Shown: piece after piece, positions 1 to 64,000 of the stretch | Numbering within the stretch: position 1 is the first letter of the stretch | Layout: each line of letters starts with the position of its first letter | Sequence record: OV696614 | Source: Escherichia phage Cyrano | Direction: 5' to 3' (one strand) | DNA: 64,000 bases | Program-made: the position numbers and the translations under genes | Notes under the pieces: generated by a model | The model's database searches: none | Told to the model about the DNA's origin: nothing | What the model saw: the letters and a program-made list of their open reading frames with translations, nothing else

Positions 1-866
1 ATATTGATTTAGGAGGATGTCCAATCAGCCGCTATCGCATCGTTCCTGAAGGCAACCAGCTCTTCGACAAATATATTGAAAAGCATCTTTCGTCAGGTGT
101 TTCGTCGACGCTGGCAAAAGACCTGGAGCGAGCAATAGCAAGCAGAAACAGAGTTCAGTTTATACCGGGCCAGCGTCGGGGGCGCATTCATGGTTCTAGT
201 ATCTACAGATTAGCAATGAATGATGATCGCGTGTTTCGTAAAAAAGAAGAATCTAAAGCCGTTAACGCCTGTGTTCAACAAGTGATTGATTTATCAGGTT
301 CAATGAGGGGTATAACGATACAATTGGCTCTTGCAAGTGCATATACCATCGCCGATGCCCTTGATCGAATAAATGTTCCCAACATTATCACCGGCTTCAC
401 TACATTTGGTAGTCATATGGCGGCAGGAGAACTTAAGGCTGTCAAGTATGAGTTCTCTCGCTTTGAATCTTTAATGCTACCTATCATCAAAAATTGGAAT
501 GAAAAGGTAAATTCTCGCGAAGTTCGCTCACGTATGGGGTGCGTAGGCTACACATTCCCACTTCTTAATAACGTGGATGGTGAAAGCATAGCCAGCCTTG
601 CATCGTTATTTTCCGGTCGCATGGAGGACAGGAAGATCATGCTTGTTCTGAGCGATGGCGAGCCGTGGGCTGTTGGGAGAGGTTTTGACGCTCATTTGCG
701 TTCGGTTGCGAAGCAAATTGAAACGCAGACTGACATTGATTTGATGGCAATTGGCATCATGACTGACGCACCGGAGAGATTTTACTCAAATCATGCCCTG
801 GTAACGAGCGTTGATAGTCTTGGTTCATCTGTAGTTACTGAACTATCTCGTATCATTTTAAAGTGA
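1..866 (+). CDS. vWA-domain protein, CobT-like, 5' end truncated by window edge
   Basis: Frame is open from the window start (no stop before listed ATG at 216). MIDAS-like DLSGSM motif and vWA-like MLVLSDGEPW. Immediately precedes an AAA+ ATPase, as in CobS/CobT or MoxR/vWA pairs. Confidence 0.6.
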   Translation, partial: IDLGGCPISRYRIVPEGNQLFDKYIEKHLSSGVSSTLAKDLERAIASRNRVQFIPGQRRGRIHGSSIYRLAMNDDRVFRKKEESKAVNACVQQVIDLSGSMRGITIQLALASAYTIADALDRINVPNIITGFTTFGSHMAAGELKAVKYEFSRFESLMLPIIKNWNEKVNSREVRSRMGCVGYTFPLLNNVDGESIASLASLFSGRMEDRKIMLVLSDGEPWAVGRGFDAHLRSVAKQIETQTDIDLMAIGIMTDAPERFYSNHALVTSVDSLGSSVVTELSRIILK

Positions 867-961
867 ACAAAACAGCCTTAACGATAAGTAACCACTTACG
901 ATAGATAATGATATATTTATATAAGAAGTTGAACGCTCATTAGAAAACAAAGGAAAAACGC

Positions 962-2197
962 ATGACTACTACTGCACTGCAAAATGAAAAAAATCCTTCT
1001 GATTACCTTGTTTGCAAGTGGTGCGGAAAATCATTTCACTATTTTAAGTCCCATGTAGCCAATGGTAATTGCGAGGGCATTCCTGAGTCAGTAAAAGATG
1101 CCGATCCTGACACCGTACTGAAAATGTACACAACACAGTTTCCAGATGAGCCAACGCTATCGAAAAAGGCACTTGATGCAATTCAAGCTAAACGTGCCGA
1201 GCAAAAAAGCGAAATGGCCAAATCATCTGGCGTGACCAGTAGCCCAGGCTACACAGGCACAGTTGAGTACAAGACAGATCTGGTCGCAGCTCACGAACTG
1301 CTAAATGTAACGGTGAAAGAACTCGGAACAAAACGTGGGACGCCGCTCATGGTTAGCGTCAACGTCAATACGCCGTTTCCAGAGTTCGTTCCAGAAGTGA
1401 AGAAGGGCTACGTATATGGCGACTTCGAACTGATCAAAGACATTTTCATGATGCTTGAACTTGGCATACCTGGCTATTTGTGGGGTCATGCAGGAACAGG
1501 CAAATCGTCATTGCCTACACAACTATGTGCTTTGCTCAATCGTCCGTTGATCCGTGCCCAACATACAGCATCAATGGAAGAGGCACATGTTACGGGGCAA
1601 ATTCTGGCGCGTGATGGCTCTACGTATTTCGAGCCTGGCTTGCTTGCGCTCGCAATGAAGCATGGCTGGGTTTACCTCGCGGATGAATACGACTTTGCGT
1701 TTCCACAGATTCTTGGCGTGTATCAGCCAGTGCTGGAAGGTGAAGCGTTGGTCATCAAAGAGGCGACTCCAGAATGGCGTCGCATTACTCCGCATGAACG
1801 GTTTGCTTTCATTGGCACTGGCAACACGAACGGATCTGGTGATGAAACCGGCTTGTACCAGGGTACAAACATCCAGAACGCCGCGAACTTTTCGCGTTTT
1901 GGCATCGTTTCGAATGTGAAATACATGAGCAAAGAGGCAGAGATCAACATGTTGATAAATGCCGGTATCGTGGATGAATACGCAGAAAAGATGGTTAAGT
2001 TTGCCGGTATCGTTCGCGATGGATACGAAGAACACCTTATCAGTCAGCCAATTGGCCCTCGTGAACTTTTGTTGTCGGCCAAGATTGGAATGATGCGAGG
2101 CGACTTTGTGACAGGTATTGAGCGTTCTTTCATTAACAAACTCCCTTCAGCTTCTGCACAAGCGGCTCGTGAAGTTGTTCAAAAAATATTTGGTTGA
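962..2197 (+). CDS. AAA+ ATPase, CobS/MoxR-like
   Basis: Walker A GHAGTGKSS and Walker B VYLADEYD; N-terminal Cys/His cluster (CKWCGKSFHYFKSH); paired with upstream vWA protein. Confidence 0.65.
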   Translation: MTTTALQNEKNPSDYLVCKWCGKSFHYFKSHVANGNCEGIPESVKDADPDTVLKMYTTQFPDEPTLSKKALDAIQAKRAEQKSEMAKSSGVTSSPGYTGTVEYKTDLVAAHELLNVTVKELGTKRGTPLMVSVNVNTPFPEFVPEVKKGYVYGDFELIKDIFMMLELGIPGYLWGHAGTGKSSLPTQLCALLNRPLIRAQHTASMEEAHVTGQILARDGSTYFEPGLLALAMKHGWVYLADEYDFAFPQILGVYQPVLEGEALVIKEATPEWRRITPHERFAFIGTGNTNGSGDETGLYQGTNIQNAANFSRFGIVSNVKYMSKEAEINMLINAGIVDEYAEKMVKFAGIVRDGYEEHLISQPIGPRELLLSAKIGMMRGDFVTGIERSFINKLPSASAQAAREVVQKIFG

Positions 2198-2403
2198 TCG
2201 TGCGTAAAGGATGTTTCGGCTCTCTTATCGCTGCTTCTGAAACTGGTAAGGCTTGTCTGGTATGTCCAGACAAGCCCGATTGTCACCAATCAGCAAAAGA
2301 AGTTGCGATTTCGATGTATGGGAAGTTCGTAGGCTTCCCCAATGACAAAATCAAAAAAACCATAAAGGTAAAAACACATGAAAGCACTGATGGTTCGAAC
2401 TGA
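2194..2403 (+). CDS. small Cys-rich ORF (hypothetical)
   Basis: 69-codon ORF with TTG/GTG start overlapping the upstream stop; four Cys in a C-x13-CxxC-x5-C pattern; overlaps start of the polymerase gene. Weak support. Confidence 0.2.
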   Translation: MIVRKGCFGSLIAASETGKACLVCPDKPDCHQSAKEVAISMYGKFVGFPNDKIKKTIKVKTHESTDGSN

Positions 2404-5400
2404 CTTCTCACTTGGGGAGTCGGCTCTAAAAGCAGAAAACGCGGTGAAGATTGCCAGAGAAGCTGGCTACACCGCTGTAATTTCAGCAGATAGCATGAAT
2501 ATTGCGAGTGTTATTCCACTACAACGTGCCGCTGGTGACGACATGGCGGTTATTTGTGGTGTGAAACTAAATATCGTTGATGATCCCACATACGAGCACC
2601 GGGCTAAACTTGCTAAAGAATCTATGAGATGTATGGAATCATTAGAGCGGGGACGTAACTACTCGTTTACCGCTCTAATTAAAAATGAGCAAGGATATCG
2701 CGACATCTGCGAACTAATGACGGCGGCCAACACACGAGAACAGTTCTACTTTGTACCGCGTCTCTCGCTCGAACAGTTGGTTTCTACATATGCCAAAGGC
2801 AACATCATCCTGCTTACTTCCGACATCGGTAGCGTGTTCCAACGCAACGATTTTGCAAAAATCATAAGCACACTGATTACAGCGGGTGGAAAAGACAACT
2901 TCTATAGTGTGGTTTATCCGCACCCTACCCCATTCTACGACCAGATTAACGTCCGGGCGATGAAAGTCGCCAGCGCATTGAAAATAGAGCCAGTGGCGTT
3001 CTATCCCGCTTATTACGAATCGATCGACGATGCAGACATTAAAGACATTGCGCACATGGTTACGAACAACATCAAAATCGACCAGCCGCATCGTCTGCGT
3101 ATCCCCCACCAGCGAGATAACGCCATCAATGGTCGTCGCCATCTCCTTGAGGCGCTTAAAGCCTTCTCCGTTCGCATGGATGTGCCGGTAACAGCTGCAA
3201 TGGCCTCAACAACGCAGGACTCCATTATCGATGCCTGCACATGGCGCTGGCATGAATTGCCACCAGCACTGCCCAAGATGGCAGACGACGAACCTGCAAC
3301 GCTGATGAAACTGGCTGTTGCAGGGCTGCGTAAACGTCTTACCACAAAAGAGTTTGGATACACACCACCTGCTTCTGAGAACAGGGTTTATGTTGAGCGG
3401 CTAAAGTACGAAATGGACACGCTGACTCGCCTGGGATTCTGTGGTTACTTCCTGATGGTACGCGATCTGATGAATCACAGCCGTGAAACTGGCATTCCTG
3501 TCGGGCCTGGTCGTGGTTCCTCTGCCGGTTCTCTGGTGGCGTGGTGCATAGGCATAACCAACGTCGACCCAATCCGTCACGGTCTTCTGTTTGAGCGTTT
3601 CATCAACCCTGAGCGTCTCGACTTGCCGGATGCGGACTTGGACTTCAGCCAGGCACGTCGCCATGAGGTGATCGAGTATCTGAATGAACGCTACGGCGAA
3701 GATTACGTTGCAGGCATTCCGAACTTCACCTATCTGGGCGCGGCATCTGCACTACGTGACACCGCTCGTATTTATGGTGTGGAGTCCGCAGATATGGCGG
3801 TATCAAAAGAACTGAAGAACGTCGAGGATGATAGCCTTCCATTGGAAGAGCTGCGCGAACAACTGGCAAGTCTCGACAAATACGCAACAAAATATCCTGA
3901 TGCATTCAATGCAGCCTGCAAGTTACAAAGCCTTATGCGTGGCTTTGGTAGACATGCGGCAGGGATGATCGTAGCAGGTGTTCCTCTGACAGAACGTACA
4001 CCGGTTGAGCGCCGTGGTGACGCGCGTTGTATCGCATTTGACAAGCGTTACTGCGAGGCTATGGGCCTAATTAAGCTGGACGTGCTTGGCCTGGCAACTC
4101 TCGATTTGCTCGATAGTGCAAAACGCTACATCAAAGAGAGTACCGGGGAAGACATCAATCTCGACGCTATCCCACTGGACGATCGCAAGGTTCTGGATGG
4201 GTTCGCTGCAGGGTACACGCAGGGCGTATTCCAGCTGGAGTCCGGCCCCATGCGTAAGTTGCTTAAAGATCTGGGCGGTGGCATCGAGCCAATGAGCTTC
4301 AAGACCGTTGTCGCCACGACCGCACTCTTCCGACCAGGCCCGATCCAATCCGGCATGTTGGACGACTATGTCTCCGTGGCCAAAGGCTTCATGGCTCCAC
4401 ATTCAATTCATCCGCGTCTTGAGGAAGTCACCCGGGAGACTAATGGTGTTTTGCTCTATCAGGAACAAATCATGCAAAGTTCCCGAGTACTTGCCGGGTT
4501 CTCTATGGCCGAAGCAGACGCTCTGCGTTCCGCTATCGGTAAAAAGAACATGGATAAGATGAAAGCGATCGGCAGCGATTTTGTAGAACGAGCACAAGCA
4601 GGCTGGGTGACACTGTCACTCAAAAATGGAGGTACTGTAGAGGTTCACAAACACGCAAAACTGGATTGCTCAGACGGTAAGCGTAGAAGCTACAGCGAGG
4701 CTATTAGTGACGGCATAGACTACGTGGAGATCGTCTCTGAACAAGAAGGTCTCAGTAAGGAAAAAGCCCAAGAAATATGGGACGCCTTTGAGAAGTTCGG
4801 TGGATATGCCTTCAACAAATCACACAGTGTTGCTTATTCTTTAATCAGTTATCAGTCTATGTGGCTAAAGACGCACTACCCTGCTGAGTTCTTCGCAGCT
4901 GCGCTCACCATTCTGGGCGAGGATAAGCATCAGGGGCTGGTGAAGGATGCGCTGACCTATGGCATTCGCGTATTGCCACCAGACGTTAATGTGTCATCTA
5001 ACCGAATTGAGATCCGCACACTCGAAGACGGCAGTCAGGCACTGTATGCGCCATTCTCTGCTGTGAAAGGCTGTTCTGAAAATGGTTGTCAGGCAATTAT
5101 GCGTGCGCGTGAGAAAGTTGGTGGCAAATTCGAGTCAGTGGCACAATTCGATGAAGCGGTCGAGAAGCGTGCATGTAACAGTCGTGTACGCGAGTCGCTT
5201 CATAAAGTAGGGGCTTTTGCGTCAATTGAGCCAGGCAGTCTGCCAGCAACTGATCCTGAACGACTGCGCGACCAGGCTGAGCTGATGGGCAATCTCATCA
5301 TTGACGCTGTTAAAGCATCACGTCCGTTCGAAATGAATCCTAAGCGTTCTGCCGAAATCAACGTACTCATGACACGTATGGCGGCTGAAATGGGCTTGGG

Positions 5401-5884
5401 TGAGGAGTTGATACGCCCGACTATTGGTATTAAACCCAAAATCATGATCATTCTGGACAATGCGAACGGCAATGACGCTCGTACCGGCTACTTCATGGAG
5501 AACGGATACGACGACTTTAAGGCAAAACTACTGACAGTTGGAGATCTGCGCATGGGCGATCTTTATGTCACGGGTGTTTGTAAGAAGGTTAAGGACAAAG
5601 AGAAAGACTATACCAAAGACGAGATAGGCCAGTTCACAGACTTTATGCGGGAAGAAATTAATCTTGTACGACCAACCTACATTTTGACGTGTGGTAGTCG
5701 TTCAACCGCACTATTTAACAATAAGAGTAAACCATCAGATCTGATTGGTCGTAAGGAGTACTTCCCAGAGCTTGATGCAACCGTCTTCTACGGATTTAAC
5801 CCGAATATCCTGTACTTCCGACCGGAAGAAGGAGAGCGACTGGAGGCCATTCTGGCTGATATCGCGGAGACAATAAATAAGTAA
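2378..5884 (+). CDS. dnaE: DNA polymerase III alpha-subunit-like replicative polymerase (DnaE family)
   Basis: 1168 aa. Conserved Pol IIIα palm region GFCGYFLMVRDL...GPGRGSSAGSLVAWCIGITNVDP...FERFINPER. N-terminal PHP-like region lacks the usual His residues. About 200 aa C-terminal extension of unclear fold. Confidence 0.85.
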   Translation: MKALMVRTDFSLGESALKAENAVKIAREAGYTAVISADSMNIASVIPLQRAAGDDMAVICGVKLNIVDDPTYEHRAKLAKESMRCMESLERGRNYSFTALIKNEQGYRDICELMTAANTREQFYFVPRLSLEQLVSTYAKGNIILLTSDIGSVFQRNDFAKIISTLITAGGKDNFYSVVYPHPTPFYDQINVRAMKVASALKIEPVAFYPAYYESIDDADIKDIAHMVTNNIKIDQPHRLRIPHQRDNAINGRRHLLEALKAFSVRMDVPVTAAMASTTQDSIIDACTWRWHELPPALPKMADDEPATLMKLAVAGLRKRLTTKEFGYTPPASENRVYVERLKYEMDTLTRLGFCGYFLMVRDLMNHSRETGIPVGPGRGSSAGSLVAWCIGITNVDPIRHGLLFERFINPERLDLPDADLDFSQARRHEVIEYLNERYGEDYVAGIPNFTYLGAASALRDTARIYGVESADMAVSKELKNVEDDSLPLEELREQLASLDKYATKYPDAFNAACKLQSLMRGFGRHAAGMIVAGVPLTERTPVERRGDARCIAFDKRYCEAMGLIKLDVLGLATLDLLDSAKRYIKESTGEDINLDAIPLDDRKVLDGFAAGYTQGVFQLESGPMRKLLKDLGGGIEPMSFKTVVATTALFRPGPIQSGMLDDYVSVAKGFMAPHSIHPRLEEVTRETNGVLLYQEQIMQSSRVLAGFSMAEADALRSAIGKKNMDKMKAIGSDFVERAQAGWVTLSLKNGGTVEVHKHAKLDCSDGKRRSYSEAISDGIDYVEIVSEQEGLSKEKAQEIWDAFEKFGGYAFNKSHSVAYSLISYQSMWLKTHYPAEFFAAALTILGEDKHQGLVKDALTYGIRVLPPDVNVSSNRIEIRTLEDGSQALYAPFSAVKGCSENGCQAIMRAREKVGGKFESVAQFDEAVEKRACNSRVRESLHKVGAFASIEPGSLPATDPERLRDQAELMGNLIIDAVKASRPFEMNPKRSAEINVLMTRMAAEMGLGEELIRPTIGIKPKIMIILDNANGNDARTGYFMENGYDDFKAKLLTVGDLRMGDLYVTGVCKKVKDKEKDYTKDEIGQFTDFMREEINLVRPTYILTCGSRSTALFNNKSKPSDLIGRKEYFPELDATVFYGFNPNILYFRPEEGERLEAILADIAETINK

Positions 5885-5890
5885 TAAAGA

Positions 5891-5913
5891 AAACCCGCCT
5901 GTTGGCGGGTTTA
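5891..5913 (+). terminator. rho-independent terminator after polymerase gene
   Basis: Hairpin AAACCCGCC-TGTT-GGCGGGTTT followed by T/A-rich tract. Confidence 0.6.
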
Positions 5914-6187
5914 TAAAGAATTATGGCGCTTGTTGAGGAAGTCACTCCTCTTACGCACTTTGTTTTGCCATGCCGGCAGTTAGCTTCTGCCTTTGACTAT
6001 TCATGCGGCAACCCCGCATTTCGCCACAATGGGCAATTCACTTTTATGGAATAAACTGGCCGTTGTGTCGATTTAATTAGCATGGCCTTACCATGCTAAT
6101 TTATTCAACTTGTACAATCCTACAAATCTATCCACTCAGGCTTACACCGTCTTCGTTATTGTAGAAATGAGGATCATCAGCGTTGAA

Positions 6188-6403
6188 TCAGCTTAGAGCA
6201 ACGACATTTGCTGCTGCTGGGCCTTTAGCACCATTCTCGATAGAGAATTCGACCTGCTGGCCTTCTTCCAAAGTGCGGAAATTATTACTCTGAATTGCCG
6301 AAAAATGTACAAAAACATCTTTACTGCCATCAGCAGGAGAAATAAAGCCAAAGCCTTTATCAGAGTTAAACCATTTTACTAAACCAGTCATTTTATTAGA
6401 CAT
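6188..6403 (-). CDS. cold-shock protein, CspA family
   Basis: 71 aa starting [21 protein letters not shown]...; RNP1/RNP2 motifs (KGFGFI, VFVHF); very similar to enterobacterial CspA-family proteins by recall. Long 5' leader typical of csp genes. Confidence 0.85.
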
Positions 6404-6732
6404 AGATATTACCTTCTTAATTTTGTGAGCCACATAGTGCGGCGAGAATTTGATCTGTATAGATTGGGACTTACTTAGGCACTTAAGGAGGAGACTCACG
6501 AAGAAGGGAAATCAGAAGATAACACTGAACTGAGACTGCTTTACTAAAACTGCTTACATAAGGTCTGTCTTGCAAACCAACGATGCTATTAACGCATACC
6601 CCTTCTTTTCATGCAACCTTTATTTTTCAAAGATAACTAATTTTTGTCACCATTGGTTTAGTAAACGTTAACGAACCAGACGATGCCAGACACCTTTACA
6701 GAGAACAGATGCCCGCCAATTGGCGGGCATCA

Positions 6733-7332
6733 TTATGCGCATTTCGCAATATCTTTGCGGCGTTTAATCAGTTTCTCCGCAATTTGCTCTATTTCGTTGA
6801 AATCTTTCGAGACGCTGTTTCGAAGCGCCAGATTCCATTTACTCAAAGTTCGGGCATTTTGGACAATTTGATCGCCCTCTTTAAGTCGTCCGTTATTCAT
6901 GAGCCATTCAGCCACATCAGCCCAATCCCAGAGAGGAGACTGGCCTTTTATGCGTTGTACAGGGCAAGGGAAGTCGCCGCTTCCGCGCTTACCGTCTTTG
7001 AGCAACGCCACTGCCTGGCGAGACAGGTCTGTCAGTTCCGCGATATCGCTTAAGCCCACAAGAGCCGAGTCGACGGATTCAACAATTGCACCGATACCGG
7101 CTGATTCAATATTGTCGACCGCAGATGCGATAGCTGCATCAAGTGATTGTGCTTCGCGGTCAAATTCTACATAGACGGAGTTTCCATATGCGCAAATTAG
7201 CGCATCGTCACAGCCGTTTTGGTACAGCGCGTCTTCCAGTCCTTCCGTCTCATACGATACGCCTGAGAGCGTCAGAGTGAAGTTATAAAGCGCCATAGTT
7301 TTCCTTTGAAGATAGTTGGACAGTTTCTGCAA
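6733..7332 (-). CDS. putative HicB-like antitoxin / DNA-binding protein
   Basis: Immediately downstream (same strand) of the HicA-like ORF; N-terminal region resembles the HicB fold and is followed by an HTH-like segment (DLSRQAVALLKDGKR). Assignment from motif resemblance only. Confidence 0.35.
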   Translation of the reverse strand: MQKLSNYLQRKTMALYNFTLTLSGVSYETEGLEDALYQNGCDDALICAYGNSVYVEFDREAQSLDAAIASAVDNIESAGIGAIVESVDSALVGLSDIAELTDLSRQAVALLKDGKRGSGDFPCPVQRIKGQSPLWDWADVAEWLMNNGRLKEGDQIVQNARTLSKWNLALRNSVSKDFNEIEQIAEKLIKRRKDIAKCA

Positions 7333-7356
7333 AAGGCGGCTAATGCCGCCTTGAAA

Positions 7357-7581
7357 TCATTTACAACGATCAACCATTCGTTTGATCTGTTTGGCATGGT
7401 TTTCGGGATTACCCGGAGTCGACCATACGCTCATTTGGTGAGTTTTGTGTTCACCTTCTGGATTACCGCATCGCAGTCTGCAAAAACAATGTGCAGCACC
7501 ACCAGCAGCTACCCAGATCCAGCCTTTACTTAATGCATAGTCAATGGCTGCTTGAATATGCTTATTCGGATGTTGCTTCAT
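7357..7581 (-). CDS. putative HicA-like mRNA interferase toxin
   Basis: 74 aa. LSKGWIWVAAGGAAHCFCRLRCG resembles the HicA core (L-x-x-G-x-x-V-x-x-G-x-x-H-x-x-x-R). Gene order toxin then antitoxin matches hicAB. Confidence 0.35.
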   Translation of the reverse strand: MKQHPNKHIQAAIDYALSKGWIWVAAGGAAHCFCRLRCGNPEGEHKTHQMSVWSTPGNPENHAKQIKRMVDRCK

Positions 7582-7598
7582 TCGCCTCAGATAATAGT

Positions 7599-7627
7599 AT
7601 TCTATTCACAGTGTTGACATCTGTCAA
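7599..7627 (-). promoter_or_regulatory. sigma70-like promoter with palindromic operator upstream of HicA-like gene
   Basis: On the minus strand: TTGACA, 17-nt spacer, TAGAAT, about 20 nt before the start codon. The -35 lies within the perfect inverted repeat TTGACA-TC-TGTCAA (7614-7627). Confidence 0.4.
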
Positions 7628-7834
7628 CGGCGACTGAATTTCATCCGTTCATGCCACACCCCATCCATCTCATGTATGTGACCTAAAGATGGTCAGCACA
7701 GCTTACCAAAATAAGACAACTAATTATCTTCGGTGATCTCAATATCTTCCCCTGAACAAAGTTGACATGACGCCATAAACCCGTTCTCTGTTTGATATAA
7801 TTGATACAGATTTTATAAGTAGGAACCTATTAGA

Positions 7835-8266
7835 GTGAACACTGATATTTTTTCTAAAATCATGGCCGATCTGGAGTTCGACCGCGACAACCTTGAGGAA
7901 GTATGGCGTAAACAGCCACGGCTTTTAATGGAGTATGGGTCAAAACTAGCGCAGGCAGATCGAGATGTCGCAGAGGCAAAACTTAACCTTGAAGCTGTTG
8001 AAGCAAAGCTATACGACACAGAGCGTAAGAACTTGAGTATGAACGGCATTAAGTTCAACGAGTCTGTACTGGACGCTAAGGTTAAAACAAACCCACAGTA
8101 TCTGTCTAAACGGCAGAAGTTGGATGAAGCACGGCACATCGCAGACATATACAAACATGCTGTCGCCGCCTTTTCGCATCGCCGAGACATGATCGTTCAG
8201 GCGTCAAAGATGGCCATCGTTGAATTAGAGCGATTAGGCTCTGAACGCTTTATTACTCCCCGTTGA
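7835..8266 (+). CDS. hypothetical protein (possible recombination mediator, helical)
   Basis: 143 aa, GTG start; lies directly upstream of the SSB and recombinase genes. No diagnostic motif. Confidence 0.4.
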   Translation: MNTDIFSKIMADLEFDRDNLEEVWRKQPRLLMEYGSKLAQADRDVAEAKLNLEAVEAKLYDTERKNLSMNGIKFNESVLDAKVKTNPQYLSKRQKLDEARHIADIYKHAVAAFSHRRDMIVQASKMAIVELERLGSERFITPR

Positions 8267-8383
8267 TTTTTGATAGATAATAAGTAAGTACTGATCTATC
8301 ATTTAACAGCTCGAAAGAGCCACGAATGAACGAAAGCCCAACGCGCATAGCGCCATCGGCCAAATCACAACAAGGAGAAACAC

Positions 8384-9412
8384 ATGTCTAAGACATTACT
8401 TGATTTGCTTAACAAAACTCGTGAAGACATTGCCGCCAAACGTGGCAACAACGTTGATCTGACTCGCTTAAAAGACGGCGTCAACTATATCCGCATCTTC
8501 CCGAATAAAGACGACCCAAACGGTAAGTTCTTCCAGACTTTCGGTATGCACTACGTTAAGTATCAGAACGAGGAAGGTAAAGAAGCAACCAACGCTTATA
8601 TTTGTGAGCAACATACTCACGGTCGCGCTTGTCAGCTATGCGAAATGGTGATGGAAGGTCGCGCTCGTCACAAGGGTAACAAAGCAATGGAAGAACGCAT
8701 CGGTCAAATGCGTGCCACTCCTCGCTACCTGGTCAACGGCATTCTTTCTGCTCGTGAGGATTTCGCAGATGCTGAGAAATGCCAGTTAATCGAGCTGCCG
8801 TCTACTGTATTCGATGATATCTGCAAAGCAATCACCGAAGACATCGCTGATGATATCGGCAATCCACTGAGCAAAGAGGAAGGCTACGCATTCCTGATTA
8901 AACGTACTGGCTCTGGTCGCGATACCAAATATGACGTCTCGCCTAAGCGTAAAGTCTACAAAGGCGATATCGAAGATAAATTCTGGAACACCCAGCATGA
9001 TCTGATCGCATACGCAAATCAGGCTGATGAAACTCGTCTTCTGTCGACAGTTCGCACTATGGGTCGTCTGATTGGCATCGCTGCACCAACTGCCGCAGCA
9101 TCTGCACCAGCAATTTCCTCAACCGCGAAAACATCGGCTGCGGCACTACCTGGATTTGGCTCTGTCACTGGTCATACAGAAGGAGCGACGGCTGTAGCAA
9201 CCGCGCACACACCGGCTTCTGAACCAACCAGTCTGGTTGATGAAGAAATCCTCCGTGCCGTTGAAACTGAATTTAAACCAGAGGCAAGTTCCGCTGCCGT
9301 TGCCGTATCAGTCAAAGAGTCTGAAGCAGTCGCAGCGACATCTGTAGCAACCGCATCTGCGACGGAAGATGAAGGTCTGGATGACCTACTGAGAGAGCTG
9401 GACTCTCTGTAA
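8384..9412 (+). CDS. single-stranded DNA-binding protein, T4 gp32-like
   Basis: IRIFPNKDDPNGKFFQ resembles the gp32 N-terminus; zinc-ligand pattern CEQHTH...CQLC; acidic C-terminal tail (DEGLDDLLRELDSL); RBS GGAG upstream. Confidence 0.8.
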   Translation: MSKTLLDLLNKTREDIAAKRGNNVDLTRLKDGVNYIRIFPNKDDPNGKFFQTFGMHYVKYQNEEGKEATNAYICEQHTHGRACQLCEMVMEGRARHKGNKAMEERIGQMRATPRYLVNGILSAREDFADAEKCQLIELPSTVFDDICKAITEDIADDIGNPLSKEEGYAFLIKRTGSGRDTKYDVSPKRKVYKGDIEDKFWNTQHDLIAYANQADETRLLSTVRTMGRLIGIAAPTAAASAPAISSTAKTSAAALPGFGSVTGHTEGATAVATAHTPASEPTSLVDEEILRAVETEFKPEASSAAVAVSVKESEAVAATSVATASATEDEGLDDLLRELDSL

Positions 9413-9430
9413 TCCCATTACGTGACCAGT

Positions 9431-9457
9431 AAGGCGTCTACGGACGCCTTACTTTTT
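9431..9457 (+). terminator. rho-independent terminator (AGGCGTC...GACGCCTT family)
   Basis: Hairpin AAGGCGTC-TACG-GACGCCTT followed by TTTTT; same stem sequence recurs at 13031 and 14170. Confidence 0.6.
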
Positions 9458-9472
9458 GGAAGGAATGTACCG

Positions 9473-10417
9473 GTGAATTATCTCTTCGTAGATGGCAATA
9501 GCCTGGGTTATTACCACCAACAATCTGACAAATTGCACAACGGCGAAATGGAAGTACAGGCTGCTTTCGGCTTTGTTAAGAACGTCCGTCGTTATGCCTC
9601 CATCCTCCATGCCCGACCTATGATTCTTTGGGATGGATTTAGTGACAAGCGTCGCGACTTTTACCCGGACTACAAGGCAAATCGCGACGACGATCCTGAT
9701 ATGAAAAAGATGAAGGAAGGCTTTGCTATCCAGAAGCCATACATCCTCAAAATGATGACCGCGCTTGGAGTTACCCAACTCATTGCAAAAGATGCAGAAG
9801 CGGATGATCTGGCCGGGCTGCTGGTATCCCGCATGGCACCGCAGCCAACCGTTGAACACATCTATCTGTTAACAGGCGATAGCGACTGGCTTCAGTTAGT
9901 TCGTGAAAACGTAAGCTGGGTAAGCCTGCGTGAAGACGCCAAAAACAAGCAGGTTAATTTTGAGCAATTTGCGGAGCTGACAGGATTCGCTACTCCTCGC
10001 GCATTTTTGGAAGCAAAAGCATTACAAGGCGATAAATCGGACAACATTAGCGGTGTTGGTGGCATTGGTGCTGGCGGTGCGAAAGAGCTGCTGCATGAAT
10101 GGGGAAGTGTCGCAACGATGGTACGCGGCATCAACGACGGCTCAATCGTGGTTGACAAAGGACGCCATAAGACCGCCTTCAACAAACTAGCGAAGAATGC
10201 CTTCAACGAGAAAACAGGCTGTCGAATGCTCGAAGCGTTCAAGAGAAACATCACGCTAATGAACCTGATTGAGACGAAGTTTCCGCCTACCGAAATCGAA
10301 ACAATCAAAGGCAATCGTGACGTGAAAGCATTCGAGCAACTGTGCTACGAGCTGAATTTCCGTTCGTTCCTTGAAGACCTTGAAGTGTTTGTTCTTCCAT
10401 TCGAAAGGTATTGCTAA
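9473..10417 (+). CDS. 5'-3' exonuclease / flap endonuclease (RNase H-like, FEN family)
   Basis: LFVDGNSLGYY N-terminal motif, EADDLAGLL, LTGDSDWLQLV, and H3TH-like GVGGIGAGGAKELL. Start set at GTG 9473 because the listed 9422 start lies inside the upstream terminator hairpin. Confidence 0.8.
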   Translation: MNYLFVDGNSLGYYHQQSDKLHNGEMEVQAAFGFVKNVRRYASILHARPMILWDGFSDKRRDFYPDYKANRDDDPDMKKMKEGFAIQKPYILKMMTALGVTQLIAKDAEADDLAGLLVSRMAPQPTVEHIYLLTGDSDWLQLVRENVSWVSLREDAKNKQVNFEQFAELTGFATPRAFLEAKALQGDKSDNISGVGGIGAGGAKELLHEWGSVATMVRGINDGSIVVDKGRHKTAFNKLAKNAFNEKTGCRMLEAFKRNITLMNLIETKFPPTEIETIKGNRDVKAFEQLCYELNFRSFLEDLEVFVLPFERYC

Positions 10418-10683
10418 TGCTTAAATCGATTATTAATGGCGCTACAACCACCCCCACCCAACTGGCAAAAGAGATTGTCTTTTATCACGGTGAGTACGCT
10501 GTCATCGCACTGCCGTCAATTCTAGGCGCTGCCGGAATGAAAGCGACAGATCGCGAGTTTGGATTAGTCAGCGAGCAGGTCGTAAAAATCCTCGCTCGTG
10601 TATCCAGACTCCTTAATCACGATGCGATTGTATTCGACGAATCCGCCGCTTTAAAACGAATCAACGAAACAAAAGGAGCCTGA
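10411..10683 (+). CDS. hypothetical protein
   Basis: 90-codon ORF tightly packed between the exonuclease and recombinase genes; no recognisable motif. Confidence 0.4.
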   Translation: MLMLKSIINGATTTPTQLAKEIVFYHGEYAVIALPSILGAAGMKATDREFGLVSEQVVKILARVSRLLNHDAIVFDESAALKRINETKGA

Positions 10684-10685
10684 TC

Positions 10686-13025
10686 ATGGCAAAAGGAAAA
10701 TCCGCACTGGCACTTGCTCTGAAAAAGAAAATCGGTAGCAACGACGAAATTCAGAAAGTAACTCATTGGATTGACACAGGCTTTCCTCCGTTAAACAAAG
10801 CTATTTCCGGTCGTTACGATGGCGGTTTCCCATGTGGTCGTATCGTAGAAGTATTCGGGCCACCAAGCGCGGGGAAATGTGTTACCGCAGACACCATGCT
10901 GCTGACGGAGCGTGGAATGGTAACAGTGAAAGAACTGTTTGAGATTGAGGGGCACAAAGCAACATGCACTACTCGCGATGTAGAGCATAACGTTGGACTC
11001 ATCAATGAAAATGGCGTGATAGAGAAGACCTCACACCTGACATGGAACAACCGTCGCAAATTCAAGCGTATTAAGCTGGCATCAGGCGGTTATATCGAGG
11101 CTACGTTCCGTCACCCAATCCGTGTGGTTGACGACTTAGGTAATGTCGTCTGGCGACATGCTGAAAAAATCAGTGTAGGCGACACGATTCCTTCAATGGT
11201 TGGCACACATCAATTCGGCGATCAGCACCTGGATGCCAATATCGCAAAACTGATGGGCTATTTAATTGCTGACGGATACGTGGCCTCTGAAAATTCAGTG
11301 AATTTTTCTAACACAGATCCTTTCATCAAGGATGAGTACTACCGCCTCATTTCGCTGGTATCAGACAAGATGCCAGTTACGAGAAAACATAACGGCTCGG
11401 AAGACCATGTGCTGTTTAGCAAAGAGGTGCGTTCGCTGCTTTTTAAAGAGTATGGTCTGGAGTATGAGAAAGCTGCTGGCAAGCAGGTTCCGTTGAGTGT
11501 GCGTCGCGCCAATAGCGAGGCTCAAATTGCATTCCTTCGCGGCTACTTTGAGCTGGAATGCCACGTCAATGATGGTCGCTGCATTGAGGTTGTGAGCGCG
11601 AGTGGGCTGCTGCTACAGCAAATTCGCCTCATGCTCCTGAATCTGGGGATTACGTCAACTATCTCTGAAAAACACGTCGCGGGTTATGAAAATACATATT
11701 ACCGGCTGTCATTCAGTGGCTCTAATTACGACCTTTTTCTGTCAACGATTGGTTTCGAATCTCCGGCACGTTTATCAGTGGCAACCAAACGGGACATTGG
11801 TTTTGACCGCACTTACTCAGGCTATGTTCCGCACATCAGCGGCTTAGTGAAATCACTCTACGAGTCGCTCACCAAGACCACCCGTGAAGACTACGCTCTG
11901 GTAGACCACGTTATTGGCCGCGGCGATCGTGTCGGAATAGACAAACTGCGAGAAATCTATGTCTCCTTCATTGGCAGAAAGAATCGTTTTAACGAGCATC
12001 TGTTTGCACAACTGGCAGCGGTAATTGGCTCTAACTTGTTCTACGACGAAGTCGTGGCTATTGAGGAAGGTGAAGCACCAACGTTCGACGTAGCGATGCC
12101 GGAAACACACTCTTTCTGGTCTAACGGGATTATCAGCCACAACACATTCCTTGCAACAGCAGCGATGATCTCCGCTCAAAAACAAGATGGTCTGGCGGTA
12201 TTCCTCGATCATGAAAACAGTTTTGACGTTGGCCTGGCTGTAGCCAATGGCCTGAACGCAGATGAGGATGACGGTCAGTGGGTATACAAGCAGCCAGATA
12301 CCTTCGAAGACTCTGTAGAGTTGATCGGCACAATACTTAAATTGGTTCGTGATGAAGAGCTTATCCCCGAATCAGCACCTATCTGTATCGTGGCTGACTC
12401 TCTTGCGTCTATGGTTCCGAACTCCAAAGCCGAGAAGTTCGAAAAGATGGCTGAAGGCACTGCCAAAGACAAAGATCAGCTAAACATGAACGACAATACG
12501 GCACTGGCTCGTGCGACGAGTGCGAACTTCCCTACTCTGGCTTTGTGGGCACGCAAATACAACGCCTGCATCATCTTCTTGAATCAGGTTCGCACAAAAA
12601 TCGGTGTAATGTTTGGCGACCCTACTACGTCGCCAGGTGGAGATTCACCGAAGTTTTACGCTTCTGTGCGCATCCGTCTCGGTGCATCGGTGATGAAGGA
12701 TGGGAAAGAGAAGATCGGCCAGGACGTAGGCGCAGAATGCATCAAAAACAAAGTTGCACCACCGTATGGCAAATGCACCTGGAAATTCTACTTCGATCCT
12801 ACTCGTGGCCTCGACGTTATCGAGTCGCTCGTCGAGTACATGCTGGAAGAAGGATACCTGCCAAAGAACGCCAGCGGGCGAGTTGAAATTGGTGACAAGA
12901 AATACACCAAATCGCAGATCGTCGACATGTATCGGGAGAAGCCATTAGCAGAAATCATTGCTGCGTTACAGGCGATAGATGACCGACGAGAGAAGACATC
13001 ACCAACAGAAGAACTAGAAGATTAA
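10686..13025 (+). CDS. recA: RecA-family recombinase interrupted by an intein
   Basis: N-extein GRIVEVFGPPSAGK and C-extein TFLATAAMISAQ rebuild a RecA-like P-loop (GPPSAGKT). C-extein contains IFLNQVRTKIGVMFGDPTTSPGGDSPKFYASVRIR, very close to the RecA L2 region. Exteins total about 357 aa. Confidence 0.85.
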   Translation: MAKGKSALALALKKKIGSNDEIQKVTHWIDTGFPPLNKAISGRYDGGFPCGRIVEVFGPPSAGKCVTADTMLLTERGMVTVKELFEIEGHKATCTTRDVEHNVGLINENGVIEKTSHLTWNNRRKFKRIKLASGGYIEATFRHPIRVVDDLGNVVWRHAEKISVGDTIPSMVGTHQFGDQHLDANIAKLMGYLIADGYVASENSVNFSNTDPFIKDEYYRLISLVSDKMPVTRKHNGSEDHVLFSKEVRSLLFKEYGLEYEKAAGKQVPLSVRRANSEAQIAFLRGYFELECHVNDGRCIEVVSASGLLLQQIRLMLLNLGITSTISEKHVAGYENTYYRLSFSGSNYDLFLSTIGFESPARLSVATKRDIGFDRTYSGYVPHISGLVKSLYESLTKTTREDYALVDHVIGRGDRVGIDKLREIYVSFIGRKNRFNEHLFAQLAAVIGSNLFYDEVVAIEEGEAPTFDVAMPETHSFWSNGIISHNTFLATAAMISAQKQDGLAVFLDHENSFDVGLAVANGLNADEDDGQWVYKQPDTFEDSVELIGTILKLVRDEELIPESAPICIVADSLASMVPNSKAEKFEKMAEGTAKDKDQLNMNDNTALARATSANFPTLALWARKYNACIIFLNQVRTKIGVMFGDPTTSPGGDSPKFYASVRIRLGASVMKDGKEKIGQDVGAECIKNKVAPPYGKCTWKFYFDPTRGLDVIESLVEYMLEEGYLPKNASGRVEIGDKKYTKSQIVDMYREKPLAEIIAALQAIDDRREKTSPTEELED
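10878..12143 (+). mobile_element. intein with double-motif LAGLIDADG homing endonuclease, inserted in the RecA P-loop
   Basis: In-frame 422-aa insert starting with Cys (CVTADTML) and ending in His-Asn (IISHN) before Thr+1; LAGLIDADG-type motifs LMGYLIADGYV and FLRGYFELECHV. Confidence 0.75.
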
Positions 13026-13030
13026 TTATC

Positions 13031-13055
13031 AGGCGTCCAAACGGACGCCTTTATT
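13031..13055 (+). terminator. rho-independent terminator
   Basis: Hairpin AGGCGTCC-AAAC-GGACGCCT followed by T-tract, directly after the recombinase stop. Confidence 0.6.
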
Positions 13056-13118
13056 GTATGTTGAAAATGTATAAGCACTTACTTATCATTAGCACACAAT
13101 AACCACATAGGAAAACAC

Positions 13119-13319
13119 ATGTTCAAACTCTATCTTATGGCAGTAGTTACAGGTCTATCTGTAGTTTTCATCTACTGTTTGCTGGTTCCGTCGCTGATCT
13201 CTGCTAAAAGCGACATTGCCGTAATGCTTGGAATCATCGTTGCTTTTGGTGCTCCTGTGATCGGGTTTATTGCAGGTCGTAAGTTTCTAAAGTCACTCAT
13301 CAATTCGAAGGAGAAGTAA
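13119..13319 (+). CDS. small membrane protein (possible NfeD-like partner of the SPFH protein)
   Basis: 66 aa with two hydrophobic segments; stop lies 4 nt before the SPFH gene start. Confidence 0.45.
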   Translation: MFKLYLMAVVTGLSVVFIYCLLVPSLISAKSDIAVMLGIIVAFGAPVIGFIAGRKFLKSLINSKEK

Positions 13320-13322
13320 GTA

Positions 13323-14153
13323 ATGAAGAAAGGTTTACTTGCAGTTGCTCTGGCGGCTATTTGCACAATGGGTCTTACTGGCTGCGATCGCGTGGAGCCT
13401 GGATACGTTGGCATCAAAGTAAACAAATTAGGTGAAGACAAAGGGATTGGTGAAGTGGTTGGCGTTGGTCGCCAATGGACAGGTCTTAACACCGAACTTT
13501 ACGTATTCCCGACCTTCAAACAAATGAAGACCTACGACGAGCCGTTCACATTCCAGATGAGTGACGGTACTGCTATTGGTCACAAAATTGGCGTTGCGTA
13601 TCTGGTTAATCGTGACAAGGTAACGACGGTGTTCCAGACCTATCGCAAAGGCGTAGACGATATCACCGAATCAGATCTGCGTCAGAAAATTGCCGACTCT
13701 CTAAACCGTTTGGCCAGCCGTATGACCACTGACTCATTTATCGACGGTGGTAAGGCACAATTGCTGGACAACGCACTGAAAGATATTCAGAAAGAGATGT
13801 CTCCGGTTGGTATTGAGGTACTGAGCCTGTCATGGGTTGGAAAGCCTGATTACCCAAAAACTGTCATTGAATCTATTAACGCCAAAGTAACGGCTAACCA
13901 GCGTACTCTGCAACGTCAGCAGGAAGTTGAACAACGTAAAGCTGAGGCGAATATGCTACGTGAACAGGCTAATGGTGAAGCTGATGCTATCCGTGCTCGT
14001 GCGCAAGCAGAAGCAGACGCCATTCGTCTGCGCGGTGAAGCTCTGCGTCAAAACCCGAACGTTATGGAACTGGAAGCCATCAATAAATGGAATGGCCAGT
14101 TACCGCAGTACATGACTCAAGGGGCTAACACTCCTTTCATTACAGTGAAATAA
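13323..14153 (+). CDS. SPFH/band-7 (prohibitin/HflC-like) domain lipoprotein
   Basis: Lipobox LTGC after a signal peptide; band-7-like core; C-terminal coiled-coil with Ala/Glu/Arg repeats (EADAIRARAQAEADAIRLRGEALR). Confidence 0.6.
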   Translation: MKKGLLAVALAAICTMGLTGCDRVEPGYVGIKVNKLGEDKGIGEVVGVGRQWTGLNTELYVFPTFKQMKTYDEPFTFQMSDGTAIGHKIGVAYLVNRDKVTTVFQTYRKGVDDITESDLRQKIADSLNRLASRMTTDSFIDGGKAQLLDNALKDIQKEMSPVGIEVLSLSWVGKPDYPKTVIESINAKVTANQRTLQRQQEVEQRKAEANMLREQANGEADAIRARAQAEADAIRLRGEALRQNPNVMELEAINKWNGQLPQYMTQGANTPFITVK

Positions 14154-14169
14154 CTCCCCTTAAAAGTTC

Positions 14170-14196
14170 AGGCGTCCAGTTGGACGCCTTTTTTAT
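14170..14196 (+). terminator. rho-independent terminator
   Basis: Hairpin AGGCGTCC-AGTT-GGACGCCT followed by TTTTTT. Confidence 0.6.
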
Positions 14197-14367
14197 CGCA
14201 ATTATCTTATTAAGAAAACAATTTGTTTAAAGGGTTAAGAAAATATAACAGCTATTAAGAAACTCTACGATGCCGCAAACGCGGCTCTGGATGTTATTGA
14301 TGATGAAGTATCAAAAGGCTTTCCTGAACCTGATTGGGCGCATCAGCTACGAAACGCTATCGCCGAA

Positions 14368-14670
14368 ATGAATCCACCAGATCCGACCACCGAGGAGACA
14401 GACTGGCAGCGATTCATCCGTATGTACGCTCAGGAAATAGGTCCAACGCCAACGGCAGAGCAGGCAATGCTGCTGAAATACTTCAAAGAGGCGGGAGAGG
14501 ATTTACCAATTGATGACTCAGCATATTGGTTCCACTGCGCATGGCGTAAGTATGACGTGATATTCACACAAGGCATGGGAAGCAAAGATATGGTTGTGTG
14601 GCATCTACTCCATATAGACACAGCCGTTGACAGAGTTATTGAACAGTTTTTCCCTAAACAAGAAGATTGA
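14368..14670 (+). CDS. hypothetical protein; true start may lie upstream at a non-ATG codon
   Basis: Listed ORF starts at ATG 14368, but the same frame stays open and protein-like back to 14239 (…KKLYDAANAALDVIDDEVSKGFPEPDWAHQLRNAIAE-M…) with no in-frame ATG/GTG/TTG; ATT at 14254 is a candidate start. Confidence 0.4.
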   Translation: MNPPDPTTEETDWQRFIRMYAQEIGPTPTAEQAMLLKYFKEAGEDLPIDDSAYWFHCAWRKYDVIFTQGMGSKDMVVWHLLHIDTAVDRVIEQFFPKQED

Positions 14671-14725
14671 TCGCCTATTCATAACTAACAAAATAAGTAA
14701 ACACTAACCACAAAAGGAAAAACAC

Positions 14726-15001
14726 ATGAGAGTTTTAGTTCGAATCGTTACCAGCACTGTCTATGACGTGTTTCCGGTTTTTATGGTCAAAGCCGATGGC
14801 CTTAACGACGAAGAAACTGACGCGCTGATCCAGCGTATTCTCGTTGAATATACAGGTCATGACGCTGATTCAGTGATGGTTGATGATGATGGTGTTTGTT
14901 GGCATAACGGCAACTGTTGGTACGTAGAAGAGACTCAACAAATCAGTGATGAAGATGCCGAACATCTTGAGCGTATTTTAAGCATCAGCACTTTTGAGTG
15001 A
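14726..15001 (+). CDS. hypothetical acidic protein
   Basis: 91-codon ORF preceded by the AGGAAAAACACATG start context seen at many genes in this window. Confidence 0.45.
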   Translation: MRVLVRIVTSTVYDVFPVFMVKADGLNDEETDALIQRILVEYTGHDADSVMVDDDGVCWHNGNCWYVEETQQISDEDAEHLERILSISTFE

Positions 15002-15039
15002 GTTTACAGTAAAATTTATATAAGTTAGTATCTACCTAT

Positions 15040-15219
15040 CATGAAGATTTTTATTGAATACTTGTTACTCATCGTTTCAATAGCTTTTGTCATCGACTGC
15101 ATTTTCACTGGTGTCATTCGTAAAGTCTTTTCCCCGGTGCACGACGTAGTCATAAACGCTTTGGCTATCGTGCTCGTATTTAATTCAGCATTTGATGTAA
15201 TCAAAGAGGTGGCAGCATG
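15040..15219 (+). CDS. small hydrophobic protein (not in supplied ORF track)
   Basis: 59-codon ORF read from the sequence (MKIFIEYLLLIVSIAFVIDCIFTGV...); stop overlaps the ATG of the next gene (ATGA). Confidence 0.3.
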
Positions 15220-15552
15220 AAGGCCATCCCATTCGCGCTGTTGTTCCTTTCTTCGATCGTTGTGGCCGACACCACTGTTTATCAGTGTGAAATGTCTGTA
15301 GCCGACGTTAAGAATGGCGCTCTTACCGACGTCATAAAAGCACCATATGGAGCGATGGTCGTAGACAGCGGCGACCAGTTCTATGTTGTGCGTGACGATC
15401 GAGTGTTGTCATCCCCATATCTCACAAATCGTAATGGCAAATTAACCGGCGTCGGAGAAGACCACTTCGTATACAACAAATACAAGGGCTTCTATGGCGT
15501 TCACGCTTCTCAGCAAAGCTACCTTTTCGATGACTGCAAGGAGGTTGGATAA
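15217..15552 (+). CDS. secreted hypothetical protein
   Basis: N-terminal signal-peptide-like segment MKAIPFALLFLSSIVVA; start overlaps upstream stop. Confidence 0.45.
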   Translation: MKAIPFALLFLSSIVVADTTVYQCEMSVADVKNGALTDVIKAPYGAMVVDSGDQFYVVRDDRVLSSPYLTNRNGKLTGVGEDHFVYNKYKGFYGVHASQQSYLFDDCKEVG

Positions 15553-15764
15553 TGGCATTAACACTGGCAGGTCTGGAAATCGAGAAAACAAGCGGCTACT
15601 GGCGTGCCAAGGGTTTCAAGCAACCTGGCATTCTTGAGCGTCTGGAACGTGAAGATGGGTATATCGTCCACCAGCGGCGTGAATGGCGTATGTACAATCC
15701 AGAAACAGGAAAACTGACTACAAAAGCCGGAACACTTTGGGGTCTGTTGAAGAAAATACACTAA
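15552..15764 (+). CDS. hypothetical protein
   Basis: 70-codon ORF coupled to the upstream gene (ATAATG overlap). Confidence 0.4.
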   Translation: MALTLAGLEIEKTSGYWRAKGFKQPGILERLEREDGYIVHQRREWRMYNPETGKLTTKAGTLWGLLKKIH

Positions 15765-15773
15765 TAGCACCAA

Positions 15774-16250
15774 CCACTGCGGTGAGTAGTCTGCTCACCG
15801 CATTCGTATCCAGCTCATTATCCACTGTAGTCAGTAACAAAACCTTCCTACATATCTGCTAACCACTGTAGCGAGTAGACAGCCTTTCATTCGCATCAAA
15901 CAACCACTATGGTGAGTATTGGAGTGAGATGTCCAGCGGGTATCCACTATGGTGAGTAAGCCTTTGCTGTTTTCAGTGGATATCCACTCGCCACAGTGGA
16001 TACGCTCAAAGATGAGGGCGACAACAACCACTATAGACAGTAAATTTTCCAAGATACCCAGTGACCACTAACCTCGCAGCCCTTGTTTCATCAGTGTTAG
16101 TGATCACTAACATTTAATTCAGTATTTGCATTCTACTGCCTACAGTGGTTATCAACAGATAACGATACTCACTATAGTGGATAGCGAATTACAGATATAA
16201 GTAAGGCTCACTACAGTGGATAGTGAGCCTTACTACTAACTACAGTGGTT
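15774..16250. repeat. iteron array downstream of repA (incA-like), about 11 copies in both orientations
   Basis: Repeated core CCACT(A/G)T(A/G)G / CTA(T/C)AGTGGATA, e.g. CCACTATGGTGAGTA, CCACTGTAGCGAGTAG, CACTATAGTGGATAG, CACTACAGTGGATAGTG, plus the palindrome CCACTCGCCACAGTGG. Confidence 0.7.
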
Positions 16251-16253
16251 GGG

Positions 16254-17309
16254 CTATTTGCGAGTCTTTGCCTTGCGCAACTCTTCGAGAAGCGCCAGTT
16301 CTTCTTTACTCAACATGACCATTTTGCCTTCTTTTTCGTCAGGCACAACGTCGATAATGTCATCTTGATTCTCATCTGGGAGGCTATATTCCGTCTCATC
16401 ATTATCGATTTTTGTTGATATTTGTGCCTGGCGTAACTTTGGCCGCCTATAGTGGATGACGAAGTAGACCGAGTTTCCGCGCTTAACTTCCGTGTAATCG
16501 AGATATCCTATCTCTCGCAGCTGTTCCATAGCCTTTCTTACCGTCGCATTCTGAGTAATAGTGCGACTTGTCAGATTAAGTCTGGCGCGTAAACGGGCTA
16601 GTGATATTGGTGCCGGATCAGGCGGCAAACTTTCAATAAAAGTATAAAGCGCCTGAGCGGATTCTTTTCTTGAGAGTTCGTTTATAGCCCGGAGTTGCAG
16701 AAGAACCTTTTTGTCGAACTGGTAGAGTTCGAAAATCTTGGGATCTGCTTTCAGTTCGACCGTATCGTGCTTGACACTATATTTTGCCGTTTGCACAAGA
16801 TGCGTTACGTAAAACTCATCAGAGCCTTTGCTACGGAACGAGATGGTATTTGTGGCAATACGGCTTAGCGAACTGTCCAGGCGTTTGCGTAACTTCGCTG
16901 ATGACCTGGCGGTCGGAATGCCACACAGCCTTACAAACTCAACGAACGGCAACGTGACAGTATCGCCAACGACCTTGTGTTTGGCAAACGCGTGGATTAT
17001 TCCCACCCACGTTTTAAAGTCGTTATCCATATCAAGCCGAAGGCCAGAGATCCTTATGTCTTCGTACCCTTCGGCTTTTGCCAGAGACAGCTGTTTGAGT
17101 TCAGCAGAGGCATCCATAGAGACCATTTGCCCCTTTCTTCCTCTGGATGTCGATTTCAGCGTCGGAACGAAGAGGCCCAGACGCATCAAAGCAACAGGCT
17201 GAACAGTGTTATTAGTGTTAGGAACCAACGTAACAACTTCGCCTGTCTTTTTATCTGTTTCTGAAAATGCTTCAACGATCGCTATGTTTTTATTGCCGTT
17301 TTCGCTCAT
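16254..17309 (-). CDS. repA: iteron-binding replication initiator (RepA/Rep_3-like)
   Basis: 351 aa flanked on both sides by iteron arrays; C-terminal half has a winged-helix-like pattern typical of Rep_3 initiators (…ALYTFIESL…[12 protein letters not shown]…[19 protein letters not shown]…). Confidence 0.65.
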
Positions 17310-17355
17310 TCCAAATGTCTCTTGTTATTCGACGGCTTTGGTGGCCTTTGCTGAT

Positions 17356-17473
17356 TACAGTGGATAGTAGCACTCATCACAGCGGTTATCCTACCGTCTA
17401 TAGTGGTTTTTCTCCTCTCTATAGTGGTTGCTTTGCTCCCTATAGTGGATTATTCGCTCTCTATAGTGGATAT
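17356..17473. repeat. iteron array upstream of repA (incC-like), 22-bp periodicity
   Basis: CTATAGTGG repeated four times at 20-22 bp spacing (17397-17473) plus two degenerate copies (TTACAGTGGATAG, CACAGCGGTTATC). Confidence 0.7.
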
Positions 17474-17474
17474 C

Positions 17475-17966
17475 GATCATGTCTGAAGGCAGATGGCACA
17501 ACGGTTTGAGGTGGGCGGGGATCTTATTGGGTCTTTATGGGTCTCTTTGGTTCTCTTTGTGATCTGAATTACTGGATCGGGCCTGTGGATAAAAATCAGA
17601 GGATTTCAAGAACAGGTAACTCTACTCTTCTGTGGATATTTAAGGACATAAGAATCATGACTAAGAGTAGAGTTTAAAATATATCTATGTATATCAGTAT
17701 GTTAATGAAGAATTAAGTCATTAAGTTATCCATAAAAGACAATGTGCTCTACTCTCTACAGTGGATATATACAGCTCTCCAGAGTGGTTGTTTTACTCTT
17801 CATAGCGGTTATTCAGCTCTCTACAGAGGTTTCTTTGCTCTCCATAGTGGATGGCAACACCCTTTCAGACCAGTAACCGCAACGGCTAGAGGCGATCGGG
17901 GATCTCTTTGGATCTTCTATTTGATCTTACTTGGGATCTCTTATTTGGATCTATCCAGTGGATAAC
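17475..17966. promoter_or_regulatory. origin-like region: DnaA boxes, AT-rich segment, second degenerate iteron set and GATC clusters
   Basis: Perfect DnaA box TGTGGATAA at 17585-17593 and near-matches at 17631, 17726 and 17958; degenerate 21-22 bp iterons at 17744-17870; six GATC sites within 17894-17951; a related degenerate block at 17510-17578. Confidence 0.55.
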
Positions 17967-18052
17967 TGGGATAAGTAAAACAGGCAAATGCAGATTAAGG
18001 TATGCCTAATGAGTTATCGTAGCATCGGCCAATAACTACTGAAAAAACGATT

Positions 18053-18697
18053 ATGGATCTAAAACGCACGCGCTGGGTTCGTCGTCTTGAGGACGGCTCC
18101 TACACTATCGAATCAAATTCCAACCTGAATAAGCAGAAGTTACTTTGTGATATCTGCGGTATAGCGGCGAAGTGCCCGATCTACGAAACCAGAATTAAAC
18201 TTGATAAGGCTGGTGTGAACTTTCATTTGAATAGTTGTATCAGGTACGTTCCATTGCTCGCATTTCGTAAACCGATCATCGGATTGGATGCGCCCTACTT
18301 CAACACACTCCGTTCAGGAGTAACGTGGCGAGATCGTTTAACACCAGACAAACTGATTTGCCTTGTATCCGCAGATACAGGAAAAATCATTCGTTTTGGG
18401 AAAGTAGACAAGGTTTACTCAGGCCCAGTTGACGAGATGTTGCGGAAACACAGCCGGTTTAATCACCTCTGCATGGGTGGTGAGAAAATCGAGAAGGTTG
18501 AAGAAGTGATCCGCAAATCCTACGGACACTTCCTGACCAAAGATAGCCTGCTCACTGCAATCTACATCAGACATGTAAAACGTGAGTTCGACCTTGAATA
18601 CCATAGCGAAGAAGAACTGAACCTTGTCGATCCACGTCCTAAAGCTGGCGTCATAAGCATAAATGCAGCGCGTAAAAAGCCCACTGACGCGCTGTAA
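18053..18697 (+). CDS. hypothetical protein
   Basis: 214-codon ORF next to the origin region; no recognisable motif. Confidence 0.45.
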   Translation: MDLKRTRWVRRLEDGSYTIESNSNLNKQKLLCDICGIAAKCPIYETRIKLDKAGVNFHLNSCIRYVPLLAFRKPIIGLDAPYFNTLRSGVTWRDRLTPDKLICLVSADTGKIIRFGKVDKVYSGPVDEMLRKHSRFNHLCMGGEKIEKVEEVIRKSYGHFLTKDSLLTAIYIRHVKREFDLEYHSEEELNLVDPRPKAGVISINAARKKPTDAL

Positions 18698-18951
18698 CCC
18701 TCCAGATCGTATATTGGCGTAGATAGAATCTACGCCCCCTCAAAATAGCTCTCATAGCGTTCTACAGTGATCCAGTCTTATTTTTAGTCATACAGACAAG
18801 CAAAGTTGCGCCACGATAAATAGGTATATACTTACTTATAAATTTTGTATATTAAGGCGCTCGTTTCATTCCTAACATACCGTTATGCATAGTTGTTTAC
18901 CTCCTCATTGCTCTTAGAATTTGTATCAAAATAACCACAAAGGAAAAACAC

Positions 18952-20037
18952 ATGACTTTGCCATACGGCGTCATTTCTGACTGCCACTACCACAAATGGG
19001 ATGCGTTCTCCACGACGAACGCTGAGGGGCTTAACTCCAGACTTGAAATACAGTTGGAAGCAACGAAAGAAGCAGCCATCGCCATGAAGAAGGCCGGTTG
19101 TAAGTACATGTTGGTTGCCGGTGATACATTTCACGTCCGAGGAACTGTGTCCCCTTCTGTTTTGCATTACGTAACTGAAACGTACAAGTGGATTATCAAC
19201 GAGCTTGATCTGACAGTAGTAATGCTGGCCGGTAATCACGATCTTGAAACCAACGATTCAGTATATAGCGCCAACGCAGCAGCATCGCTGAGTTCTATCG
19301 GCGTGGTAATCGTATGTGGCAAGCGCCCACACTCAATAAAAATTGGTGATGTGACTGTCCACCTGATTAGCTGGCGTAACAATCATGCGGAGCTTATCAG
19401 CGATCTGAAAGCATTACGTAAGAGCGTAGAAGGTGATAATCATGACGTTGTTATCCATACATCCATTAACAAAGCCATTCCAACAATGCCTGACGTCGGT
19501 ATCGATGCGCAGGAGTTAAAGGATATCGGCTTTCGTCTCGTGCTTAGTGGGCATTACCACAACCACAAAGAGGTCATTCCTGGAGTTATCAGTGTCGGTG
19601 CACTGACTCATCAAAATTGGGGAGATGTTGGATCTCTGGCTGGCTACATGATCGTAAACCCGGACGGCAGTTTCAGTCACTACGAAACCAGTGCGCCTAA
19701 ATTCATTAACCTGGAAGATGATGTTGCTGATGACCAAATTCGCGGCAACTACGTGCGTTTCCGCGCCGTAATTGAGAACGATGAAGAAGGCATTAAGTAC
19801 CAGAACATCCTCAAAACAATGGGTGCAAAAGGTGTCGTGTGCAACTTCATCCGTAAGTCATCAATGATGGAAGGGACAGCCAGCACAACTGAAACCAGCA
19901 AAATCGATAGCCTGGGAGAGTCGGTATCTGCTTATTGCAAGATTGTCCACGATACTGACGGCGGATTTGATCTGAGCAAATTGGATATTTTGTGTCAGGA
20001 AATCCTCACCGAAGCGGAGAGTTCGGAGGCTGTGTGA
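18952..20037 (+). CDS. sbcD: SbcD/Mre11-family nuclease (T4 gp47-like)
   Basis: Calcineurin-like phosphoesterase motifs in order: SDCHY, AGDTFH, AGNHD, SGHYH. Confidence 0.8.
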   Translation: MTLPYGVISDCHYHKWDAFSTTNAEGLNSRLEIQLEATKEAAIAMKKAGCKYMLVAGDTFHVRGTVSPSVLHYVTETYKWIINELDLTVVMLAGNHDLETNDSVYSANAAASLSSIGVVIVCGKRPHSIKIGDVTVHLISWRNNHAELISDLKALRKSVEGDNHDVVIHTSINKAIPTMPDVGIDAQELKDIGFRLVLSGHYHNHKEVIPGVISVGALTHQNWGDVGSLAGYMIVNPDGSFSHYETSAPKFINLEDDVADDQIRGNYVRFRAVIENDEEGIKYQNILKTMGAKGVVCNFIRKSSMMEGTASTTETSKIDSLGESVSAYCKIVHDTDGGFDLSKLDILCQEILTEAESSEAV

Positions 20038-20075
20038 AGCAAAGTCGTTATGGGAGCTTTCGAGACTTTGCCATC

Positions 20076-20270
20076 ACGATGAAAAGACTTGAACGAGGCC
20101 AGACGGTGATGTTTCACAAGCCCTACCCGCCACAAGGAAATCCCGTAGCGTTTTATCTTGGAAGGTTAACAAGAAAAGGCGTATTGAGGCGCAGATCCTT
20201 CCCGGCGCATACGGAGTTCAGATTGAAAGAAGGTCAAAAGCTAACACACGGTATCAAAGGTGTTATATGA
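20076..20270 (+). CDS. small ORF between sbcD and sbcC (hypothetical)
   Basis: Open frame spanning the 229-nt gap between the two nuclease genes; start chosen at an internal ATG. Weak support. Confidence 0.25.
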   Translation, partial: TMKRLERGQTVMFHKPYPPQGNPVAFYLGRLTRKGVLRRRSFPAHTEFRLKEGQKLTHGIKGVI

Positions 20271-22183
20271 AGTTTTTAAAGCTCCAGGTTGAGAATTTTA
20301 TGGCTATCGCCAGCGCAGAGGTCGAGTTAGATCAGCGTGGTTTAGTGCTTATTCAGGGTGTTAATAGTGATGATAGTTCCGCATCAAGTAATGGCTCTGG
20401 AAAGTCAACTCTAATGAATAGCCTGATGTGGTGTCTTTATGGCGAAACAGCTCATGGTGTGAAGGGTGAAGATGTGTTGTCTACCGACCATGAAAAGAAC
20501 TGTCGTGTTGCAGTAACCATCGAGGATGAAGGCAAGAGATACGCAATCATTCGTCACCGTAAACACAAAGAGTTCAAAAATCGTCTTATCGTTCGTGGTG
20601 AAGATGGCGATATGACGAAAGGCAAAGATGCGCTGACGCAGGAGTTCGTCGAGCGTCTGATCGGTGCATCTAAAGAGGTTTTCATGGCTTCCATCTATGC
20701 GAGCCAAGAAGCTATGCCAGATTTACCTGGAATGTCCGACAAAAACCTCAAAACCATCGTAGAAGAAGCCGCTGGCGTTGACAGACTGACACGCGCCTAC
20801 GCTATTGCTCGTGAGCGAGCTAATGCAGCTGCCGCACGTATGGATGTGGTTAAAACCAAATTGGAGTCGACAATCTCGACCATTGAGGCAACACAGTCAG
20901 AAATTGAGTCAGCGAAAGCCTCCTCTGAATCATGGGAGCAAGAGCGTTCTAAACGTTATGACGATGCCCTGGCTGGGCTGGCCAGTGCCGAAGTTGAGTT
21001 AACGGAAGTTGAACTTGAGATCCGCACTCTTCCCGAACAGATACGTGATACCGAGAAGGCAATCGAAAGTGAGCGCAAAAAGTTAGCCTCAAAAGAAGAA
21101 CATGACGCCAAGTTGCTCAAAGTTCGTGGTGCGATAACTGATATTCGGGCAAGCATCAAAGCTACAGAAAATAGTCAGGCTGATGCAATGAACCGCGCGC
21201 GTAATTTTAAGACCAAAGCAGAAGAGGTTGGTACTAAAGTGGGATCACCATGCCCTACTTGTGGCAAAGCCTACTGCGAAGAAGATCTATCAACGGTGAA
21301 GGAGAGTTTCATTGAACAAGCACGTCAGGAAATTGGTCAGGCGAAGACACTTGCAGAGGCAATGGCTAAACACAAAACGAATCTTGAGAAAGCGTTAAGC
21401 ATTGAGTCTGCCCTTGTTAAAACGACACCTGATGTAACGGCTATCATTGCCCGGATTGAAGAGCTTACGAAACAACTCTCATCTTTGCGTCATCGTGAGA
21501 AGGAGGTTGTTGCTATTGAGTCTCTTGTGACTCGTGCTCGTACTGAGGTCGATCGTATATCAAAAGAGATTAATCCGTTTATTGCTCTTATCGCCAGACA
21601 CGAAGATAACTTGGTATCCAGTAAGTCTACCTTCAAGTCCTTAAAAGATGAGTTGAAGGCTATTCAGGAACAAACGTTGCTATTGGAAAAAGCTCGTCAG
21701 GTCTACTCTCCTGCCGGGGTGCGTTCTCATATTTTGACGTCTGTTACGCCTTTCCTGAATACACGCACTGCCGAGTATCTCAATACGTTGTCTGACGGGA
21801 ATATTACTGCTGAGTGGTCGACGATGGATGTCACTAAAAAAGGTGAGTATCGCGACAAATTCAACATTAGTGTGCAGAAGAAAGGTTCAAGTAAGTCGTT
21901 CCAGACCCTCTCTGGTGGTGAGAAGCGGAAGGTTCGCATTGCGTGTTCTTTGGCATTGCAGGATCTGGTTAGTAACCGGGCGAGTAAAAACATCGATTTG
22001 TTTATCGGCGACGAAATTGACGATGCACTCGATACAGCCGGTCTTGAACGCCTCATGGGTATTCTGGAGTCCAAAGCTCGCGAGCGAGGTACTGTGCTGA
22101 TTATCTCCCATAAAGAGATGAAGTCATGGTTCCGGGAAACTATTACGCTGGAAGTTAAAGAGGGGCGCAGCTATGTCGTTTAA
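20267..22183 (+). CDS. sbcC: SbcC/Rad50-family ATPase (T4 gp46-like)
   Basis: Walker A SNGSGKST, central coiled-coil with zinc-hook-like CPTCGK, ABC signature LSGGEKRK, Walker B LFIGDEID. Confidence 0.8.
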   Translation: MKFLKLQVENFMAIASAEVELDQRGLVLIQGVNSDDSSASSNGSGKSTLMNSLMWCLYGETAHGVKGEDVLSTDHEKNCRVAVTIEDEGKRYAIIRHRKHKEFKNRLIVRGEDGDMTKGKDALTQEFVERLIGASKEVFMASIYASQEAMPDLPGMSDKNLKTIVEEAAGVDRLTRAYAIARERANAAAARMDVVKTKLESTISTIEATQSEIESAKASSESWEQERSKRYDDALAGLASAEVELTEVELEIRTLPEQIRDTEKAIESERKKLASKEEHDAKLLKVRGAITDIRASIKATENSQADAMNRARNFKTKAEEVGTKVGSPCPTCGKAYCEEDLSTVKESFIEQARQEIGQAKTLAEAMAKHKTNLEKALSIESALVKTTPDVTAIIARIEELTKQLSSLRHREKEVVAIESLVTRARTEVDRISKEINPFIALIARHEDNLVSSKSTFKSLKDELKAIQEQTLLLEKARQVYSPAGVRSHILTSVTPFLNTRTAEYLNTLSDGNITAEWSTMDVTKKGEYRDKFNISVQKKGSSKSFQTLSGGEKRKVRIACSLALQDLVSNRASKNIDLFIGDEIDDALDTAGLERLMGILESKARERGTVLIISHKEMKSWFRETITLEVKEGRSYVV

Positions 22184-22916
22184 ATTAAGCCGCTCGCAGT
22201 TTTTGCAGGTATTTGCAGTGATGCAGTCGATAAAACTGATCAATGGGCATACTTCCAATGGTGCGGCTCCACGTATTCTGTGGGGCAGCAACAATATTGA
22301 CGGAGTACAATTCGCCGCGTTGCTTGGTCTAATATCCGAGACGCCATTGATGCAAAGTTTGAAATCACTACCACCTGGATGTATTGCGCCGATCCTGATT
22401 AATCCTTTTGTTGAGGGGGGATATCTTCCCAACGTCGGGCCTGGGTTTATTGCATCCCATGAAACTGAAGATCTTAACATTAATAGCGAAGGGTTCTTTG
22501 GGGGAATGGGTGCGCATCACTGTATGGCTTTCACGAACCTTATTCGACTTGCCAATAAGCGGGTGGATAGTTTGGCATCGCCAGGTGATGCTTTTACTGG
22601 TTTCCTTATCCAAAGGAGGGATAAAAAGTACAGTGCGGACAAACTACAGTTTGTTGGTAAGTATGGAGAAATGGTAGAAATCGAACTTCAGCTCCCTCAT
22701 GTTTTAGCAAACGATAGTGCAGACAGTCGGAGGCTATTGGGCATCATGCGTCATTTCATAGCAAGTGGTGTTAAACATGCCGCAGATAAACGTGTCACGC
22801 AGGAAAATGAGTATTCAGACTTTGCAAACTATCCCCAACCAACGTTGCAAACGGCAATAGTAGCCAATTCGTTGGAGGCGAGATTATTGGAAAACCCTAT
22901 ATGGGGAACATGGTAA
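22173..22916 (+). CDS. hypothetical protein
   Basis: 247-codon ORF overlapping the sbcC stop; no recognisable motif. Confidence 0.5.
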   Translation: MSFKLSRSQFLQVFAVMQSIKLINGHTSNGAAPRILWGSNNIDGVQFAALLGLISETPLMQSLKSLPPGCIAPILINPFVEGGYLPNVGPGFIASHETEDLNINSEGFFGGMGAHHCMAFTNLIRLANKRVDSLASPGDAFTGFLIQRRDKKYSADKLQFVGKYGEMVEIELQLPHVLANDSADSRRLLGIMRHFIASGVKHAADKRVTQENEYSDFANYPQPTLQTAIVANSLEARLLENPIWGTW

Positions 22917-22925
22917 GGAGACTAT

Positions 22926-23495
22926 ATGAGTAAAAAAATCAGCGTAGTTGGTGTTGATCCCTCAATGAGCAACTTTGGGCTTGCTGTGGGCACTTTAGAC
23001 CTTGAGACGGACGAACTTGAGATTCACGGCCTTACTCTTGTTGAGACTAAAGCGGGGAGTAACAAAAAGACCGTTCGTGTGAACAGTGACGATCTGCGCC
23101 GCGCCAGTGAAATATGGCGTGTTGCGAAGCCAATCATTGATAAGGCAAATATGGTTTTTTGTGAGCTACCGGTTGGGAGCCAAAACTCTCGTTCGCAGAC
23201 GTCTTACGGTATTTGTATCGGTGTACTTGCGTGTGTGGATAAGCCATTGATCCAGGTTACTCCAAACGAAATCAAGCATTTTGTCGGCAATAAACTTACT
23301 ACATCGAAAGAAGAGATTATCCAGTGGGCTACGAAAAAACACCCTAAAGCACCGTGGCTGCGTCGTAAGCAATCTGGACAGGATGTTCTCGTGAACAAAA
23401 ACGAACATTTGGCTGATGCGGTGGCTGCCATCCATACCGGTATGCAAACAGATCAGTTCCGCCAGGTGCGCGATGTTCTTAAGTCTCTCATTTGA
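22926..23495 (+). CDS. RuvC-like Holliday junction resolvase (putative)
   Basis: N-terminal VVGVDPS...FGLAVG resembles the RuvC first catalytic Asp region; later FCELPVG and ADAVAAIH could supply the remaining acidic/His residues. Confidence 0.5.
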   Translation: MSKKISVVGVDPSMSNFGLAVGTLDLETDELEIHGLTLVETKAGSNKKTVRVNSDDLRRASEIWRVAKPIIDKANMVFCELPVGSQNSRSQTSYGICIGVLACVDKPLIQVTPNEIKHFVGNKLTTSKEEIIQWATKKHPKAPWLRRKQSGQDVLVNKNEHLADAVAAIHTGMQTDQFRQVRDVLKSLI

Positions 23496-23568
23496 TTTCA
23501 TTGATAGGTAAGTGCTTATCTATTAACATGGGCCACTATATTTAGTGGCCCTCTTTATTTGGTGATAC

Positions 23569-25884
23569 ATGATAAGCATCGTAAAACGTAACGGCCAAAC
23601 AGAGCCGTTATCCGAAGAAAAATACAACCGCGTCGTAATGTATGGCGTAGAAGGCATTCGTGGTGTAAGCGCATCCGCTGTAGCAATGGGAGCTGCGGCC
23701 AGCATTTTTGATGGGATTACCACCAGCCAGTTGCATGAGGCTTTGGTTAAATCTGCCGCTGATTTGATCTCACCAGAAGCACCAAATTACTCACAGGTGG
23801 CTGCCCGCCTGAACATTTTTAAAATCCGCAAAGATGCCTTCGGTCGTTACGACTATCCGAACTTCTACCAACACATTGTCAAGAACGTTAACAAGGGCGT
23901 TTATGACAAGGATTTGCTGACACATTATTCGTTTGAAGAGATCGAAGAACTCGGCAATTACATTAAGCCGAAACGTGACGATCTTTTTGGCTATGCAGCT
24001 ACGGTGCAGTTGCAAAGCAAATACCTCGTTCAAAACCGTGTTACTGGTGAGATTCATGAGGGGCCGCAACATATCTATATGCTGGTAGGCATGTGTCTGT
24101 TCCAGAATTGGGAAGACGACTGCGCTGGCAAAACACGTATGGAGATGGTCAAAGGTTTCTATGACGTTACAAGTACGTTCAAACTGTCTCTGCCCACACC
24201 AATCATGGCCGGCGTCCGTACTCCAACCCGTCAGTTCTCCAGTTGTGTGCTGATTGAGTCTGGCGATAGTCTGAAAGGGATTAGTGCAGCTTCAGCCGCA
24301 ATTATCGACTACGTTTCACGTCGTGCTGGAATTGGTATTGGTTTTGGCCGTATCCGTGCGCTGGGCAGCGAGATCCGCAATGGTGAAGCCACCCATACTG
24401 GAGTTATTCCATTCCTGAAGCATTTCCAGACGGCTGTTAAATCTTGTTCGCAAGGTGGTGTTCGTGGTGGCGCAGCAACAGCGTTTTACCCGATCTGGCA
24501 TCTTGAAGTTGAAAGTCTGCTGGTGGTGAAAAATAACCGTGGTATTGATGAAAACCGCGTTCGCCATCTTGATTACGGCGTCATGAGTAACCGTCTAATG
24601 TACCGTCGACTCGTCAGAAGCGAGAACATCACTCTGTTCAGCCCGCATGATGTGCCTGATATGTACGAAGCCTTCTTCACAGACCAGGAGCTGTTTGAAA
24701 AGCTGTACCATAAATACGAAGCCGATGATTCAATTCGCAAGAAGTCAGTACCTGCCATTGAGCTGTTCTCATCTCTGATGCAGGAACGAGCGTCCACGGG
24801 CCGAATTTATATTGCGAACGTCGATCATATTAACGAGCATGGCGCTTTCATTCCCGCTCTTGCACCTGTTCGCCAGTCAAACCTGTGCATGGAGATCACT
24901 CTACCCACTCGTCCACTGGCATTTACCGACGACCCGAACGGTGAGATCGCGCTATGCACTTTATCCGCTTTTAACCTCGGAGCCATCCGTTCACTGGAGT
25001 CTCTTAAAGAGGTGGCGTTCTATGCCGTTGCTGCACTGGATTCGTTACTGGATTATCAAGACTATCCGATGGAGGCAGCCGAAGTGCCTGCCAAAGCTCG
25101 TCGTAGCTTGGGAATTGGTGTAACCAACTTTGCTTATTACCTGGCAAAGAATGGCGTTCGTTATTCTGATACCGCTGGCAATAAACTGGTGCATGAAACG
25201 TTCGAAGCTATCCAGTATTACCTTCTTGATGCCAGCTGCCGACTTGCTGAAGCAAAAGGTGAGTGTGACTGGTTTGAGCAGACCAAGTACGCAATTGGTC
25301 AGTTGCCGATCGACCATTACCGTTCTTCATTAGACGAAAGTGGCGAAACCAACTTTGAGTTAAAGATGCCGTGGGAAGAACTGCGTGAACGTATTGCAAA
25401 ATACGGCCTTCGCAACTCCACACTGACGGCACAAATGCCATGCGAGACTTCCAGCCAGATCACTAATTCCACCAACGGCATCGAACCGCCTCGTGGACCG
25501 GTGTCGGTGAAATCTTCTAAGGACGGCATCGTTAAGATGGTCGTGCCTGAGTTTGAAAAACTGAAGGAACAGTATGAATACCTGTGGGATATGCCGGACA
25601 ACCGCGGCTATCTGACAAAGGTGGCGATCATCCAGAAGTTCTTTGACCAGGCTATTTCAGCCAATACCAACTATGACCCTTCTCGCTTTGAAGGCGATAA
25701 AGTCCCAATGATGACGCTACTGTCAGATTTGCTTCTCGCCTACAAGATGGGAGTTAAAACGCTTTACTACCACAACACCAGAGATGGGGCAGGAAAGCGT
25801 GATGACGACGAACCGCAGAATCCACTGACGCAAGCTGTAGCCGTCGAGCCAGAAGATGAGTGCGACGGAGCCTGCAAAATCTGA
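23569..25884 (+). CDS. nrdA: ribonucleoside-diphosphate reductase alpha subunit (class Ia)
   Basis: 771 aa with long conserved blocks recalled from E. coli NrdA (LVQNRVTGEI, PTPIMAGVRTPTRQFSSCVLIE, SQGGVRGGAATAFYP, NLCMEI, C-terminal ...CDGACKI). Confidence 0.9.
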   Translation: MISIVKRNGQTEPLSEEKYNRVVMYGVEGIRGVSASAVAMGAAASIFDGITTSQLHEALVKSAADLISPEAPNYSQVAARLNIFKIRKDAFGRYDYPNFYQHIVKNVNKGVYDKDLLTHYSFEEIEELGNYIKPKRDDLFGYAATVQLQSKYLVQNRVTGEIHEGPQHIYMLVGMCLFQNWEDDCAGKTRMEMVKGFYDVTSTFKLSLPTPIMAGVRTPTRQFSSCVLIESGDSLKGISAASAAIIDYVSRRAGIGIGFGRIRALGSEIRNGEATHTGVIPFLKHFQTAVKSCSQGGVRGGAATAFYPIWHLEVESLLVVKNNRGIDENRVRHLDYGVMSNRLMYRRLVRSENITLFSPHDVPDMYEAFFTDQELFEKLYHKYEADDSIRKKSVPAIELFSSLMQERASTGRIYIANVDHINEHGAFIPALAPVRQSNLCMEITLPTRPLAFTDDPNGEIALCTLSAFNLGAIRSLESLKEVAFYAVAALDSLLDYQDYPMEAAEVPAKARRSLGIGVTNFAYYLAKNGVRYSDTAGNKLVHETFEAIQYYLLDASCRLAEAKGECDWFEQTKYAIGQLPIDHYRSSLDESGETNFELKMPWEELRERIAKYGLRNSTLTAQMPCETSSQITNSTNGIEPPRGPVSVKSSKDGIVKMVVPEFEKLKEQYEYLWDMPDNRGYLTKVAIIQKFFDQAISANTNYDPSRFEGDKVPMMTLLSDLLLAYKMGVKTLYYHNTRDGAGKRDDDEPQNPLTQAVAVEPEDECDGACKI

Positions 25885-25990
25885 CATATGGTGGGGGATA
25901 TCCCCACCTTCTCTTTGATTTGTAAGCCTTGTTTAAACACATAAGATAACAACTTGTTTAAACCCACCAAAAAAGAAAAAGGAAAAACAC

Positions 25991-27133
25991 ATGTCATATT
26001 CAACGTTCCGTTTGGGTGCTAATGATGCAACCAAAGAGCCTATGTTCCTCGGACAATCTGTCAACGTGGCACGTTACGATCAGCAAAAATACCGTGATTT
26101 TGAAAAGTTGATTGAACGTCAATTGTCTTTCTTCTGGCGGCCGGAAGAAGTTGATATTTCGAGCGATCGTATCGACTTCAACACGAAGCTGCGGGACCAC
26201 GAACGTCACATTTTTCTGAGCAATCTCCGTTATCAAACGTTACTCGATTCAGTTCAGGGACGTAGCCCAAATGCAACGCTGCTGCCGCTTATCTCTATTC
26301 CTGAACTGGAAACGTGGGTTGAAACATGGTCTTTCTCTGAGACTATCCATAGCCGCAGCTACACCCACATTATTCGTGGCATGGTGGACGATCCGAGCAT
26401 TGTTTTTGACGGTATTGTTACGGATGAAGAAATCATCAACCGAGCGATCAGTATCTCTGCTGAATATGACAGGCTTTATGGGATGACCTGCGAGCGCCAG
26501 TCGTTAGGTGAGAAAGAGTTTGAACGTCTGTACGTAAATGAATATGGCTGGGAGCCATACCCTTTGCATCGTCAGCTTTTCCGCACGTTGGTGTCCATTA
26601 ATGCGCTTGAGGCGATCCGTTTCTATGTAAGTTTTGCATGTACGTTTGCCTTTGGCGAACGGAAGTTGCTTGAGGGTAACACCAAAATTATGCGCTTTAT
26701 TGCCCGTGATGAAGCTCTGCATTGCGAAGGAACTGAACGCATGATCCGCTTCATGCGTACCGGTCGCGAAGGTTTATTGTGGAAAGAGATTGCTGCTGAT
26801 GAAGAAAACGTCATTTACGACACCATGAAATCAGTCGCCGAACAAGAAATGAACTGGGCAGACTATCTCTTCAAAGACGGTTCGATGATTGGTTTAAACG
26901 CGGATATTCTGAAGACCTATGTAAAATACCGAACCAATCTGGCTATGAATCGTCTTGGCCTGAAGGCTTTATTTCCAGAGGTTACCACCGATCCGCTGGT
27001 CTGGATGAACAAGTGGTTGTTAACCGACACACTGCAAATTGCACCACAAGAGGCAGAGCAAAGCACATATCTGGTAGGTCAGATCGATTCTACCGTGGAT
27101 AAGGCTTCTCTAAGCCAGTTTGCTGACCTGTAA
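25991..27133 (+). CDS. nrdB: ribonucleoside-diphosphate reductase beta subunit
   Basis: 380 aa; [46 protein letters not shown] and [13 protein letters not shown] closely follow the E. coli NrdB pattern. Confidence 0.9.
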
Positions 27134-27210
27134 ACCGATACAAAGCATTATGTGGCCTGGCAACGCTGGGCCACAATGGATCACAAGAATTAAGAAGGAA
27201 CAAAACTAGC

Positions 27211-28080
27211 ATGAACTTTACCAAACTGACTGACCACCTGAAACTTGCCACCGATCGACTCATTGGATTTAAGCCAGAACCATATGAGTTGCATGAAGGT
27301 CATGGTGTAGCTACTGAAAGTATTTACAAGATGGTCGATCAGTTTCATGAACTCTTCCAGCATCCGAGACGCGTTATGCCGACACCAGAGCTGCTTCGTC
27401 TCCGTGCAAGCCTGATTCATGAAGAAGCTGTAGTGGAAGGTATTCCAGCTGCAATGAATGGGGATATTGAGCAACTGCTGGATGCAATGGCCGACTTTTT
27501 ATACGTTGGTGTTGGTACGATGGTCGCCATCAAAGGTGGTATTTCTACCGGCATGACCTATTACACGCAGGAACAGAGCATTGATCGCTTTATGCAGACA
27601 ATTTTTGTGCCTGGTAACACTGTTTTCGATGATATGGCAATGCCATTTCAGGAAGCTCGTGAGGCGTCATGTATGCTCGAAGAGCTGGCAGATAAACTTG
27701 AGAACAAGACTGTTAAGGATTCTGAGCTGATTCAGGAACTGCGCCGTGTCATGAACAAAATCTATGTGGCGTGCATGATGACCTATCGACTGGCTGATTT
27801 CCTCGGTATCAATGTAGTCGAGCTGGTTGGCGAAATTCATCGGTCTAACATGACAAAATTATGGCCTGCTGATGTTGAGGAACGTCGCCAGGCTGTGGCC
27901 AACTGCAAATACGACTCTTCAGATCTGGGATTCCGCCATGCTGATGGCACCGATAAGATGATCGGTTTTCGAATTTCCGATGGAAAGATTCTGAAGTCTC
28001 CAACCTATAGTGATGTCGATTTATCCTCCTTTGTTGAGCAAGCTAAAGCCTCAGCAATGTACGGAATGATCAAAAAATAA
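27211..28080 (+). CDS. putative all-alpha NTP pyrophosphohydrolase (MazG/HisE-like)
   Basis: EExxE-type segment LIHEEAVVEGIP followed by DIEQLLDAMADFLYV, resembling MazG metal-binding motifs; sits between nrdB and thyA. Confidence 0.35.
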   Translation: MNFTKLTDHLKLATDRLIGFKPEPYELHEGHGVATESIYKMVDQFHELFQHPRRVMPTPELLRLRASLIHEEAVVEGIPAAMNGDIEQLLDAMADFLYVGVGTMVAIKGGISTGMTYYTQEQSIDRFMQTIFVPGNTVFDDMAMPFQEAREASCMLEELADKLENKTVKDSELIQELRRVMNKIYVACMMTYRLADFLGINVVELVGEIHRSNMTKLWPADVEERRQAVANCKYDSSDLGFRHADGTDKMIGFRISDGKILKSPTYSDVDLSSFVEQAKASAMYGMIKK

Positions 28081-28148
28081 TTGTAGGTAGTTATCTATCT
28101 GTGTATATTTAACATGCGTAATAAAACTCTGGAATGACTATTCGTTTT

Positions 28149-28177
28149 GGTGGCCTATGGCCACCATTTTTTTATCT
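28149..28177 (+). terminator. rho-independent terminator
   Basis: Hairpin GGTGGCC-TAT-GGCCACC followed by TTTTTTT. Confidence 0.55.
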
Positions 28178-28250
28178 GTCTGGTCTTGTTCTCTCAATGA
28201 ATGTAAACTCACACGATGAATAAGTAATTACTTATCTTTGTGAGGTTTTT

Positions 28251-29354
28251 GTGTCACTCCTTTTGAATCGAGAGCATACGAACGGTCAGGTAACAAACGC
28301 ATCGTATGCAAAAGTTATTGAGACGGTGCTTAAAAGCGGCGTGCAGGCTGATGATCGCACAGGCACTGGCACTTTAAGCACCTGCTACGTTCCCTCTTAC
28401 TACATGCTTACTGGTGGGACTGTGCCGCTTATTTCTGGAAAGGCGGTAAATCTTAAGCCACTACTTGTCGAACTTGAGTGGTATCTGAAAGGCACGGGCA
28501 ACATCCAATTTCTCAAGGATAACGGCGTTAAGATTTGGGATGCATGGGCCGATGAGAATGGCGATTTGGGGCCGGTTTACGGTAAGCAGTGGCGTCGATG
28601 GGAAGATACCCGCATCGTGAGCCATAGTGAATATCTGAGCAAGATCGCTACTTTCCGTGAACGCGGGTACAAAGTCGAGGGATACCTGGGTATCAGTGAA
28701 GATCGCGTAGTGCTGTCCCGTGAAATCGATCAGCTACAGCGTATTGTCGATACACTGCGCACGAACCCTACCGATCGTCGCATCATGCTTAACGCATGGA
28801 ACGTAGGCGAGCTTGAGGATATGAAACTGCCACCTTGCCACTTTGTCTTCTCTTTGTGGAGTCGTGAGCTGGATTTTGAAACCCGTTTAACGATGGCAAC
28901 TGACATTGGTCTTCAACACAGTCGCCTCGGTTACGAGTCTATCTACACCAAGATGCTATACGATCTGGAGATGGACGGCAGTGTTACTGAAGCTGAACTG
29001 GATGAACTTGGAATCCCCAAACGCATCCTCAACTCCTGCCTCGTACAGCGTAGCGTAGACACTTTTGTTGGTATGCCATTCAATATTGCTGGCTATGGCA
29101 TTCTCACTCATTTTCTCGCGAAGATTACGGGTCACATGGCCGGTGCATTTGTGCATTTTGGCTTTGACGTGCATTTGTACAACAACCACATGGAAGGTGT
29201 GTGTGAGCTAATGAAACGACAGGCTCCAGAGCATTCAGATCCGGTCGTTATTTTCCCTCATGAATGGTCAGAGTTGGATGATTTCAAATGGGACGAGGTT
29301 TTAATTCTTGGCTATGACCCTCTACCGTGGATCAAGGTTCCAGTGGCGGTGTGA
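28251..29354 (+). CDS. thyA: thymidylate synthase with two internal insertions
   Basis: DRTGTGTLS, IWDAWADENGDLGPVYGKQWRRW, DRRIMLNAWNVGELEDMKLPPCHF and MPFNIAGY match ThyA active-site blocks; 367 aa versus about 264 in E. coli, so insertions are present. GTG start. Confidence 0.85.
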   Translation: MSLLLNREHTNGQVTNASYAKVIETVLKSGVQADDRTGTGTLSTCYVPSYYMLTGGTVPLISGKAVNLKPLLVELEWYLKGTGNIQFLKDNGVKIWDAWADENGDLGPVYGKQWRRWEDTRIVSHSEYLSKIATFRERGYKVEGYLGISEDRVVLSREIDQLQRIVDTLRTNPTDRRIMLNAWNVGELEDMKLPPCHFVFSLWSRELDFETRLTMATDIGLQHSRLGYESIYTKMLYDLEMDGSVTEAELDELGIPKRILNSCLVQRSVDTFVGMPFNIAGYGILTHFLAKITGHMAGAFVHFGFDVHLYNNHMEGVCELMKRQAPEHSDPVVIFPHEWSELDDFKWDEVLILGYDPLPWIKVPVAV

Positions 29355-29355
29355 T

Positions 29356-29769
29356 ATGGCAAGAGGTATGTATGTCTTATGCGAAATTGAAGGTGTGCTG
29401 GCAAATGCCAGCCATCGTAAATCAGTATCTGACGCGGATGCAGGCCAGCTCATTGCCGGTGATGAACTCATTTTCCCCACCAGCCGTATGTTGCGTGGTT
29501 TTGCTCGCTCAGGGGCTGAAGTGGTGCTTATCAGTAGCCGCTCTGAAACTCTTGAAGCGCCCACTAAACGATGGCTGAAAGATTTTGGCGTTGATTACGA
29601 CTGGCTTCATCTCGTACCGAATAGCACCAGTTATGAGAAGCATATTAAGCGCACATTAGCGGAGCATAAAGGCGATCTGCTTATCGCTGCGCTGGTGCAC
29701 GATCCTCGACTCCGTGCCGCTTTAGCTGACTCTCATCATAGACCGGTCATCTATGAGGTGAGCAAATGA
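29356..29769 (+). CDS. hypothetical protein
   Basis: Start set at the ATG just after the thyA stop (listed ORF start overlaps thyA); no confident motif. Confidence 0.4.
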   Translation: MARGMYVLCEIEGVLANASHRKSVSDADAGQLIAGDELIFPTSRMLRGFARSGAEVVLISSRSETLEAPTKRWLKDFGVDYDWLHLVPNSTSYEKHIKRTLAEHKGDLLIAALVHDPRLRAALADSHHRPVIYEVSK

Positions 29770-30242
29770 AGATGATAGCTGCTGTTGGCCGTAACTATGA
29801 GATCGGCATAGCGAACGAACTGCCCTGGCGTTGTTCTACCGATCTGAAGCTATTTAAGAGACTCACCAAAAACGCCACTGTCGTTATGGGGCGTAAAACG
29901 ATGGAAAGTCTCAAACGCCCTCTTCCAGAGCGTCATAACCTCGTTTTGACGCGCTCTCATGGCTTTGTACCAAATGGATTCTACCCTGCTGGTGTGGATG
30001 ATGTGTTGCGATTACCAGAGCCTGTGTGGGTGATTGGCGGGGAACAAATTTACTCGCTATTCATGCCGCATGTTGAAGAGATTTGGCTCTCCCACATCGG
30101 CGTTGATGTACCAAACGCCGATGCATTCTTCCCGGCAAGCATGATGCGTAACTTAGGCTTTGTGCCTGTTGAAACAGCTTATACCCAACGAGCCAGCGAG
30201 GAAGAGCCTGGCTTTTCGCAGATCGTATACAGAAGGTCGTAA
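29766..30242 (+). CDS. folA: dihydrofolate reductase
   Basis: MIAAVGRNYEIG...LPWR...DLKLFKRLT...VVMGRKTMESLKRPLPER...VIGGEQIY follows the DHFR fold pattern; adjacent to thyA. Confidence 0.8.
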   Translation: MKMIAAVGRNYEIGIANELPWRCSTDLKLFKRLTKNATVVMGRKTMESLKRPLPERHNLVLTRSHGFVPNGFYPAGVDDVLRLPEPVWVIGGEQIYSLFMPHVEEIWLSHIGVDVPNADAFFPASMMRNLGFVPVETAYTQRASEEEPGFSQIVYRRS

Positions 30243-30886
30243 TGGATTACCGGATTGGGATCACTGGTGCTCAGGGCAGTGGGAAAACAACCCTGGCTAA
30301 ATATATCGACAAACATTACGGAATCCCTTACGTGGATGCTGGTGTCGGAAGTTTGATGAGCCGCCTCGGTGTTCGAGTAGGTGAGTCTATGCCTCTATAT
30401 GAGCGGCTTCAGATTCAAATGGAAATAGCAAAGCATATAGAGCTACTTACACGTGGTGTTGAAGGCTTTGTTATCGATCGCACACCTGCTGATGTTATGG
30501 CCTACACGTTGGATTTGGTCGGCCATACAAATGAAGATCGGTGTATTGAGTTAGCCCTCGATATCGAAAAGTTTTGCCACAAAACTGCTATTTCAAACTT
30601 TAACGCCATTGCTGGCCTACGCCCGGGGGTCGCTCTCTCAGAGCGAGATTACTTGCGATCACAACGAGCATCATTAGACCGTCTGTATGTCGCTCGTATT
30701 GATGCGTTGATGTGCGGGGAACTGACAAAAATTCACCTGCATCCGCAAAGGGGAGATCTGCAAACCTTCGTCGTTTCCAACCGATATCGCACGGTTGAAG
30801 CAAGAGCCAGATCAGTGATGAGAATGCTAGATAACGCTGTAGAAAAGATAGAAAACCGGTTCTGTGGCCGAGTAACCGTTCATTAG
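30242..30886 (+). CDS. P-loop nucleotide kinase (putative dNMP kinase)
   Basis: N-terminal Walker A IGITGAQGSGKTT as in small nucleotide kinases; nucleotide-metabolism context. Confidence 0.45.
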   Translation: MDYRIGITGAQGSGKTTLAKYIDKHYGIPYVDAGVGSLMSRLGVRVGESMPLYERLQIQMEIAKHIELLTRGVEGFVIDRTPADVMAYTLDLVGHTNEDRCIELALDIEKFCHKTAISNFNAIAGLRPGVALSERDYLRSQRASLDRLYVARIDALMCGELTKIHLHPQRGDLQTFVVSNRYRTVEARARSVMRMLDNAVEKIENRFCGRVTVH

Positions 30887-30947
30887 AAATTGTTCGCCTC
30901 TTCGACATTGCGACAATAAAACTCTCAAAATGGGTTAAGGATAAAAA

Positions 30948-31367
30948 ATGTTTAGTGAAATGTTACTTGAAGATGAACTGGATCGGAAAACAACAGAGGC
31001 TTTGATTCGTGTAGCGGACGAACATTCCCGGTCGCTTATGAGCGATCGAGAGGCTCGTCTGGCTATTCGTACCGTATTCGAAATTGCGCAAGGGCTTGTT
31101 GGCGCACAAGTAGGTGAAGCCATTAACATCGCCATGTCTCAGTTCAGTGAAGACAGTAAAAAGCCTCTGTTTCCTATGCATTTGATGCTGGCTGGTGGCA
31201 CGGTGCTTTATATCTCTGTTTGTCTGGATAGCAACCAAATCAATATTCTCAACACTGCGTCAGGTAAGTGGAAAGATCCGATTGTCTGTGAAACCAGTGA
31301 AGAAACTTTGAAAAAAGCGGCTCAATTTGTACGTAGCGCACTACTTAAGGGCGCTAAGAAGTTGTAA
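30948..31367 (+). CDS. hypothetical protein
   Basis: 139-codon ORF with RBS-like AAGGATAAAAAATG context; no recognisable motif. Confidence 0.45.
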   Translation: MFSEMLLEDELDRKTTEALIRVADEHSRSLMSDREARLAIRTVFEIAQGLVGAQVGEAINIAMSQFSEDSKKPLFPMHLMLAGGTVLYISVCLDSNQINILNTASGKWKDPIVCETSEETLKKAAQFVRSALLKGAKKL

Positions 31368-31376
31368 GGAGTTCTG

Positions 31377-31934
31377 ATGACAACGATTGTTGCAGGCATC
31401 GATATCGAGTCTACGGGACTGGATTTCCTTGCTGGTCATAAAATTATTGAAATCGCAATTACCCGCTATGAACTGGAGACACAGAGACATATTGATAGTC
31501 TGGAGATGCGTTTTAACCCTCGCAGAAACATAGATCCGAAAGCTCAAGCCGTTCATGGCATTTCATTAGAACAGCTGGCAGCTGAACCTTTGTTGTCAAA
31601 TCATGCCAGCGAAATTGGCGCTTATATGGAGGCATGTAGTGCGTGGGTTGCTCATAACGGCGAAGCATTTGATATACCATTTATTAGACACGAGTTTTCA
31701 GGGTATGGAGTAAGACTGCCAGACGTTCCCGTTATAGATACTATGTTATCGGGATTGTGGGCCACAGAAGACGGTAAACGTCCTCGTCTTGAAGAATTGG
31801 CCTTCTCTCTTGGCTTTATATACGATCATGCCAAAGCACATAGTGCCTTATATGACACAAACTTAATGATGCAATGCTTCTTTAAGGCACGTAATAAATA
31901 CGGATTTTTTAAATTACCCTCTGAAATTGTGTAA
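31377..31934 (+). CDS. DnaQ-like DEDDh 3'-5' exonuclease (putative proofreading subunit)
   Basis: Exo I GIDIESTGLD, Exo II WVAHNGEAFDIPFI, Exo III HSALYDT, in the canonical order. Confidence 0.7.
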   Translation: MTTIVAGIDIESTGLDFLAGHKIIEIAITRYELETQRHIDSLEMRFNPRRNIDPKAQAVHGISLEQLAAEPLLSNHASEIGAYMEACSAWVAHNGEAFDIPFIRHEFSGYGVRLPDVPVIDTMLSGLWATEDGKRPRLEELAFSLGFIYDHAKAHSALYDTNLMMQCFFKARNKYGFFKLPSEIV

Positions 31935-31937
31935 AAC

Positions 31938-31977
31938 AAAAGCCTGCTTTAAAGAGAGTTTGAAGCAGGCTTTCTTT
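31938..31977 (+). terminator. rho-independent terminator
   Basis: Hairpin AAAGCCTGCTT...AAGCAGGCTTT followed by T-tract. Confidence 0.55.
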
Positions 31978-32094
31978 TAAAGAACAGTCGCCTTTCAATC
32001 ATTTCCTGCCTGTATTTAATACTTTTCCGCCTGATAGGTTTAGTCAAAATGTAGCCATCGAAACGCAAATGCAACTAAACAGAAGGAGACTTAC

Positions 32095-32904
32095 ATGAGT
32101 TCGGTTGAAAATGTAATGACAAATGATGATCTGGATGAGCTGACAGCCATGTTGCAATCACTTGATGAACCAGTAAAAAAAGCTGCACAGGTTGAAAATA
32201 CTGATGATATTGACGATCTGCTTCTCGGCCTCGATGCTGGCGTAGCCATGAGTTCTGATGATGTTGCCGAAGAACTGTTCAATGAAGAAAAAGCAGGTGA
32301 TTTCAGCTCTGCTTTAAATGAGTTGGAGTTAGCGCATGAGCCTATAAACGTAATTAATGCTGAAAGTGTTGAAGCTGCCGTAAACGAGCCAGAACAATTG
32401 GGATTTATTGAGGTTGAAGGGTGTGTTGAGGTTAATGAAGAATTAAAAGTTCAACAGTCAAATGATAGCAATACAAATAAAAAAGCTCGTACTGCAAGAG
32501 GTCCTCGCTTCACTTTAAGTGATAAAGATGATTCGTTTTTCAATAAAGCGGGCTTAGAAAAAGATATTTTCTTAGACGCTTACGATAACGCGCCTGTCAA
32601 AGCAAAGGATAAGATATTAAACCTTCTTAATTGGTTTAGCGGAGGTCCAGATATTAGTGTTTACACGGTAATTTCCATGAGACACCTTCTCACAGAAAAG
32701 AAGGCTACAAGTAATAGTATTAAGATTGCTTTAATGAGCAATCCAGAAAAACCGTATCCGCTTAACACTGCGTCAACTCAGGCTGGGCAAATGATGGCTG
32801 TATTTCCAGCGACAGGAATTGCCGTTAGAGACGGTGGAAATCTAACATTGAACGAAGAATCACCGATCGTTAAGAAGTTTGTAGCGGAGTACACTATTGG
32901 ATGA
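32095..32904 (+). CDS. highly acidic hypothetical protein
   Basis: 269 aa; N-terminal ~120 aa is strongly Asp/Glu-rich (DDLDELTAMLQSLDE...DDIDDLLLGLD...). Lies upstream of the Dam-like methylase. Confidence 0.5.
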   Translation: MSSVENVMTNDDLDELTAMLQSLDEPVKKAAQVENTDDIDDLLLGLDAGVAMSSDDVAEELFNEEKAGDFSSALNELELAHEPINVINAESVEAAVNEPEQLGFIEVEGCVEVNEELKVQQSNDSNTNKKARTARGPRFTLSDKDDSFFNKAGLEKDIFLDAYDNAPVKAKDKILNLLNWFSGGPDISVYTVISMRHLLTEKKATSNSIKIALMSNPEKPYPLNTASTQAGQMMAVFPATGIAVRDGGNLTLNEESPIVKKFVAEYTIG

Positions 32905-33087
32905 CGTCCCCCTACTGAAAATAAAGCCCATAGAGAGCTTTATAGTGCTGGGTAAGCCAATCACATATCCAGCACCACAAAAACGCGCCAGAGAGCTTCT
33001 CGTTTGCATTTCTGGCGCGTTTTATTTGATTGCCAGACATAAAATCAAATGCAAAAATAGGTAATCACTTACCTATCGAGAAAGAAG

Positions 33088-33681
33088 ATGATTGCAGCCG
33101 AAAAAATCAAACAGCGAAAGCGCGACAACTCTCTTCGTGACCTCTGGAGAACACCTGACTGGCTGTTTTCTGCCATTCAACGTTATCTTGGAGTGACATT
33201 TGATGTTGACGTTGCCTGCAACAAGGACAATGCGAAGCTGCCTAATTTCATAGGCGTTGAGCGTGATGCTTTGAAATCTGAATGGGGACAGCCAGGTACA
33301 ATTGCCTTCCTCAATCCACCCTACTCCAAAATCTCCCCCTGGATTGATGCGGCTATACGTGAGCAGGCTCGCGGAGTTACAACAGTGATGCTAATTCCTC
33401 AATCCCTCGATACAAAGTGGTATGAGCGTGCAACAGAGTGTGCGAATGAGACGATTATTCTGTCTGGTGGCCGCGTAGCGTTTGTCGAGCCTGACGTCAA
33501 TTTGGGTCAGGTAGAAGTAAACATCAACCCCGGTGGCAGTATGCTCGTTGTTTTTCGAGGATTCTGTCAGGACGCTGGGCACTCTATAAGCAAGATCCCT
33601 TTGGACGTCATGAAAAGTCTGGGAGGGTATGATCCTGCGAATGTGATCAGGAAAAAAAGACCATCAAAGAAGGCTGCTTAG
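33088..33681 (+). CDS. phage-type DNA N6-adenine methyltransferase (Dam family)
   Basis: Catalytic motif NPPYS (AFLNPPYSKISPWI) in a ~200-aa protein with WRTPDWLF N-terminal block, typical of the small phage Dam family. Confidence 0.75.
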   Translation: MIAAEKIKQRKRDNSLRDLWRTPDWLFSAIQRYLGVTFDVDVACNKDNAKLPNFIGVERDALKSEWGQPGTIAFLNPPYSKISPWIDAAIREQARGVTTVMLIPQSLDTKWYERATECANETIILSGGRVAFVEPDVNLGQVEVNINPGGSMLVVFRGFCQDAGHSISKIPLDVMKSLGGYDPANVIRKKRPSKKAA

Positions 33682-33843
33682 TTTGTTCTGGCGTCTGTAA
33701 TTAGCCTGCTTCTGTATATATAAATAACTACATATTAATTATTAATATACGGAAGCAGGCTGTTTTATATCAGAGACTCCCAGACCTGAACACCACTACA
33801 GAATCCACTAGAACCCCTTCCCAGACGCTTTAAAATCGATTTT

Positions 33844-34098
33844 ATGAACCACTTTAAGGAAACCAACATGTCATACCCGACTAATGTCGTTGCGCTCGTA
33901 GAGAGCGATTTTCTGGCCCAGGCTCGTGAAATGATGAAAGATCGTGAGCAGGCTTTCAACTTGTACGAGTGGGCAATTAAGTGCTTGCATCTTGGCGAGC
34001 ATCGCGAACTTGTTGAACAGCTTTTAGGTGAGTTGATCAATGAGGTGTTTGCCTTGAATGTTCAACTACATGGTCGAGAAAATAATCAATCACAATGA
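33844..34098 (+). CDS. hypothetical protein
   Basis: 84-codon ORF; no recognisable motif. Confidence 0.4.
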   Translation: MNHFKETNMSYPTNVVALVESDFLAQAREMMKDREQAFNLYEWAIKCLHLGEHRELVEQLLGELINEVFALNVQLHGRENNQSQ

Positions 34099-34681
34099 TA
34101 GATAAGTACAAACTATTTATAAAGTGAATTGTAAGTGCTAAGATCTGATAGTTTCCAGTCGTAGACTGGAGACTCGACCTGATGGGTGGGGGTAAGCGTC
34201 ACTGGCGTCAGGTTTAAAAAAGCTCACTACCAGCGTAGAACCGGCACCGTTTAGGGGTTGGGGAAGGGGGAACCAAAGTGGGCAGAGACAAGGGTCACTT
34301 TATGATTGTCGAGTCTGGAGTGTTTCGAGAGGTTGAATCCAGTACTCCCCTTCATAAAGTGTGGGAAGATCTCGGTTCTGGGGTGCTGTCATCCATAACT
34401 TCCCAAGCCTAAGCTGGCAGTAGACTTAGGTCATAACTTTTCAGGTTATGAAACGACCAGGTTGGTGAGGAAATTTTGTACTCACCTCCCTGGGAGAGTA
34501 TTACCTGAAAAGACAACCTCTCACTTCGTTCGAGGTGAACTTCACTCACTTCGTTCGTTCAGTTCAGGTTTATAAAAACCTGTTCTGGGAAGTAATTTGT
34601 TTATTTTAATAATTATTAACACGCACGCGTGTGCGCACGCGCGAGGAAAAAATCGGCGCGGCGCTTGATTCAGGAGTTTAT

Positions 34682-35275
34682 ATGACGACGAAGACACCAG
34701 CCCGATCGCAAGCAAAAACTCGCAAAAAAGCCAAAAACAAAAATTCTCCCCGCACCAATCCCACAACGTCTGTCGTAGAGTTCAATCCCCAGCTTAAAAC
34801 CGTGAAAATCTTCAGTGATGGCTCTTGCCTTAAAAATCCGGGTGGCCCGGGCGGTTACGGTATAGTTCTCCAGTATCGTGGTGAGGAACGCGAGTTCTCA
34901 GATGGTTTTCATAGCACCACCAATAACCGCATGGAGATGATGGGGGCACTTATCGGGCTGGAGCGTTTGAAATATCCATGCAACGTTATTTTGCACTCTG
35001 ATAGCCAGTATCTGAAAAACGGCATGACACTGTGGATGAAATGGTGGAAACGCAATGGATGGATGACTTCTGACAAAAAACCGGTAAAGAATGTTGATCT
35101 GTGGAAGCGTCTGGATGAGGCCGCAAGTCGACATAATGTTCGCTGGAAGTGGGTTAAAGGTCACGCCGGGCATCGTGAAAATGAAATATGTGATCGACTC
35201 GCGAAGATCGCAGCTTTTTCAGCAGCAGATATGCCTCACAAGAAAGATATTGGTTTTGTTTATAACAAGTGGTAA
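34682..35275 (+). CDS. rnhA: ribonuclease HI with basic N-terminal extension
   Basis: [17 protein letters not shown]...TNNRMEMMG...[41 protein letters not shown]...[20 protein letters not shown] closely tracks E. coli RNase HI. Start set at ATG 34682 (AGGAG RBS); the listed 34631 GTG lies inside a palindrome. Confidence 0.85.
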
Positions 35276-35420
35276 GTAAGTGTTTACCTATCATTTTAAA
35301 TCATGTATCTTATCAGCGTCAGGATGACAATGTGTCGGTAAGACACAGTTCCAGGATGGAACGAGAAAGGCGGCTGGCAATCGCCAGCCGCAACTCTTTC
35401 TGACACTGGATGGAGTCCAC

Positions 35421-35915
35421 ATGGCACGTCAAACCTATTTCACTTCTGCAACTAAACGTCCTCGTTCACTACGTCAAATTTTGGCCGAATTATTTAGCGG
35501 TCGTGTTCTGTCACGTCTTGATGAACTGGAGACTACCGTTCGGTTGCTGAATGAACGTTTAGATAAGCAAGCGTCAGTTGTTGCGAACGTGGGGGCGATT
35601 GTTACCTCTGGTTCTTCACACCAAGCGAAAAATGCACGGCCTTTAGTGAAGGAGAAAAACAACAAGGACAGTTCGAATGGAAAATTTTCAAAGAAAGAGG
35701 CTGAAACCAATGGCCTACGTTCTCATTATAGTTTCACTGGCGACGGTAGCCGTTCCAGCCGGCCAGAGCCTTTTGATGCCGGGTTCATCCATCACCACAC
35801 CTCCGTCGACGACAATTACCACCACTCCAGTAGAGCGTCCTGTCACTCTGGATGGGATGACGGTGGATGCGATACCTCAAGTTCATCCGGTTACTCAGGA
35901 TCATGCTGTGACTAA
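35421..35915 (+). CDS. hypothetical protein (3' portion of reading frame doubtful)
   Basis: N-terminal ~95 aa look protein-like; the remaining frame is Ser/His/Cys/Gly-rich low-complexity and overlaps a better-looking ORF in another frame. Confidence 0.3.
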   Translation: MARQTYFTSATKRPRSLRQILAELFSGRVLSRLDELETTVRLLNERLDKQASVVANVGAIVTSGSSHQAKNARPLVKEKNNKDSSNGKFSKKEAETNGLRSHYSFTGDGSRSSRPEPFDAGFIHHHTSVDDNYHHSSRASCHSGWDDGGCDTSSSSGYSGSCCD

Positions 35916-35928
35916 GGCGGTTGTATGA
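35710..35928 (+). CDS. small membrane protein with Thr/Pro-rich linker
   Basis: RBS AAGAGG 9 nt upstream of ATG 35710; hydrophobic segment YVLIIVSLATVAV followed by TTPPSTTITTTP. Confidence 0.35.
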   Translation: MAYVLIIVSLATVAVPAGQSLLMPGSSITTPPSTTITTTPVERPVTLDGMTVDAIPQVHPVTQDHAVTKAVV

Positions 35929-36113
35929 ACTGGTTTTCAAATCACTTTGGAAAAATTTGGCTGGCAATTCTTGCCCTCATGGCCGCCGGTTGGGTATCGA
36001 ACATTATAAAACTTGTTTGCTCTGGCGATCTCCAGTTTCAGGCTGGCATGACCTTGGCTCGTGTAGTTGGGATTTTTGTTTTTCCAGTCGGTTCGGTACT
36101 TGGTTATTTCTGA
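35925..36113 (+). CDS. small membrane protein
   Basis: 62 aa, two hydrophobic helices; start overlaps upstream stop (ATGA). Confidence 0.35.
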   Translation: MNWFSNHFGKIWLAILALMAAGWVSNIIKLVCSGDLQFQAGMTLARVVGIFVFPVGSVLGYF

Positions 36114-36206
36114 CGGCTGTTAGTGCATATGCATTGACCATCTTTGCGTAAGCAATTTATGAAACTATAAAACAACTTGTTTTGACAAATAACAAAAGGA
36201 AAACAC

Positions 36207-36632
36207 ATGTTAGGTTTCTTCAAAAAGAAAACTCGTAAAGCAGTTATCGAAGTCAAAAAAATGGAGAACCGTGATGCGGTTGAGGCCACCGTGTGGGGCG
36301 CGTACATGATCTCCTATGCCGACGGCACATGTGACGCAAAAGAAATTGCCATTCTTGAGAAGACAATTGCAGCTCTGCCTGCGTTTTCTCCGTTTGCTGG
36401 TGAAATTGCCCAAATGAGCGCCAATATCCGTGCTCGTTACGAAGCGTCCCCTCGTTCTGCTAATGCACAGGCTATTCGTGAGCTGTCTGATATTGCGGGT
36501 ACTCCAGAGGCGGTCGATGTTCTGTGTCTGTGCCTTGATATTGCCGACCAGGACGGCATTGATGAACCAGAAGAGCAGGCGCTGAAAAAGATCGCCCAGG
36601 CGCTTCAGTTGTCACTGGATGCTTATCTCTAA
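36207..36632 (+). CDS. TerB-like domain protein (putative)
   Basis: Pattern ISYADGTCDAKEIAILEK and LCLCLDIADQDGIDEPEEQALKKIAQAL resembles the two ADG/DG-x-E repeats of TerB-family domains. Confidence 0.4.
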   Translation: MLGFFKKKTRKAVIEVKKMENRDAVEATVWGAYMISYADGTCDAKEIAILEKTIAALPAFSPFAGEIAQMSANIRARYEASPRSANAQAIRELSDIAGTPEAVDVLCLCLDIADQDGIDEPEEQALKKIAQALQLSLDAYL

Positions 36633-36790
36633 TGCTTGAGAGATTCCGGCTTGTGACCGTCATTGCTCTTCTGGTGATAGCGGTGTTGGTGGATTTTACG
36701 GGAAAGATGATGTCTGTCATTTCTGATGGCGTCCTCATTGGTCTGGCGATCTACTTCGCTTATCCGCTAGTCCGTAAAGCAACGTGTTAA
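36632..36790 (+). CDS. small membrane protein (not in supplied ORF track)
   Basis: 52-codon ORF read from the sequence (MLERFRLVTVIALLVIAVLVDF...), start overlapping the TerB-like stop (TAATG); followed by a terminator hairpin. Confidence 0.3.
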   Translation: MLERFRLVTVIALLVIAVLVDFTGKMMSVISDGVLIGLAIYFAYPLVRKATC

Positions 36791-36793
36791 TGA

Positions 36794-36820
36794 CAAGGGC
36801 CAAATGGCCCTTGTGTTTCG
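36794..36820 (+). terminator. rho-independent terminator
   Basis: Hairpin CAAGGGCC-AAAT-GGCCCTTG followed by TGTTT. Confidence 0.55.
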
Positions 36821-36929
36821 TTGACCGAAATAGAGAGTTTGCACCTTTACGTTTAGCTTGCTCCCCTTTTATGCCACATCACAATAAAGCCAATAAGAAA
36901 ACAACTTGTTTAAGCATTAGGAAAAATAC

Positions 36930-37499
36930 ATGTGCAAGAAATGCAAAGCGATAGCTGATGAACAAAACGCCTTATTCGAAGAAATGGATGCTAATGAGCT
37001 GGTCAAAATGTTAGCCATTCTTCGAGGAATAGAAGACGTTTCCATATTTGAGAGAGTGGTTACAGCACTTAATTTTGAGTCCACCTTTGAAGAGCCAACT
37101 CAGGTTGTAGCTTTAGCACATCATTTCGGTGTTCATTATCTTGCTGAAAAAGAGCGCGCTGATAAGTTGCAGGCGACTTTGGATATGGTGAGCGAGACTC
37201 AACGAACTGATGACACTAACAAGAGTGAGGCGATTATTGCCAGCAAAGATCGTGAAATTGCTGGGCTTAAATCCTCTCTAACGATGTTGATGTCTGCGTT
37301 CAATCTTATGTCTTCTCAGGCGGGTTATAAAATGCCATCACTAAACAGCGATGATCCGATGGCCGTTCGTCAGCTTTTGGGAGCAATGGCCGACCAACTC
37401 GACGACACAAAGAGTCGCCTTGAAGACATGATGCGTGAGTTAAGCCATCGACATAACCTCGCAACACAACCACACAAAGTCTTTCAAAGCTCTAATTGA
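36930..37499 (+). CDS. hypothetical protein
   Basis: 189-codon ORF preceded by the AAAACAACTTGTTT upstream motif. Confidence 0.45.
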   Translation: MCKKCKAIADEQNALFEEMDANELVKMLAILRGIEDVSIFERVVTALNFESTFEEPTQVVALAHHFGVHYLAEKERADKLQATLDMVSETQRTDDTNKSEAIIASKDREIAGLKSSLTMLMSAFNLMSSQAGYKMPSLNSDDPMAVRQLLGAMADQLDDTKSRLEDMMRELSHRHNLATQPHKVFQSSN

Positions 37500-37553
37500 T
37501 CTGATATGGCCGCATGATCGGCCATATTGTGTTGATAAAAACAAGGGTGAAAA

Positions 37554-37835
37554 ATGGCATACGGTACAGGGATTTACAACAATAAAGGAATTAACGTTAC
37601 TGGCTTCCTTACACCTATTTTTTTTCTTGATCGATTTACGGCGTCATCAGGCTCTAAGACGTACTCTAATCCGCCACCGGGTAAATCACTACATGCCGTG
37701 TGGTCATTAATGCCTCTTAACAACGACAACTACATCAATTTACCTGTTCCAAATGTTACTATTAATGGAAATACGGTTAGTTGGTCAAATTTATATACGG
37801 GGCTTGGTTCTTACATATACACATACTGGGGATAA
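37554..37835 (+). CDS. hypothetical protein, AT-rich gene
   Basis: 93 aa rich in Asn/Tyr/Gly/Thr; GC content visibly lower than surrounding genes. Confidence 0.4.
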   Translation: MAYGTGIYNNKGINVTGFLTPIFFLDRFTASSGSKTYSNPPPGKSLHAVWSLMPLNNDNYINLPVPNVTINGNTVSWSNLYTGLGSYIYTYWG

Positions 37836-37837
37836 TT

Positions 37838-38452
37838 ATGTTCGGGATGTCAATTACTCAATCAGATGGAAGTTTGTGGATGAGTCCAGAATTTACTCCG
37901 CAAAATCTGATTAATAAAGGGACAATGTCTACATCTAAAGGTTCTGTTTTTCAAACATCAATCCCATCAAACAAATCATGTTTTTTTTTCATAAAAAGCA
38001 GTAATAAGGCGAACATGATGTTTATTCATGAGCATAGTAACGGATACAATGCTCTCAGATTGCATCAGGTAAATGGTAGCCCCGGAACAATAACAGTTTA
38101 TGCTTTTTCTGATATGGTGTTACCACATTCTGGCTATGGCATTGCCATGTATAACAGCGCAGGCGCAATGGTGTATCACGGTGAGATGATGCCCCTTGAT
38201 GCGAAACTTATCACTATTTCTGACCCTCAATTTACAATAGATATGGGGTATCCATGTGCGGTAATGCCTGCTATGGTTGGAGTATATAACTATAGACGAA
38301 CCGATTACGACAGACCTGTCTATGTAACAATGACAGGTGCAACTGGAAACCAAGTATATAACGGTAAATGGTATTCCGGTAATGTCACATGGGATATTAA
38401 GAAGATTTATACAAACAAAATTCTGGTGATAAATACCTCCAAGTATGATTAG
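37838..38452 (+). CDS. hypothetical protein, AT-rich gene
   Basis: Start set at ATG two nt after the upstream stop; about 204 aa, Asn/Tyr/Ser-rich, same low-GC composition. Confidence 0.4.
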   Translation: MFGMSITQSDGSLWMSPEFTPQNLINKGTMSTSKGSVFQTSIPSNKSCFFFIKSSNKANMMFIHEHSNGYNALRLHQVNGSPGTITVYAFSDMVLPHSGYGIAMYNSAGAMVYHGEMMPLDAKLITISDPQFTIDMGYPCAVMPAMVGVYNYRRTDYDRPVYVTMTGATGNQVYNGKWYSGNVTWDIKKIYTNKILVINTSKYD

Positions 38453-38555
38453 CCAATGCCTTTATTTGAAGGATTGCCTGTTTATTTCTATTTAGTACCT
38501 TTTCATTTTTGAAATAATTGCACCATTAAACAAATCACTTCTTAATGGTGCAATT

Positions 38556-40241
38556 ATGAATACAGCCCTTTCCATCATCGACGATGCCAACTCAAACACT
38601 GCTATCGACTATCGGCAGGAAATGAACGTCATCCACGAAATTGTGGCCGAGTGCGAGAAAGAGATCGCTTTCATGTACCAGGTTCACGACTTCGTTTATG
38701 GCGACGAACGCCACAACATGATTAATCGCCTGCTGCAACTGAACCACCGACCAGATGAAGAACGCTCACGTTTGAATCGAGCTTGGCTGGATAAAGTCGA
38801 TCTGGAATGGGTGAAACAGAATATTTGGGCCGAGTACTGGAGGAAGGTCACGGACATGACTAACGTTTTGCTGATCATGCCAGCTTCCCGTCGAGATGAG
38901 TGGCGCGAGCAGTTTATAGAGGGCAAACAGGAAGTCATCAAAACTGACAGAACCGGCTACCAGATGAAGGTTAAAGAGTTCGTTGGTGTACCGGAGTTCA
39001 AAGCAGAAACGGTCATACCCACGATGCTTAATTTGCTGAATGACAGGCACAAATATCTCTCTGAGCGCGTGTATGGCTTGTTTAAGGCGCTGAGTCCTGC
39101 GCACAAGACAAATAAGACAAACGGTTTCAGCGAGCGGCTGATAATCGCTGACTGCATTTCTGATTTCTGGCGGGACAGCGTTAGCGTGAACTATCGCAAA
39201 GAGGACTACATCGACGATCTGCGTGTCTTGCTTCATTTCTTCGCGCACAAAGAATTTATTACCATCAACCGCACTGCTGAGGTGCTATCAGCTGCGTATC
39301 GGGCAAACGACTGCCAGACCGGTGACTGGATGAACGTCGATGGAAATCTGATGCGCGTGAAGATGTTCAAGAACGGCAACGTTCACTTTGAAATACATCC
39401 TGACGTGGCCTGGAAGTTGAATGAGGTGCTGGCTTACAGTATGCCTGCTGCAATTCCCGCGCCATGCCGAACTGCGCCAAAAACACGGGCACCAAAGCAG
39501 TTCGGGTTAATCCAGAAGACGATCTCCGTGCCGGTTCGCACTGCGCTTCGTGACGGGCGATTGAGCAAAGACAAAGGCGTATGGTACTTCTCTGATTCAG
39601 CTCTCCAGAAGTCGCAGGTGGAAGAGCTTGAGCGCACACTGAGCTTCATTGGCGGCGTGCAGGAGAAAAAGCACTGGCAGTTCCCGTATGACATCGGCCA
39701 TACGCTAAATACGATTGTGGCTACCGGTTTAATACCGGATACAAAATCACACCAGTTCTACCCTACCCCACGCTTGATTGCTGAGTACGTTGCCAGAGCC
39801 ACTGAATTGAAGCCTGGTGAGAAGCTGCTTGAGCCTCAAGCCGGACGTGGGGATCTTCTGGCCTATATTAACGCCGATCTGGAAGATGTTACCTGCATAG
39901 AAATCGCACCTCTCTTCGCTGATATCCTGCGTGGAAAAGGGTATACGAACACGATTTGCTGCGACTTCATAAAGTGGTCTGAGGACAACGCAGGTTATCA
40001 GTTCGACAAAATCGTTATGAACCCGCCGTACTCGCTTGGTCGTCATAGAGAGCACACGCTGGCTGCGCTGGGGCATCTGAAAGTCGGCGGGCGTCTTGTA
40101 GCAGTATTGCCGGGCACTGCGCCAATCCTGAGCTGGATGACGATGGATAATTACGTTTATGCCAAAGGGAAGTCGTTTACCAACGAGTTTGAAGATACCG
40201 GGATCACAGTCAGCGTATACGTTTTCAAACGCGTTAAATGA
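38556..40241 (+). CDS. putative N6-adenine DNA methyltransferase with large N-terminal domain of unknown function
   Basis: C-terminal region has an AdoMet-binding-like LEPQAGRGDL followed by catalytic NPPYS (IVMNPPYSLGR); N-terminal ~400 aa unassigned. Confidence 0.5.
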   Translation: MNTALSIIDDANSNTAIDYRQEMNVIHEIVAECEKEIAFMYQVHDFVYGDERHNMINRLLQLNHRPDEERSRLNRAWLDKVDLEWVKQNIWAEYWRKVTDMTNVLLIMPASRRDEWREQFIEGKQEVIKTDRTGYQMKVKEFVGVPEFKAETVIPTMLNLLNDRHKYLSERVYGLFKALSPAHKTNKTNGFSERLIIADCISDFWRDSVSVNYRKEDYIDDLRVLLHFFAHKEFITINRTAEVLSAAYRANDCQTGDWMNVDGNLMRVKMFKNGNVHFEIHPDVAWKLNEVLAYSMPAAIPAPCRTAPKTRAPKQFGLIQKTISVPVRTALRDGRLSKDKGVWYFSDSALQKSQVEELERTLSFIGGVQEKKHWQFPYDIGHTLNTIVATGLIPDTKSHQFYPTPRLIAEYVARATELKPGEKLLEPQAGRGDLLAYINADLEDVTCIEIAPLFADILRGKGYTNTICCDFIKWSEDNAGYQFDKIVMNPPYSLGRHREHTLAALGHLKVGGRLVAVLPGTAPILSWMTMDNYVYAKGKSFTNEFEDTGITVSVYVFKRVK

Positions 40242-40302
40242 TAGGTAAATGCTTACTTAATTTGTGTAAGAATGTAGTAACTAAACGATAAGAGAAAAAC
40301 AC

Positions 40303-41007
40303 ATGAGCAACCTCCAGTTAGAGCATTTTAACGTCACAGGACATTCCGATTTTCCTTTCAAGTTTACATTGAAAGGTTATGCAGAGGATGCGGTAGGCCA
40401 GATCATTATTGATAAAGGCATCGTTAAGTTTGAGGGGAATTTTGATGAATCCGCGAAAACATTCATAGACTTCGTTGCCAAACGTTGGAGCGAGCAATGG
40501 AAAGACCTGGAAAAGCGCGCTAGTGAGTTTGATCGGTTCATGGATGCAATGGATACAGCAAAAGAGGCTATTGCTGCCGGGACTCCGTTAGATCTGGAGT
40601 CACTTTTCAACGGCGAAGTGGCCTCTGCGATGTTCGCTACCATGTTCGCGGGTGAGTTCGTCCGCAGCGGTGCCAAAAACTACCTTGAGCTGGATTACAA
40701 CGTCCCTGCAATTGGCGATTTCGTCGTTACCATCCAACGCAAAGAAGGTAAGACGCCAGGTGAACGCGTCGCAGAACTTGAGGCTGTTGTGGATCAGCGT
40801 AACGGAGAGTGTGACCGTTTGATCAACGAGCTTCATGCACTTCGGGAAGAAAGAATATGCGAGGGTAGTAATACACGTAATGCAGCGGATATCTACTTCC
40901 AGTTAGTTGAGGAATGCCAGATTCCACCAGGTGGCTCTCTTGTCGATTACGTCGGACATTTAATGGCGGAAGTTAACTCCAGCCATAAAGATGGTGAGGT
41001 GCGCTGA
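40303..41007 (+). CDS. hypothetical protein
   Basis: 234-codon ORF with AGAGAAAAACACATG start context. Confidence 0.45.
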   Translation: MSNLQLEHFNVTGHSDFPFKFTLKGYAEDAVGQIIIDKGIVKFEGNFDESAKTFIDFVAKRWSEQWKDLEKRASEFDRFMDAMDTAKEAIAAGTPLDLESLFNGEVASAMFATMFAGEFVRSGAKNYLELDYNVPAIGDFVVTIQRKEGKTPGERVAELEAVVDQRNGECDRLINELHALREERICEGSNTRNAADIYFQLVEECQIPPGGSLVDYVGHLMAEVNSSHKDGEVR

Positions 41008-41387
41008 TGTTTGGCATTGACGCACAGCGTATAGCCGCTTTTGCAAAAAGCCCTCTTGATAATCCCTTGTCTCGTAGTGAGCAAATGGAGCTGGCAAGGC
41101 TTTTTCTTCACATTCAAAAACAGGCAGACATTTTCAATAACATGCCTAATCAACCTATTCTGGATGGTCACATCCAGATGGTCATTAACAGTCATGAGAA
41201 AGGCTGGGCTGCAATCGTCCCCTGCACAATTACATACAGGTTGGCTAAAGAGGTTCAAGAGTTTCGAAAAGTCAGTGTCGAATCAGAGTCTACCAAAGCC
41301 GCAATAAACACTCTTATTCGCATGGGGTTCACATGGACCGGTGGAGCCTACTGGCAAGCACCTCACCCCATTTTATCCGGCAATTAG
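41007..41387 (+). CDS. hypothetical protein
   Basis: 126-codon ORF coupled to the upstream gene. Confidence 0.4.
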   Translation: MFGIDAQRIAAFAKSPLDNPLSRSEQMELARLFLHIQKQADIFNNMPNQPILDGHIQMVINSHEKGWAAIVPCTITYRLAKEVQEFRKVSVESESTKAAINTLIRMGFTWTGGAYWQAPHPILSGN

Positions 41388-41524
41388 ACGCTACAAATCC
41401 TTCGGCATGAATAAATAAAGGCCATAAGTTGTGGCCTTAAATAAATTGTTTTCTACCTTTTCTTATTTGTGAAAATAACCAGCACTTGGTAGTGCTTATG
41501 TAACAGCAAAGAAGAGAAAAACAC

Positions 41525-42076
41525 ATGAGTAACAAAATCGAAAATCCCGTAGTTCTCATTCACAAGCGCGAGAACCACGACTCCTATGCGGTGGCGATCA
41601 CCAATGGGAGTCACGATTTTTACGATGGCCTGCTAATGGCCTCAGTGTCGCCTGATAAGGCAGACAACTCTTTTGCCGTCTTCGCTATGGTTGGTTACTA
41701 CATGGCTGCCGAAATTGAGAAGTTGCGGGCGCAGAGAGACGCATTAGCGGCGGAGAATGTGGCATTGCGATCTAAGGCTGCGGAACTGGCACATGAAGCG
41801 TCAAAAATTTACTCGGCATATAACGCCACTATCACAGAGCCTGACGGGGATTTTATGGACATGCAGACATTGCATGAAATGCAGTGCATAGAAACTCCAG
41901 CCACCGATGCTTTTCTGGCTGAAGTACGTGCGCAGGGCGTGGATATGGCTCGTAACGCGATGATTGATTTTGTTGATGGTGAAGTTGGGCCAAACAAGAA
42001 CGTTCCGGGGCTGATTAGAGGCGCAGAGATATGCGTAAGTATTGCTGAACAGCTTCGTAAAGGAGTCATCCAGTGA
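41525..42076 (+). CDS. hypothetical protein
   Basis: 183-codon ORF with AGAGAAAAACACATG start context. Confidence 0.45.
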   Translation: MSNKIENPVVLIHKRENHDSYAVAITNGSHDFYDGLLMASVSPDKADNSFAVFAMVGYYMAAEIEKLRAQRDALAAENVALRSKAAELAHEASKIYSAYNATITEPDGDFMDMQTLHEMQCIETPATDAFLAEVRAQGVDMARNAMIDFVDGEVGPNKNVPGLIRGAEICVSIAEQLRKGVIQ

Positions 42077-42633
42077 GCAAGATTGACTATCAGGCACTGC
42101 GTGAGATAGCAGAGAAAGCAACGTGTGGTGTGTGGTCGCTCGAGTATGGAGAGGGCCGATTTGATGGTGATGATGCACTAATTCATCGCGAGGCTGCTGG
42201 ATATATTCCCATTTGCAGAATTGAAGGAGCGCATCCTGAAAGCGGTTTCGATGAAGATTTCCAAATGGAACAGCAGGCCAATGCTGAATTCATCGCCGCA
42301 GCCAATCCGGCTACTGTGCTGACGCTGCTGGATGAACGGGAAGGAAACCAGCAATACATCAAACGCCGCGACCAGGAGAACGAGGAGATTGCGTTAACGG
42401 TAGGGAAGTTGCGCGTTGAGCTTGAGGCAGAAAAACAGCGGGCAAAGGATCTGTTTATGGAAAATGCTCGGCTTAAGTCAGGCATAGCTGGTCTGATACA
42501 CCTCGGTATTCGATATGCGGATGTTGAGGTCATGAAAATTGCTGGAGATGCCCAGCTTTCTACTCCATGCACTGACAGCATCATAAACAGCATTGCAGCA
42601 GGCATTTTCACCAAAGAGGGGGCAGCACGATGA
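42073..42633 (+). CDS. ead/Ea22-like family protein (putative)
   Basis: N-terminus ...YQALREIAEKATCGVW resembles the conserved start of Ea22-like prophage proteins; central coiled-coil. Confidence 0.4.
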   Translation: MSKIDYQALREIAEKATCGVWSLEYGEGRFDGDDALIHREAAGYIPICRIEGAHPESGFDEDFQMEQQANAEFIAAANPATVLTLLDEREGNQQYIKRRDQENEEIALTVGKLRVELEAEKQRAKDLFMENARLKSGIAGLIHLGIRYADVEVMKIAGDAQLSTPCTDSIINSIAAGIFTKEGAAR

Positions 42634-42815
42634 GAACACTAGAGGTTCGCGCTGAAGACGTAATCCCTGGTGATGTGCTCATAACATCTAAAGGTCAACA
42701 ATGTGCGGTTAAATCTTTTTGGATGGAAAATGACAAAGTGACTCTGTTCGGTACGGATGGTTCCGAAACTGATTATGACTACGACGAATTGCTTGTTGTT
42801 GAGAGAGCTGCCTAA
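42630..42815 (+). CDS. hypothetical protein
   Basis: 61-codon ORF translationally coupled on both sides. Confidence 0.35.
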   Translation: MRTLEVRAEDVIPGDVLITSKGQQCAVKSFWMENDKVTLFGTDGSETDYDYDELLVVERAA

Positions 42816-43468
42816 TGACCACCGTTAACAATAAGAAATGCTACCCAAGCGAGAAATATCTTAATGAGCTGATCACCAACATTGAGTTTGCTGCAAGGGC
42901 ACCAGTTGAAGTCGTGAGAGCGATTGCAGCAGAGCTACAGAAGCACCGTAAGGCCTATGCCAATACAGCCGCATCTAAGGATGGTTGGATAAGCTGTAGT
43001 GAGCGAATGCCTGTAATCGGCGAGCTAAATTGGAGAACTGGTTTTCCTTTGCTGATTACGTGTGAGATCGGCGTTATACCTGCTTATTACGGCTTTGTGA
43101 GCGTTAATGGTGATAGGCATTATGGCTTTATGGAGAGTCTTAAATACGGAGACGATAACGGCAACCATCCTCAAACTAATGAATATGGTCTGATTAGCAA
43201 TGTCACACACTGGATGCCACTACCAGAACGCCGCAGGAGTCGAACAGTGAATAATGCAGAGTTATTTCAGAAAATATCGGCTCTCGCGACTGAATGCCAC
43301 GCTATAGCATCTGAGCTTGATGTTGGCGATGAACGAACCGAGATGTTCGAAATATACAGTGTGCTGCGCAATCTCTGTCGGCGTGGCTACGCCACTCAAG
43401 TAGGGCGAATGACTAACCCACTACTCTCATCCTGTGATGAGGATGACTCGGATGAGGATGACGAATGA
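42815..43468 (+). CDS. DUF551-like prophage protein (putative)
   Basis: GWISCSERMP motif resembles the conserved tryptophan/ERLP block of DUF551 proteins common in enterobacterial prophages; acidic C-terminus. Confidence 0.4.
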   Translation: MTTVNNKKCYPSEKYLNELITNIEFAARAPVEVVRAIAAELQKHRKAYANTAASKDGWISCSERMPVIGELNWRTGFPLLITCEIGVIPAYYGFVSVNGDRHYGFMESLKYGDDNGNHPQTNEYGLISNVTHWMPLPERRRSRTVNNAELFQKISALATECHAIASELDVGDERTEMFEIYSVLRNLCRRGYATQVGRMTNPLLSSCDEDDSDEDDE

Positions 43469-44130
43469 TGCATAAATCAGTAGCCGGTGAGTTTCAGAAG
43501 GAAGTCGATAATACTACCGTTCTATTGGACGATATTTTAAGCATTCTCGCGCTTCTTGAGGCTGGCGATTGGTCAGAACATTGCACTAAAACGGAGTTAG
43601 GCGGTCGGCTTGAAAGAGAGATTACACGACTTATTGGTGATGCGCAGGAAGCTACAGTCACTAGTTATGAGTTAATCGCTGAAGCCTGGCGTTTGATGGA
43701 TGGACAAGATCCTAAAACCAGCGATTGGCATAGCAAGGCTTCGAAGTATTTAAATTCCGATAGGGTAGAAAAAGTTGATGATGTGAAACCGAAGCCAGTA
43801 GACCACGGTTTCCGCGATAACTGCGAATGCTCTAGTTGCCAGACCACGGCCCGTATTTGTTCCGAATTGACAGATAAGTCCAGCCTAATCTACGAAGTTA
43901 ATGTAGGCGGTAATACATGGGTCGAATGCACAAGAGCTGCATACGTAAGAGCAAAAGACAAGGGTGAATTAACCAGAGTTGTTACCAATCACCCAAATAA
44001 TGAGCTTAAAGATCACCAGATTCGAGAACTGGTGAACGAGTTGAGAGATATTGCGGTTCAGTACCACGGAACGCAGCAATTGCGGGAGAAGATTGCCAGA
44101 GCAGTGAACAACTCAGTCCGTAAAAAATAA
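43465..44130 (+). CDS. hypothetical protein
   Basis: 221-codon ORF, last gene of a coupled plus-strand operon. Confidence 0.45.
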   Translation: MMHKSVAGEFQKEVDNTTVLLDDILSILALLEAGDWSEHCTKTELGGRLEREITRLIGDAQEATVTSYELIAEAWRLMDGQDPKTSDWHSKASKYLNSDRVEKVDDVKPKPVDHGFRDNCECSSCQTTARICSELTDKSSLIYEVNVGGNTWVECTRAAYVRAKDKGELTRVVTNHPNNELKDHQIRELVNELRDIAVQYHGTQQLREKIARAVNNSVRKK

Positions 44131-44571
44131 GCAATAGTACGATAAAGAGGCCCCATGCTCTTGATGGGGCCTGTAGCAACTAGCGTTATGGACGCTGGTT
44201 TACGTACTCAATGATCGCTTTGATAATCGCGAACATCGGCGGCACGATTTTGAACAGTAAGTTAACCATAACAGGCCTCACTTAGTTTTATCGCGCCTAG
44301 CTGCAAATACCTTTGGGCTTGCCTTTGCAGTTGCAATATCTGTAGTCGCCAGATACTTACGGCACGATTTCGAGTTAAGGTAAGGTTTTAGAGTCACCAA
44401 AAACCTGGACTTAAATCTTCTTTGAGAACAACGATGTTTAGTAAATGGTCATTATTACCTGGTATGACCACTCAACGTTTCTTGATGAATCCAGTACATT
44501 CGGTTAATCTTAATTCAGTCGCCAGATACTTATGGCTCAGGAACAGAGCCGCAAACTCTGTTTCCTTTTAA

Positions 44572-44600
44572 AAAGCCCAGCCTAGTCAACTGGGCTTTTT
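44572..44600. terminator. bidirectional terminator-like hairpin
   Basis: AAAAAGCCCAG-CCTAGTCAA-CTGGGCTTTTT: hairpin flanked by an A-tract and a T-tract. Confidence 0.5.
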
Positions 44601-44895
44601 AATGTCTATTTTTAACCCAATGAACCTTCAATACCGCAACATCAGTGTCTTGCGAATTAAGATAGTGTGTATAGGTTATGCATGCAAGTGCATAACTCTG
44701 TGGATAACTCAGGAAGGAAAAAGTAGCTTCCGCGCAATTTAGGCCAGACAAGGCTTTCGCAAAAGTCAACAGAGAGAAAAAATTTGTTAAAAATAACGTT
44801 TGTTGGAATTGTATATATTTATGCCTTTCAATAGTTAGCATCTTATTAACATCTTTTTTAAGAGATAGAGTTCAAAAATATATAGCTTCAACATA

Positions 44896-44915
44896 TACTG
44901 TATGTGTATACAGTA
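44896..44915 (+). promoter_or_regulatory. LexA (SOS) box upstream of the UmuD'-like gene
   Basis: TACTGTATGTGTATACAGTA is a perfect CTGT-N8-ACAG palindrome, 17 nt upstream of the start codon. Confidence 0.7.
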
Positions 44916-44931
44916 TTAAGAGGCGAGTATT

Positions 44932-45321
44932 ATGGGCTTCCCTTCTCCTGCGGCGGATTATGCTGAGAGCCGTATTTCTCTTGATCAGCAGATAATTAGA
45001 CATCCTTCAGCGACCTACTTCATGAGGGCAGCTGATAGTCATCATCGTGAGGGAATATTACAGGGTGCATTGCTGGTGGTCGATTCCTCACTTACCCCGG
45101 TTGATGGTTCTCTGCTTGTATGCGCTCTGGATGGGGAATATCGCGTAAAAAGATACCGGAAGTACCCACGTCAGCATCTGGAGGATTTAAGAACCGGTAA
45201 GAAGGAAGCATTGCCAAAGGATGACGATGGATGCACGGGCAGCAATGCCGTGTTTGGTGTGATCACTCACATTATCAACGACGCAAGAAGTGGCGAGTTT
45301 GATGATTGTCCCGTGATGTAG
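44932..45321 (+). CDS. humD: UmuD'-like protein (HumD-like, S24 LexA-type peptidase fold)
   Basis: Starts MGFPSPAADY..., i.e. at the position where UmuD is cleaved to UmuD'; HPSATYFMRA and VFGVITHII blocks match UmuD; in-frame stop 15 nt upstream; no umuC gene follows. Confidence 0.75.
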   Translation: MGFPSPAADYAESRISLDQQIIRHPSATYFMRAADSHHREGILQGALLVVDSSLTPVDGSLLVCALDGEYRVKRYRKYPRQHLEDLRTGKKEALPKDDDGCTGSNAVFGVITHIINDARSGEFDDCPVM

Positions 45322-45333
45322 GAGAACTGATTA

Positions 45334-45358
45334 GGCGGTGCATTGCACCGCCTTTTTA
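45334..45358 (+). terminator. rho-independent terminator between humD-like gene and apbC
   Basis: Hairpin GGCGGTGCA-T-TGCACCGCC followed by TTTTT. Confidence 0.55.
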
Positions 45359-46459
45359 TCACACTGCGCGGAATGCGATTTCGCCAGGTATTACTTCACC
45401 TTGCCAATACATTTGGGCAGCAACGCGATCTGCGAGGTCACGATAAATAGCCGTAAATTCGCTATCTGGACGACTAATAACGGTTGGTGTTCCGTTATCC
45501 AGATCTTCACGAAGAGAGATATGAAGTGGCATTTGGCCTAACAACTGCGTGTTGTATTTCTCGGCCAGTTTCTGTGCGCCACCGGTGCCAAAAATTGGCT
45601 CGTGATGACCGCAGTTACTGCAAATATGCACACTCATGTTTTCGACGATACCCAGTACCGGCACTTCGACTTTTTCGAACATCACAATGCCTTTCTTCGC
45701 ATCGATCAGCGCGATGTCTTGCGGCGTAGTTACCACAACCGCACCAGTTACAGGAATGTTCTGCGCCAGCGTCAACTGAATATCACCAGTGCCCGGCGGC
45801 ATATCGAGAACGAGATAGTCCAGATCAGGCCACAGTGTTTCCTGCAACATCTGCATCAGCGCCTTGCTGGCCATCGGTCCACGCCACACCATCGCATTGT
45901 CGTCAGTGACCAGATAACCAATTGAATTGGTTGCCAGGCCATGAGACATGATAGGTGCCATGTGAGTACCGTCAGGTGAGGTTGGACGTTGGTTTTCCGC
46001 GCCCAGCATGGTTGGAATTGATGGCCCGTAGATATCGGCATCCAAAATACCAACTTTCGCACCTTCAGCCGCCAGCGCCAGCGCCAGGTTTACCGCCGTG
46101 GAGGATTTACCCACGCCGCCTTTACCGGAGCTGACCGCAATGATGTTCTTCACGCCATTAATGCCTGGTTGGTTTTTGACGCGCTTAAGCGTGGCAATGT
46201 TGTACGACAGCTTCCAGTCAATAGCCTTTGCGCCAGTGATACGGAGCAGATCACCACTACATTGCTCTTTCAGATCTTCAAAAGGCTTATTCCACACGAA
46301 AGGCATGATTAGTTCGACATGCAGTGTGTCATCCATCAACGCAACATGGTGTAACGCTTTAAGCGTAGTCAGGTTGTGTTTCAGGGTTGGGTGCTGAAAA
46401 TTAGCCAGCGTACCGGCTACCATTGCTCTCAGGGCATCCGGCGATTTGGACTCGCTCAT
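45359..46459 (-). CDS. apbC: Fe-S cluster carrier ATPase ApbC/Mrp
   Basis: 366 aa with deviant Walker A SGKGGVGKSSTAVNLA and CSNCGHHEP motif; matches the enterobacterial Mrp protein by recall; divergent from metG as on the E. coli chromosome. Confidence 0.9.
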   Translation of the reverse strand: MSESKSPDALRAMVAGTLANFQHPTLKHNLTTLKALHHVALMDDTLHVELIMPFVWNKPFEDLKEQCSGDLLRITGAKAIDWKLSYNIATLKRVKNQPGINGVKNIIAVSSGKGGVGKSSTAVNLALALAAEGAKVGILDADIYGPSIPTMLGAENQRPTSPDGTHMAPIMSHGLATNSIGYLVTDDNAMVWRGPMASKALMQMLQETLWPDLDYLVLDMPPGTGDIQLTLAQNIPVTGAVVVTTPQDIALIDAKKGIVMFEKVEVPVLGIVENMSVHICSNCGHHEPIFGTGGAQKLAEKYNTQLLGQMPLHISLREDLDNGTPTVISRPDSEFTAIYRDLADRVAAQMYWQGEVIPGEIAFRAV

Positions 46460-46616
46460 CCCGTCTCCTTTATTTTAATTTGCGCAATTGTCGCCTTGTA
46501 GTGTACTCCAGCTACGACATTTAATCATTTATGAGAAATGCTGTTATCACATGGCAGACATAAGGCCATTTTGTTACTATCAAGCCCCTTTTCACTACAA
46601 AGAAGTAATGCCTACT

Positions 46617-48650
46617 ATGACCCAAGTCGCGAAGAAAATTCTGGTGACGTGCGCGCTGCCGTACGCTAACGGCTCAATCCACCTCGGCCATATGCTGGAG
46701 CACATCCAGGCTGATGTCTGGGTTCGTTACCAGCGAATGCGCGGCCACGAGGTTAATTTCATCTGTGCCGACGATGCCCACGGTACGCCGATCATGCTGA
46801 AAGCACAGCAGCTTGGTATCACACCGGAGCAGATGATTGGCGAAATGAGTCAGGAGCATCAGACTGATTTCGCAGGCTTTAACATCAGCTATGACAACTA
46901 TCACTCGACGCACAGCGAAGAGAACCGTCAGTTGTCTGAGCTTATCTATACTCGCCTGAAAGAGAACGGTTTTATTAAAAACCGCACTATCTCTCAGTTG
47001 TACGACCCGGAAAAAGGCATGTTCCTGCCGGATCGTTTTGTGAAAGGCACCTGCCCGAAATGTAAAGCGCCAGATCAATACGGCGATAACTGTGAAGTCT
47101 GCGGCGCAACATATAGCCCGACTGAATTGATCGAGCCGAAATCGGTGGTTTCTGGCGCTACCCCGGTAATGCGTGATTCCGAACACTTCTTCTTTGATCT
47201 GCCTTCTTTCAGCGAAATGTTGCAGGCATGGACCCGCAGCGGCGCGTTGCAGGAGCAGGTGGCAAACAAAATGCAGGAGTGGTTTGAATCTGGCCTGCAA
47301 CAGTGGGATATCTCCCGCGATGCGCCTTACTTCGGTTTTGAAATTCCGGACGCGCCGGGCAAATATTTCTACGTCTGGCTGGACGCGCCGATTGGCTACA
47401 TGGGTTCCTTCAAGAATCTGTGCGACAAGCGCGGCGATACCACCAGCTTCGATGAATACTGGAAGAAAGACTCCACCGCCGAGCTGTACCACTTCATCGG
47501 TAAAGATATTGTTTACTTCCACAGCCTGTTCTGGCCTGCCATGCTGGAAGGCAGCAACTTCCGCAAGCCGACCAACCTGTTTGTTCACGGCTATGTGACG
47601 GTGAACGGCGCGAAGATGTCCAAGTCTCGCGGCACCTTTATTAAAGCCAGCACCTGGCTGAATCATTTTGACGCTGACAGCCTGCGTTACTACTACACTG
47701 CGAAACTCTCTTCGCGCATTGATGATATCGATCTCAACCTGGAGGATTTCGTTCAGCGCGTGAATGCCGATATCGTGAACAAAGTGGTTAACCTGGCCTC
47801 CCGTAATGCAGGCTTTATCAACAAGCGTTTTGACGGCGTGCTGGCAAGCGAACTGGCTGACCCGCAACTGTACAAAACCTTTACTGATGCCGCTGAAGTG
47901 ATTGGCGAAGCATGGGAAAGCCGTGAATTTGGTAAAGCTATCCGTGAAATCATGGCATTGGCTGACCTGGCTAACCGCTATGTCGATGAACAGGCTCCGT
48001 GGGTGGTGGCGAAGCAGGAAGGACGCGATGCCGATCTGCAGGCGATTTGCTCTATGGGCATTAACCTGTTCCGCGTGCTGATGACGTACCTGAAGCCGGT
48101 ACTGCCGAAACTGACTGAACGTGCAGAAGCATTCCTGAATACAGAACTGACCTGGGATGGCATCCAGCAACCGTTGCTGGGCCATAAAGTGAATCCGTTC
48201 AAGGCACTGTATAACCGCATCGATATGAAGCAGGTTGAAGCACTGGTGGAAGCATCCAAAGAAGAAGTGAAAGCCACAGCCGCACCGGTAACTGGCCCAC
48301 TGGCTGACGACCCGATTCAGGAAACTATCACCTTTGACGACTTCGCCAAAGTTGACCTGCGCGTGGCGCTGATTGAAAACGCAGAGTTTGTAGAAGGTTC
48401 TGACAAACTGCTACGCCTGACGCTGGATCTCGGTGGTGAAAAGCGTAATGTCTTCTCAGGCATCCGTTCTGCTTATCCAGACCCACAGGCACTGATTGGT
48501 CGTCACACCATTATGGTGGCTAACCTGGCTCCGCGTAAAATGCGCTTCGGTATCTCCGAAGGCATGGTGATGGCTGCTGGCCCCGGCGGGAAAGATATCT
48601 TCCTGTTAAGCCCGGATGCTGGTGCTAAACCAGGCCACCAGGTTAAGTAA
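46617..48650 (+). CDS. metG: methionyl-tRNA synthetase
   Basis: 677 aa starting [26 protein letters not shown] (HIGH motif), KMSKS motif present, zinc knuckles CPKC...CEVC; near-identical to E. coli MetG by recall. Start set at ATG 46617, not the listed upstream 46488. Confidence 0.95.
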
Positions 48651-48672
48651 TTAAACAACCTCTCTTCGCAAT

Positions 48673-48696
48673 GCCCGGCAACACGCCGGGCATTTT
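48673..48696 (+). terminator. rho-independent terminator after metG
   Basis: Hairpin GCCCGGC-AACAC-GCCGGGC followed by ATTTT. Confidence 0.65.
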
Positions 48697-48811
48697 CATA
48701 TAGACACAATCCCTTCTGATTTACACAGTACCTAAAACAATTTGTTTTCTGCCTTTTGTTGATTGAGATAATAAGCCACATAAGAAAACAAATTGTTTCG
48801 GAGTGGTTGAA

Positions 48812-49111
48812 ATGTTGAACATTACCCAAGCCTACCAGGTGGCATTGATCAGTTCATCTCATACATCAGAGGAAGATGCTCGCCGATTCATGATCGCAAG
48901 CAATGAGCTGGATTGGGTTTCACAAATTGATGGCGGTTGTATTGTCCACGCCGGGTTACAGGATGATGTCTGGAAAGAGGACTTGCGTCGATATGGTATA
49001 TCCGAAGGCGCGATTGCTAACATTCAGAAAGTACTTGATGTAGGCTTTGACTCTGTACATTTTGATTGTGGTGCACCGGTCGTTGAAGGGCTTGAGTGCT
49101 GGAACTGGTAA
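48812..49111 (+). CDS. hypothetical protein
   Basis: ATG with GGAGTGG RBS, preceded by two copies of the AAAACAAnTTGTTT motif. Confidence 0.45.
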   Translation: MLNITQAYQVALISSSHTSEEDARRFMIASNELDWVSQIDGGCIVHAGLQDDVWKEDLRRYGISEGAIANIQKVLDVGFDSVHFDCGAPVVEGLECWNW

Positions 49112-49156
49112 CAGATATTAAAGCATTGGTAGTTTGTTTTTAGGATTATCAAAGAA

Positions 49157-49891
49157 ATGAAAAAGTTGAAAAGTTTAGAAATCCCTGGAACTGGTTATAA
49201 ATTCTTTATGGACAACGCGGAGTGTGCACCTAACGCGTTGGAAAAAATACAAAGTCTTATCAACAGCCTTACTGAAGAAGCGAAAGAACTGAAGAGCGAG
49301 GCGACAAAGGACAATACAGCTAAAATCCAATGCTTAAATCTCGTCTCTTATTGTTTATATCAAGTATCCAAAACACTGATTAAAGGCAATATCTATTACG
49401 ACGATGAAGACACCTCGACACCTGAAGAAAAAGATAGCGATGAAGAACTCTATGAAGATATCTCTACTAGTGCGGGTCACGCTGCCTTCGATGCTATGGG
49501 TGAATCGTCAGGCATCAGATCATTTGTTGAACAGAACAATTCGACAATAATGATTGAGTACTGTGAACAAACAAGCTCCAAGGCCATACATGTTCTTCAC
49601 GATGTTGCTGCAGGGGTTCGCTGTGAGGCTGAAGCGGTCAGAAAAGATGTATTTGGTGCAGACAGTAATACCGTGAAAGCGTTTATCAACAGTGCTCTGC
49701 TAAATTCTTACTCAAACCTTATAGTCAATGCGGCACTATGCGCAAATTCAGGTGAAGAACACATTGTCATAACTGAAACCAAACATGAGCATCAACAGTC
49801 ACCAACCATAGAAGAGGTAACTGCATTGGCTATCAAACAGGCGAGTGAAATTAGTGATGAAATTCTCTCTCTGCTAAACAAAACTAAGTAA
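49157..49891 (+). CDS. hypothetical protein, AT-rich gene
   Basis: 244-codon ORF with low GC and an acidic central segment; no recognisable motif. Confidence 0.45.
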   Translation: MKKLKSLEIPGTGYKFFMDNAECAPNALEKIQSLINSLTEEAKELKSEATKDNTAKIQCLNLVSYCLYQVSKTLIKGNIYYDDEDTSTPEEKDSDEELYEDISTSAGHAAFDAMGESSGIRSFVEQNNSTIMIEYCEQTSSKAIHVLHDVAAGVRCEAEAVRKDVFGADSNTVKAFINSALLNSYSNLIVNAALCANSGEEHIVITETKHEHQQSPTIEEVTALAIKQASEISDEILSLLNKTK

Positions 49892-49994
49892 AACATTGAT
49901 AATGGCGGTCACAATTTGATTCTTTTCTATAAGAATCCGTTGATCGCCACTACTCCCCTTCCATACCCGCAACCACATCCTTAAATATCAATAA

Positions 49995-50790
49995 GTTATA
50001 GTTGTTTATACAATCAAGAAAACAACTGAATAACAGATCAACGAAACGTCAACGCTTTCACCCGATTTGGCCTAAAAAATTGACGTTTTCACACATCACT
50101 GCTTATACCCGTAATTCTACGCAGCAGACAGCACCACAGCGTTCAATTTTCACCACAGACGACTCAACACACTACCAACAAAAACACACGCTCAAAATCG
50201 CTCCCGTTGCGTTACATAACCATATAAACAACTTATTTTCAGGCATAACAAAACAACTAAATAACACATATGCCATTACCCAAAACAACCAACCTCTTTA
50301 TGGCAGGCTACCGAAAAGACCCACCTCTTCTTCCCAGGCTACCGGACAACCAACCTAACTTTCACAGGCAATCCGAAAACATTCATACGCGCGATACCCA
50401 CGACACGCCATTACCCAAACAGCGAAGAAACACCAGAATCACTGAAACCCCAACGAAGCCTGTAACCGCAAGGTTTCTCTCAATCCCAAAAGACACGAAA
50501 CATAACAATCACGGGAAACGCCATTACCCAATACACGAATAACTACAAAAGCCTTTCACACACTCCAGACAAACAACTCAAACACAATAACGAAAGGAAT
50601 CGCCCACCTGCCATTACTCCATACACGGAGAAGAACAATCACCAAAACGACGAGAACACCCCATAGAAGAACCACCGCAAAACTAACGAAACCACATACA
50701 CCGACAGAGAAAACAACACACCCAATTCACCAACAGAAATAGTCGCCGTATAGAACGTTCTGGAAGGAGTGAGCATTAACGCCTATAGAG
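49995..50790. repeat. G-depleted CA-rich non-coding segment with GCCATTACCCAA direct repeats
   Basis: About 800 nt with very few G on the plus strand; GCCATTAC(C/T)CAA(A/T)ACA recurs at about 50271, 50408, 50519 and 50600; CAGGCTACCG recurs at 50303 and 50336. Confidence 0.55.
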
Positions 50791-50939
50791 AGGTTGAAAC
50801 AGATAAAACACGAAGAAAACACAACATGTATAGCGAACAAGACAGGTATGTATAAGTGGGGAGGGAAGGAGGGGTGTCGCCTCCTTTTTCGTATTTATTC
50901 AACTCCTGATTTTATCCCCCGTAACACCCCTACGGTCAG

Positions 50940-51100
50940 CCTTCGGTCCATACAGGGAAAAGGCTGCATCCCGCTACAGAAACGGCTGGGTTGCCTTCGG
51001 GGAACGGCTGGAGGTTTTCAGGGAAACGGTCGAGTTGCCTGTGTGGATTTCGGGAAAAGGCTCGATGCCGGTTCAGGAACGGCGGCGTACCGGTATAGCG
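50940..51100. repeat. array of GGAAACGGC-type direct repeats
   Basis: CAGGGAAAAGGCTGC, CAGAAACGGCTGG, GGGGAACGGCTGG, CAGGGAAACGGTCG, CGGGAAAAGGCTCG and CAGGAACGGCGGCG at roughly 20-25 bp spacing; a similar array lies at 54604-54720. Confidence 0.55.
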
Positions 51101-51425
51101 TGAGGGAGAGTTGCGGCTACCCACCTGTAATGTGCGGGAAGAAGAGAGGCGCTCACGTGCAGGCGAACTTACTTACCGCAGGATTCCCTCTGAATGCCCA
51201 ACTACAGCGTAATTGTGCCAGACAGCCAACGGGCCACAATCGATTTCAGTAGGTTTTCGGGGAGATGATTATTCTGCCCACCAGCCACCTTCGGCCACTA
51301 AATCAGAATAATGTAAAAAGTGTACTCGGTACTGAACCTGAAAACTCACTGCCAAAACCACATTCACCGGAATAAAATCCTTTTTCGCCTTTGCGTTATT
51401 GCGATAATAACACCATCAAGAAAAC

Positions 51426-51776
51426 ATGTTGTTTAAGGATTGCTTTATGTTTGCAAATATCGACATCAACCAAATTAAGAAATTGACTCAAAAAGAGTTT
51501 GACCAGTTTTATGAGTTAGAAGGTTGGTCTTCCACTCTGATTAATTCAAGATGGGTGCTGGAACTGATGACTCGTGATGACGCACCTGCTTTGATGATCA
51601 GCGACCTGGGTGAAGATGCTGACTTTATGGATATGAGCGAATTTTGTGTGGACACATACAACCGCAGCCAGAAGTACTACTTCACATGCGATAGCGAAAA
51701 TGACGTGATTTCTAAGGTCTATCTTCACCTCGTCCAGCATTGGGACGTTCAGGAGTTTCTTGAGGTATTCGCGTAA
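51426..51776 (+). CDS. hypothetical protein (small-gene cassette)
   Basis: 116-codon ORF preceded by CGATAATAACACCATCAAGAAAACATGTTGTTT promoter-like motif. Confidence 0.45.
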   Translation: MLFKDCFMFANIDINQIKKLTQKEFDQFYELEGWSSTLINSRWVLELMTRDDAPALMISDLGEDADFMDMSEFCVDTYNRSQKYYFTCDSENDVISKVYLHLVQHWDVQEFLEVFA

Positions 51777-51930
51777 TCACAACCAAAGCCAGCAATGCTG
51801 GCTTAACTTAATCTGTAGCCGCAGGGAAGAACCTGCATATCGCTCATGCACCTGATCAATATGCTTTGTAGCCGTTTTCTTACTGGTATTATTTACGCCA
51901 TTGAGAAAACAAGTTGTTTACGGAGTTGTG

Positions 51931-52242
51931 ATGAAAAAATCATTGGTTCTTGGTCTGGACAAAGACCAGAAGAGAAAAGAGAAGCCTGCGCTGGTTGCTC
52001 AATTAACTTTGCTGGACATCGTTGCCAATGGAACCTCTATTCGTCTGTTCCGTGAAACAGCGGTGTCTTTCGATAAAAACACCTTTACTCGTTATGTAAT
52101 GAATGTTCGTCGCCAGCGTGGAAAAGGCTGGGTGGCATTTCAAAGAATGTGGCCGGAACATCAGCTCGAACTGGCTTTGATGGAAGTTAACCGCGTGGCC
52201 CAGCAAGAGATTCAGAGAGCATCAGTGATGGCAATAGCCTGA
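51931..52242 (+). CDS. hypothetical protein (small-gene cassette)
   Basis: Start set at ATG 51931 (GGAG RBS) after the AAAACAAGTTGTTT motif; followed by a terminator hairpin at 52277. Confidence 0.45.
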   Translation: MKKSLVLGLDKDQKRKEKPALVAQLTLLDIVANGTSIRLFRETAVSFDKNTFTRYVMNVRRQRGKGWVAFQRMWPEHQLELALMEVNRVAQQEIQRASVMAIA

Positions 52243-52276
52243 TAATGTGCAAGTGGTAATTAGTCGACAGTACGAC

Positions 52277-52307
52277 AGCCCCGCCATCCTTACGGGGCTT
52301 TTTTTGT
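52277..52307 (+). terminator. rho-independent terminator
   Basis: Hairpin CCCCG-CCATCCTTA-CGGGG followed by CTTTTTTT. Confidence 0.55.
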
Positions 52308-52369
52308 ATTGTAAGTACATACTTACGATCATAGAATATAAAAATAACCAAAACACTACGGAGAGTGAA

Positions 52370-52765
52370 ATGACCGTTAAACGCGAAAAACTGACAGTTG
52401 ATGTTTACTATGCCTCTGAAACCGCCGAAGGTAAGAATGTGGCAAAAATCACCGTTGTTACGTACAACACCGAAACTGGCGCCGAAGTCCAGGCCAGTAC
52501 GATCGTGCGTAAAGGTGATGCCTCCGGCGGCGAGTACGCGACTCAATACCAGTCTATTTTCGATGCAACTGACCCGCTGCTGCTGAAAATCGAGAACTAC
52601 TTCCGCCAGGTTGATGAAGAGGTGTTTGAAACCATGATGAATATGGTTAACACCGTATTCGCCTCCAGCCTGAATACCAACACTACCTGGATTGGTCAGT
52701 ACGGCCTGCGCATTACCTCTGGCATTCCTGCCGACACCTTAATCCCTGAAAGCGTATTCGCTTAA
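52370..52765 (+). CDS. hypothetical protein (small-gene cassette)
   Basis: Start set at ATG 52370 with GGAGAG RBS; followed by terminator hairpin AATGGCGCG-TAAA-CCGCGCCATT. Confidence 0.45.
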   Translation: MTVKREKLTVDVYYASETAEGKNVAKITVVTYNTETGAEVQASTIVRKGDASGGEYATQYQSIFDATDPLLLKIENYFRQVDEEVFETMMNMVNTVFASSLNTNTTWIGQYGLRITSGIPADTLIPESVFA

Positions 52766-52882
52766 TCCTCTTTAAATGGCGCGTAAACCGCGCCATTTTA
52801 TTAAGCCCGATAACAATTTGTTTTCTGCCTTATCTGATTTGTGAAAATGATTTCACTGAAGCAACTTAATAAGGAAACCATC

Positions 52883-53257
52883 ATGGGACTTGATATCTAT
52901 ATCGAGACACAGCCTAAAAACGATCTGAATAACGAGGCATCCAGAAAGCGGGTTGCTTACTTCCGTAAGTTCAATGCGCTCGTTGGGTGGATGGAGCGCA
53001 ACGTAGGTGAAGTCGAAAATTGTGAGCTTTTAGAATTAACGATGAATGACATTTGTTTTCTGAAGGCTCATTTGATGCACATAAACGAAAGTAATTGCGA
53101 AGAGTACTTGCCTACCCGGGAAGGTTTTTTCTTCGGCAGTCAGGAGTACGATGAAGGTTACTGGCATGATGTGGGGGAGTTGAAAGAGCTTGTGGAAGAT
53201 CTGATTAAGAACCACGACTTTCACAATAACAGACTGACCTTCTGCGCCTGGTGGTAA
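52883..53257 (+). CDS. hypothetical protein (small-gene cassette)
   Basis: Start set at ATG 52883 (AAGGAAACC RBS) because the listed start lies inside the conserved upstream motif. Confidence 0.45.
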   Translation: MGLDIYIETQPKNDLNNEASRKRVAYFRKFNALVGWMERNVGEVENCELLELTMNDICFLKAHLMHINESNCEEYLPTREGFFFGSQEYDEGYWHDVGELKELVEDLIKNHDFHNNRLTFCAWW

Positions 53258-53407
53258 ATATGGGCGATTTCAAGAAACGCCTGAAGGAGAGAGCCGAGAT
53301 GGTCAGAAAGCGAAACGCCTCTTCTGTCATCAGATACGCAAGGCAGTTTAGTCGCAACAACAAATCAGTTGAGGAAAAGATCCTTAGCGTAATCGGGCGA
53401 TAATTAT

Positions 53408-53433
53408 TAAGGCCACCAGCATTGGTGGTCTTA
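53408..53433. terminator. hairpin element, one of a near-identical pair flanking the 53587 gene
   Basis: AAGGCCACCAGCATTGGTGGTCTT here and AAGGCCACCAATGCTGGTGGCCTT at 53880-53906, each followed by AAATGAC. Confidence 0.5.
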
Positions 53434-53586
53434 AATGACTTTTAATAACCGAAGGTTAGTTTGAAACCTGGCTATCAACTTCCAGAACCTTTCTTGTGTA
53501 TTCAGCCTGTATTAACTTCTTTTATGCCTTATCTACACTGCGATAATTACACCAACAAGAAAACAACATGTTTACGCAGTGAGGAT

Positions 53587-53874
53587 ATGCTCATGACTGA
53601 TTTCACCATTACCCCTAAAGCACAAAATGTATTCCTTGAATCATGGCTGGACTTGCCGGAAACAGAACAGCAAGAAATGGATCATGTGGATTATGACGAG
53701 CAGGTAAGCACGCGATTCTTCCACTTTGAGGGATGCGTTTACGACATTGCCGACTTCATGCGAGATGACCGCTTCCCTGAATGGCACGCAAGCTATCCAC
53801 TAAACGCCTTTGCCATGCTGATGATCCGTGTGGATGATTCAGGGGATACCATCGACATCGGTCTGCTCCACTAA
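53587..53874 (+). CDS. hypothetical acidic protein (small-gene cassette)
   Basis: Start set at ATG 53587 after the GATAATTACACCAACAAGAAAACAACATGTTT motif; bracketed by the hairpin pair. Confidence 0.45.
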   Translation: MLMTDFTITPKAQNVFLESWLDLPETEQQEMDHVDYDEQVSTRFFHFEGCVYDIADFMRDDRFPEWHASYPLNAFAMLMIRVDDSGDTIDIGLLH

Positions 53875-54078
53875 AGATTAAGGCCACCAATGCTGGTGGC
53901 CTTAAATGACCATCCTGTTTCCCGCAGGCTAAAAACACCAACCTCTTACCTCCAGGCAACCGACAAACCCACCTGTTCCCGTCCGGCTACCGCAACTTTC
54001 CACTTTGACGCCTTATTCGTACAACGATAATTAACACCAACAAGAAAACAATTTGTTATTTACGATAAGGAATTAATC

Positions 54079-54561
54079 ATGAATTTTATCGCTACTGTAA
54101 ACGCACCCGCACATGGCAATATCGCTGTAACGTTCTCTGACATTGAAAAACGAGTACTTGGTGCATGGCGCGACAATGAGACGGTAGAACTGTCAGCACA
54201 AGAAAAATGCATTATTGCACGCGACATCATTGGCAATCGTCGTTACTCGCGGGTATTTGAGAAAGCATATGTGGTAAATTCTGGATTCGGAACGTTCGTC
54301 TTTCCGGTGCGCTCCGGGCGATTCTGCCAGTCCAAGCTGATTGAGTTCGCTACGCAGATTTCTGTCTGGATTAAAACTCAATCGTCGTTCAAATTTTCCG
54401 ACGATGAAGCAGTATCGCAGGGGATGCGGATCGCCAACAATGCGATTAAATGCAAAAACATTACGTATACCGCTGGCGTTGATACATGGAAACTGTTTTG
54501 CGCTAACTTTATGCTGAATGTATACGCAAGCAACCGCATCCACATCCTTGATGGCGTGTAA
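54079..54561 (+). CDS. hypothetical protein (small-gene cassette)
   Basis: 160-codon ORF preceded by CGATAATTAACACCAACAAGAAAACAATTTGTT motif. Confidence 0.45.
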   Translation: MNFIATVNAPAHGNIAVTFSDIEKRVLGAWRDNETVELSAQEKCIIARDIIGNRRYSRVFEKAYVVNSGFGTFVFPVRSGRFCQSKLIEFATQISVWIKTQSSFKFSDDEAVSQGMRIANNAIKCKNITYTAGVDTWKLFCANFMLNVYASNRIHILDGV

Positions 54562-55149
54562 CTGAGAAGAGGGCCAGAAACGGCCCTTTCTCTACAGCCA
54601 CCAGCTGCCGCAGGGAAATTTTCAGAAACGGCGAGGAACGTATTCATGAGCCGACGGGAAACGGCCAGGATTTTTTCGGGAAACGGCTGCATTCGCCTTT
54701 ATGTAGAAAAAACATCGGGAAGCTGGTGGAATCCAACCAGCGGTTGTCGGACAGGTGAGCGGGGAAAATCATGATGACTTTCGTCGCCTGAGACATCCAG
54801 ATTTCTTTCGTAGCGTAATCACATACGTGATTAAGTGGTGTGATTATGTGAAAAATCACGCGCACATAATACGCGAGCGGATACGGAACAAAACAAAATG
54901 CCGATCCGCGCCGACAATTAAACGCGGATCACATAGCAAGAATAAAAGCCAATGATTAACCATACACCATAACGCAATATAACGCGCTTAAATCGCGTTA
55001 ATGCGCTAAGTAATGGGTATGTACTGGTAAGGATATAAAAGCGCGTCTATGGCGTTATTTTGGCGCTTATTTTTATGTTGTTGGAGTGAGTCAAAGACAA
55101 TAAAAAAGCGCCATCATTGGCGCGTTATGGTGGGAGTATTGGAAACGAA

Positions 55150-55172
55150 AAAAGCGCCCATAGTGGGCGCTC
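55150..55172. terminator. bidirectional hairpin, one of an identical pair flanking the 55177-55407 gene
   Basis: AAAAGCGCCCATAGTGGGCGC occurs here and at 55425-55447, each with A-tract on one side and T-rich sequence on the other. Confidence 0.5.
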
Positions 55173-55176
55173 GATT

Positions 55177-55407
55177 TTATTTGTGTAAACTAATTTTGAA
55201 TCCCATTTCTACAAACGCTTTCAACATTAAAAATATATCAGCGTCATTCACGTCTGCTTTTTTTCGCTCCTGGTCGCTCAGTAAGTCAATTTTGCGCGTC
55301 GTTTCATCGATAAACTCGACTGCGCGCCCAGCGTAACCAGCGATCCCAGCGATGCGATTAACAAAATATTCATTGCGCACGTTAACGCCAGCGATAAGAA
55401 TAAACAT
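55177..55407 (-). CDS. hypothetical small protein
   Basis: 76-codon ORF exactly bracketed by the identical hairpins; no recognisable motif. Confidence 0.3.
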   Translation of the reverse strand: MFILIAGVNVRNEYFVNRIAGIAGYAGRAVEFIDETTRKIDLLSDQERKKADVNDADIFLMLKAFVEMGFKISLHK

Positions 55408-55454
55408 GATTAAGCTCCTTAAAAGCGCCCATAGTGGGCGCCAGATTCCATTAA

Positions 55455-56114
55455 TTACGCTTTGAAAGCATCAGCCAGATAGTTATAGAAATCATTTTTA
55501 ATAAAGCGATATTGCTGCGTACCAGCTTTTGCGCTTCCCATTCCTTTGACTTTCTCAACAAGTCCAAGACGTTCGCAAAGATTGATAAGCTGGTTGGCTT
55601 GAGTGTATCCTGCGTCTAATTTTATTTCGTTGGCTTTTTTCGCTTCATTCATTAAATCGAAAACAGCGCCATTTGTGAACGTCTCGATCTCGTCGTTAAT
55701 CATATCGATTAATGCGAATACACGAGATCCGGACATATCAGCGACGGAATAAACACACTTTCCAGCTTTAATGGATTTAACCAGATAAACCAGTTTTTCC
55801 AGAGAATAACTATTAGTCATTGCATCACGGAAAAATACTTCTGGCGCTTGTTTGCTTGCTTTGATCGCATAGTAGAAAACAGAGCACAATTTTTCGTCTT
55901 CTACTGCGTTTACGACGTTGTTGATGAAGTAAGCAAGTTTGGTGGTCGCAGCTTGCATATTTGCTTTGTCTGCTTTTGTGTGCGTACCATTTTTATAATG
56001 TTCGTTATATGTTTGAGTTGCCAGATCTGCTTTTTCGCGCAGCTCGTCGGATACAATGGCAGCAGCTTCAATGATGGACTTTTTAGAAATGATAATGTTA
56101 GTCATGATGGACAT
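55455..56114 (-). CDS. hypothetical protein
   Basis: 219-codon ORF; C-terminal segment may be HTH-like but is not diagnostic. Confidence 0.45.
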   Translation of the reverse strand: MSIMTNIIISKKSIIEAAAIVSDELREKADLATQTYNEHYKNGTHTKADKANMQAATTKLAYFINNVVNAVEDEKLCSVFYYAIKASKQAPEVFFRDAMTNSYSLEKLVYLVKSIKAGKCVYSVADMSGSRVFALIDMINDEIETFTNGAVFDLMNEAKKANEIKLDAGYTQANQLINLCERLGLVEKVKGMGSAKAGTQQYRFIKNDFYNYLADAFKA

Positions 56115-56400
56115 CCTTACGAAAAATTAAAATGAATTTATTTTTTACTGTCGTTAGCTAGCTCGCTTTCGACGAGTTCAATTATCGATACGTGAAAAAA
56201 GATTGCAAGTATTTTTTTTAAATTTTCTGCAGGGATGAAAGTCCTAGAAATAAAAGCGAGATCGTCGAAGGTGTTCCCTAAATAAATAATCAATTCGGGC
56301 TTTTAACCTTATATATTTATACAGAGTGACATTGAAAGAGTTTTAAATGAATGGCATGTAAAATAATAACCGGGCTTAGCCGGTTATTACCCTTATAGAT

Positions 56401-56922
56401 TTAAAATGGAAGGATTCGTTCAACCCAATCGAAGAAAACAAGTATTTTTCTGCCGTCTTCTAATTTAAGAGTGACCTGGCAAGCATCAACGCCTCTTGAC
56501 ACCCCTTCTATTTCACGACCGTCTGTCATGTAGACCCTTATAGATTGGTCGTTTTGATAAGCCTTGCGACATATCGCAAAAAAGTCACGGCGTGATGGCT
56601 GATTGTCAACATAGTCTGGATGTATTGTTAGCCTACCTTTGAACTCGCGAGCAATGCCATCGATTACACCTGATTCAATTGTGCTAATGCGCTCAAGTGG
56701 GAGTCTTATACGATTTTCTTTATCATATGGAAGCGGGCATAAATCTAGCTTATTGCGGGAAGGCATTGTCCCCTGAACGTACATGCAAAACACCTGACCG
56801 TCTTCAAGCGTGACTCTTACAGGAATGTTGTTCTTCCGCCAGAACATAAGTATGTTTTCAGCATGTTCGTAGTCTCGCGGCCAGACTTCAGCCGGTATGC
56901 CGTAGGTGATGTCTTTAACCAT
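56401..56922 (-). CDS. hypothetical protein
   Basis: 173-codon ORF in an AT-rich stretch. Confidence 0.45.
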   Translation of the reverse strand: MVKDITYGIPAEVWPRDYEHAENILMFWRKNNIPVRVTLEDGQVFCMYVQGTMPSRNKLDLCPLPYDKENRIRLPLERISTIESGVIDGIAREFKGRLTIHPDYVDNQPSRRDFFAICRKAYQNDQSIRVYMTDGREIEGVSRGVDACQVTLKLEDGRKILVFFDWVERILPF

Positions 56923-57024
56923 AGTCTACCTTTTTAAGTCTTTTTTGGTCATTATATACATCTCTATGATGCGTAGACAGACTAACCGTACATTCCACCA
57001 AAAATTGATTATGGAATAAGTTTC

Positions 57025-57825
57025 ATGAAGAATGGGGTGAATAAAAAATACTCATTAGCATTGTTAATAGCGGCTTTACTATTAACAGGTTGTGATTCTG
57101 ATGAAGAGCGAGCCATAGATCTAGTTGAAAAGGATATTCGCTCTACACTGCTAGATCCTGATGCTGGTCGGTTCACGAATATGCGAGCTATTCAGTTAGG
57201 TGAAAATAGCTATTCATATATGGTATGTGGAGAGGTGAATGGCAAAAACGTCTTGAACGCCTATACAGGTGCGACCGCATTCAATGCGCACATCTTTGAT
57301 GTTCGTGAACGTAACCCGATTGTATTCGTTACAATGGATAAAAGTGCCAACTCGGCAAGAGAACGATTACGTTTTGAACGCCAAAATCTAGCATGTAAAG
57401 AAAACGGTGTGAAACTTTATCTGGAAAACGAATCTAAAATCAGGAAGGAAAAAGAGAAAATAGATGATTTAAAAAAAACTCCATTAGGTCAGGCTGTGTT
57501 TGATGCAGCAAGTGATTCGACATATGTGAGTAGAGAGTTGGGCGAATCGAGAGGTGTTAGTGAAGTGTATGCAAGAGAAAATGATAAATATGCTCTTGTT
57601 AGCGTCACCAATTATGACACTCCTGACTTTTACAAATTTAGGAAAAAAGACAACGGTGAACTAGAACCTGTTAGGGGACTGTCCTATACCGGCTATCCAT
57701 TCGCGGTTACACTGTGCCATTCTGAACAAACAGATTATGACAAATGTATAACAGAAGAAGAAATCAAGTTGCTTCGAGACGAAAAGAATAAGCTCGATGA
57801 TTTTGTCGTGCCACCAGAAGAATAA
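57025..57825 (+). CDS. lipoprotein of unknown function
   Basis: Signal peptide ending in lipobox LLTGC; AT-rich gene. Confidence 0.5.
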   Translation: MKNGVNKKYSLALLIAALLLTGCDSDEERAIDLVEKDIRSTLLDPDAGRFTNMRAIQLGENSYSYMVCGEVNGKNVLNAYTGATAFNAHIFDVRERNPIVFVTMDKSANSARERLRFERQNLACKENGVKLYLENESKIRKEKEKIDDLKKTPLGQAVFDAASDSTYVSRELGESRGVSEVYARENDKYALVSVTNYDTPDFYKFRKKDNGELEPVRGLSYTGYPFAVTLCHSEQTDYDKCITEEEIKLLRDEKNKLDDFVVPPEE

Positions 57826-58209
57826 CATATACAAAATATTTAATTGCTGTAAAATTTAATCGTTCAGACATAGGGAAAGCCCGACGCCCTCGACAAATCT
57901 TTTTGGTATTGTCGAGGGCGTGTTTCAGATATGCATCCTATTGAACTCTTCAGATTTATAGGTAGATAGCGTTAATTAGCGTTTTTGTTCTTCTCTTTTT
58001 TGCTAATTTCATCACATGCAATATCATCTACTATATTTCTTAGGTCACACGTTTTTATAAATTGTCGCATATATCCTCCGAATTTCTTCGGAGGCGAAGC
58101 CTACAAATATCATTTAGCCTATCAAGATCTTTTTCAGCCGAAGGTATATACATTCAAAAATGTGATGAATGTCACATGCAGGTGCTCTCATACACCTGCA
58201 TGTAGACTA

Positions 58210-58776
58210 TTAATCATTCAATAATCTATATTTTCTTTTGATTAAATCTTCACCTTTTTTGGTGAACACAAAACCAAATTGCGATTTTTTGTTCAGCCTA
58301 AGGACTCTGTTATCCAACGCATCTGTTGATGGAATCAATGTTTGATCATCTATCCAATTAAGCAGCGTAAGAAAGTTCAGCAGCCTCAACGTTGTTGTGC
58401 GAAGCTCTTTCGATATATTTTCAATGCTGGCAATTCGTCTTTCTTTTTTCTCAGGTGGTACAGATAATTGTTCTTGAGATTTCGTGGATAGATAATCAAT
58501 TTCGTTTGTTGCATCGAATGATATGTGAGGCGTAATTTTGCTAAAAAAGCCTTTCGCTGACTCACTTGATAATAAACCAGACCTATTCATATCGTTTGTT
58601 ATTCTGTACAGGAGTGGACTGTGTTTCATTTCTGGATAACGTTGATAAAAGTTAAGCAATTCAAAAGCAGCATTAGCACCAACAAGAAAATCAGAAGGAT
58701 CGCTGACTTTCCAGAAAGAATGATTTTTCTTAGCGCCAGTGGTGTCAACAAATGATAATTCTTTTAACCAACTCAT
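58210..58776 (-). CDS. hypothetical protein, AT-rich, last gene of the helicase operon
   Basis: Start set at ATG 58776 (MSWLKEL...) with AAGGAG RBS; about 188 aa; low GC. Confidence 0.4.
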   Translation of the reverse strand: MSWLKELSFVDTTGAKKNHSFWKVSDPSDFLVGANAAFELLNFYQRYPEMKHSPLLYRITNDMNRSGLLSSESAKGFFSKITPHISFDATNEIDYLSTKSQEQLSVPPEKKERRIASIENISKELRTTTLRLLNFLTLLNWIDDQTLIPSTDALDNRVLRLNKKSQFGFVFTKKGEDLIKRKYRLLND

Positions 58777-58841
58777 GATGTGCTCCTTTCTAACAAGTGA
58801 GCACATCATAGAATTAGTAGATAGGGGGTAAATATGAAATG

Positions 58842-59120
58842 TTACGGCAACCTGCTCAGTATTTCCTCTAGATCTTTTTTTGTCATATTGGAGTTTTCAT
58901 AGATGCGCATGATTTTCTCACGCGTCTTAGCGGAAACCCCAACGGCAGATGTGACTTTGTCAAATTCAGCCATAGTCATCGTCTCCAGAATGGCATTGAT
59001 AACTTCAGCCTTAGACATCTTGATTTTTTTCTCTTTGAGTTTTATTTGGAATTTTCCAAGTTTTTCATTGGCCTTATCAGACAATGCCACCTGGCAATAA
59101 GTTGTTTTCTTTTCGCTCAT
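58842..59120 (-). CDS. small basic protein (possible DNA-binding), coupled to the helicase gene
   Basis: 92-codon ORF whose ATG lies 2 nt after the helicase stop codon; Lys-rich. Confidence 0.4.
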   Translation of the reverse strand: MSEKKTTYCQVALSDKANEKLGKFQIKLKEKKIKMSKAEVINAILETMTMAEFDKVTSAVGVSAKTREKIMRIYENSNMTKKDLEEILSRLP

Positions 59121-59122
59121 AA

Positions 59123-60682
59123 CTAATCTCGTTTCAGAACTCCAAAATCGAATGCGCCATCAATAGGCAATACACCTTCTGCAAAGCCAGGTGTGGTGTC
59201 GATGATGTGTTTTCGCTCATAAGAGTGAGACAACAGGTATTTGTTGCTAATGTCAATGAAATCAGTGATAAAACACACGTTTGCCTGATTCTTCTTGGCT
59301 CGTAAGCCACGACCGACACGCTGTCTCATTTCAACTTCTGCTTTCCCACCACCAGCAAGAATGACCGCACCAACGCTTGGCACATCAACACCAACATCCA
59401 GAATAGTCGAGCCTATTAAAACATCTATTTCACCAGACGCTAAACTGTTCAGCTTTGCTTGCCTTGTCGACTGGTTCGATTCCCCATAAATGAAGTCAAC
59501 TCTAAGGCCGGACTCTTTCATCATTTCCATCAGGATTTGCCCGTGGCGTTTAAGACGAACCAGAGTCATGCAATTGAGAGAATGTTGCTTATAGAGCAAT
59601 GCTTCGCGCACAATGGCCTCGTTACGTCCCAAATTATACACGATCCCCAACTGATAAGCCTTTTGGTAGGCGGTGCTCATACCAACTCTAAAATTGAGGT
59701 GTTTGTTGGCAAGTTCGGCCTTGATTCTGGCCTCGTCTGGCTTGTAGGCAACTTTATGATAAAGGAAGTACGGTTTTGCCAGAATGCCTCGATCAATCAG
59801 GTACTTTTCTGTGACTTTGATTTCAATTCGCCCAGCCACAGCCATCAGACGCATGTTGGCTTCTGTAGAATCCTTCATGAACGGCGTGGCCGTAAGTGCC
59901 AGACGATAGTCTGCGTTCACACATAATCTGGCAATGTCATAGAAATTAGAACCTGAAGACTCATGCGCCTCTTCCAGAATAAGCAGAGACACACTTGAAA
60001 GGAAGCGTTTCACCAAGTCCCGACGTTTGAGGTGGTAGCTTTTCTTATCTGGTGTTGCATCGCGTGGTGGTTCTTCGAGGAAACTTGCAAGAGTTTGAAC
60101 TGTAGCGACGTTGATATGTCGTGATACCTGGAACTCACCCGAGCCAATGACTCCAACCTTTTGGTCTTTTAACCACGGTTCGCCATTTTTGGCGCGGTAG
60201 TCGATGGATCTCTGGAAGTTTTCGGCCATTTGAAACATCAGAACAGAGCGGGTTGTTAAAAATAATGTCATTCGACCGATACGTGCAGCTGCTTTGCAGG
60301 CAACATTAGATTTCCCGCCACCAGTAGCGATCTGCGCAATCATCATTCCCTCTCGAACCAGTGTTTCCACAGTCTGATCCTGATACGCATAATCAGGATT
60401 GTATGGGAATGGGTTAACCGCCGGATTTGGTTTACCAAGCGCCGGGGCTTTGTCTTTGCGGATATGAACACATTTGATGCCCGCCTTGTTCAAGTTCGCC
60501 GCTACAGGCTTGGCAAAGCCAGCAGGGAACGAGTTTTTACTCCAGTTGAACATCGTGCTTGTGCCCTTCCAGTCGCCAGTCTCGACTTCGTAGCTCAACA
60601 TCTGTTGCACCATTTGCTTTACCTTGTCATCTGCGCCAGAAATAAGCGCATTAACTGCGTTAGATACAATCCGAACAGTCAT
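59123..60682 (-). CDS. superfamily 2 DEAD/DEAH-box-type helicase
   Basis: Motif I IATGGGKS, motif II LILEEAHE, motif III LTATP, motif VI QRVGRGLR, in canonical order. Confidence 0.7.
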   Translation of the reverse strand: MTVRIVSNAVNALISGADDKVKQMVQQMLSYEVETGDWKGTSTMFNWSKNSFPAGFAKPVAANLNKAGIKCVHIRKDKAPALGKPNPAVNPFPYNPDYAYQDQTVETLVREGMMIAQIATGGGKSNVACKAAARIGRMTLFLTTRSVLMFQMAENFQRSIDYRAKNGEPWLKDQKVGVIGSGEFQVSRHINVATVQTLASFLEEPPRDATPDKKSYHLKRRDLVKRFLSSVSLLILEEAHESSGSNFYDIARLCVNADYRLALTATPFMKDSTEANMRLMAVAGRIEIKVTEKYLIDRGILAKPYFLYHKVAYKPDEARIKAELANKHLNFRVGMSTAYQKAYQLGIVYNLGRNEAIVREALLYKQHSLNCMTLVRLKRHGQILMEMMKESGLRVDFIYGESNQSTRQAKLNSLASGEIDVLIGSTILDVGVDVPSVGAVILAGGGKAEVEMRQRVGRGLRAKKNQANVCFITDFIDISNKYLLSHSYERKHIIDTTPGFAEGVLPIDGAFDFGVLKRD

Positions 60683-60764
60683 AAACCTCTTTCCTTAGTG
60701 CCTTTTGTATGTTATTTGGCTATTATAATAAGTAAGTGACTACTTAGTGGATTGTAGCAATAAA

Positions 60765-61445
60765 ATGGATGTAAAAATCACGATTTTGCAGGTTGATGTT
60801 GCCAACCTTCGCCCGAATACCTGGAACACCAATTCGGTTGGTGCGCAGAATTTTGAAAAACTGAAAGGTTCTATCGAAAAATTGGGCTTTTTTAAGCCAA
60901 TTTTGGCTCGTGAACTTGAAGATGGATTTTTTGAAATCCTCGGCGGCGAACATCGCTGGCGTGCTGCTATTGAGCAAGGAATTTCAACGGTTCCGGTGCT
61001 TTCTGTGGGCAAAATTAGCGATGTCGTAGCTAAACAGATGTCACTGGTGGACAACGAGCGATACGGTGAAGACGACCAAATCGCATTGCAACGCTTCATT
61101 GAAGAAATTCAGTCAGAACTTGACTATCAACTGTCTGAAATCGCCCCGTATGACGACGAAATCTCGATGGTTTTAGCAAAAGAGGCGGCAATCGACCTTG
61201 AAGCACTGGAGGCGTTGTCTCGTGGTAGTGATGAGCCTGTCGATACCGACAAACGAGAGAAAACCGAACGTGTCGGTGCGGAACATCAGACCATGCGCTT
61301 CAAAGTAACTTTCGATGCGTCAGATCGTGTTGCAGAAACCATAAAAAACATCATCAAAGAGCAGGCTATTAACACCGGTAATGAAATGGAGAACGCTGGT
61401 GAGGCTCTGGTGTGGCTGGTCGACTACTACAAGGAGCGTATGTAA
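60765..61445 (+). CDS. ParB/Srx-like N-terminal (ParB nuclease) domain protein 1
   Basis: LRPNTWNTNSV...LKGSIEKLGFFKPILAREL...EILGGEHRWRAA matches the ParB N-terminal domain signature (GERRWRAA-like). Start set at ATG 60765. Confidence 0.65.
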   Translation: MDVKITILQVDVANLRPNTWNTNSVGAQNFEKLKGSIEKLGFFKPILARELEDGFFEILGGEHRWRAAIEQGISTVPVLSVGKISDVVAKQMSLVDNERYGEDDQIALQRFIEEIQSELDYQLSEIAPYDDEISMVLAKEAAIDLEALEALSRGSDEPVDTDKREKTERVGAEHQTMRFKVTFDASDRVAETIKNIIKEQAINTGNEMENAGEALVWLVDYYKERM

Positions 61446-62113
61446 TGACCAAAAAGTTTGAAATCGTATATCGCGACCCGGCAGATCTTATTCCCTATGA
61501 GATGAATGCCAAAAAGCATGATGAACAGCAGATCCGAGATCTGGCCGCAGCCATTAAAAAGCGCGGATTTGACCAGCCAATTACGGTCGATAAGAACGAC
61601 GTAATTATTACTGGCCACGGCCGCCGTGAGGCTGCAATTTTTGCTGGACTTGAGCGCGTACCGGTTATTGTTCGCGATGATCTCAGTGATGACGAGGTTC
61701 GTGCGAAGCGCCTTGAAGATAACCGACTTGCCAGCATTGATTACGATGCAATTAAGCTACAGAAAGAGCTTGAGTCGCTTGTTCTGGACGATATTGAGGT
61801 TTTCGGCTTTGAAGAGCGTGAGTTGAATGTTCTCGTTGGCAGTATGACAGAAGAAATGGACACCGACTCGCTAGTTATCGATCTTGGCGAAGAAACTAAA
61901 CGACAGAAGGATGAACACACCGAGATCAGTCGTGAAGTTGCAGCGGAAGAAGTACGTGTTGTCGACGTATTGGGCTTTAAAACGCTCCCTGCTGGCTCTG
62001 CCATTGTTGTTGGTGATTTGCTTGCCCACATGGAAGAAATGACGGGAGAAAGCGGGGTAGACGCATTTGTGGCATATGCGGAGAAGATCTCTTCCGGGGA
62101 GATGGCTGCATGA
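61445..62113 (+). CDS. ParB/Srx-like N-terminal (ParB nuclease) domain protein 2
   Basis: LIPYEMNAKKHDEQQIRDLAAAIKKRGFDQPITV...ITGHGRREAA is a second ParB-N-like signature; start overlaps the upstream stop (TAATG). Confidence 0.65.
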   Translation: MTKKFEIVYRDPADLIPYEMNAKKHDEQQIRDLAAAIKKRGFDQPITVDKNDVIITGHGRREAAIFAGLERVPVIVRDDLSDDEVRAKRLEDNRLASIDYDAIKLQKELESLVLDDIEVFGFEERELNVLVGSMTEEMDTDSLVIDLGEETKRQKDEHTEISREVAAEEVRVVDVLGFKTLPAGSAIVVGDLLAHMEEMTGESGVDAFVAYAEKISSGEMAA

Positions 62114-62775
62114 GCAAATACATCATCAACGTATCGTTTCAGACACGCGTAAATAAAACCACGCGCACGTTGGAAATCGCTGAGTCGTTCGGGCTTGGCC
62201 TGGACGAAAAAGAGTGGACGCTTTACGACAATCTGGATCTGGAAGTGAAGCAGGGCGATGTGGTGTACATCACCGGCCAATCCGGTTCCGGCAAATCCGT
62301 TGTGCTGCGCGAGTTGCAACGACAGATGAAGGATGAAGGGCTGTCTGTAGCCTCCATCGATGATTTTACCTTCGATAATGAGGTTAACGTCATCGATCAG
62401 TTGGGCAAAACGACCAGTGATGCGCTTGGGTTGTTATCTATGGCTGGTCTGAACGATGCATATCTGTTTGTTCGCAAGCCTTCTGAAATGTCAGACGGTC
62501 AGAAATATCGTCTCAAGATTGCCAAACTGATTGAGTCAGGCGCTAAAGTGTGGGCTGCTGACGAGTTCGGTGCTGTTCTAGACCGTGTAACCGCCCAGGT
62601 TGTGGCATCTAACCTCCAGCGTGCCGCTCGAAAGGTTGGTGCGACGGTAATGGTGGCGACGACTCACGAAGACCTGAAGAACGCGCTGCGCCCGGATATG
62701 CAGATCACCAAGCACTACAAAGAACGCGTGAAGGTGGAATATCACAATGGTAGTCATGATGAGGTTCATTTATGA
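62110..62775 (+). CDS. soluble ABC-type ATPase (nucleotide-binding domain only)
   Basis: Walker A GQSGSGKS, ABC signature-like MSDGQKYRL, Walker B VWAADEFG, D-loop AVLD, H-loop ATTHE, in ABC order; 221 aa with no transmembrane or TOPRIM domain. Confidence 0.6.
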   Translation: MSKYIINVSFQTRVNKTTRTLEIAESFGLGLDEKEWTLYDNLDLEVKQGDVVYITGQSGSGKSVVLRELQRQMKDEGLSVASIDDFTFDNEVNVIDQLGKTTSDALGLLSMAGLNDAYLFVRKPSEMSDGQKYRLKIAKLIESGAKVWAADEFGAVLDRVTAQVVASNLQRAARKVGATVMVATTHEDLKNALRPDMQITKHYKERVKVEYHNGSHDEVHL

Positions 62776-63662
62776 CGGACATCATCATTAAACGCTACCG
62801 CCCTGAAGAGTTTCCGCGTCATCTGGACTTTCTGGAGCGAATGACTGTCACAAAGGGAACTGTAGAGGACTGGCACGCTCTTAAGTCGCTTCACTACAAA
62901 ACAGACGGCAAACCTTTCGCGCCAACTTACTATCGCTGCGAACTTGATGACCGTCTGGTGGGCGTCGTGGTTATGGCTTACCCGAAACTACTGTTGGCAC
63001 CTCGCCACCGCATGTTTCCTAAGTTGAAACCAACCACTAATACCACCGTGGCTAACCAGTACTGGGGTCGGTACGTGAATAACAACTTTGCGGTGATCAG
63101 TCGCTCAGTTGTGGATACTCAGTATCGTGGCGTAGGCGTCTCTTATCGAATGATTAACCTGGTTAGCAGGATGCATGACCGGCCAATCATTGAGATCCAG
63201 TCCTCGATGAGCAAATACAATCCCTTCGCCATGAAAGCAGGGTTTAAGTTCATCCGCCCTGAGCGACCGAAGAGCTATGAAAGTGCACTGCGTGTATTCC
63301 AGCGCCATTTCCGTTCCGACCCGGGTGATAACGAGGCGATCGTCAAAGAGTTGTTCGCAATGAGCGAGTCTCGTCGTCGCCGTGCATTGCGTGATCTGGT
63401 GGCGGACTACCACAAGAACAGTTCCCTGGCAAAAGCTGGGCGGAATCGTGGCACGACGATTCAGGACATTGCCGACAGTCTGGTGGACGAGGCCAGCATT
63501 GTGAAGCTGCTCAAGGACATTCACAACCTGAGCTTTACGTCTCCGTTGTATGGTGTGTACCGAAACCCTGACTTTGGCCGTCGACTGCCTGACACGCTGC
63601 CACTGCTGGCATTCGACAAACAACCTTTGGATAAACCGTTAGAAATTGCTTTACCGGCATAA
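62772..63662 (+). CDS. GNAT-fold acyltransferase-like protein (putative)
   Basis: VVDTQYRGVGVSYRMINLV resembles GNAT motif A (R/Q-x-x-G-x-G/A) and NPFAMKAGFKF resembles motif B; about 120 aa C-terminal extension. Confidence 0.45.
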   Translation: MTDIIIKRYRPEEFPRHLDFLERMTVTKGTVEDWHALKSLHYKTDGKPFAPTYYRCELDDRLVGVVVMAYPKLLLAPRHRMFPKLKPTTNTTVANQYWGRYVNNNFAVISRSVVDTQYRGVGVSYRMINLVSRMHDRPIIEIQSSMSKYNPFAMKAGFKFIRPERPKSYESALRVFQRHFRSDPGDNEAIVKELFAMSESRRRRALRDLVADYHKNSSLAKAGRNRGTTIQDIADSLVDEASIVKLLKDIHNLSFTSPLYGVYRNPDFGRRLPDTLPLLAFDKQPLDKPLEIALPA

Positions 63663-63671
63663 GGATTTGCC

Positions 63672-63938
63672 ATGACGTTAACCGATAAACAAAAGGACAT
63701 CATCAAAACGCTCAATCTCGGTTATGAGCGAGGTCATCTACTTGATCTGGACGAATTGCTTGAAGTTTTGCCGTACAAGACAACCAAGCAAAGTATCCAG
63801 TTCTCAATTCGCGCTCTGATAAAAAAGGGGCTGGTGGAGAAAGGGCATACGCGCCAACGCAGTGACAATCGCTATCACCGCCGAACTCTTGGGTTAACCA
63901 CTTTAGGTCGAGCCAAAGCGAAGTTACTGGTGATGTAA
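63672..63938 (+). CDS. small putative winged-helix DNA-binding protein
   Basis: 88 aa; IQFSIRALIKKGLVEKGH resembles a winged-helix recognition helix/wing; last gene of the plus-strand cluster. Confidence 0.35.
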   Translation: MTLTDKQKDIIKTLNLGYERGHLLDLDELLEVLPYKTTKQSIQFSIRALIKKGLVEKGHTRQRSDNRYHRRTLGLTTLGRAKAKLLVM

Positions 63939-64000
63939 TCGGTCTGGGAGCTTATTTAAAGACCTGCATCTGTATATATAAATAATAAGTAACTTATTAA

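Follow-up and report, generated by a model that had tools for sequence, protein, structure and literature searches.

What purpose does a palindrome serve that stands, over and over, in the gaps between the genes of a phage? The question is posed by the window analysed here, 64,000 nucleotides of Escherichia phage Cyrano (OV696614), in which a first-pass annotation had noticed variants of an inverted repeat upstream of many genes. It had offered two readings of them, the operator of an immunity repressor of the P1 type or a class of promoter. The window belongs to an SSU5-like phage-plasmid and its gene coordinates agree with those of Cyrano/pLF82, from which they are obtained by subtracting 44,379 from the Cyrano values.

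Consensus, enrichment and conservation of the palindrome

The recurrent palindrome is real and well above chance. Its consensus, (G/A)ATA(G/A)GTAAGT|ACTTAC(C/T)TAT(C/T), has a core of 22 bp and reaches ~26 bp with its symmetric, A/T-rich flanks. A Hamming scan against GATAGGTAAGTACTTACCTATC found 10 positions with six or fewer mismatches where 0.18 were expected. The intergenic enrichment that the motif ought to show is also there: a scoring matrix built solely from sites of SSU5, pJN2-26 and pC714_2, with none from the window, gave 10 matches scoring 18 bits or more, compared with 0.0 in 100 shuffles, and all 10 are non-coding, in a window of which 14.5% is non-coding by a greedy ORF mask.

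Nine of the fourteen places listed by the first-pass annotation (8277, 13062, 18825, 23506, 28224, 33053, 35276, 40243 and 60729) coincide with strong copies of 18.6–29.2 bits. Those at 34097 (13.2 bits) and 885 (3.9/13.5 bits) are conserved in position and degenerate in sequence, the one at 28082 is dubious (7.7 bits, without an ortholog), and the one at 57958 (−8.7 bits) finds no support; a strong copy at 15019–15040 (21.8 bits) had been overlooked. The last place listed, 63981 (11.1 bits), marks the middle of another, larger palindrome, CCTGCTTCTGTATATA...TATATACAGAAGCAGG, which recurs at 33703–33761.

Each genome carries ~24–25 copies, spread over the replication, nucleotide-metabolism and virion modules and found only ahead of lytic genes, those for DNA metabolism as well as those for the virion. 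Within the virion module they mark the TerL–portal junction, the end of the capsid gene and junctions between tail genes. Orthologous junctions carry copies in relatives from E. coli, Salmonella and Klebsiella, with an identity of 0.82 in the motif and 0.45 in its flanks, a comparison in which orthologous sites are non-independent observations. The consensus is unchanged in pC714_2, although its SSB is just 42% identical. In the Acinetobacter element pA52-1 a related palindrome, TATTAGTAAGCGCTTACTAATA, stands at equivalent junctions in at least 27 copies; its centre and outer arms differ, which fits a co-evolving factor encoded by the element. A search of 5,426 complete E. coli genomes with a 32-nt consensus, which detects near-consensus copies only, returned 840 places in 218 genomes, all plasmid-borne, and 0 on chromosomes.

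Position relative to promoters, terminators and gene starts

The motif at 13066–13087 lies in a sigma-70-like promoter on the plus strand (13061–13089; TTGAAA at 13061–13066, a 17 nt spacer and TATCAT at 13084–13089) that is kept in SSU5, PhiR41_1 and pC714_2, and it lies 15 nt past a terminator hairpin. The strong copy 5′ of nrdA (23503–23524, 29.2 bits) is likewise embedded in a sigma-70-like promoter on the plus strand (23501–23529, TTGATA-17-TAACAT), with a terminator hairpin beginning 5 nt past the motif. The best copy and its promoter span 33030–33077 on the plus strand. Here the first-pass annotation had placed a perfect palindrome at 33053; only the motif at 33056–33077 (29.1 bits) has the perfect arms TAGGTAA and TTACCTA, around TCAC. 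It straddles the point where a conserved promoter, with TTGCCA (33030–33035), a 17 nt spacer and TG-n-AAAAAT (33053–33058), is predicted to start transcription, and the ATG of a dam-like methylase follows 10 nt downstream. The copy at 60727–60748 (19.1 bits) occupies the divergent region between a helicase operon (minus strand) and a ParB-like operon (plus strand), beside a perfect TATAAT at 60724–60729; copies at this junction are also found in Acinetobacter and, in weaker form, in pC714_2.

Other copies fill the narrow space that separates a stop codon from a ribosome-binding site. The copy at 28215–28236 (21.5 bits) abuts the ribosome-binding site of the thymidylate synthase gene, 14 nt before its GTG, while those at 35271–35292 (27.9 bits) and 40240–40261 (26.7 bits) overlap the stop codons of the RNase H and DUF4942 methylase genes, the latter with the next start codon 41 nt downstream. 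The copy at 8279–8300 (26.5 bits), with orthologues in SSU5 and pC714_2, precedes the gp32-like SSB gene (8384) by 83 nt. At 18819–18840 (27.0 bits) an SbcD-like gene follows 111 nt downstream, and across SSU5 and pJN2-26 the motif identity is 0.89 against 0.29–0.47 in the flanks. The copy at 15019–15040 is identical in SSU5 and PhiR41_1. Among the degenerate copies, that at 14692–14713 (AATAAGTAAACACTAACCACAA, 8.3 bits), immediately followed by a ribosome-binding site, is orthologous to one at 57745 in SSU5 that scores 22.1 bits. The copy at 34097–34118, behind a small gene (33844–34098), has orthologues of 18.1 bits in SSU5 and 25.4 bits in pC714_2. The CobT–MoxR junction carries GATAAGTAACCACTTACGATAG at 883–904 (3.9 bits) and a second, half-site-like stretch at 900–921 (13.5 bits), and a copy is found at the same junction in SSU5 (45123), pC714_2 and Acinetobacter pA52-1.

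The placement upstream of many genes, as originally described, holds, with the addition that the stop codon of the gene before is overlapped by several copies and that two copies in relatives fall within coding sequence. The distance to the start codon is indeed variable, at 10–128 nt from the end of the motif (close to the 14 to over 100 nt first given), and shrinks to 0 nt at 15019 if an annotated 59-codon ORF at 15041 is real.

Predicted sigma-70-like promoters overlap ~40% of copies, and at ~60% no −35 element can be recognised. Promoters complete with such an element number 28 in the direction of the gene and 11 in the opposite direction (66 copies), in three registers that place the −10 at motif position −2, 19 or 22. 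The hexamer TAnnnT at position 19 is equally frequent on the coding (36/66) and the opposite strand (41/66). The conserved arms include positions 17–22, which make up a −10-like TATY, so that a dimer contacting both arms would cover this hexamer and behave like a repressor. Many copies end 0–15 nt ahead of a ribosome-binding site, and several conserved groups have the ribosome-binding site at motif positions 23–31 and the start codon at 32–39, which leaves many copies without room for a transcription start. A terminator hairpin lies directly 3′ of the motif in three orthologous groups and 5′ of it in two others; the order of terminator and motif is thus not fixed.

A DNA site or an RNA hairpin

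A palindrome this close to ribosome-binding sites might instead work in the mRNA, as a hairpin for processing or for a translational repressor. FljA acts on the fliC 5′ untranslated region, and an FljA-like regulator (PF03614; phrog_1444, ‘transcriptional repressor’) is encoded in the window at 56401–56922 on the minus strand, the equivalent of CYRAN_114. The best copies are foldable at −7 to −8 kcal/mol, yet the predicted hairpins span 0 to −7.8 kcal/mol, and for three of 10 copies shuffled sequences fold at least as well. Paired cells amount to 75.9% against 75.7% in shuffles (238/500), the covariation score between the arms is 0.156 against 0.162 shuffled, hence no excess, and A5/C18 mismatches occur 14 times where 13.5 are expected. 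The two arms mirror each other with similar information content, both are conserved as sequence, and an Rfam scan of the window matched no family at the motif, its sole match being cspA at 6163–6581. As the arms vary independently, the motif is a two-fold symmetric site in double-stranded DNA, putatively bound by protein, and not an RNA hairpin. The Acinetobacter element, moreover, has the related motif but no FljA-like gene, and in the LF82 lysogen this gene is barely expressed, at 18 (PMC9928086). The RNA reading is largely refuted, and we consider it very improbable.

Candidate binder and expression in the lysogen

The protein most likely to bind the motif is CYRAN_45, a 128-aa helix-turn-helix protein of the XRE/Cro-CI type encoded next to the integrase, ~1.8 kb upstream of the first base of the window. 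Every lineage, Acinetobacter among them, conserves the XRE-type protein, and its recognition helix shows the pattern N-x-N-x-x-S-x-I-x-x-G without variation. In seven enteric lineages the core C(A/G)GTAAGYACTTACC coincides with the start site predicted for the promoter of this protein's gene (TTTACA-16-TAATAT); this copy comprises only the inner 14–16 bp of the motif, and another factor controlling the XRE-type gene would fit it equally well. SSU5, a lytic isolate, grows although the XRE-type gene and the integrase region are missing from it; lytic growth can therefore do without the protein, as would be the case for a repressor. SSU5 nevertheless retains perfect motif copies, which says nothing if the deletion happened recently and gives the repressor model no help. 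The FljA-like protein is a less favoured candidate, ranked below the XRE-type protein. Two ParB_N proteins and an ATPase are also present in all lineages, with a motif copy ahead of their operon.

Published RNA-seq of the LF82 lysogen gives 96 for CYRAN_45 against a background of 9.8, 5.0–11.3 for the first genes behind all 10 strong copies, including genes that follow near-consensus promoters, and 5–9.5 for the ParB-like genes (PMC9928086, supplementary file 2). In macrophages, transcripts step up by 4.5 log2 at both 13066 and 15019: CYRAN_56, downstream of 13066 and at the floor in the lysogen, rises by 5.3 log2 (0.7 for the gene upstream), and at 15019 the rise goes from +1.8 (CYRAN_59) to +6.3 log2 (CYRAN_60) (PMC9928086). 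This stress-linked rise at two copies would suit an activator as well as a repressor.

Proposed model and alternatives

We favour, with a probability of about 0.55, a dispersed repressor operator with CYRAN_45 as its preferred binder. Of the two readings originally offered, the operator is the better supported, by the symmetry of the site, its overlap with promoters, the silence of the genes downstream and the copy at the promoter of the putative repressor. In the plasmid (lysogenic) state, a dimeric regulator of the phage-plasmid would occupy the ~25 copies and keep promoters and junctions silent. At sigma-70 promoters whose −35/−10 region or start site the motif covers, the protein would shut out RNA polymerase; since most copies have no −35, such occlusion can account for a subset only. 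Roadblocks or auxiliary sites would be the part played by copies lodged between one gene's stop codon and the ribosome-binding site of the next, and roadblock action at these remaining copies is conjecture. DNA damage would lead to loss of the repressor and free the promoters. That a protein binds, that it is CYRAN_45 and that its binding represses are the steps we infer.

The other original reading, a promoter class, has its best form in activator-dependent lytic promoters like those served by Lpa in P1, where a phage activator on the box AAGTACTT would recruit host RNA polymerase upon induction to a −10 of the form TATYAT (positions 19–24) without a −35. The likeness is close: the motif reads AAGTACTT, 3 bp, TATYAT, and the order in seven annotated late promoters of P1 is AAGT(T/G)ACTT, 4 bp, TAnnnT (9 bp in LPhot). 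The scarcity of −35 elements, the TAnnnT in 36 of 66 copies, the restriction to lytic genes and the two transcript steps in macrophages all agree with it. Against it, tblastn in five genomes found no Lpa homologue (best E = 0.94) and none of the 19 candidate element proteins scanned matches the Lpa PHROG (phrog_1704). Both arms are also equally conserved, the −10-like hexamer is as common on the non-coding strand and would be covered by a dimer contacting positions 17–22, and −35 elements, when present, fall into three registers. For several conserved groups any start site so produced would fall downstream of the ribosome-binding site or start codon at 23–39, whereas in P1 the gap from −10 to start codon is 19–86 nt. 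Copies furthermore sit where the promoters of the dam and XRE-type genes are predicted to start transcription, and precede DNA-metabolism genes besides virion genes. We regard an Lpa-like activator as the main rival, though an unlikely one.

More doubtful still is some other role at the DNA level, be it loading or silencing by the ParB_N (KorB-like) proteins, loading of an antiterminator before terminators, or the marking of recombination boundaries. The universal ParB_N pair and ATPase with a copy before their operon, the motif right before a terminator hairpin in three orthologous groups and the marking of gene junctions speak for it; the silence of the ParB-like genes in the lysogen (5–9.5) and the variable order of terminator and motif speak against it, and the sequence offers no specific pointer to any of these functions. 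A host transcription-factor site exploited by the plasmid has the lowest standing of all, and we give it hardly any credence. The arms may resemble NarL-type heptamers (TACYYMT) and the site, loosely, a Fur box, and the motif is kept across elements of several enterobacterial genera, but it occurs at 0 chromosomal places in the E. coli genomes searched, and its divergence in Acinetobacter is that expected of an element-encoded factor.

Comparison with known systems

Lpa late promoters consist of a −22 box, a palindrome of 9 bp, and a −10 without a −35, six of the seven reading AAGT(T/G)ACTT + 4 bp + TAnnnT. The motif has a similar box, followed after 3 bp by TAnnnT in only 36 of 66 copies and as often on the opposite strand; dispersal before lytic operons of an enterobacterial phage-plasmid is common to both systems. 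Unlike these promoters, the palindrome spans the −10 hexamer and is mirrored leftward, is not exclusive to late genes and often stands too near a start codon, and an Lpa homologue was not found in the genomes examined. The KorB operators (OB) of plasmid RK2, at least 12 palindromic sites at variable distances from promoters, serve global repression of the backbone. This element too encodes ParB-family proteins and carries dispersed palindromes, but their sequence differs and its ParB-like genes are silent in the lysogen.

With the C1 operators of P1 (~17–20) the motif shares a plasmid prophage of ~100 kb, one site in many copies across dispersed lytic operons (~24 here), copies at the repressor gene (here a core copy at the gene of the candidate) and overlap with sigma-70 promoters of lytic genes, predicted here for 28 of 66 copies in the direction of the gene. 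C1 operators are described as asymmetric 17-mers, and those annotated in P1, such as ATTGCTCTAATGTATTG, have no two-fold symmetry, whereas the motif is a palindrome of 22–26 bp; a small XRE-type protein is proposed to bind it, and the virion operon has copies too. The 17-bp C1 consensus, ATTGCTCTAATAAATTT, has 0 matches in the window with up to three mismatches, and tblastn for a C1 homologue in the window, PhiR41_1, SSU5, pJN2-26, pC714_2 and pA52-1 gave a best E of 6.3. The likeness to P1 immunity, as first proposed, is one of function only.

The copies in the virion operon and at junctions without room for a promoter, which the first-pass annotation had not described, suggest a pattern nearer to the ‘stoperators’ of mycobacteriophages L5/Bxb1, reportedly ~30 sites for the repressor gp71 (Brown et al. 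1997) and proposed to silence read-through transcription. Stoperators are asymmetric 13-mers acting in one orientation, unlike the symmetric motif here; both number ~25–30 in a genome and occupy short gaps between genes in early as well as late operons, many of them with no promoter close by.

A recurrent palindrome in intergenic DNA

The dispersed inverted repeat in the window is real: a 22-bp palindrome with the consensus (G/A)ATA(G/A)GTAAGT-ACTTAC(C/T)TAT(C/T) (the hyphen separates the halves) and symmetric A/T flanks, in which T7 and A16 are invariant, is matched with at most six mismatches at 10 positions, against 0.18 expected. Strong copies lie at 8279, 13066, 15019, 18819, 23503, 28215, 33056, 35271, 40240 and 60727. 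The position matrix was built from sites of the relatives SSU5, pJN2-26 and pC714_2 only, with none taken from the window. A lack of intergenic enrichment had been named beforehand as a refuting condition; all 10 matches of at least 18 bits lie within the 14.5% of the DNA that is non-coding, with 0 in 100 shuffles.

The core described in the first-pass annotation, TAGGTAA...TTACCTA, occurs once in perfect form in the window (33058–33075), and degenerate copies are abundant. Among its 14 coordinates, nine correspond to strong copies, 34097 and 885 are degenerate at conserved positions, and 28082 is dubious; 57958 is a wrong coordinate, 63981 is part of another, larger palindrome, and the strong copy at 15019 was overlooked.

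This larger palindrome is repeated at 33703–33761 and 63950–64000, where it runs past the window end, and accounts for the matches at 63981 and 33715. It has 17-nt arms (AGCCTGCTTCTGTATAT and ATATACGGAAGCAGGCT) around an A/T-rich center of ~25 nt, AATAAGTAACTTATT, that resembles a compressed version of the motif. With about three copies per genome (PhiR41_1 13447, 45594 and 75129; SSU5 33472 and 78318), it lies where modules meet: downstream of dam and ahead of both the terminase genes and the replication module.

Conservation across the phage-plasmid family

The window is 96%–98% identical to Escherichia phages CMS-2020a and PhiR41_1 and shares 77%–83% identity with Salmonella phage SSU5 and relatives from Klebsiella, which identifies it as part of an SSU5-type phage-plasmid; its top matches in the plasmid database reach 99.4% identity. 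It comprises replication, recombination, nucleotide-metabolism and accessory regions and ends at the terminase genes. Phage-plasmids of the SSU5/pHCM2/pMT1 type are common in clinical Enterobacteriaceae, and to our knowledge their lysis-lysogeny control is essentially uncharacterized. Plasmid records with a homologue of the window's SSB number 975, those of Yersinia and Acinetobacter included.

Complete relatives carry ~24 copies of the motif per genome, in the early/replication region and the virion module alike; in the latter they sit at the TerL-portal junction and at tail junctions, follow the capsid gene, precede the holin gene and lie within the portal gene at its 3′ end. No copy was found in the accessory/plasmid-maintenance region (window ~41–60 kb). 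Orthologous copies are far better conserved than their surroundings, with an identity of 0.82 versus 0.45 in the 30-nt flanks, and the consensus is unchanged in the diverged Klebsiella plasmid pC714_2 (SSB 42% identical). The Acinetobacter element pA52-1 (SSB 25% identical) carries at least 27 copies of TATTAGTAAGCGCTTACTAATA, at equivalent junctions, among them TerL-portal and CobT-MoxR and the places that follow the capsid gene and precede the ParB-like operon. Scanning viral contigs for the exact pattern gave 45 stretches, by pattern match alone, on contigs mostly of 37–120 kb. Of 5,426 complete E. coli genomes, 218 hold near-consensus copies, and all 840 places are on plasmids; a host factor was rejected as the binder because the chromosomes in these 5,426 genomes hold no near-consensus copy. 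This regulatory motif is genuine and deeply conserved in a phage-plasmid family that is widespread yet little studied, and no description of it was found in the searchable literature.

A DNA site and probable operator

A palindrome may act as DNA or as an RNA hairpin. Cells paired in the hairpin structure amount to 75.9%, versus 75.7% with partners shuffled (238 of 500 shuffles reach or exceed the observed value). Covariation between the arms shows no excess over shuffles, and the frequency of A·C mismatches at positions 5/18 is that of chance. Predicted RNA hairpins are weak, 3 of 10 being no better than shuffles, and no Rfam family matches the motif. Since the arms vary independently, the hairpins are weak and Rfam holds no match, the motif is a two-fold symmetric sequence recognized in double-stranded DNA, as a protein dimer would do. 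An RNA hairpin or FljA-type translational operator was rejected for lack of covariation and weak folds; the latter is further disfavored in that the Acinetobacter element has no FljA-like gene and that expression of the gene is low.

The first-pass annotation had left open whether the repeat is a repressor operator or a promoter class. The right outer arm and flank read TATYAT, like a −10 hexamer, but the mirror image on the other strand is equally common (36 vs. 41 of 66), so the hexamer is part of the palindrome and not directionally selected. Complete sigma-70-like promoters over the motif number 28 in gene direction versus 11 in the opposite one and fall into three registers. The −35 element lies at motif positions −4 to 1 and the −10 element at 19–24 in the copy at 13066 and the portal-internal copy (TTGAAA-17-TATCAT), or at −1 to 4 and 22–27, respectively, in the copy at 23503 (TTGATA-17-TAACAT); in the third register the −10 element lies at −2 to 3 and the motif extends across the start site (TTGCCA-17-TGnAAAAAT at 33056, TATAAT at 60727). 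In other cases the motif overlaps the stop codon of the gene before it, with a ribosome-binding site directly after and the start codon at motif positions 32–39, so a transcription start site 3′ of the motif could not serve such genes. A fixed layout of motif followed by terminator, as a clue to antitermination, was rejected: in three orthologous groups a terminator hairpin closely follows the motif, in two others it precedes it, and this order is uninformative. The variable register, the occupancy of −10 element or start site and the promoterless copies are more in keeping with an operator than with a promoter class.

The published RNA-seq of E. coli LF82 (PMC9928086) bears on both activity and silence. 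In macrophages, transcript levels step up exactly at 13066 (from +0.7 to +5.3 log2) and 15019 (from +1.8 to +6.3), so at least these copies coincide with working promoters. In the lysogen, the first genes after all 10 strong window copies give values of 5.0–11.3 at a background of 9.8. Genes whose promoters agree with the consensus at 10 of 12 positions are among these silent ones, an argument for active repression.

An activator-dependent promoter class, served by a counterpart of the P1 late-promoter activator Lpa, is conceivable because P1 late promoters, AAGT(T/G)ACTT-N4-TAnnnT, are strikingly near the motif's AAGTACTT-N3-TATYAT. We consider it unlikely, however: no Lpa homologue was found by tblastn in five genomes or among 19 proteins of the element scanned, the symmetry of the motif runs across the −10 hexamer, which is as common on the opposite strand, and the −35 elements occupy several registers. 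Start codons are often too near the motif for a promoter of this kind, and copies sit at the start sites of the predicted dam and XRE-type gene promoters.

Candidate binders

CYRAN_45, a 128-residue XRE/Cro-CI-type protein, is encoded beside the integrase ~1.8 kb upstream of the window (Cyrano 42188–42574; PhiR41_1 87738–88124, minus strand); subtracting 44,379 from the published coordinates of Cyrano (pLF82 of E. coli LF82) gives window coordinates for >70 genes, so the window is probably Cyrano itself or a plasmid almost identical to it. CYRAN_45 was annotated as the putative repressor in the LF82 study, whose RNA-seq supplies the lysogen values used here (PMC9928086), and is expressed at 96 (background 9.8). 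The protein is found in every lineage, Acinetobacter included, with a conserved recognition helix (N-x-N-x-[LIV]-S-[LF]-I-x-x-G), except in SSU5, the only lineage without a match (100 kb searched, and blastn of the full record). SSU5, a lytic isolate, lacks a ~7-kb region of pJN2-26 that holds both this gene and the integrase. The core C(A/G)GTAAGYACTTACC lies at the start site of the gene's predicted promoter, TTTACA-16-TAATAT, in seven enteric lineages. A scan of genome contigs for co-variation between recognition helix and motif gave five loci only, four enteric and one from Acinetobacter. Opposite CYRAN_45, the transcript of a gene for a 70-residue protein (phrog_2627) increases in macrophages, from 4.3 to 10.8 log2 (PMC9928086).

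The FljA-like protein (PF03614; 56401–56922, minus strand) is confined to enteric lineages, its gene is expressed at 18 in the lysogen (background 9.8), and the motif is absent from its own promoter. Its match to PF03614, "repressor of phase-1 flagellin", has E = 1e-80; the protein also shows weak Hfq-like similarity at the C-terminus and is conserved at 36%–79% identity in enteric SSU5-like elements. Two ParB_N proteins encoded in the window occur in all lineages, with lysogen values of 5–9.5 (background 9.8). Searching PDB sequences with the XRE-type protein and the FljA-like one gave nothing useful, and Pfam revealed no further regulator among 29 proteins, 21 of them without known function. 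The "excisionase/transcriptional regulator" at 6733–7332 was rejected as the binder, since Cyrano's annotation labels it a HicB antitoxin and PhiR41_1 lacks it. A phage sigma factor was likewise rejected: pA52-1 encodes a sigma-70-family protein, but the enteric elements carry the motif without a homologue. In pA52-1 that protein and a Cys-rich protein of 226 residues lie between the MoxR and DnaE genes (17701–19097), where enteric elements have only a short ORF (window ~2200–2380) weakly similar to the Cys-rich N-terminus. Most probably the motif serves as the global operator for the XRE-type putative repressor of this family.

Other features of the element

A cspA thermoregulator (Rfam, 187.6 bits; 6163–6581, minus strand) gives the element a cold-shock-type leader. 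A LexA-box-like sequence, CTGTATGTGTATACAG (44898–44913), lies just 5′ of a UmuD-like/S24 peptidase gene (44932–45321) with good expression in the lysogen (148), where a full-length methionyl-tRNA synthetase gene (46488–48650) is near background at 16. CYRAN_81 (34278–34412), a 45-codon ORF or small transcript with a predicted promoter (TGGGCA-16-TATGAT, 34279–34306), stands 12-fold over background in the lysogen, amid otherwise silent lytic genes. By far the top Cyrano transcript in the lysogen is CYRAN_43 (~7,000 vs. a background of 10), a hypothetical minus-strand gene near the integrase, outside the window (Cyrano 40268–40822). Many window genes share the start context GGAAAACACATG, and AAAACACATG, among the two commonest 10-mers of the window with eight copies, occurs in start regions (e.g. 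13107–13121 and 14714–14728).

Model and comparison with known systems

In its fullest form, to which we give a probability of roughly 0.2, our reading is that one small XRE-type repressor silences a whole 100-kb plasmid prophage through ~25–30 symmetric sites, ~40% of them promoter-operator modules and the rest intra-operon roadblocks. Such modules would combine a box like that of P1 late promoters with a −10 hexamer inside the palindrome, the same 22 bp serving as promoter when free and as operator when bound. The motif yields a concrete regulon map, a candidate pair of repressor (CYRAN_45) and operator (the 33056 site) and a sequence signature that marks even very distant members of the family.

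By analogy, the motif would function most like the dispersed operators of C1, the P1 immunity repressor, as the first-pass annotation had suggested. Homology to that system was rejected, as none was found: the window holds no match to the C1 operator with up to three mismatches, tblastn in the window and five relatives found no homologue of the C1 protein, and the motif is symmetric whereas C1 operators are asymmetric. Its intra-operon copies may be likened to the stoperators of mycobacteriophage L5, but these too are asymmetric, and the motif belongs to neither group. If our reading is true, it describes a palindromic "stoperator" system of Gram-negative phage-plasmids from Enterobacteriaceae to Acinetobacter, and if the intra-operon copies are roadblocks, silencing of the kind seen with L5 stoperators reaches beyond actinobacteriophages.

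What the first reader, a model, noticed from the sequence alone, without database searches (positions are those of the whole stretch)
2378..5884. DnaE-like polymerase with degenerate PHP domain, extra C-terminal domain and a separate DnaQ-like exonuclease
The N-terminal PHP-like region lacks the metal-binding His residues of E. coli DnaE, the last about 200 aa do not resemble the usual tau/beta-binding tail, and proofreading is probably supplied by the DEDDh exonuclease at 31377-31934. Together with the gp32-like SSB and 5'-3' exonuclease this implies an element-encoded replisome built around a bacterial-type C-family polymerase.
Basis: partly seen in the sequence, partly recalled or inferred. 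Interest (0 to 1): 0.45.

Follow-up and report, generated by a model that had tools for sequence, protein, structure and literature searches.

The report
Phage-plasmid DnaE polymerase with UDG-like tail
This is the replicative DNA polymerase of an SSU5-type phage-plasmid of E. coli: a bacterial-type Pol III alpha whose built-in proofreading site is dead and whose usual tail is replaced by a degenerate uracil-DNA-glycosylase fold, an architecture already noted in the literature but never studied biochemically.

Summary
ORF 2378-5884 (+) encodes an 1168-aa C-family (DnaE-type) polymerase with the three palm aspartates intact. All nine PHP metal ligands are substituted. The OB fold and tau-binding tail are absent.

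The last ~195 aa are a family-4 uracil-DNA-glycosylase fold: Foldseek E 1.5e-10, TM 0.81 to 4zbx; family profile E 5e-23. The motifs are degenerate: GEAPG is LDNAN, HPS is FNPN, the uracil-reading Asn is Gly, and the Fe-S cysteines are lost.

A DEDDh DnaQ-like exonuclease (31377-31934), gp32-like SSB, FEN-type 5'-3' exonuclease and RNase H are present. Near-identical plasmids add a DnaB-like helicase, primase and ligase, but no clamp or clamp loader.

The window is an SSU5-like phage-plasmid; 244 of 5426 complete E. coli genomes carry the gene, always on plasmids. The PHP-Pol3-(HhH)2-UDG architecture was already described by Timinskas et al. 2014 for the Y. pestis and S. enterica copies, so the finding is correct but not new.

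Extra points:
- A 48-aa beta module (residues 742-790) marks a site where relatives are split in two genes, often with an HNH homing endonuclease between them.
- A conserved QAELM motif sits where E. coli alpha has its clamp-binding QADMF.

The parts
2378..5884 (+). dnaE-like gene: 1168-aa C-family DNA polymerase (PHP - Pol3 core - fingers - beta module - (HhH)2 - UDG-like)
   Evidence: PHROG phrog_405 'DNA polymerase' matches residues 4-1167. The gene is 99.3% identical in nucleotides to the PGAP-annotated 'dnaE' of plasmid pEC7518-111k.
2378..3247 (+). PHP domain (about residues 1-290), metal site abolished
   Evidence: Pfam PHP E 4.9e-13. All nine ligand positions are substituted. Folded with high confidence in the full-length model.
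3302..4597 (+). Polymerase core and fingers (residues 309-740), with catalytic D418, D420 and D568
   Evidence: Pfam DNA_pol3_alpha and DNA_pol3_finger. The three aspartates are invariant in 41/41 relatives.
4601..4747 (+). 48-aa insertion (residues 742-790): small beta module at the point where relatives are split into two genes
   Evidence: Absent from Taq and E. coli alpha and from 39 of 41 full-length relatives. Predicted as five strands plus a helix. Equals the tail of the N-half plus the head of the C-half in split relatives.
4748..5230 (+). End of fingers and (HhH)2 / beta-binding-domain equivalent (residues 791-951)
   Evidence: Pfam HHH_6 E 3.2e-16. Aligns to E. coli alpha 735-896.
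5261..5296 (+). Conserved R-L-R-D-Q-A-E-L-M-G-N-L (residues 962-973): candidate clamp-binding motif
   Evidence: R962 and Q966 are present in 38/41 relatives and L969 in 32/41. The position is analogous to E. coli QADMF 920-924, but it is not aligned by HMMER and is predicted helical.
5300..5884 (+). Family-4-UDG-like domain (residues 975-1168) replacing the OB fold and tau-binding CTD; coordinates include the stop codon
   Evidence: NCBIfam TIGR00758 E 2.6e-8, below its cut-off. Foldseek against 4zbx E 1.5e-10, TM 0.81. Family profile against 4zbx E 5.4e-23. Motif columns tabulated.
31377..31934 (+). DnaQ-like DEDDh 3'-5' exonuclease (185 aa), candidate trans-acting proofreader
   Evidence: Pfam RNase_T E 2.5e-21. 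E. coli epsilon E 9e-11 with catalytic residues aligned. phrog_192 'DNA polymerase exonuclease subunit'. Found on the same contigs as the polymerase in at least 31 close and 2 distant viral contigs.
8384..9412 (+). gp32-like single-strand DNA-binding protein
   Evidence: Pfam gp32 E 1.7e-66. Syntenic with the polymerase in distant relatives.
9422..10417 (+). FEN-type 5'-3' exonuclease
   Evidence: Pfam 5_3_exonuc_N and 5_3_exonuc. Syntenic in distant relatives.
34631..35275 (+). RNase HI
   Evidence: Pfam RNase_H E 8.4e-44.
962..2197 (+). CobS-like AAA_5 ATPase, conserved immediately upstream of the polymerase (role unknown)
   Evidence: Pfam AAA_5. Present next to the polymerase in most related loci.

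Best explanation
The gene encodes the catalytic subunit of the phage-plasmid's own replicase, probably the one used in lytic growth. It is an active DnaE-type polymerase.

Shown:
- The element is an SSU5-type phage-plasmid of about 110 kb.
- The polymerase active site is intact.
- The PHP domain has lost all metal ligands, so it cannot proofread and serves only as a structural domain.
- The OB fold and tau-binding tail are replaced by a domain descended from family-4 uracil-DNA glycosylase.
- That domain has lost the Fe-S cluster ligands, the uracil-recognising Asn, the stacking Phe and the motif-B His.

Inferred:
1. Proofreading is supplied in trans by the 185-aa DnaQ-like DEDDh exonuclease, as epsilon does for E. 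coli alpha.
2. The polymerase rides the host beta clamp through the Q-A-E-L-M motif, because the element encodes no clamp or clamp loader.
3. Lacking the tau-binding tail, it is not integrated into the host clamp-loader/helicase hub. It works instead with the element's own DnaB-like helicase, primase, gp32-like SSB, FEN, RNase H and ligase.
4. The UDG-like domain most likely acts without classical uracil excision, as a template-strand or DNA-handling or docking module. This would resemble the catalytically dead UDG domains of N4-like PolA, or the structural role of poxvirus D4/E4.

The 48-aa beta module at 742-790 is best read as the fused remnant of a two-gene split caused by a homing endonuclease.
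For: Identity of the element:
- 93% nucleotide identity to Escherichia phage CMS-2020a and 85% to Salmonella phage SSU5.
- The gene is on plasmids in 244 of 5426 complete E. coli genomes and never on a chromosome.
- Near-identical plasmids carry RepA together with phage tail genes.

Active polymerase:
- Pfam and PDB matches.
- D418, D420 and D568 are invariant in 41/41 relatives.
- NCBIfam TIGR00594 scores 653 bits against a cut-off of 434.

Dead PHP site: nine of nine ligand positions are substituted, and this holds across the family.

UDG descent and degeneration.
- Motif-A Glu is Asp in 89/96 family sequences.
- The Asn is never kept.
- The His is kept in 1/96.
- About 40/96 distant members keep CxxC plus a third Cys, which shows descent from a real Fe-S UDG.

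No OB or CTD: no Pfam hit, and the model shows only the alpha/beta UDG fold after residue 975.

Exonuclease: DEDDh residues intact, PHROG label 'DNA polymerase exonuclease subunit', and co-occurrence with the polymerase on contigs.

No clamp or clamp loader is annotated in the 99.3%-identical plasmid.

Clamp motif: conserved R..DQxEL(M/L)PGL. The resemblance to E. coli QADMF rests on established knowledge, also cited in PMC3201878.

Conserved module CobS - DnaE-UDG - gp32 - FEN in distant relatives.

Precedents for UDG-polymerase coupling: Kazlauskas & Venclovas 2011 and Missoury et al. 2025 preprint.
Against: - No experiment exists on this polymerase family.
- The exonuclease gene lies 25 kb away, in a nucleotide-metabolism cluster, and is never within 10 kb of the polymerase in 80 distant loci.
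- The exonuclease lacks the C-terminal alpha-binding segment of epsilon.
- The QAELM motif is predicted to lie in a helix with high confidence, and HMMER does not align it to QADMF. It may simply be part of the interdomain packing.
- The UDG-like domain is mildly acidic: pI 5.3 here, family median 6.2. That does not favour a general DNA-clamping role.
- Several pocket positions are almost invariant: D1027, Y1063, T1065, K1069, K1072, P1142. This would be unexpected for a mere spacer and leaves room for catalysis or specific ligand binding.
Confidence: 0.6

Rival explanations
1. The UDG-like domain is an active glycosylase, or a base-flipping sensor, with altered specificity. It would scan the template strand ahead of the polymerase and so couple base excision or stalling to replication, as shown for SP15-like PolA-UDG fusions and proposed for poxvirus polymerase-UDG complexes.
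For: - The fold is a complete family-4 UDG: TM 0.81 over all 192 residues of 4zbx.
- Pocket positions are strongly conserved across 96 family sequences: motif-A acidic residue D in 89/96, Y in 94/96, T in 95/96, K in 91/96, motif-B Pro in 94/96.
- Motif-B Asn-Pro resembles family-2 MUG, by my recollection; this was not tested here.
- Active UDG domains fused to phage PolA read dU ahead of the fork (preprint 10.1101/2025.03.26.645540).
- The element invests heavily in dNTP-pool control: RNR, thymidylate synthase, DHFR and a MazG-like NTP pyrophosphohydrolase.
Against: - The uracil-recognising Asn is absent in 96/96, the motif-B His in 95/96, and the stacking Phe is largely lost.
- In this protein even the motif-A Pro is Ala.
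- The score is far below the TIGR00758 cut-off: 33.8 against 125.3 bits.
- N4-like PolA shows that polymerase-fused UDG domains can persist after losing their catalytic residues.
Confidence: 0.25
2. The UDG-like domain is an intrinsic processivity factor or clamp substitute, so the polymerase works without any sliding clamp. This is the role proposed for UDG-like domains of T5/SPO1-type PolA and for vaccinia D4.
For: - The element has no clamp or clamp-loader genes.
- The OB fold, the usual DNA-binding element of the tail, is missing and is replaced by this domain.
- Kazlauskas & Venclovas 2011 proposed exactly this role for PolA-fused UDG-like domains.
Against: - The domain has net negative charge: pI 5.3, with only 35% of family members basic.
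- A conserved clamp-motif-like QxEL(M/L) precedes it.
- The host beta clamp is available in the cell.
Confidence: 0.2
3. The DnaQ-like exonuclease is not the polymerase's proofreader. It would have another role, such as recombination, end processing or nucleic-acid turnover, and the polymerase would replicate without proofreading or borrow host epsilon.
For: - The two genes are 25 kb apart and never adjacent in relatives.
- The protein lacks the alpha-binding tail of epsilon and falls below every NCBIfam epsilon cut-off.
- The DEDDh fold serves many functions.
Against: - Its best solved relative is epsilon.
- The family is confined to the same ~100-115-kb elements that carry the polymerase.
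- A conserved C-terminal GFFKLP peptide sits where epsilon carries its clamp-binding motif.
- A polymerase with a dead PHP site replicating a ~110-kb genome is expected to need a proofreader. This is an inference from the DnaE1/epsilon correlation discussed in PMC3919608.
Confidence: 0.25

Closest known systems
[quoted passage not shown]
   Same: The same protein family and the same architecture. That paper states that OB and CTD are replaced by an archaeal-type (family-4) UDG domain, PF03167, in an additional, non-chromosomal polymerase copy. The pHCM2/pMT1/SSU5 group is the lineage of this window.
   Different: Nothing essential. That paper gives one sentence on the variant. It does not comment on the state of the UDG motifs, the PHP ligands of this variant, the split forms or the phage-plasmid context.
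E. coli Pol III core (alpha-epsilon-theta) with beta clamp
   Same: A DnaE-type alpha with a non-catalytic PHP domain and a separate DEDDh exonuclease. An internal Q-A-(D/E)-(M/L)-(F/M) motif follows the (HhH)2 domain.
   Different: No OB fold or tau-binding CTD. All nine PHP ligands are lost, whereas I recall E. coli alpha keeping several (not tested here). The exonuclease lacks the alpha-binding tail of epsilon and its QTSMAF motif. No theta, tau/gamma complex or clamp is encoded. Scores fall below the DnaE1 and epsilon equivalog cut-offs.
UDG domains fused to phage A-family polymerases: SPO1-like and SP15-like (active, read dU ahead of the fork) and N4-like (catalytic residues lost)
   Same: A family-4-type UDG fold covalently joined to a replicative polymerase. 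Foldseek links this domain to the SP-15 polymerase and other PolA-UDG proteins. The degenerate state parallels the N4-like group.
   Different: The polymerase family differs (C, not A). The domain is C-terminal rather than N-terminal. Here it replaces OB and CTD.
Poxvirus replicase: B-family polymerase with UDG (vaccinia E9-A20-D4; mpox F8-A22-E4)
   Same: A UDG fold recruited as a stable part of a viral replicase. For vaccinia D4, in complex with A20, the cited role is to confer polymerase processivity (cited).
   Different: It acts in trans through a bridging protein, is a family-1-type active UDG, and belongs to a eukaryotic virus.
Genes fractured by free-standing homing endonucleases (Aeh1 nrdA, T4-like gp43) and 'fractured' DnaE with split inteins (Dassa et al. 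2009, PMC2677866)
   Same: Relatives of this gene are split into two ORFs at the position of residues ~780-790, often with an HNH endonuclease ORF between the halves.
   Different: There are no intein blocks: no Pfam intein or Hint hit, no Cys/Ser nucleophile and no HN motif, and the module is only ~57 aa. In this window the halves are fused in frame.

Membership tests
C-family DNA polymerase, DnaE type (Pol III alpha) | Pol-beta-like palm with three catalytic aspartates, thumb and fingers (Pfam DNA_pol3_alpha and DNA_pol3_finger) | tested here: met
   E 1.3e-73 and 2.7e-46. D418, D420 and D568 are invariant in 41/41 relatives. TIGR00594 scores 653 bits against a cut-off of 434.
C-family DNA polymerase, DnaE type (Pol III alpha) | N-terminal PHP domain and (HhH)2 domain (the conserved core PHP-Pol3-(HhH)2) | tested here: met
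   PHP E 4.9e-13 and HHH_6 E 3.2e-16.
DnaE1 (main bacterial replicase) | C-terminal OB fold followed by the tau-binding CTD | tested here: not met
   No Pfam or PDB match after residue ~950. Residues 975-1168 fold as a UDG. The NCBIfam DnaE1 equivalog NF004226 scores 700.5 bits against a cut-off of 1002.
DnaE2 / ImuC error-prone polymerase | Membership of the NF004225 subfamily | tested here: not met
   416 bits against a cut-off of 939, and lower than the DnaE1 models.
PHP-domain proofreading exonuclease | Nine metal-binding residues (HxH, D, H, E, H, C, D, H) | tested here: not met
   All nine are substituted: M5, R7, E14, S39, K63, F97, S148, P210, Y212.
Family-4 uracil-DNA glycosylase | alpha/beta UDG fold | tested here: met
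   Foldseek against 4zbx, 1l9g and 1ui0: E 1e-10 to 1e-9, target TM 0.74-0.81. Family profile against 4zbx E 5.4e-23.
Family-4 uracil-DNA glycosylase | Motif A GE(A/G)PG, the stacking Phe (GrPF), the uracil-specific Asn (TN) and motif B HPS | tested here: not met
   In this protein: LDNAN, no Phe, TG, FNPN. In the family: E->D in 89/96, Asn in 0/96, His in 1/96. TIGR00758 scores 33.8 bits against a cut-off of 125.3.
Family-4 uracil-DNA glycosylase | Four Cys ligands of the 4Fe-4S cluster | tested here: not met
   None of the four is present in this protein. About 40/96 distant relatives keep three (CxxC plus one).
Family-4 uracil-DNA glycosylase | Uracil excision activity | not testable with these tools
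   Needs an enzyme assay.
DnaQ / Pol III epsilon | DEDDh exonuclease motifs Exo I, II and III-epsilon | tested here: met
   D9 and E11 (DIESTG), D99 (HNGEAFD), H155 and D160 (HSALYD) align to epsilon D12, E14, D103, H162 and D167.
DnaQ / Pol III epsilon | C-terminal segment that binds the alpha PHP domain, and the clamp-binding QTSMAF motif | tested here: not met
   The protein ends at residue 185, about 15 residues after the exonuclease domain. A different conserved peptide, GFFKLP, occupies that position. All epsilon equivalog cut-offs are missed.
DnaQ / Pol III epsilon | Physical complex with the polymerase | not testable with these tools
   Only co-occurrence on contigs could be shown.
Split-intein 'fractured gene' (for the 742-790 module and the split relatives) | Hint-fold blocks A, B, F and G with the nucleophile and terminal HN | tested here: not met
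   No intein or Hint Pfam hit at E <= 10 for seven module sequences. There are only weak SH3-like hints (Myosin_N, E 0.002-0.07), and the module is ~57 aa.

The most novel reading that the evidence does not exclude
The C-terminal domain could be a repurposed family-4 UDG with a new, conserved pocket (D1027, Y1063, T1065, K1069, K1072, N1141-P1142). It would read or process the template strand ahead of a C-family polymerase. That would be the third independent union of a UDG fold with a replicase, after A-family phage polymerases and B-family poxvirus polymerases. The enzyme, together with a tail-less epsilon-like exonuclease, would form a minimal Pol III-like core that hijacks the host beta clamp without tau. 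In addition, the 742-790 beta module could be a self-assembling adaptor that spreads with an HNH homing endonuclease and lets the polymerase function as two polypeptides without an intein.
Probability: 0.2. Interest if true: 0.6.

Novelty: already known. Interest (0 to 1): 0.3.

Why it matters
These phage-plasmids are common in clinical Enterobacteriaceae: 4.5% of complete E. coli genomes here carry the gene. They also carry resistance genes such as dfrA51.

Their replicase is a compact, self-contained C-family system of polymerase plus a 185-aa exonuclease. It has no tau-binding tail, and the element encodes no clamp or clamp loader. It could serve as a tractable model for three questions:
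- How Pol III-type enzymes recruit proofreaders and clamps.
- Why UDG folds are repeatedly attached to viral replicases.
- How an essential polymerase tolerates being split by a homing endonuclease.

None of this has been tested biochemically. As a discovery, the architecture itself is already in the literature.

Tried and rejected
3. I looked for the DnaQ-like gene within +-10 kb of the polymerase in 80 distant viral loci and found none. Co-occurrence therefore had to be judged by shared contig names.
4. I tested the idea that the 742-790 module is a relic of a split intein. It resembles intein block A ('V-x-L-D-D-G-x-x-x-x-V') and the start of DnaE IntC ('MKIKSI'). There was no Pfam intein or Hint hit, no nucleophile and no HN, and the module is too short. 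The idea is rejected as unsupported.
5. I rejected a DnaE2-type error-prone polymerase on NCBIfam scores.
6. I considered that the metG/apbC region meant a chromosomal junction or a chimera. It does not: 89 E. coli records, the listed ones being ~107-111-kb plasmids, share the arrangement.
7. The literature searches found no experimental work on this polymerase.
The position of the UDG-like domain relative to the template path, and the contacts of the beta module, could not be examined.

Full report
**1. What is in the sequence**

The ORF 2378..5884 (+) is real and encodes 1168 aa. Pfam places four domains:
- PHP at 6-176 (E 4.9e-13)
- DNA_pol3_alpha at 309-571 (E 1.3e-73)
- the finger domain at 574-740 (E 2.7e-46)
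- HHH_6 at 862-951 (E 3.2e-16)

Nothing matches 952-1168. The closest solved proteins are Pol III alpha of Thermus aquaticus, M. tuberculosis and E. coli, with E 1e-127 to 1e-116.

NCBIfam puts the protein in the Pol III alpha superfamily (TIGR00594, 653 bits, cut-off 434). It falls below every equivalog cut-off: DnaE1 NF004226 scores 700 against 1002, and DnaE2 scores 416 against 939. These are not chance resemblances.

**2. The element**

The gene is 93% identical in nucleotides to Escherichia phage CMS-2020a and 85% to Salmonella phage SSU5 gene SSU5_052. In RefSeq complete E. coli genomes it occurs in 244 of 5426 genomes, always on plasmids of about 95-160 kb. PGAP names it 'dnaE: DNA polymerase III subunit alpha'.

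The 99.3%-identical plasmid pEC7518-111k carries the following:
- repA, parB-type genes and phage tail genes
- a DnaB-like helicase, a primase and an ATP-dependent ligase
- the '3'-5' exonuclease' and RNase HI
- nrdAB, thymidylate synthase and dfrA51

It carries no sliding clamp or clamp loader.

Inside the window I confirmed these genes:
- gp32-like SSB (8384-9412)
- FEN-type 5'-3' exonuclease (9422-10417)
- RecA (10686-13025)
- SbcCD-like proteins
- RNR
- a MazG-like NTP pyrophosphohydrolase
- thymidylate synthase
- DHFR
- Dam
- RNase H

The window is therefore part of an SSU5-type phage-plasmid with its own replication and nucleotide-metabolism module.

**3. PHP domain**

I aligned the N-terminus to M. 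tuberculosis DnaE1 (native numbering of 7pu7). Which nine residues are the ligands rests on established knowledge of that enzyme.

| M. tuberculosis ligand | Residue here |
|---|---|
| H14 | M5 |
| H16 | R7 |
| D23 | E14 |
| H48 | S39 |
| E73 | K63 |
| H107 | F97 |
| C158 | S148 |
| D226 | P210 |
| H228 | Y212 |

In an alignment of 41 full-length relatives, each representing a 50%-identity cluster, the same columns are dominated by G/N, R, E, T, R, P, G, P and L. The loss is therefore ancient and family-wide. The domain still folds confidently in the model.

The polymerase aspartates D418, D420 and D568 are invariant in all 41. The enzyme should polymerise but cannot proofread through PHP.

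**4. The C-terminal domain**

- Sequence: NCBIfam TIGR00758 (family-4 UDG) matches residues 1049-1164 at E 2.6e-8, far below its cut-off. Pfam UDG is marginal at E 0.015.
- Structure: an AlphaFold model of residues 775-1168, built on 39 sequences, has pLDDT 88.8. Foldseek against the PDB returns family-4 UDGs first. Sulfolobus tokodaii 4zbx scores E 1.5e-10 with target TM 0.81 over all 192 columns. Next come Thermotoga 1l9g/1vk2, Thermus 1ui0 and UdgX.
- Profile: a profile of 31 C-terminal domains hits 4zbx at E 5.4e-23 by sequence alone.
- Viral structures: the viral library links the domain to phage UDGs and to the UDG domains of PolA enzymes, including the SP-15 polymerase.

Motif columns across 96 family sequences:

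| Family-4 UDG feature | This protein | Family |
|---|---|---|
| Motif A GEAPG | LDNAN | mostly (T/F/L)-D-x-P-(N/T/S); Glu replaced by Asp in 89/96 |
| Stacking Phe of GrPF | lost | largely lost |
| Uracil-specific Asn of 'TN' | Gly | never kept |
| Motif B His | Asn | kept in 1/96 |
| Fe-S cysteines | all absent | about 40/96 distant members keep CxxC plus a third Cys |

The domain thus descends from a genuine Fe-S family-4 UDG and has lost the canonical catalytic apparatus.

Against a purely structural role, several pocket positions are nearly invariant: D1027, Y1063, T1065, K1069, K1072 and P1142. Against a general DNA-clamping role, the domain is mildly acidic (pI 5.3; family median 6.2).

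The OB fold and the tau-binding CTD are simply missing.

**5. Already known**

Timinskas et al. [quoted passage not shown] These are the pMT1/pHCM2 relatives of SSU5.

Other relevant literature:
- Kazlauskas & Venclovas (2011, PMC3201878) noted that viral C-family polymerases diverge after the fingers. They proposed UDG-like domains of PolA enzymes as intrinsic processivity factors, by analogy with vaccinia D4.
- A 2025 preprint (10.1101/2025.03.26.645540) shows that SP15-like PolA-UDG fusions excise dU ahead of the fork. It cites N4-like PolA as having lost the UDG catalytic residues.
- PHROGs groups the full-length protein as 'DNA polymerase' (phrog_405) and the DnaQ-like protein as 'DNA polymerase exonuclease subunit' (phrog_192).

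I found no experimental work on this polymerase.

**6. The exonuclease**

ORF 31377-31934 (185 aa) matches Pfam RNase_T at E 2.5e-21. Its best solved relative is E. coli epsilon (E 9e-11). D9/E11, D99 and H155/D160 align to epsilon D12/E14, D103 and H162/D167.

The protein stops about 15 residues after the exonuclease domain. It therefore lacks epsilon's clamp motif (QTSMAF) and its alpha-binding tail. Instead, homologues down to ~45% identity share a C-terminal G-F-F-K-L-P peptide at the position of QTSMAF.

Its homologues come from ~100-115-kb contigs of Escherichia, Salmonella, Klebsiella, Xenorhabdus, Morganella and others. In IMG/VR the exonuclease and the polymerase share at least 31 contigs among close relatives and 2 among distant ones.

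The two genes are never neighbours. A proofreading partnership is therefore plausible but not shown.

**7. Clamp use**

After the (HhH)2 domain there is a conserved stretch R962-L-R-D-Q966-A-E-L-M-G-N-L. R and Q are present in 38/41 relatives and L969 in 32/41. It lies 14 residues after the point that aligns to E. coli P893. E. coli carries its internal clamp-binding QADMF 27 residues after P893 (motif position from PMC3201878).

The pattern Q-A-E-L-M matches Q-A-D-M-F closely. However, HMMER does not align the two, and both models predict a helix here. Because the element has no clamp genes, I consider host beta-clamp use likely, at about even odds.

**8. An unreported feature: the 742-790 module and split relatives**

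Relative to Taq and E. coli alpha, the protein has a 48-aa insertion between the fingers helices. The full-length model (pLDDT 90, pTM 0.85) folds it as a small beta module: strands 743-748, 753-757, 761-763 and 769-771, helix 772-777, and strand 782-789.

- Of 41 full-length cluster representatives, only this protein and the SSU5-type 1172-aa form carry the insertion. The other 39 have a 16-18-residue linker.
- A search of 1.84 billion representative proteins with the C-terminal 224 aa found 139 clusters. About 44 are full-length proteins, and about 38 are 372-431-aa 'C-halves'. Most of the C-halves begin with MK(I/V)xx(I/V)..DG(M/L).
- In a Klebsiella contig the gene is split into a 790-aa N-half and a 386-aa C-half, 70 nt apart.
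- In an E. coli plasmid and in several of the six split viral loci, a ~245-265-aa HNH endonuclease ORF lies between the halves.
- The N-half tails share a conserved sequence ('IEVxLDDGTxxxVHR...DGxxRTVEEAxxxGVE'). Together with the C-half head they equal the insertion seen here.

The simplest reading is that a free-standing homing endonuclease fractured the gene, the two halves carry a beta-strand adaptor, and the SSU5 lineage re-fused them. The opposite order cannot be excluded.

Precedents exist: Aeh1 nrdA, T4-like gp43, and intein-containing fractured DnaE genes (PMC2677866). An intein origin of the module is not supported. PHROGs lists the C-half family (phrog_4335) as 'unknown function'.

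**9. Conserved neighbourhood**

The order CobS-like AAA_5 ATPase - (small ORF) - DnaE-UDG - (small ORF) - gp32 - FEN recurs in relatives whose polymerase is only ~39% identical to this one, and in most of 80 diverse viral loci. Many of these come from 85-120-kb contigs. This marks a broad clade of ~100-kb phages and phage-plasmids using this replicase. The role of the CobS/CobT pair is unexplained.

**10. Verdict**

The item is ordinary in the sense that the gene is annotated in hundreds of plasmids and its odd architecture was published in 2014.

What remains open, and worth a bench test:
- whether the degenerate UDG fold still senses or cuts anything
- whether the 185-aa exonuclease docks on the dead PHP domain
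- whether the host clamp is used
- how the split forms assemble

I rate interest at 0.3 and novelty as already known.

Noticed in passing
window 10686-13025 (+): The RecA gene is 779 aa because it carries an intein with a LAGLIDADG endonuclease (Pfam Intein_splicing 73-486, LAGLIDADG_3, RecA 484-703). SSU5 and Klebsiella relatives have an intein-less RecA of 355-358 aa. PGAP labels the whole ORF 'LAGLIDADG family homing endonuclease'.
   Followed up: partly
window 4601-4747; loci L004 (3558-7161), L005 (1501-5813), L179, L206, L207, L246: The polymerase gene is polymorphic at residues ~740-790. Forms seen: fused 1168-aa (here), fused 1172-aa (SSU5), two genes 70 nt apart (Klebsiella), and two genes with an HNH homing-endonuclease ORF between them. 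Split halves carry a conserved beta-strand adaptor that is present, fused, in this window.
   Followed up: yes
window 45359-48650: Copies of the chromosomal genes apbC/mrp (- strand) and metG (+ strand, methionyl-tRNA synthetase) sit inside the phage-plasmid. The same arrangement is found in 89 E. coli records; the listed ones are ~107-111-kb plasmids.
   Followed up: partly
window 216-2197: A CobT-like VWA protein (cut by the window start) and a CobS-like AAA_5 ATPase lie directly upstream of the polymerase. This synteny is conserved in relatives whose polymerase is only ~39% identical to this one. The link to replication is unexplained.
   Followed up: partly
window 31377-31934, residues 175-181: The DnaQ-like exonuclease and its homologues end in a conserved G-F-F-K-L-P peptide, located where E. 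coli epsilon has its clamp-binding QTSMAF motif. It may be a docking peptide for the clamp or the polymerase.
   Followed up: partly
window 29766-30242 (+): The dihydrofolate reductase corresponds to the gene PGAP names trimethoprim-resistant DfrA51 in the near-identical plasmid pEC7518-111k.
   Followed up: no
window 28251-29354 (+): The thymidylate synthase ORF is 367 aa, and Pfam matches it in two stretches, which suggests an insertion or an extended form. In pEC7518-111k the gene is interrupted by IS1203.
   Followed up: no
protein P0039 (1528 aa, distant relative; no locus fetched): A distant DnaE-UDG relative carries a full intein in the motif ADxLRK|C...HN|CMGKK, about 20 residues upstream of the split site. 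The cyanobacterial DnaE split-intein site (FAEY|CFNKSH, from memory) lies about 35 residues downstream. If so, three different mobile-element insertion points would fall within about 60 residues of the fingers domain.
   Followed up: partly
window 16254-17309 (-): A plasmid replication initiator repA lies within the window. It corresponds to RepA of pEC7518-111k. Its presence is consistent with host-replisome plasmid maintenance existing alongside the element's own polymerase.
   Followed up: no

What the first reader, a model, noticed from the sequence alone, without database searches (positions are those of the whole stretch)
10878..12143. Intein with LAGLIDADG homing endonuclease inserted in the P-loop of a RecA homologue
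The 422-aa insert begins with Cys and ends with His-Asn before Thr+1, and splicing it out regenerates GPPSAGKT. Insertion at the ATP-binding loop is a classic intein site. It indicates a mobile genetic parasite inside the recombinase and means the active recombinase depends on protein splicing.
Basis: partly seen in the sequence, partly recalled or inferred. Interest (0 to 1): 0.5.

Follow-up and report, generated by a model that had tools for sequence, protein, structure and literature searches.

The report
Known homing intein in phage-plasmid recombinase
The RecA-like recombinase gene of this SSU5-type phage-plasmid is interrupted in its ATP-binding loop by a genuine self-splicing intein carrying a homing endonuclease; the intein was catalogued in 2015, so it is a correct but not a new finding.

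Summary
ORF 10686-13025 (+, 779 aa) is a RecA/UvsX-like recombinase. Its Walker A loop, GPPSAGK|T, is split by a 422-aa insert (nt 10878-12143) that runs Cys1 ... His-Asn | Thr+1.

Removing the insert gives a 357-aa, 39.1-kDa protein. It aligns without gaps to natural intein-free alleles (350/357 to phage CMS-2020a).

Pfam Intein_splicing, TIGR01445 and LAGLIDADG_3 all score above their curated cut-offs. All splicing blocks and both endonuclease acidic residues (D132, E227) are present. An AlphaFold model matches full-length endonuclease-containing inteins (TliVMA, PI-PfuI, PI-SceI).

It is already known. Topilina et al. 2015 list a RecA P-loop intein "c2 (65-486)" in E. coli, Enterobacter and Salmonella and call it the first E. 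coli intein. Some RefSeq records name the gene "intein-containing recombinase RecA".

What I add:
- The host gene belongs to an SSU5-like phage-plasmid, not the chromosome.
- The intein sits in 247 of 687 PLSDB plasmids that carry the gene.
- It is 97-99.8% identical across lineages whose exteins are only 77-86% identical (dS 0.05-0.08 versus 1.2-1.85).
- Its flanks carry short co-conversion marks. This is population evidence of recent homing.

Splicing and cleavage have not been tested experimentally.

The parts
10686..10877 (+). N-extein (64 aa) of the RecA/UvsX-like recombinase, ending in the Walker A residues GPPSAGK
   Evidence: It is 192/192 nt identical to the intein-free alleles p503829_100 and SP15_P2.
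10878..12143 (+). Intein, 422 aa (47.5 kDa), running Cys1 to His421-Asn422
   Evidence: Pfam Intein_splicing and LAGLIDADG_3. TIGR01445. AF2 model with pLDDT 82 and pTM 0.85. Foldseek top hit TliVMA intein 7qss, E 2.5e-20, TM 0.70. Same residue range, 65-486, as the 'c2' RecA inteins of Topilina et al. 2015.
10878..10916 (+). Splicing block A, CVTADTMLLTERG, with the Cys1 nucleophile
   Evidence: The block is conserved in relatives P0004-P0014.
11103..11114 (+). Splicing block B, T76-F-R-H79 (the TxxH motif)
11250..11276 (+). First LAGLIDADG motif, LMGYLIADG (catalytic Asp132)
   Evidence: It aligns with the first motif of the TliVMA intein endonuclease.
11535..11561 (+). Second LAGLIDADG motif, LRGYFELEC (catalytic Glu227)
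12084..12143 (+). Splicing blocks F and G, PTFDVAMPETHSFWSNGIISHN, ending in His-Asn
   Evidence: S412 and F413 are among the nearly invariant columns in alignment A2.
12144..13025 (+). C-extein (293 aa plus stop), starting with Thr+1 (ACA) and carrying the rest of the RecA ATPase core
   Evidence: Pfam RecA positions 63-257. The ACA codon at +1 marks all 5 intein-containing alleles examined; the 6 intein-free alleles have ACG or ACC.
8384..9412 (+). Context: gp32-like single-strand DNA-binding protein
   Evidence: Pfam gp32 E 1.7e-66; phrog_1192.
9473..10417 (+). Context: 5'-3' exonuclease (FEN / Pol I N-terminal type) directly upstream of the recombinase operon
   Evidence: Pfam 5_3_exonuc_N and 5_3_exonuc. 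Start position taken from the annotated orthologues.

Best explanation
This is a canonical class-1 intein with a nested two-motif LAGLIDADG homing endonuclease. It is inserted after the Walker A lysine (GPPSAGK|T) of the RecA/UvsX-like recombinase of an SSU5-type phage-plasmid of Escherichia coli.

Inferred mechanism for splicing:
- The 86.6-kDa precursor cannot form a working ATP-binding loop.
- Cys1 performs an N-S acyl shift, assisted by block B residues T76 and H79.
- Thr+1 attacks the resulting thioester.
- Asn422 cyclises, assisted by His421, and releases the 47.5-kDa intein.
- An O-N shift leaves the 39.1-kDa recombinase with an intact P-loop.

Inferred mechanism for spread:
- The freed intein acts as a site-specific endonuclease, using Asp132 and Glu227 for catalysis.
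- It cuts intein-free alleles at the GCG GGG AAA|ACx TTC region when two phage-plasmids share a cell.
- Repair from the intein-containing copy copies the intein in, together with a few flanking bases.

Shown here: the anatomy, the precise presence/absence polymorphism, the horizontal spread and the purifying selection. Inferred: the splicing chemistry, the endonuclease activity and the target site.
For: Anatomy:
- Cys1, T76xxH79, block F/G ...THSFWSNGIISHN, and Thr+1 are all present.
- Domain models score above their curated cut-offs.
- The AF2 model (pLDDT 82) matches TliVMA, PI-PfuI, PI-TkoII and PI-SceI at E 1e-20 to 1e-8.

Precise insertion:
- Intein-free alleles are collinear with the spliced product: 350/357 aa to CMS-2020a and 340/358 to SSU5.
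- The N-extein is 192/192 nt identical to p503829_100.

Homing signature:
- Within the same records, the intein is 97.2-99.8% identical between E. coli-, Klebsiella- and Enterobacter-type plasmids whose exteins are only 77-86% identical.
- Synonymous divergence (dS) is 0.05-0.08 for the intein and 1.2-1.85 for the exteins.
- Within each lineage, intein-containing and intein-free alleles have C-exteins 97.5-99.9% identical.
- All intein-containing alleles share the flanks GCG GGG AAA|ACA. Most intein-free alleles differ synonymously at -7, -4 and +3; all six differ at +3.

Selection:
- Intein dN/dS is 0.16-0.23, including the endonuclease domain.

Distribution:
- 247 of 687 PLSDB plasmids with the gene carry the intein.
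- 114 of 250 complete E. coli genomes with the gene carry it, always on plasmids.

Literature:
- The same intein is listed as RecA insertion point c2 (65-486) in E. coli, Enterobacter and Salmonella (PMC4513877).
- The P-loop is a documented intein hot spot (PMC4760082).
Against: - No experimental evidence of splicing or of DNA cleavage for this intein was found in the searchable literature.
- The dN/dS estimate rests on few substitutions: 22-23 synonymous and 12-13 non-synonymous over the whole intein.
- The second LAGLIDADG motif is divergent (LRGYFELEC, with Glu where Asp is usual).
- Spread could in principle occur by ordinary homologous recombination between co-resident phage-plasmids, without endonuclease activity.
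- The +3 marker could reflect target immunity rather than co-conversion.
Confidence: 0.9

Rival explanations
1. The intein can splice, but its endonuclease is inactive or decaying. Its patchy distribution then reflects ordinary homologous recombination between related phage-plasmids plus vertical inheritance, not endonuclease-driven homing.
For: No cleavage data exist. More distant relatives at the same site have clearly degenerated endonuclease domains: P0007, P0012 and P0013 lack the first LAGLIDADG motif. These phage-plasmids carry their own recombination module, so gene conversion without a targeted break is conceivable.
Against: Both catalytic acidic residues are retained, and dN/dS in the endonuclease region is 0.16-0.23 rather than about 1. 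The exchanged tract is strikingly confined to the intein plus about 3-10 flanking bases, in backgrounds with exteins only 77-86% identical. That pattern is what break-initiated repair at the insertion site produces. It is not what random homologous exchange produces.
Confidence: 0.25
2. The insert is a native or domesticated domain of this recombinase, or a non-splicing insertion that leaves the gene a pseudogene. This is the refutation scenario named by the first reader.
For: RefSeq often names the whole ORF simply 'LAGLIDADG family homing endonuclease'. PHROGs files the 779-aa protein as a family of unknown function, phrog_9666.
Against: About two thirds of plasmids with this gene lack the insert exactly. 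All residues needed for splicing are conserved. The ORF is intact in all five intein-containing alleles examined. Extein dN/dS is 0.01-0.02 between intein-containing alleles.
Confidence: 0.02
3. The intein also serves as a conditional switch. Splicing, and therefore recombinase activity, would be gated by a signal such as redox state at Cys1, ssDNA, or lytic induction, as reported for the P. horikoshii RadA P-loop intein.
For: The insertion point and the -1 Lys / +1 Thr context are the same as in Pho RadA, whose splicing is controlled by its exteins (PMC4513877). Many ATPases retain P-loop inteins, which some authors argue is adaptive (PMC4760082).
Against: Nothing in the sequence data requires this. 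Presence/absence polymorphism within near-identical plasmid backgrounds shows the intein is dispensable. The 2015 authors state that Pho-RadA-like extein-intein packing is sterically impossible in their model of the E. coli precursor.
Confidence: 0.12

Closest known systems
[quoted passage not shown]
   Same: Identical residue range (65-486), the same P-loop site and the same host genera. E. coli MS 145-7, listed in that table, carries a gene 98.8% identical to the window's (H86). This is the same element.
   Different: That paper treats it as a bacterial RecA intein and does not mention phage or prophage. Here the host gene is shown to be the RecA/UvsX-like recombinase of SSU5-type phage-plasmids, never chromosomal. 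The window allele has three private substitutions (V90, H94, N142) relative to four other alleles.
Pyrococcus horikoshii RadA intein (insertion point c1; PDB 4e2t)
   Same: Same insertion point at the end of the Walker A loop of a RecA-superfamily recombinase, with Lys at -1, Cys1 and Thr+1. The HINT fold matches at E 1e-4.
   Different: Pho RadA is a 172-aa mini-intein without an endonuclease. Sequence similarity is low, and the 2015 authors infer an independent invasion.
Endonuclease-containing archaeal and yeast inteins: TliVMA (7qss), PI-PfuI (1dq3), PI-TkoII (2cw7), PI-SceI (1vde)
   Same: Bipartite architecture: a HINT splicing domain interrupted by a monomeric two-motif LAGLIDADG endonuclease. 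Best structural matches are TM 0.70 to 7qss and E 1e-20 to 1e-8 overall. Sequence similarity is confined to the endonuclease domain, E about 1e-7.
   Different: Only 10-22% sequence identity, and different host proteins (V-ATPase, RNR, DNA polymerase). Those enzymes have demonstrated cleavage activity; this one has not.
Mycobacterium tuberculosis RecA intein (PI-MtuI; insertion point a)
   Same: An endonuclease-containing intein in a RecA-family recombinase. The recombinase is active only after splicing (PMC11377839, listed).
   Different: Different insertion site (residues 252-691, at the monomer-monomer interface) and no close sequence relationship. The NF007072 'intein-containing recombinase RecA' model scores only 100.8 bits against a cut-off of 1024.
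Metagenomic relatives at the same site (P0004-P0013) and a RuvB P-loop mini-intein (P0014)
   Same: The inteins are 27-44% identical and inserted at GK|C...HN|T(T) of RecA-family proteins. P0004 lies in a syntenic block of AAA_5, DnaE, gp32, FEN and recombinase.
   Different: P0007, P0008, P0009 and P0012 are canonical bacterial-type RecA proteins with the RecA C-terminal domain. Several have degenerated endonuclease domains. P0014 is in RuvB.

Membership tests
Intein (HINT-domain protein-splicing element) | In-frame insertion that is precisely absent from orthologous alleles, so that removing it restores a conserved host motif | tested here: met
   Gap-free 357-aa alignment to CMS-2020a and SSU5; GPPSAGKT is restored. 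p503829_100 and SP15_P2 are identical through the N-extein.
Intein (HINT-domain protein-splicing element) | N-terminal nucleophile (Cys or Ser at position 1) and the block B TxxH motif | tested here: met
   Cys1 and T76-F-R-H79. Both are conserved in relatives.
Intein (HINT-domain protein-splicing element) | C-terminal His-Asn followed by Cys, Ser or Thr at +1 | tested here: met
   ...IISH421-N422 | T+1.
Intein (HINT-domain protein-splicing element) | HINT fold and profile match above the curated threshold | tested here: met
   PF14890 scores 46.5 bits (cut-off 35.8). TIGR01445 scores 36.4 bits (cut-off 24.5). Foldseek hits solved inteins at E down to 2.5e-20.
Intein (HINT-domain protein-splicing element) | Autocatalytic protein splicing that yields ligated exteins and free intein | not testable with these tools
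   No experimental report was found. Indirect support only: ORFs are intact and the exteins are under strong purifying selection.
LAGLIDADG homing endonuclease (monomeric, two-motif, intein-nested) | Two LAGLIDADG motifs, each with a catalytic acidic residue | tested here: met
   LMGYLIADG (D132) and LRGYFELEC (E227). PF14528 scores 65.7 bits (cut-off 22.5).
LAGLIDADG homing endonuclease (monomeric, two-motif, intein-nested) | Site-specific double-strand cleavage of the intein-free allele | not testable with these tools
   Inferred only. The candidate target is the junction GGGCCACCAAGCGCGGGGAAA|ACNTTCCTTGCAACAGCAGCG.
LAGLIDADG homing endonuclease (monomeric, two-motif, intein-nested) | Population signature of homing: horizontal spread, presence/absence polymorphism and flanking co-conversion | tested here: met
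   Intein dS is 0.05-0.08 against extein dS of 1.2-1.85. Intein identity is 97-99.8% against 77-86% for the exteins. Flank markers at -7, -4 and +3 are shared by all intein-containing alleles.
Bacterial RecA (TIGR02012 equivalog) | Score at or above the equivalog cut-off (325.3 bits) | tested here: not met
   The precursor scores 132.5 bits and the intein-free allele 153.7 bits. It is a RecA-superfamily member (PF00154, 145.6 bits against a cut-off of 27) but best matches phrog_97 'UvsX-like recombinase' at 1e-91.
RecA c2 intein allele (Topilina et al. 2015) | Insertion at residues 65-486 of an enterobacterial RecA-like protein, at the end of the P-loop | tested here: met
   Coordinates are identical. 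The strain MS 145-7 plasmid gene is 98.8% identical.

The most novel reading that the evidence does not exclude
The intein may be more than a passenger. It may be a currently active homing element sweeping through the SSU5-like phage-plasmids of clinical Enterobacteriaceae, with the remaining intein-free alleles protected by synonymous 'immunity' changes at the target, for example ACG or ACC instead of ACA at Thr+1. Its splicing might in addition be conditional, gating the phage-plasmid's recombinase to particular states such as redox stress, DNA damage or lytic replication.
Probability: 0.12. Interest if true: 0.55.

Novelty: already known. Interest (0 to 1): 0.25.

Why it matters
E. coli is the standard 'intein-free' host for intein biotechnology, so a native, widespread intein is a useful fact. 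It occurs in about 2% of complete E. coli genomes (114 of 5426, all on phage-plasmids), but it was reported in 2015. The modest new value lies in three points.

- The host gene is the recombinase of SSU5-type phage-plasmids, which are common in clinical E. coli, Klebsiella and Enterobacter.
- The population data give an unusually clean natural record of recent intein homing. The record includes near-identical intein-containing and intein-free allele pairs that would serve directly as substrates for a homing assay.
- Many RefSeq records mislabel the whole recombinase as 'LAGLIDADG family homing endonuclease'.

Tried and rejected
- Base composition: the intein's GC content (0.46-0.50) is indistinguishable from that of the exteins and neighbouring genes, so there is no foreign-DNA signal.
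- Literature on this intein in phage-plasmids: searches for 'intein'+'SSU5', 'SSU5'+'LAGLIDADG' and 'RecA intein'+Enterobacter+LAGLIDADG returned nothing. The 'intein'+'phage-plasmid' hits were irrelevant (toxin-intein antimicrobials).
- Other inteins or homing endonucleases in the window: Pfam scans of the other 19 ORFs of at least 250 aa found none, with the antisense ORF 46674-48185 left out. DnaE, NrdA, NrdB, the SbcC-like ATPase and the helicase were all clean.
- 'Native RecA domain' and 'pseudogene' readings: rejected on the intein-free alleles and the conserved catalytic residues.
- Membership of the M. tuberculosis-type 'intein-containing RecA' family (NF007072): rejected. The score is 100.8 bits against a cut-off of 1024, and the insertion site differs.
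- Sequence search of the PDB: it detected only endonuclease-domain similarity, at about 1e-7. The fold search was needed to show the full intein architecture.
Full report
**1. What is in the sequence**

The region lies in one ORF, 10686-13025 on the + strand, encoding 779 aa. Translation gives MAKGK...VFGPPSAGK | CVTADTMLLTERG ... FWSNGIISHN | TFLATAAM.... Cys is residue 65 (nt 10878), His-Asn are residues 485-486 (ending at nt 12143), and Thr is residue 487.

Removing it restores the Walker A motif GPPSAGKT. The resulting protein is 357 aa and 39.07 kDa; the intein is 47.5 kDa and the precursor 86.6 kDa.

**2. Is the insert an intein?**

Profile matches:
- Pfam finds RecA split around the insert (E 3e-36).
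- Intein_splicing scores 46.5 bits (cut-off 35.8) and LAGLIDADG_3 scores 65.7 bits (cut-off 22.5).
- NCBIfam TIGR01445 (intein N-terminal region) scores 36.4 bits (cut-off 24.5). There are many partial hits to intein-containing archaeal RFC, IF-2, GyrA, DnaB and V-ATPase models.

Canonical blocks, all present:
- Block A, CVTADT..., with Cys1.
- Block B, T76-F-R-H79.
- Two LAGLIDADG motifs: LMGYLIADG (Asp132) and LRGYFELEC (Glu227).
- Blocks F and G, TFDVAMPETHSFWSNGIISHN.

Structure: an AlphaFold2 model built on an 11-sequence alignment has mean pLDDT 82 and pTM 0.85. Its best PDB matches are full-length endonuclease-containing inteins:
- TliVMA 7qss, E 2.5e-20, TM 0.70.
- PI-PfuI, PI-TkoII, PhoVMA and PI-SceI.
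- After these come mini-inteins (including Pho RadA) and the free-standing enzyme I-DmoI.

**3. Natural intein-free alleles**

Megablast against phage genomes places the window in the SSU5 group of phage-plasmids. Escherichia phage PhiR41_1 and Klebsiella phage vB_KpnS_p4727 carry the intein. Phage CMS-2020a and Salmonella phage SSU5 (gp60, 'putative RecA-like recombinase') lack it.

The spliced window protein aligns without any gap to CMS-2020a (350/357 identical) and, across the junction, to SSU5 (340/358). This disposes of the 'native domain' alternative.

**4. It is already known**

Topilina, Novikova, Stanger, Banavali and Belfort (NAR 2015, PMC4513877) mined RadA/RecA inteins. Their Table 1 lists 'c2 (65-486)' in eight E. 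coli strains, two Enterobacter strains and one Salmonella strain. [quoted passage not shown]

One listed strain, MS 145-7, carries a plasmid gene 98.8% identical to the window ORF (H86). Some RefSeq records already call the protein 'intein-containing recombinase RecA'. PHROGs has a 779-position family for it, phrog_9666. The P-loop as an intein hot spot is documented in PMC4760082.

I found no report of experimental splicing or cleavage for this intein. I also found no paper linking it to phage-plasmids: the 2015 paper contains no occurrence of 'phage' or 'prophage'.

**5. Context**

The host protein is not the cellular RecA.
- It scores 132-154 bits on the recA equivalog TIGR02012, whose cut-off is 325.
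- It best matches phrog_97, 'UvsX-like recombinase', at 1e-91.
- In 5426 complete E. coli genomes, all 252 matches are on plasmids and none on chromosomes.

The gene sits in a replication-recombination module. The module comprises an AAA_5 ATPase, DnaE, a gp32-like SSB (8384-9412), a 5'-3' exonuclease (9473-10417), a small ORF, the recombinase, an SPFH protein, RepA, SbcCD-like proteins, NrdAB, ThyA and DHFR. The closest record to the exteins is E. coli plasmid p15ODDR, which also carries phage terminase, portal and capsid genes.

**6. Evidence for mobility (my addition)**

Distribution:
- In PLSDB the C-extein gene occurs in 687 plasmids: Klebsiella 268, Escherichia 186, Enterobacter 89, Yersinia 63, Salmonella 42 and others.
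- The intein occurs in 247 of them (36%) and is not recorded in Yersinia.
- In complete E. coli genomes, 114 of the 250 carriers of the gene have the intein.

Divergence, compared within the same records:

| Comparison | Intein | Exteins |
|---|---|---|
| nt identity between E. coli-, Klebsiella- and Enterobacter-type plasmids | 97.2-99.8% | 77-86% |
| Synonymous divergence (dS) | 0.05-0.08 | 1.2-1.85 |

Within each lineage, intein-containing and intein-free alleles have almost identical C-exteins: 99.9%, 99.5% and 97.5%. The intein has therefore entered at least three diverged lineages recently.

Flank markers:
- All intein-containing alleles share GCG GGG AAA | ACA TTC.
- Intein-free E. coli alleles have GCA GGG AAA|ACG.
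- Intein-free Klebsiella alleles have GCT GGC AAA|ACC.
- Intein-free Enterobacter and SSU5 alleles have GCC GGT AAA|ACC TTT TTG.
- Two intein-free E. coli plasmids (p503829_100 and SP15_P2) are identical to the window through all 192 nt of the N-extein. Their first difference is the third base of the Thr+1 codon (ACG versus ACA), and the next is at +318.

No intein-free PLSDB allele matches the window's 100-nt spliced junction perfectly. The best matches are 99/100.

This is the pattern expected from break-initiated gene conversion with very short co-conversion tracts. Alternatively, the surviving intein-free alleles may be resistant to cleavage. Intein dN/dS is 0.16-0.23, including the endonuclease region (about 17 synonymous and 10 non-synonymous changes), which argues for maintained function.

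**7. Relatives**

A protein search found 27-44% identical inteins at the same GK|C...HN|T(T) site:
- In canonical RecA proteins from metagenomes and one 550-kb genome contig (P0007, P0008, P0009, P0012, P0013). Several of these have decayed endonuclease domains.
- In a syntenic phage-type module (P0004).
- A mini-intein with similar terminal blocks in the RuvB P-loop (P0014).

The c2 family is therefore broader than the Enterobacteriaceae listed in 2015.

**8. Verdict**

The novelty rating is 'already known'.

Mechanistic steps that remain inferred:
- The splicing chemistry.
- Dependence of the recombinase on splicing.
- Endonuclease activity and its target.

Confidence that this is a functional intein is about 0.9. 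Confidence that its endonuclease is currently active is about 0.65. Interest is low to moderate (0.25). The value lies in the phage-plasmid context and the clean population record of homing, which supplies ready-made substrate pairs for experiments.

Noticed in passing
window 45359-48650: The phage-plasmid carries apbC (mrp) and metG (methionyl-tRNA synthetase) in the divergent arrangement I recall from the E. coli chromosome. About 200 PLSDB plasmids, almost all from Escherichia or Shigella, share this block at 95-99% identity. A chromosome-sized (4.9 Mb) E. coli record is only about 91% identical. The block therefore looks like an old, conserved capture of two housekeeping genes by the Escherichia branch of SSU5-like phage-plasmids.
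   Followed up: partly
window 28251-29354: The thymidylate synthase ORF is 367 aa, about 100 aa longer than a typical ThyA. Its Pfam match is split into two stretches, the first covering only profile positions 2-154 of 266. This suggests an internal insertion. No intein or endonuclease domain was detected there.
   Followed up: no
window 10878-11207 (first ~110 intein codons): The window's exteins are almost identical to p15ODDR (1 difference in 1032 nt). Its intein, however, differs from p15ODDR at 13 positions, 8 of them in the first 330 nt. These include three substitutions (V90, H94, N142) that are private relative to four other alleles (I90, Y94, H142). This looks like a mosaic, recombinant intein 5' part.
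   Followed up: partly
L011 ~7430-7440 (ENA metagenome contig k141_7541, relative P0004): In a 44%-identical intein in a syntenic block of AAA_5, DnaE, gp32, FEN and recombinase, the conserved Trp of block F (THSFWSNG) is an in-frame TGA. This splits the gene into a 478-aa ORF and a 306-aa ORF. It could be a nonsense mutation, a sequencing error, or TGA read as Trp. P0004 also has Gly at the position of the second catalytic acidic residue (YMECGCH).
   Followed up: partly
P0014 (542-aa metagenomic RuvB): This RuvB carries a 170-aa mini-intein at its Walker A loop (GPPGLGK|CVTADT...CNHN|TTL). Its terminal blocks resemble those of the RecA c2 intein, which suggests the intein family moves between P-loops of different ATPases.
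   Followed up: no
window 8384-13025: A gp32-like SSB, a FEN-type 5'-3' exonuclease and a UvsX-like recombinase lie together. This is a T4-style recombination-dependent replication module inside a plasmid-like prophage that also has a Rep3-type initiator (16254-17309, minus strand) and its own DnaE (2378-5884).
   Followed up: partly
RefSeq and PLSDB records of this gene (e.g. NZ_MG904996.1 46522-48861): PGAP names the whole 779-aa recombinase precursor 'LAGLIDADG family homing endonuclease' in most records. In others it is named 'intein-containing recombinase RecA', 'hint domain-containing protein' or 'hypothetical protein'. This inconsistency hides the recombinase.
   Followed up: yes
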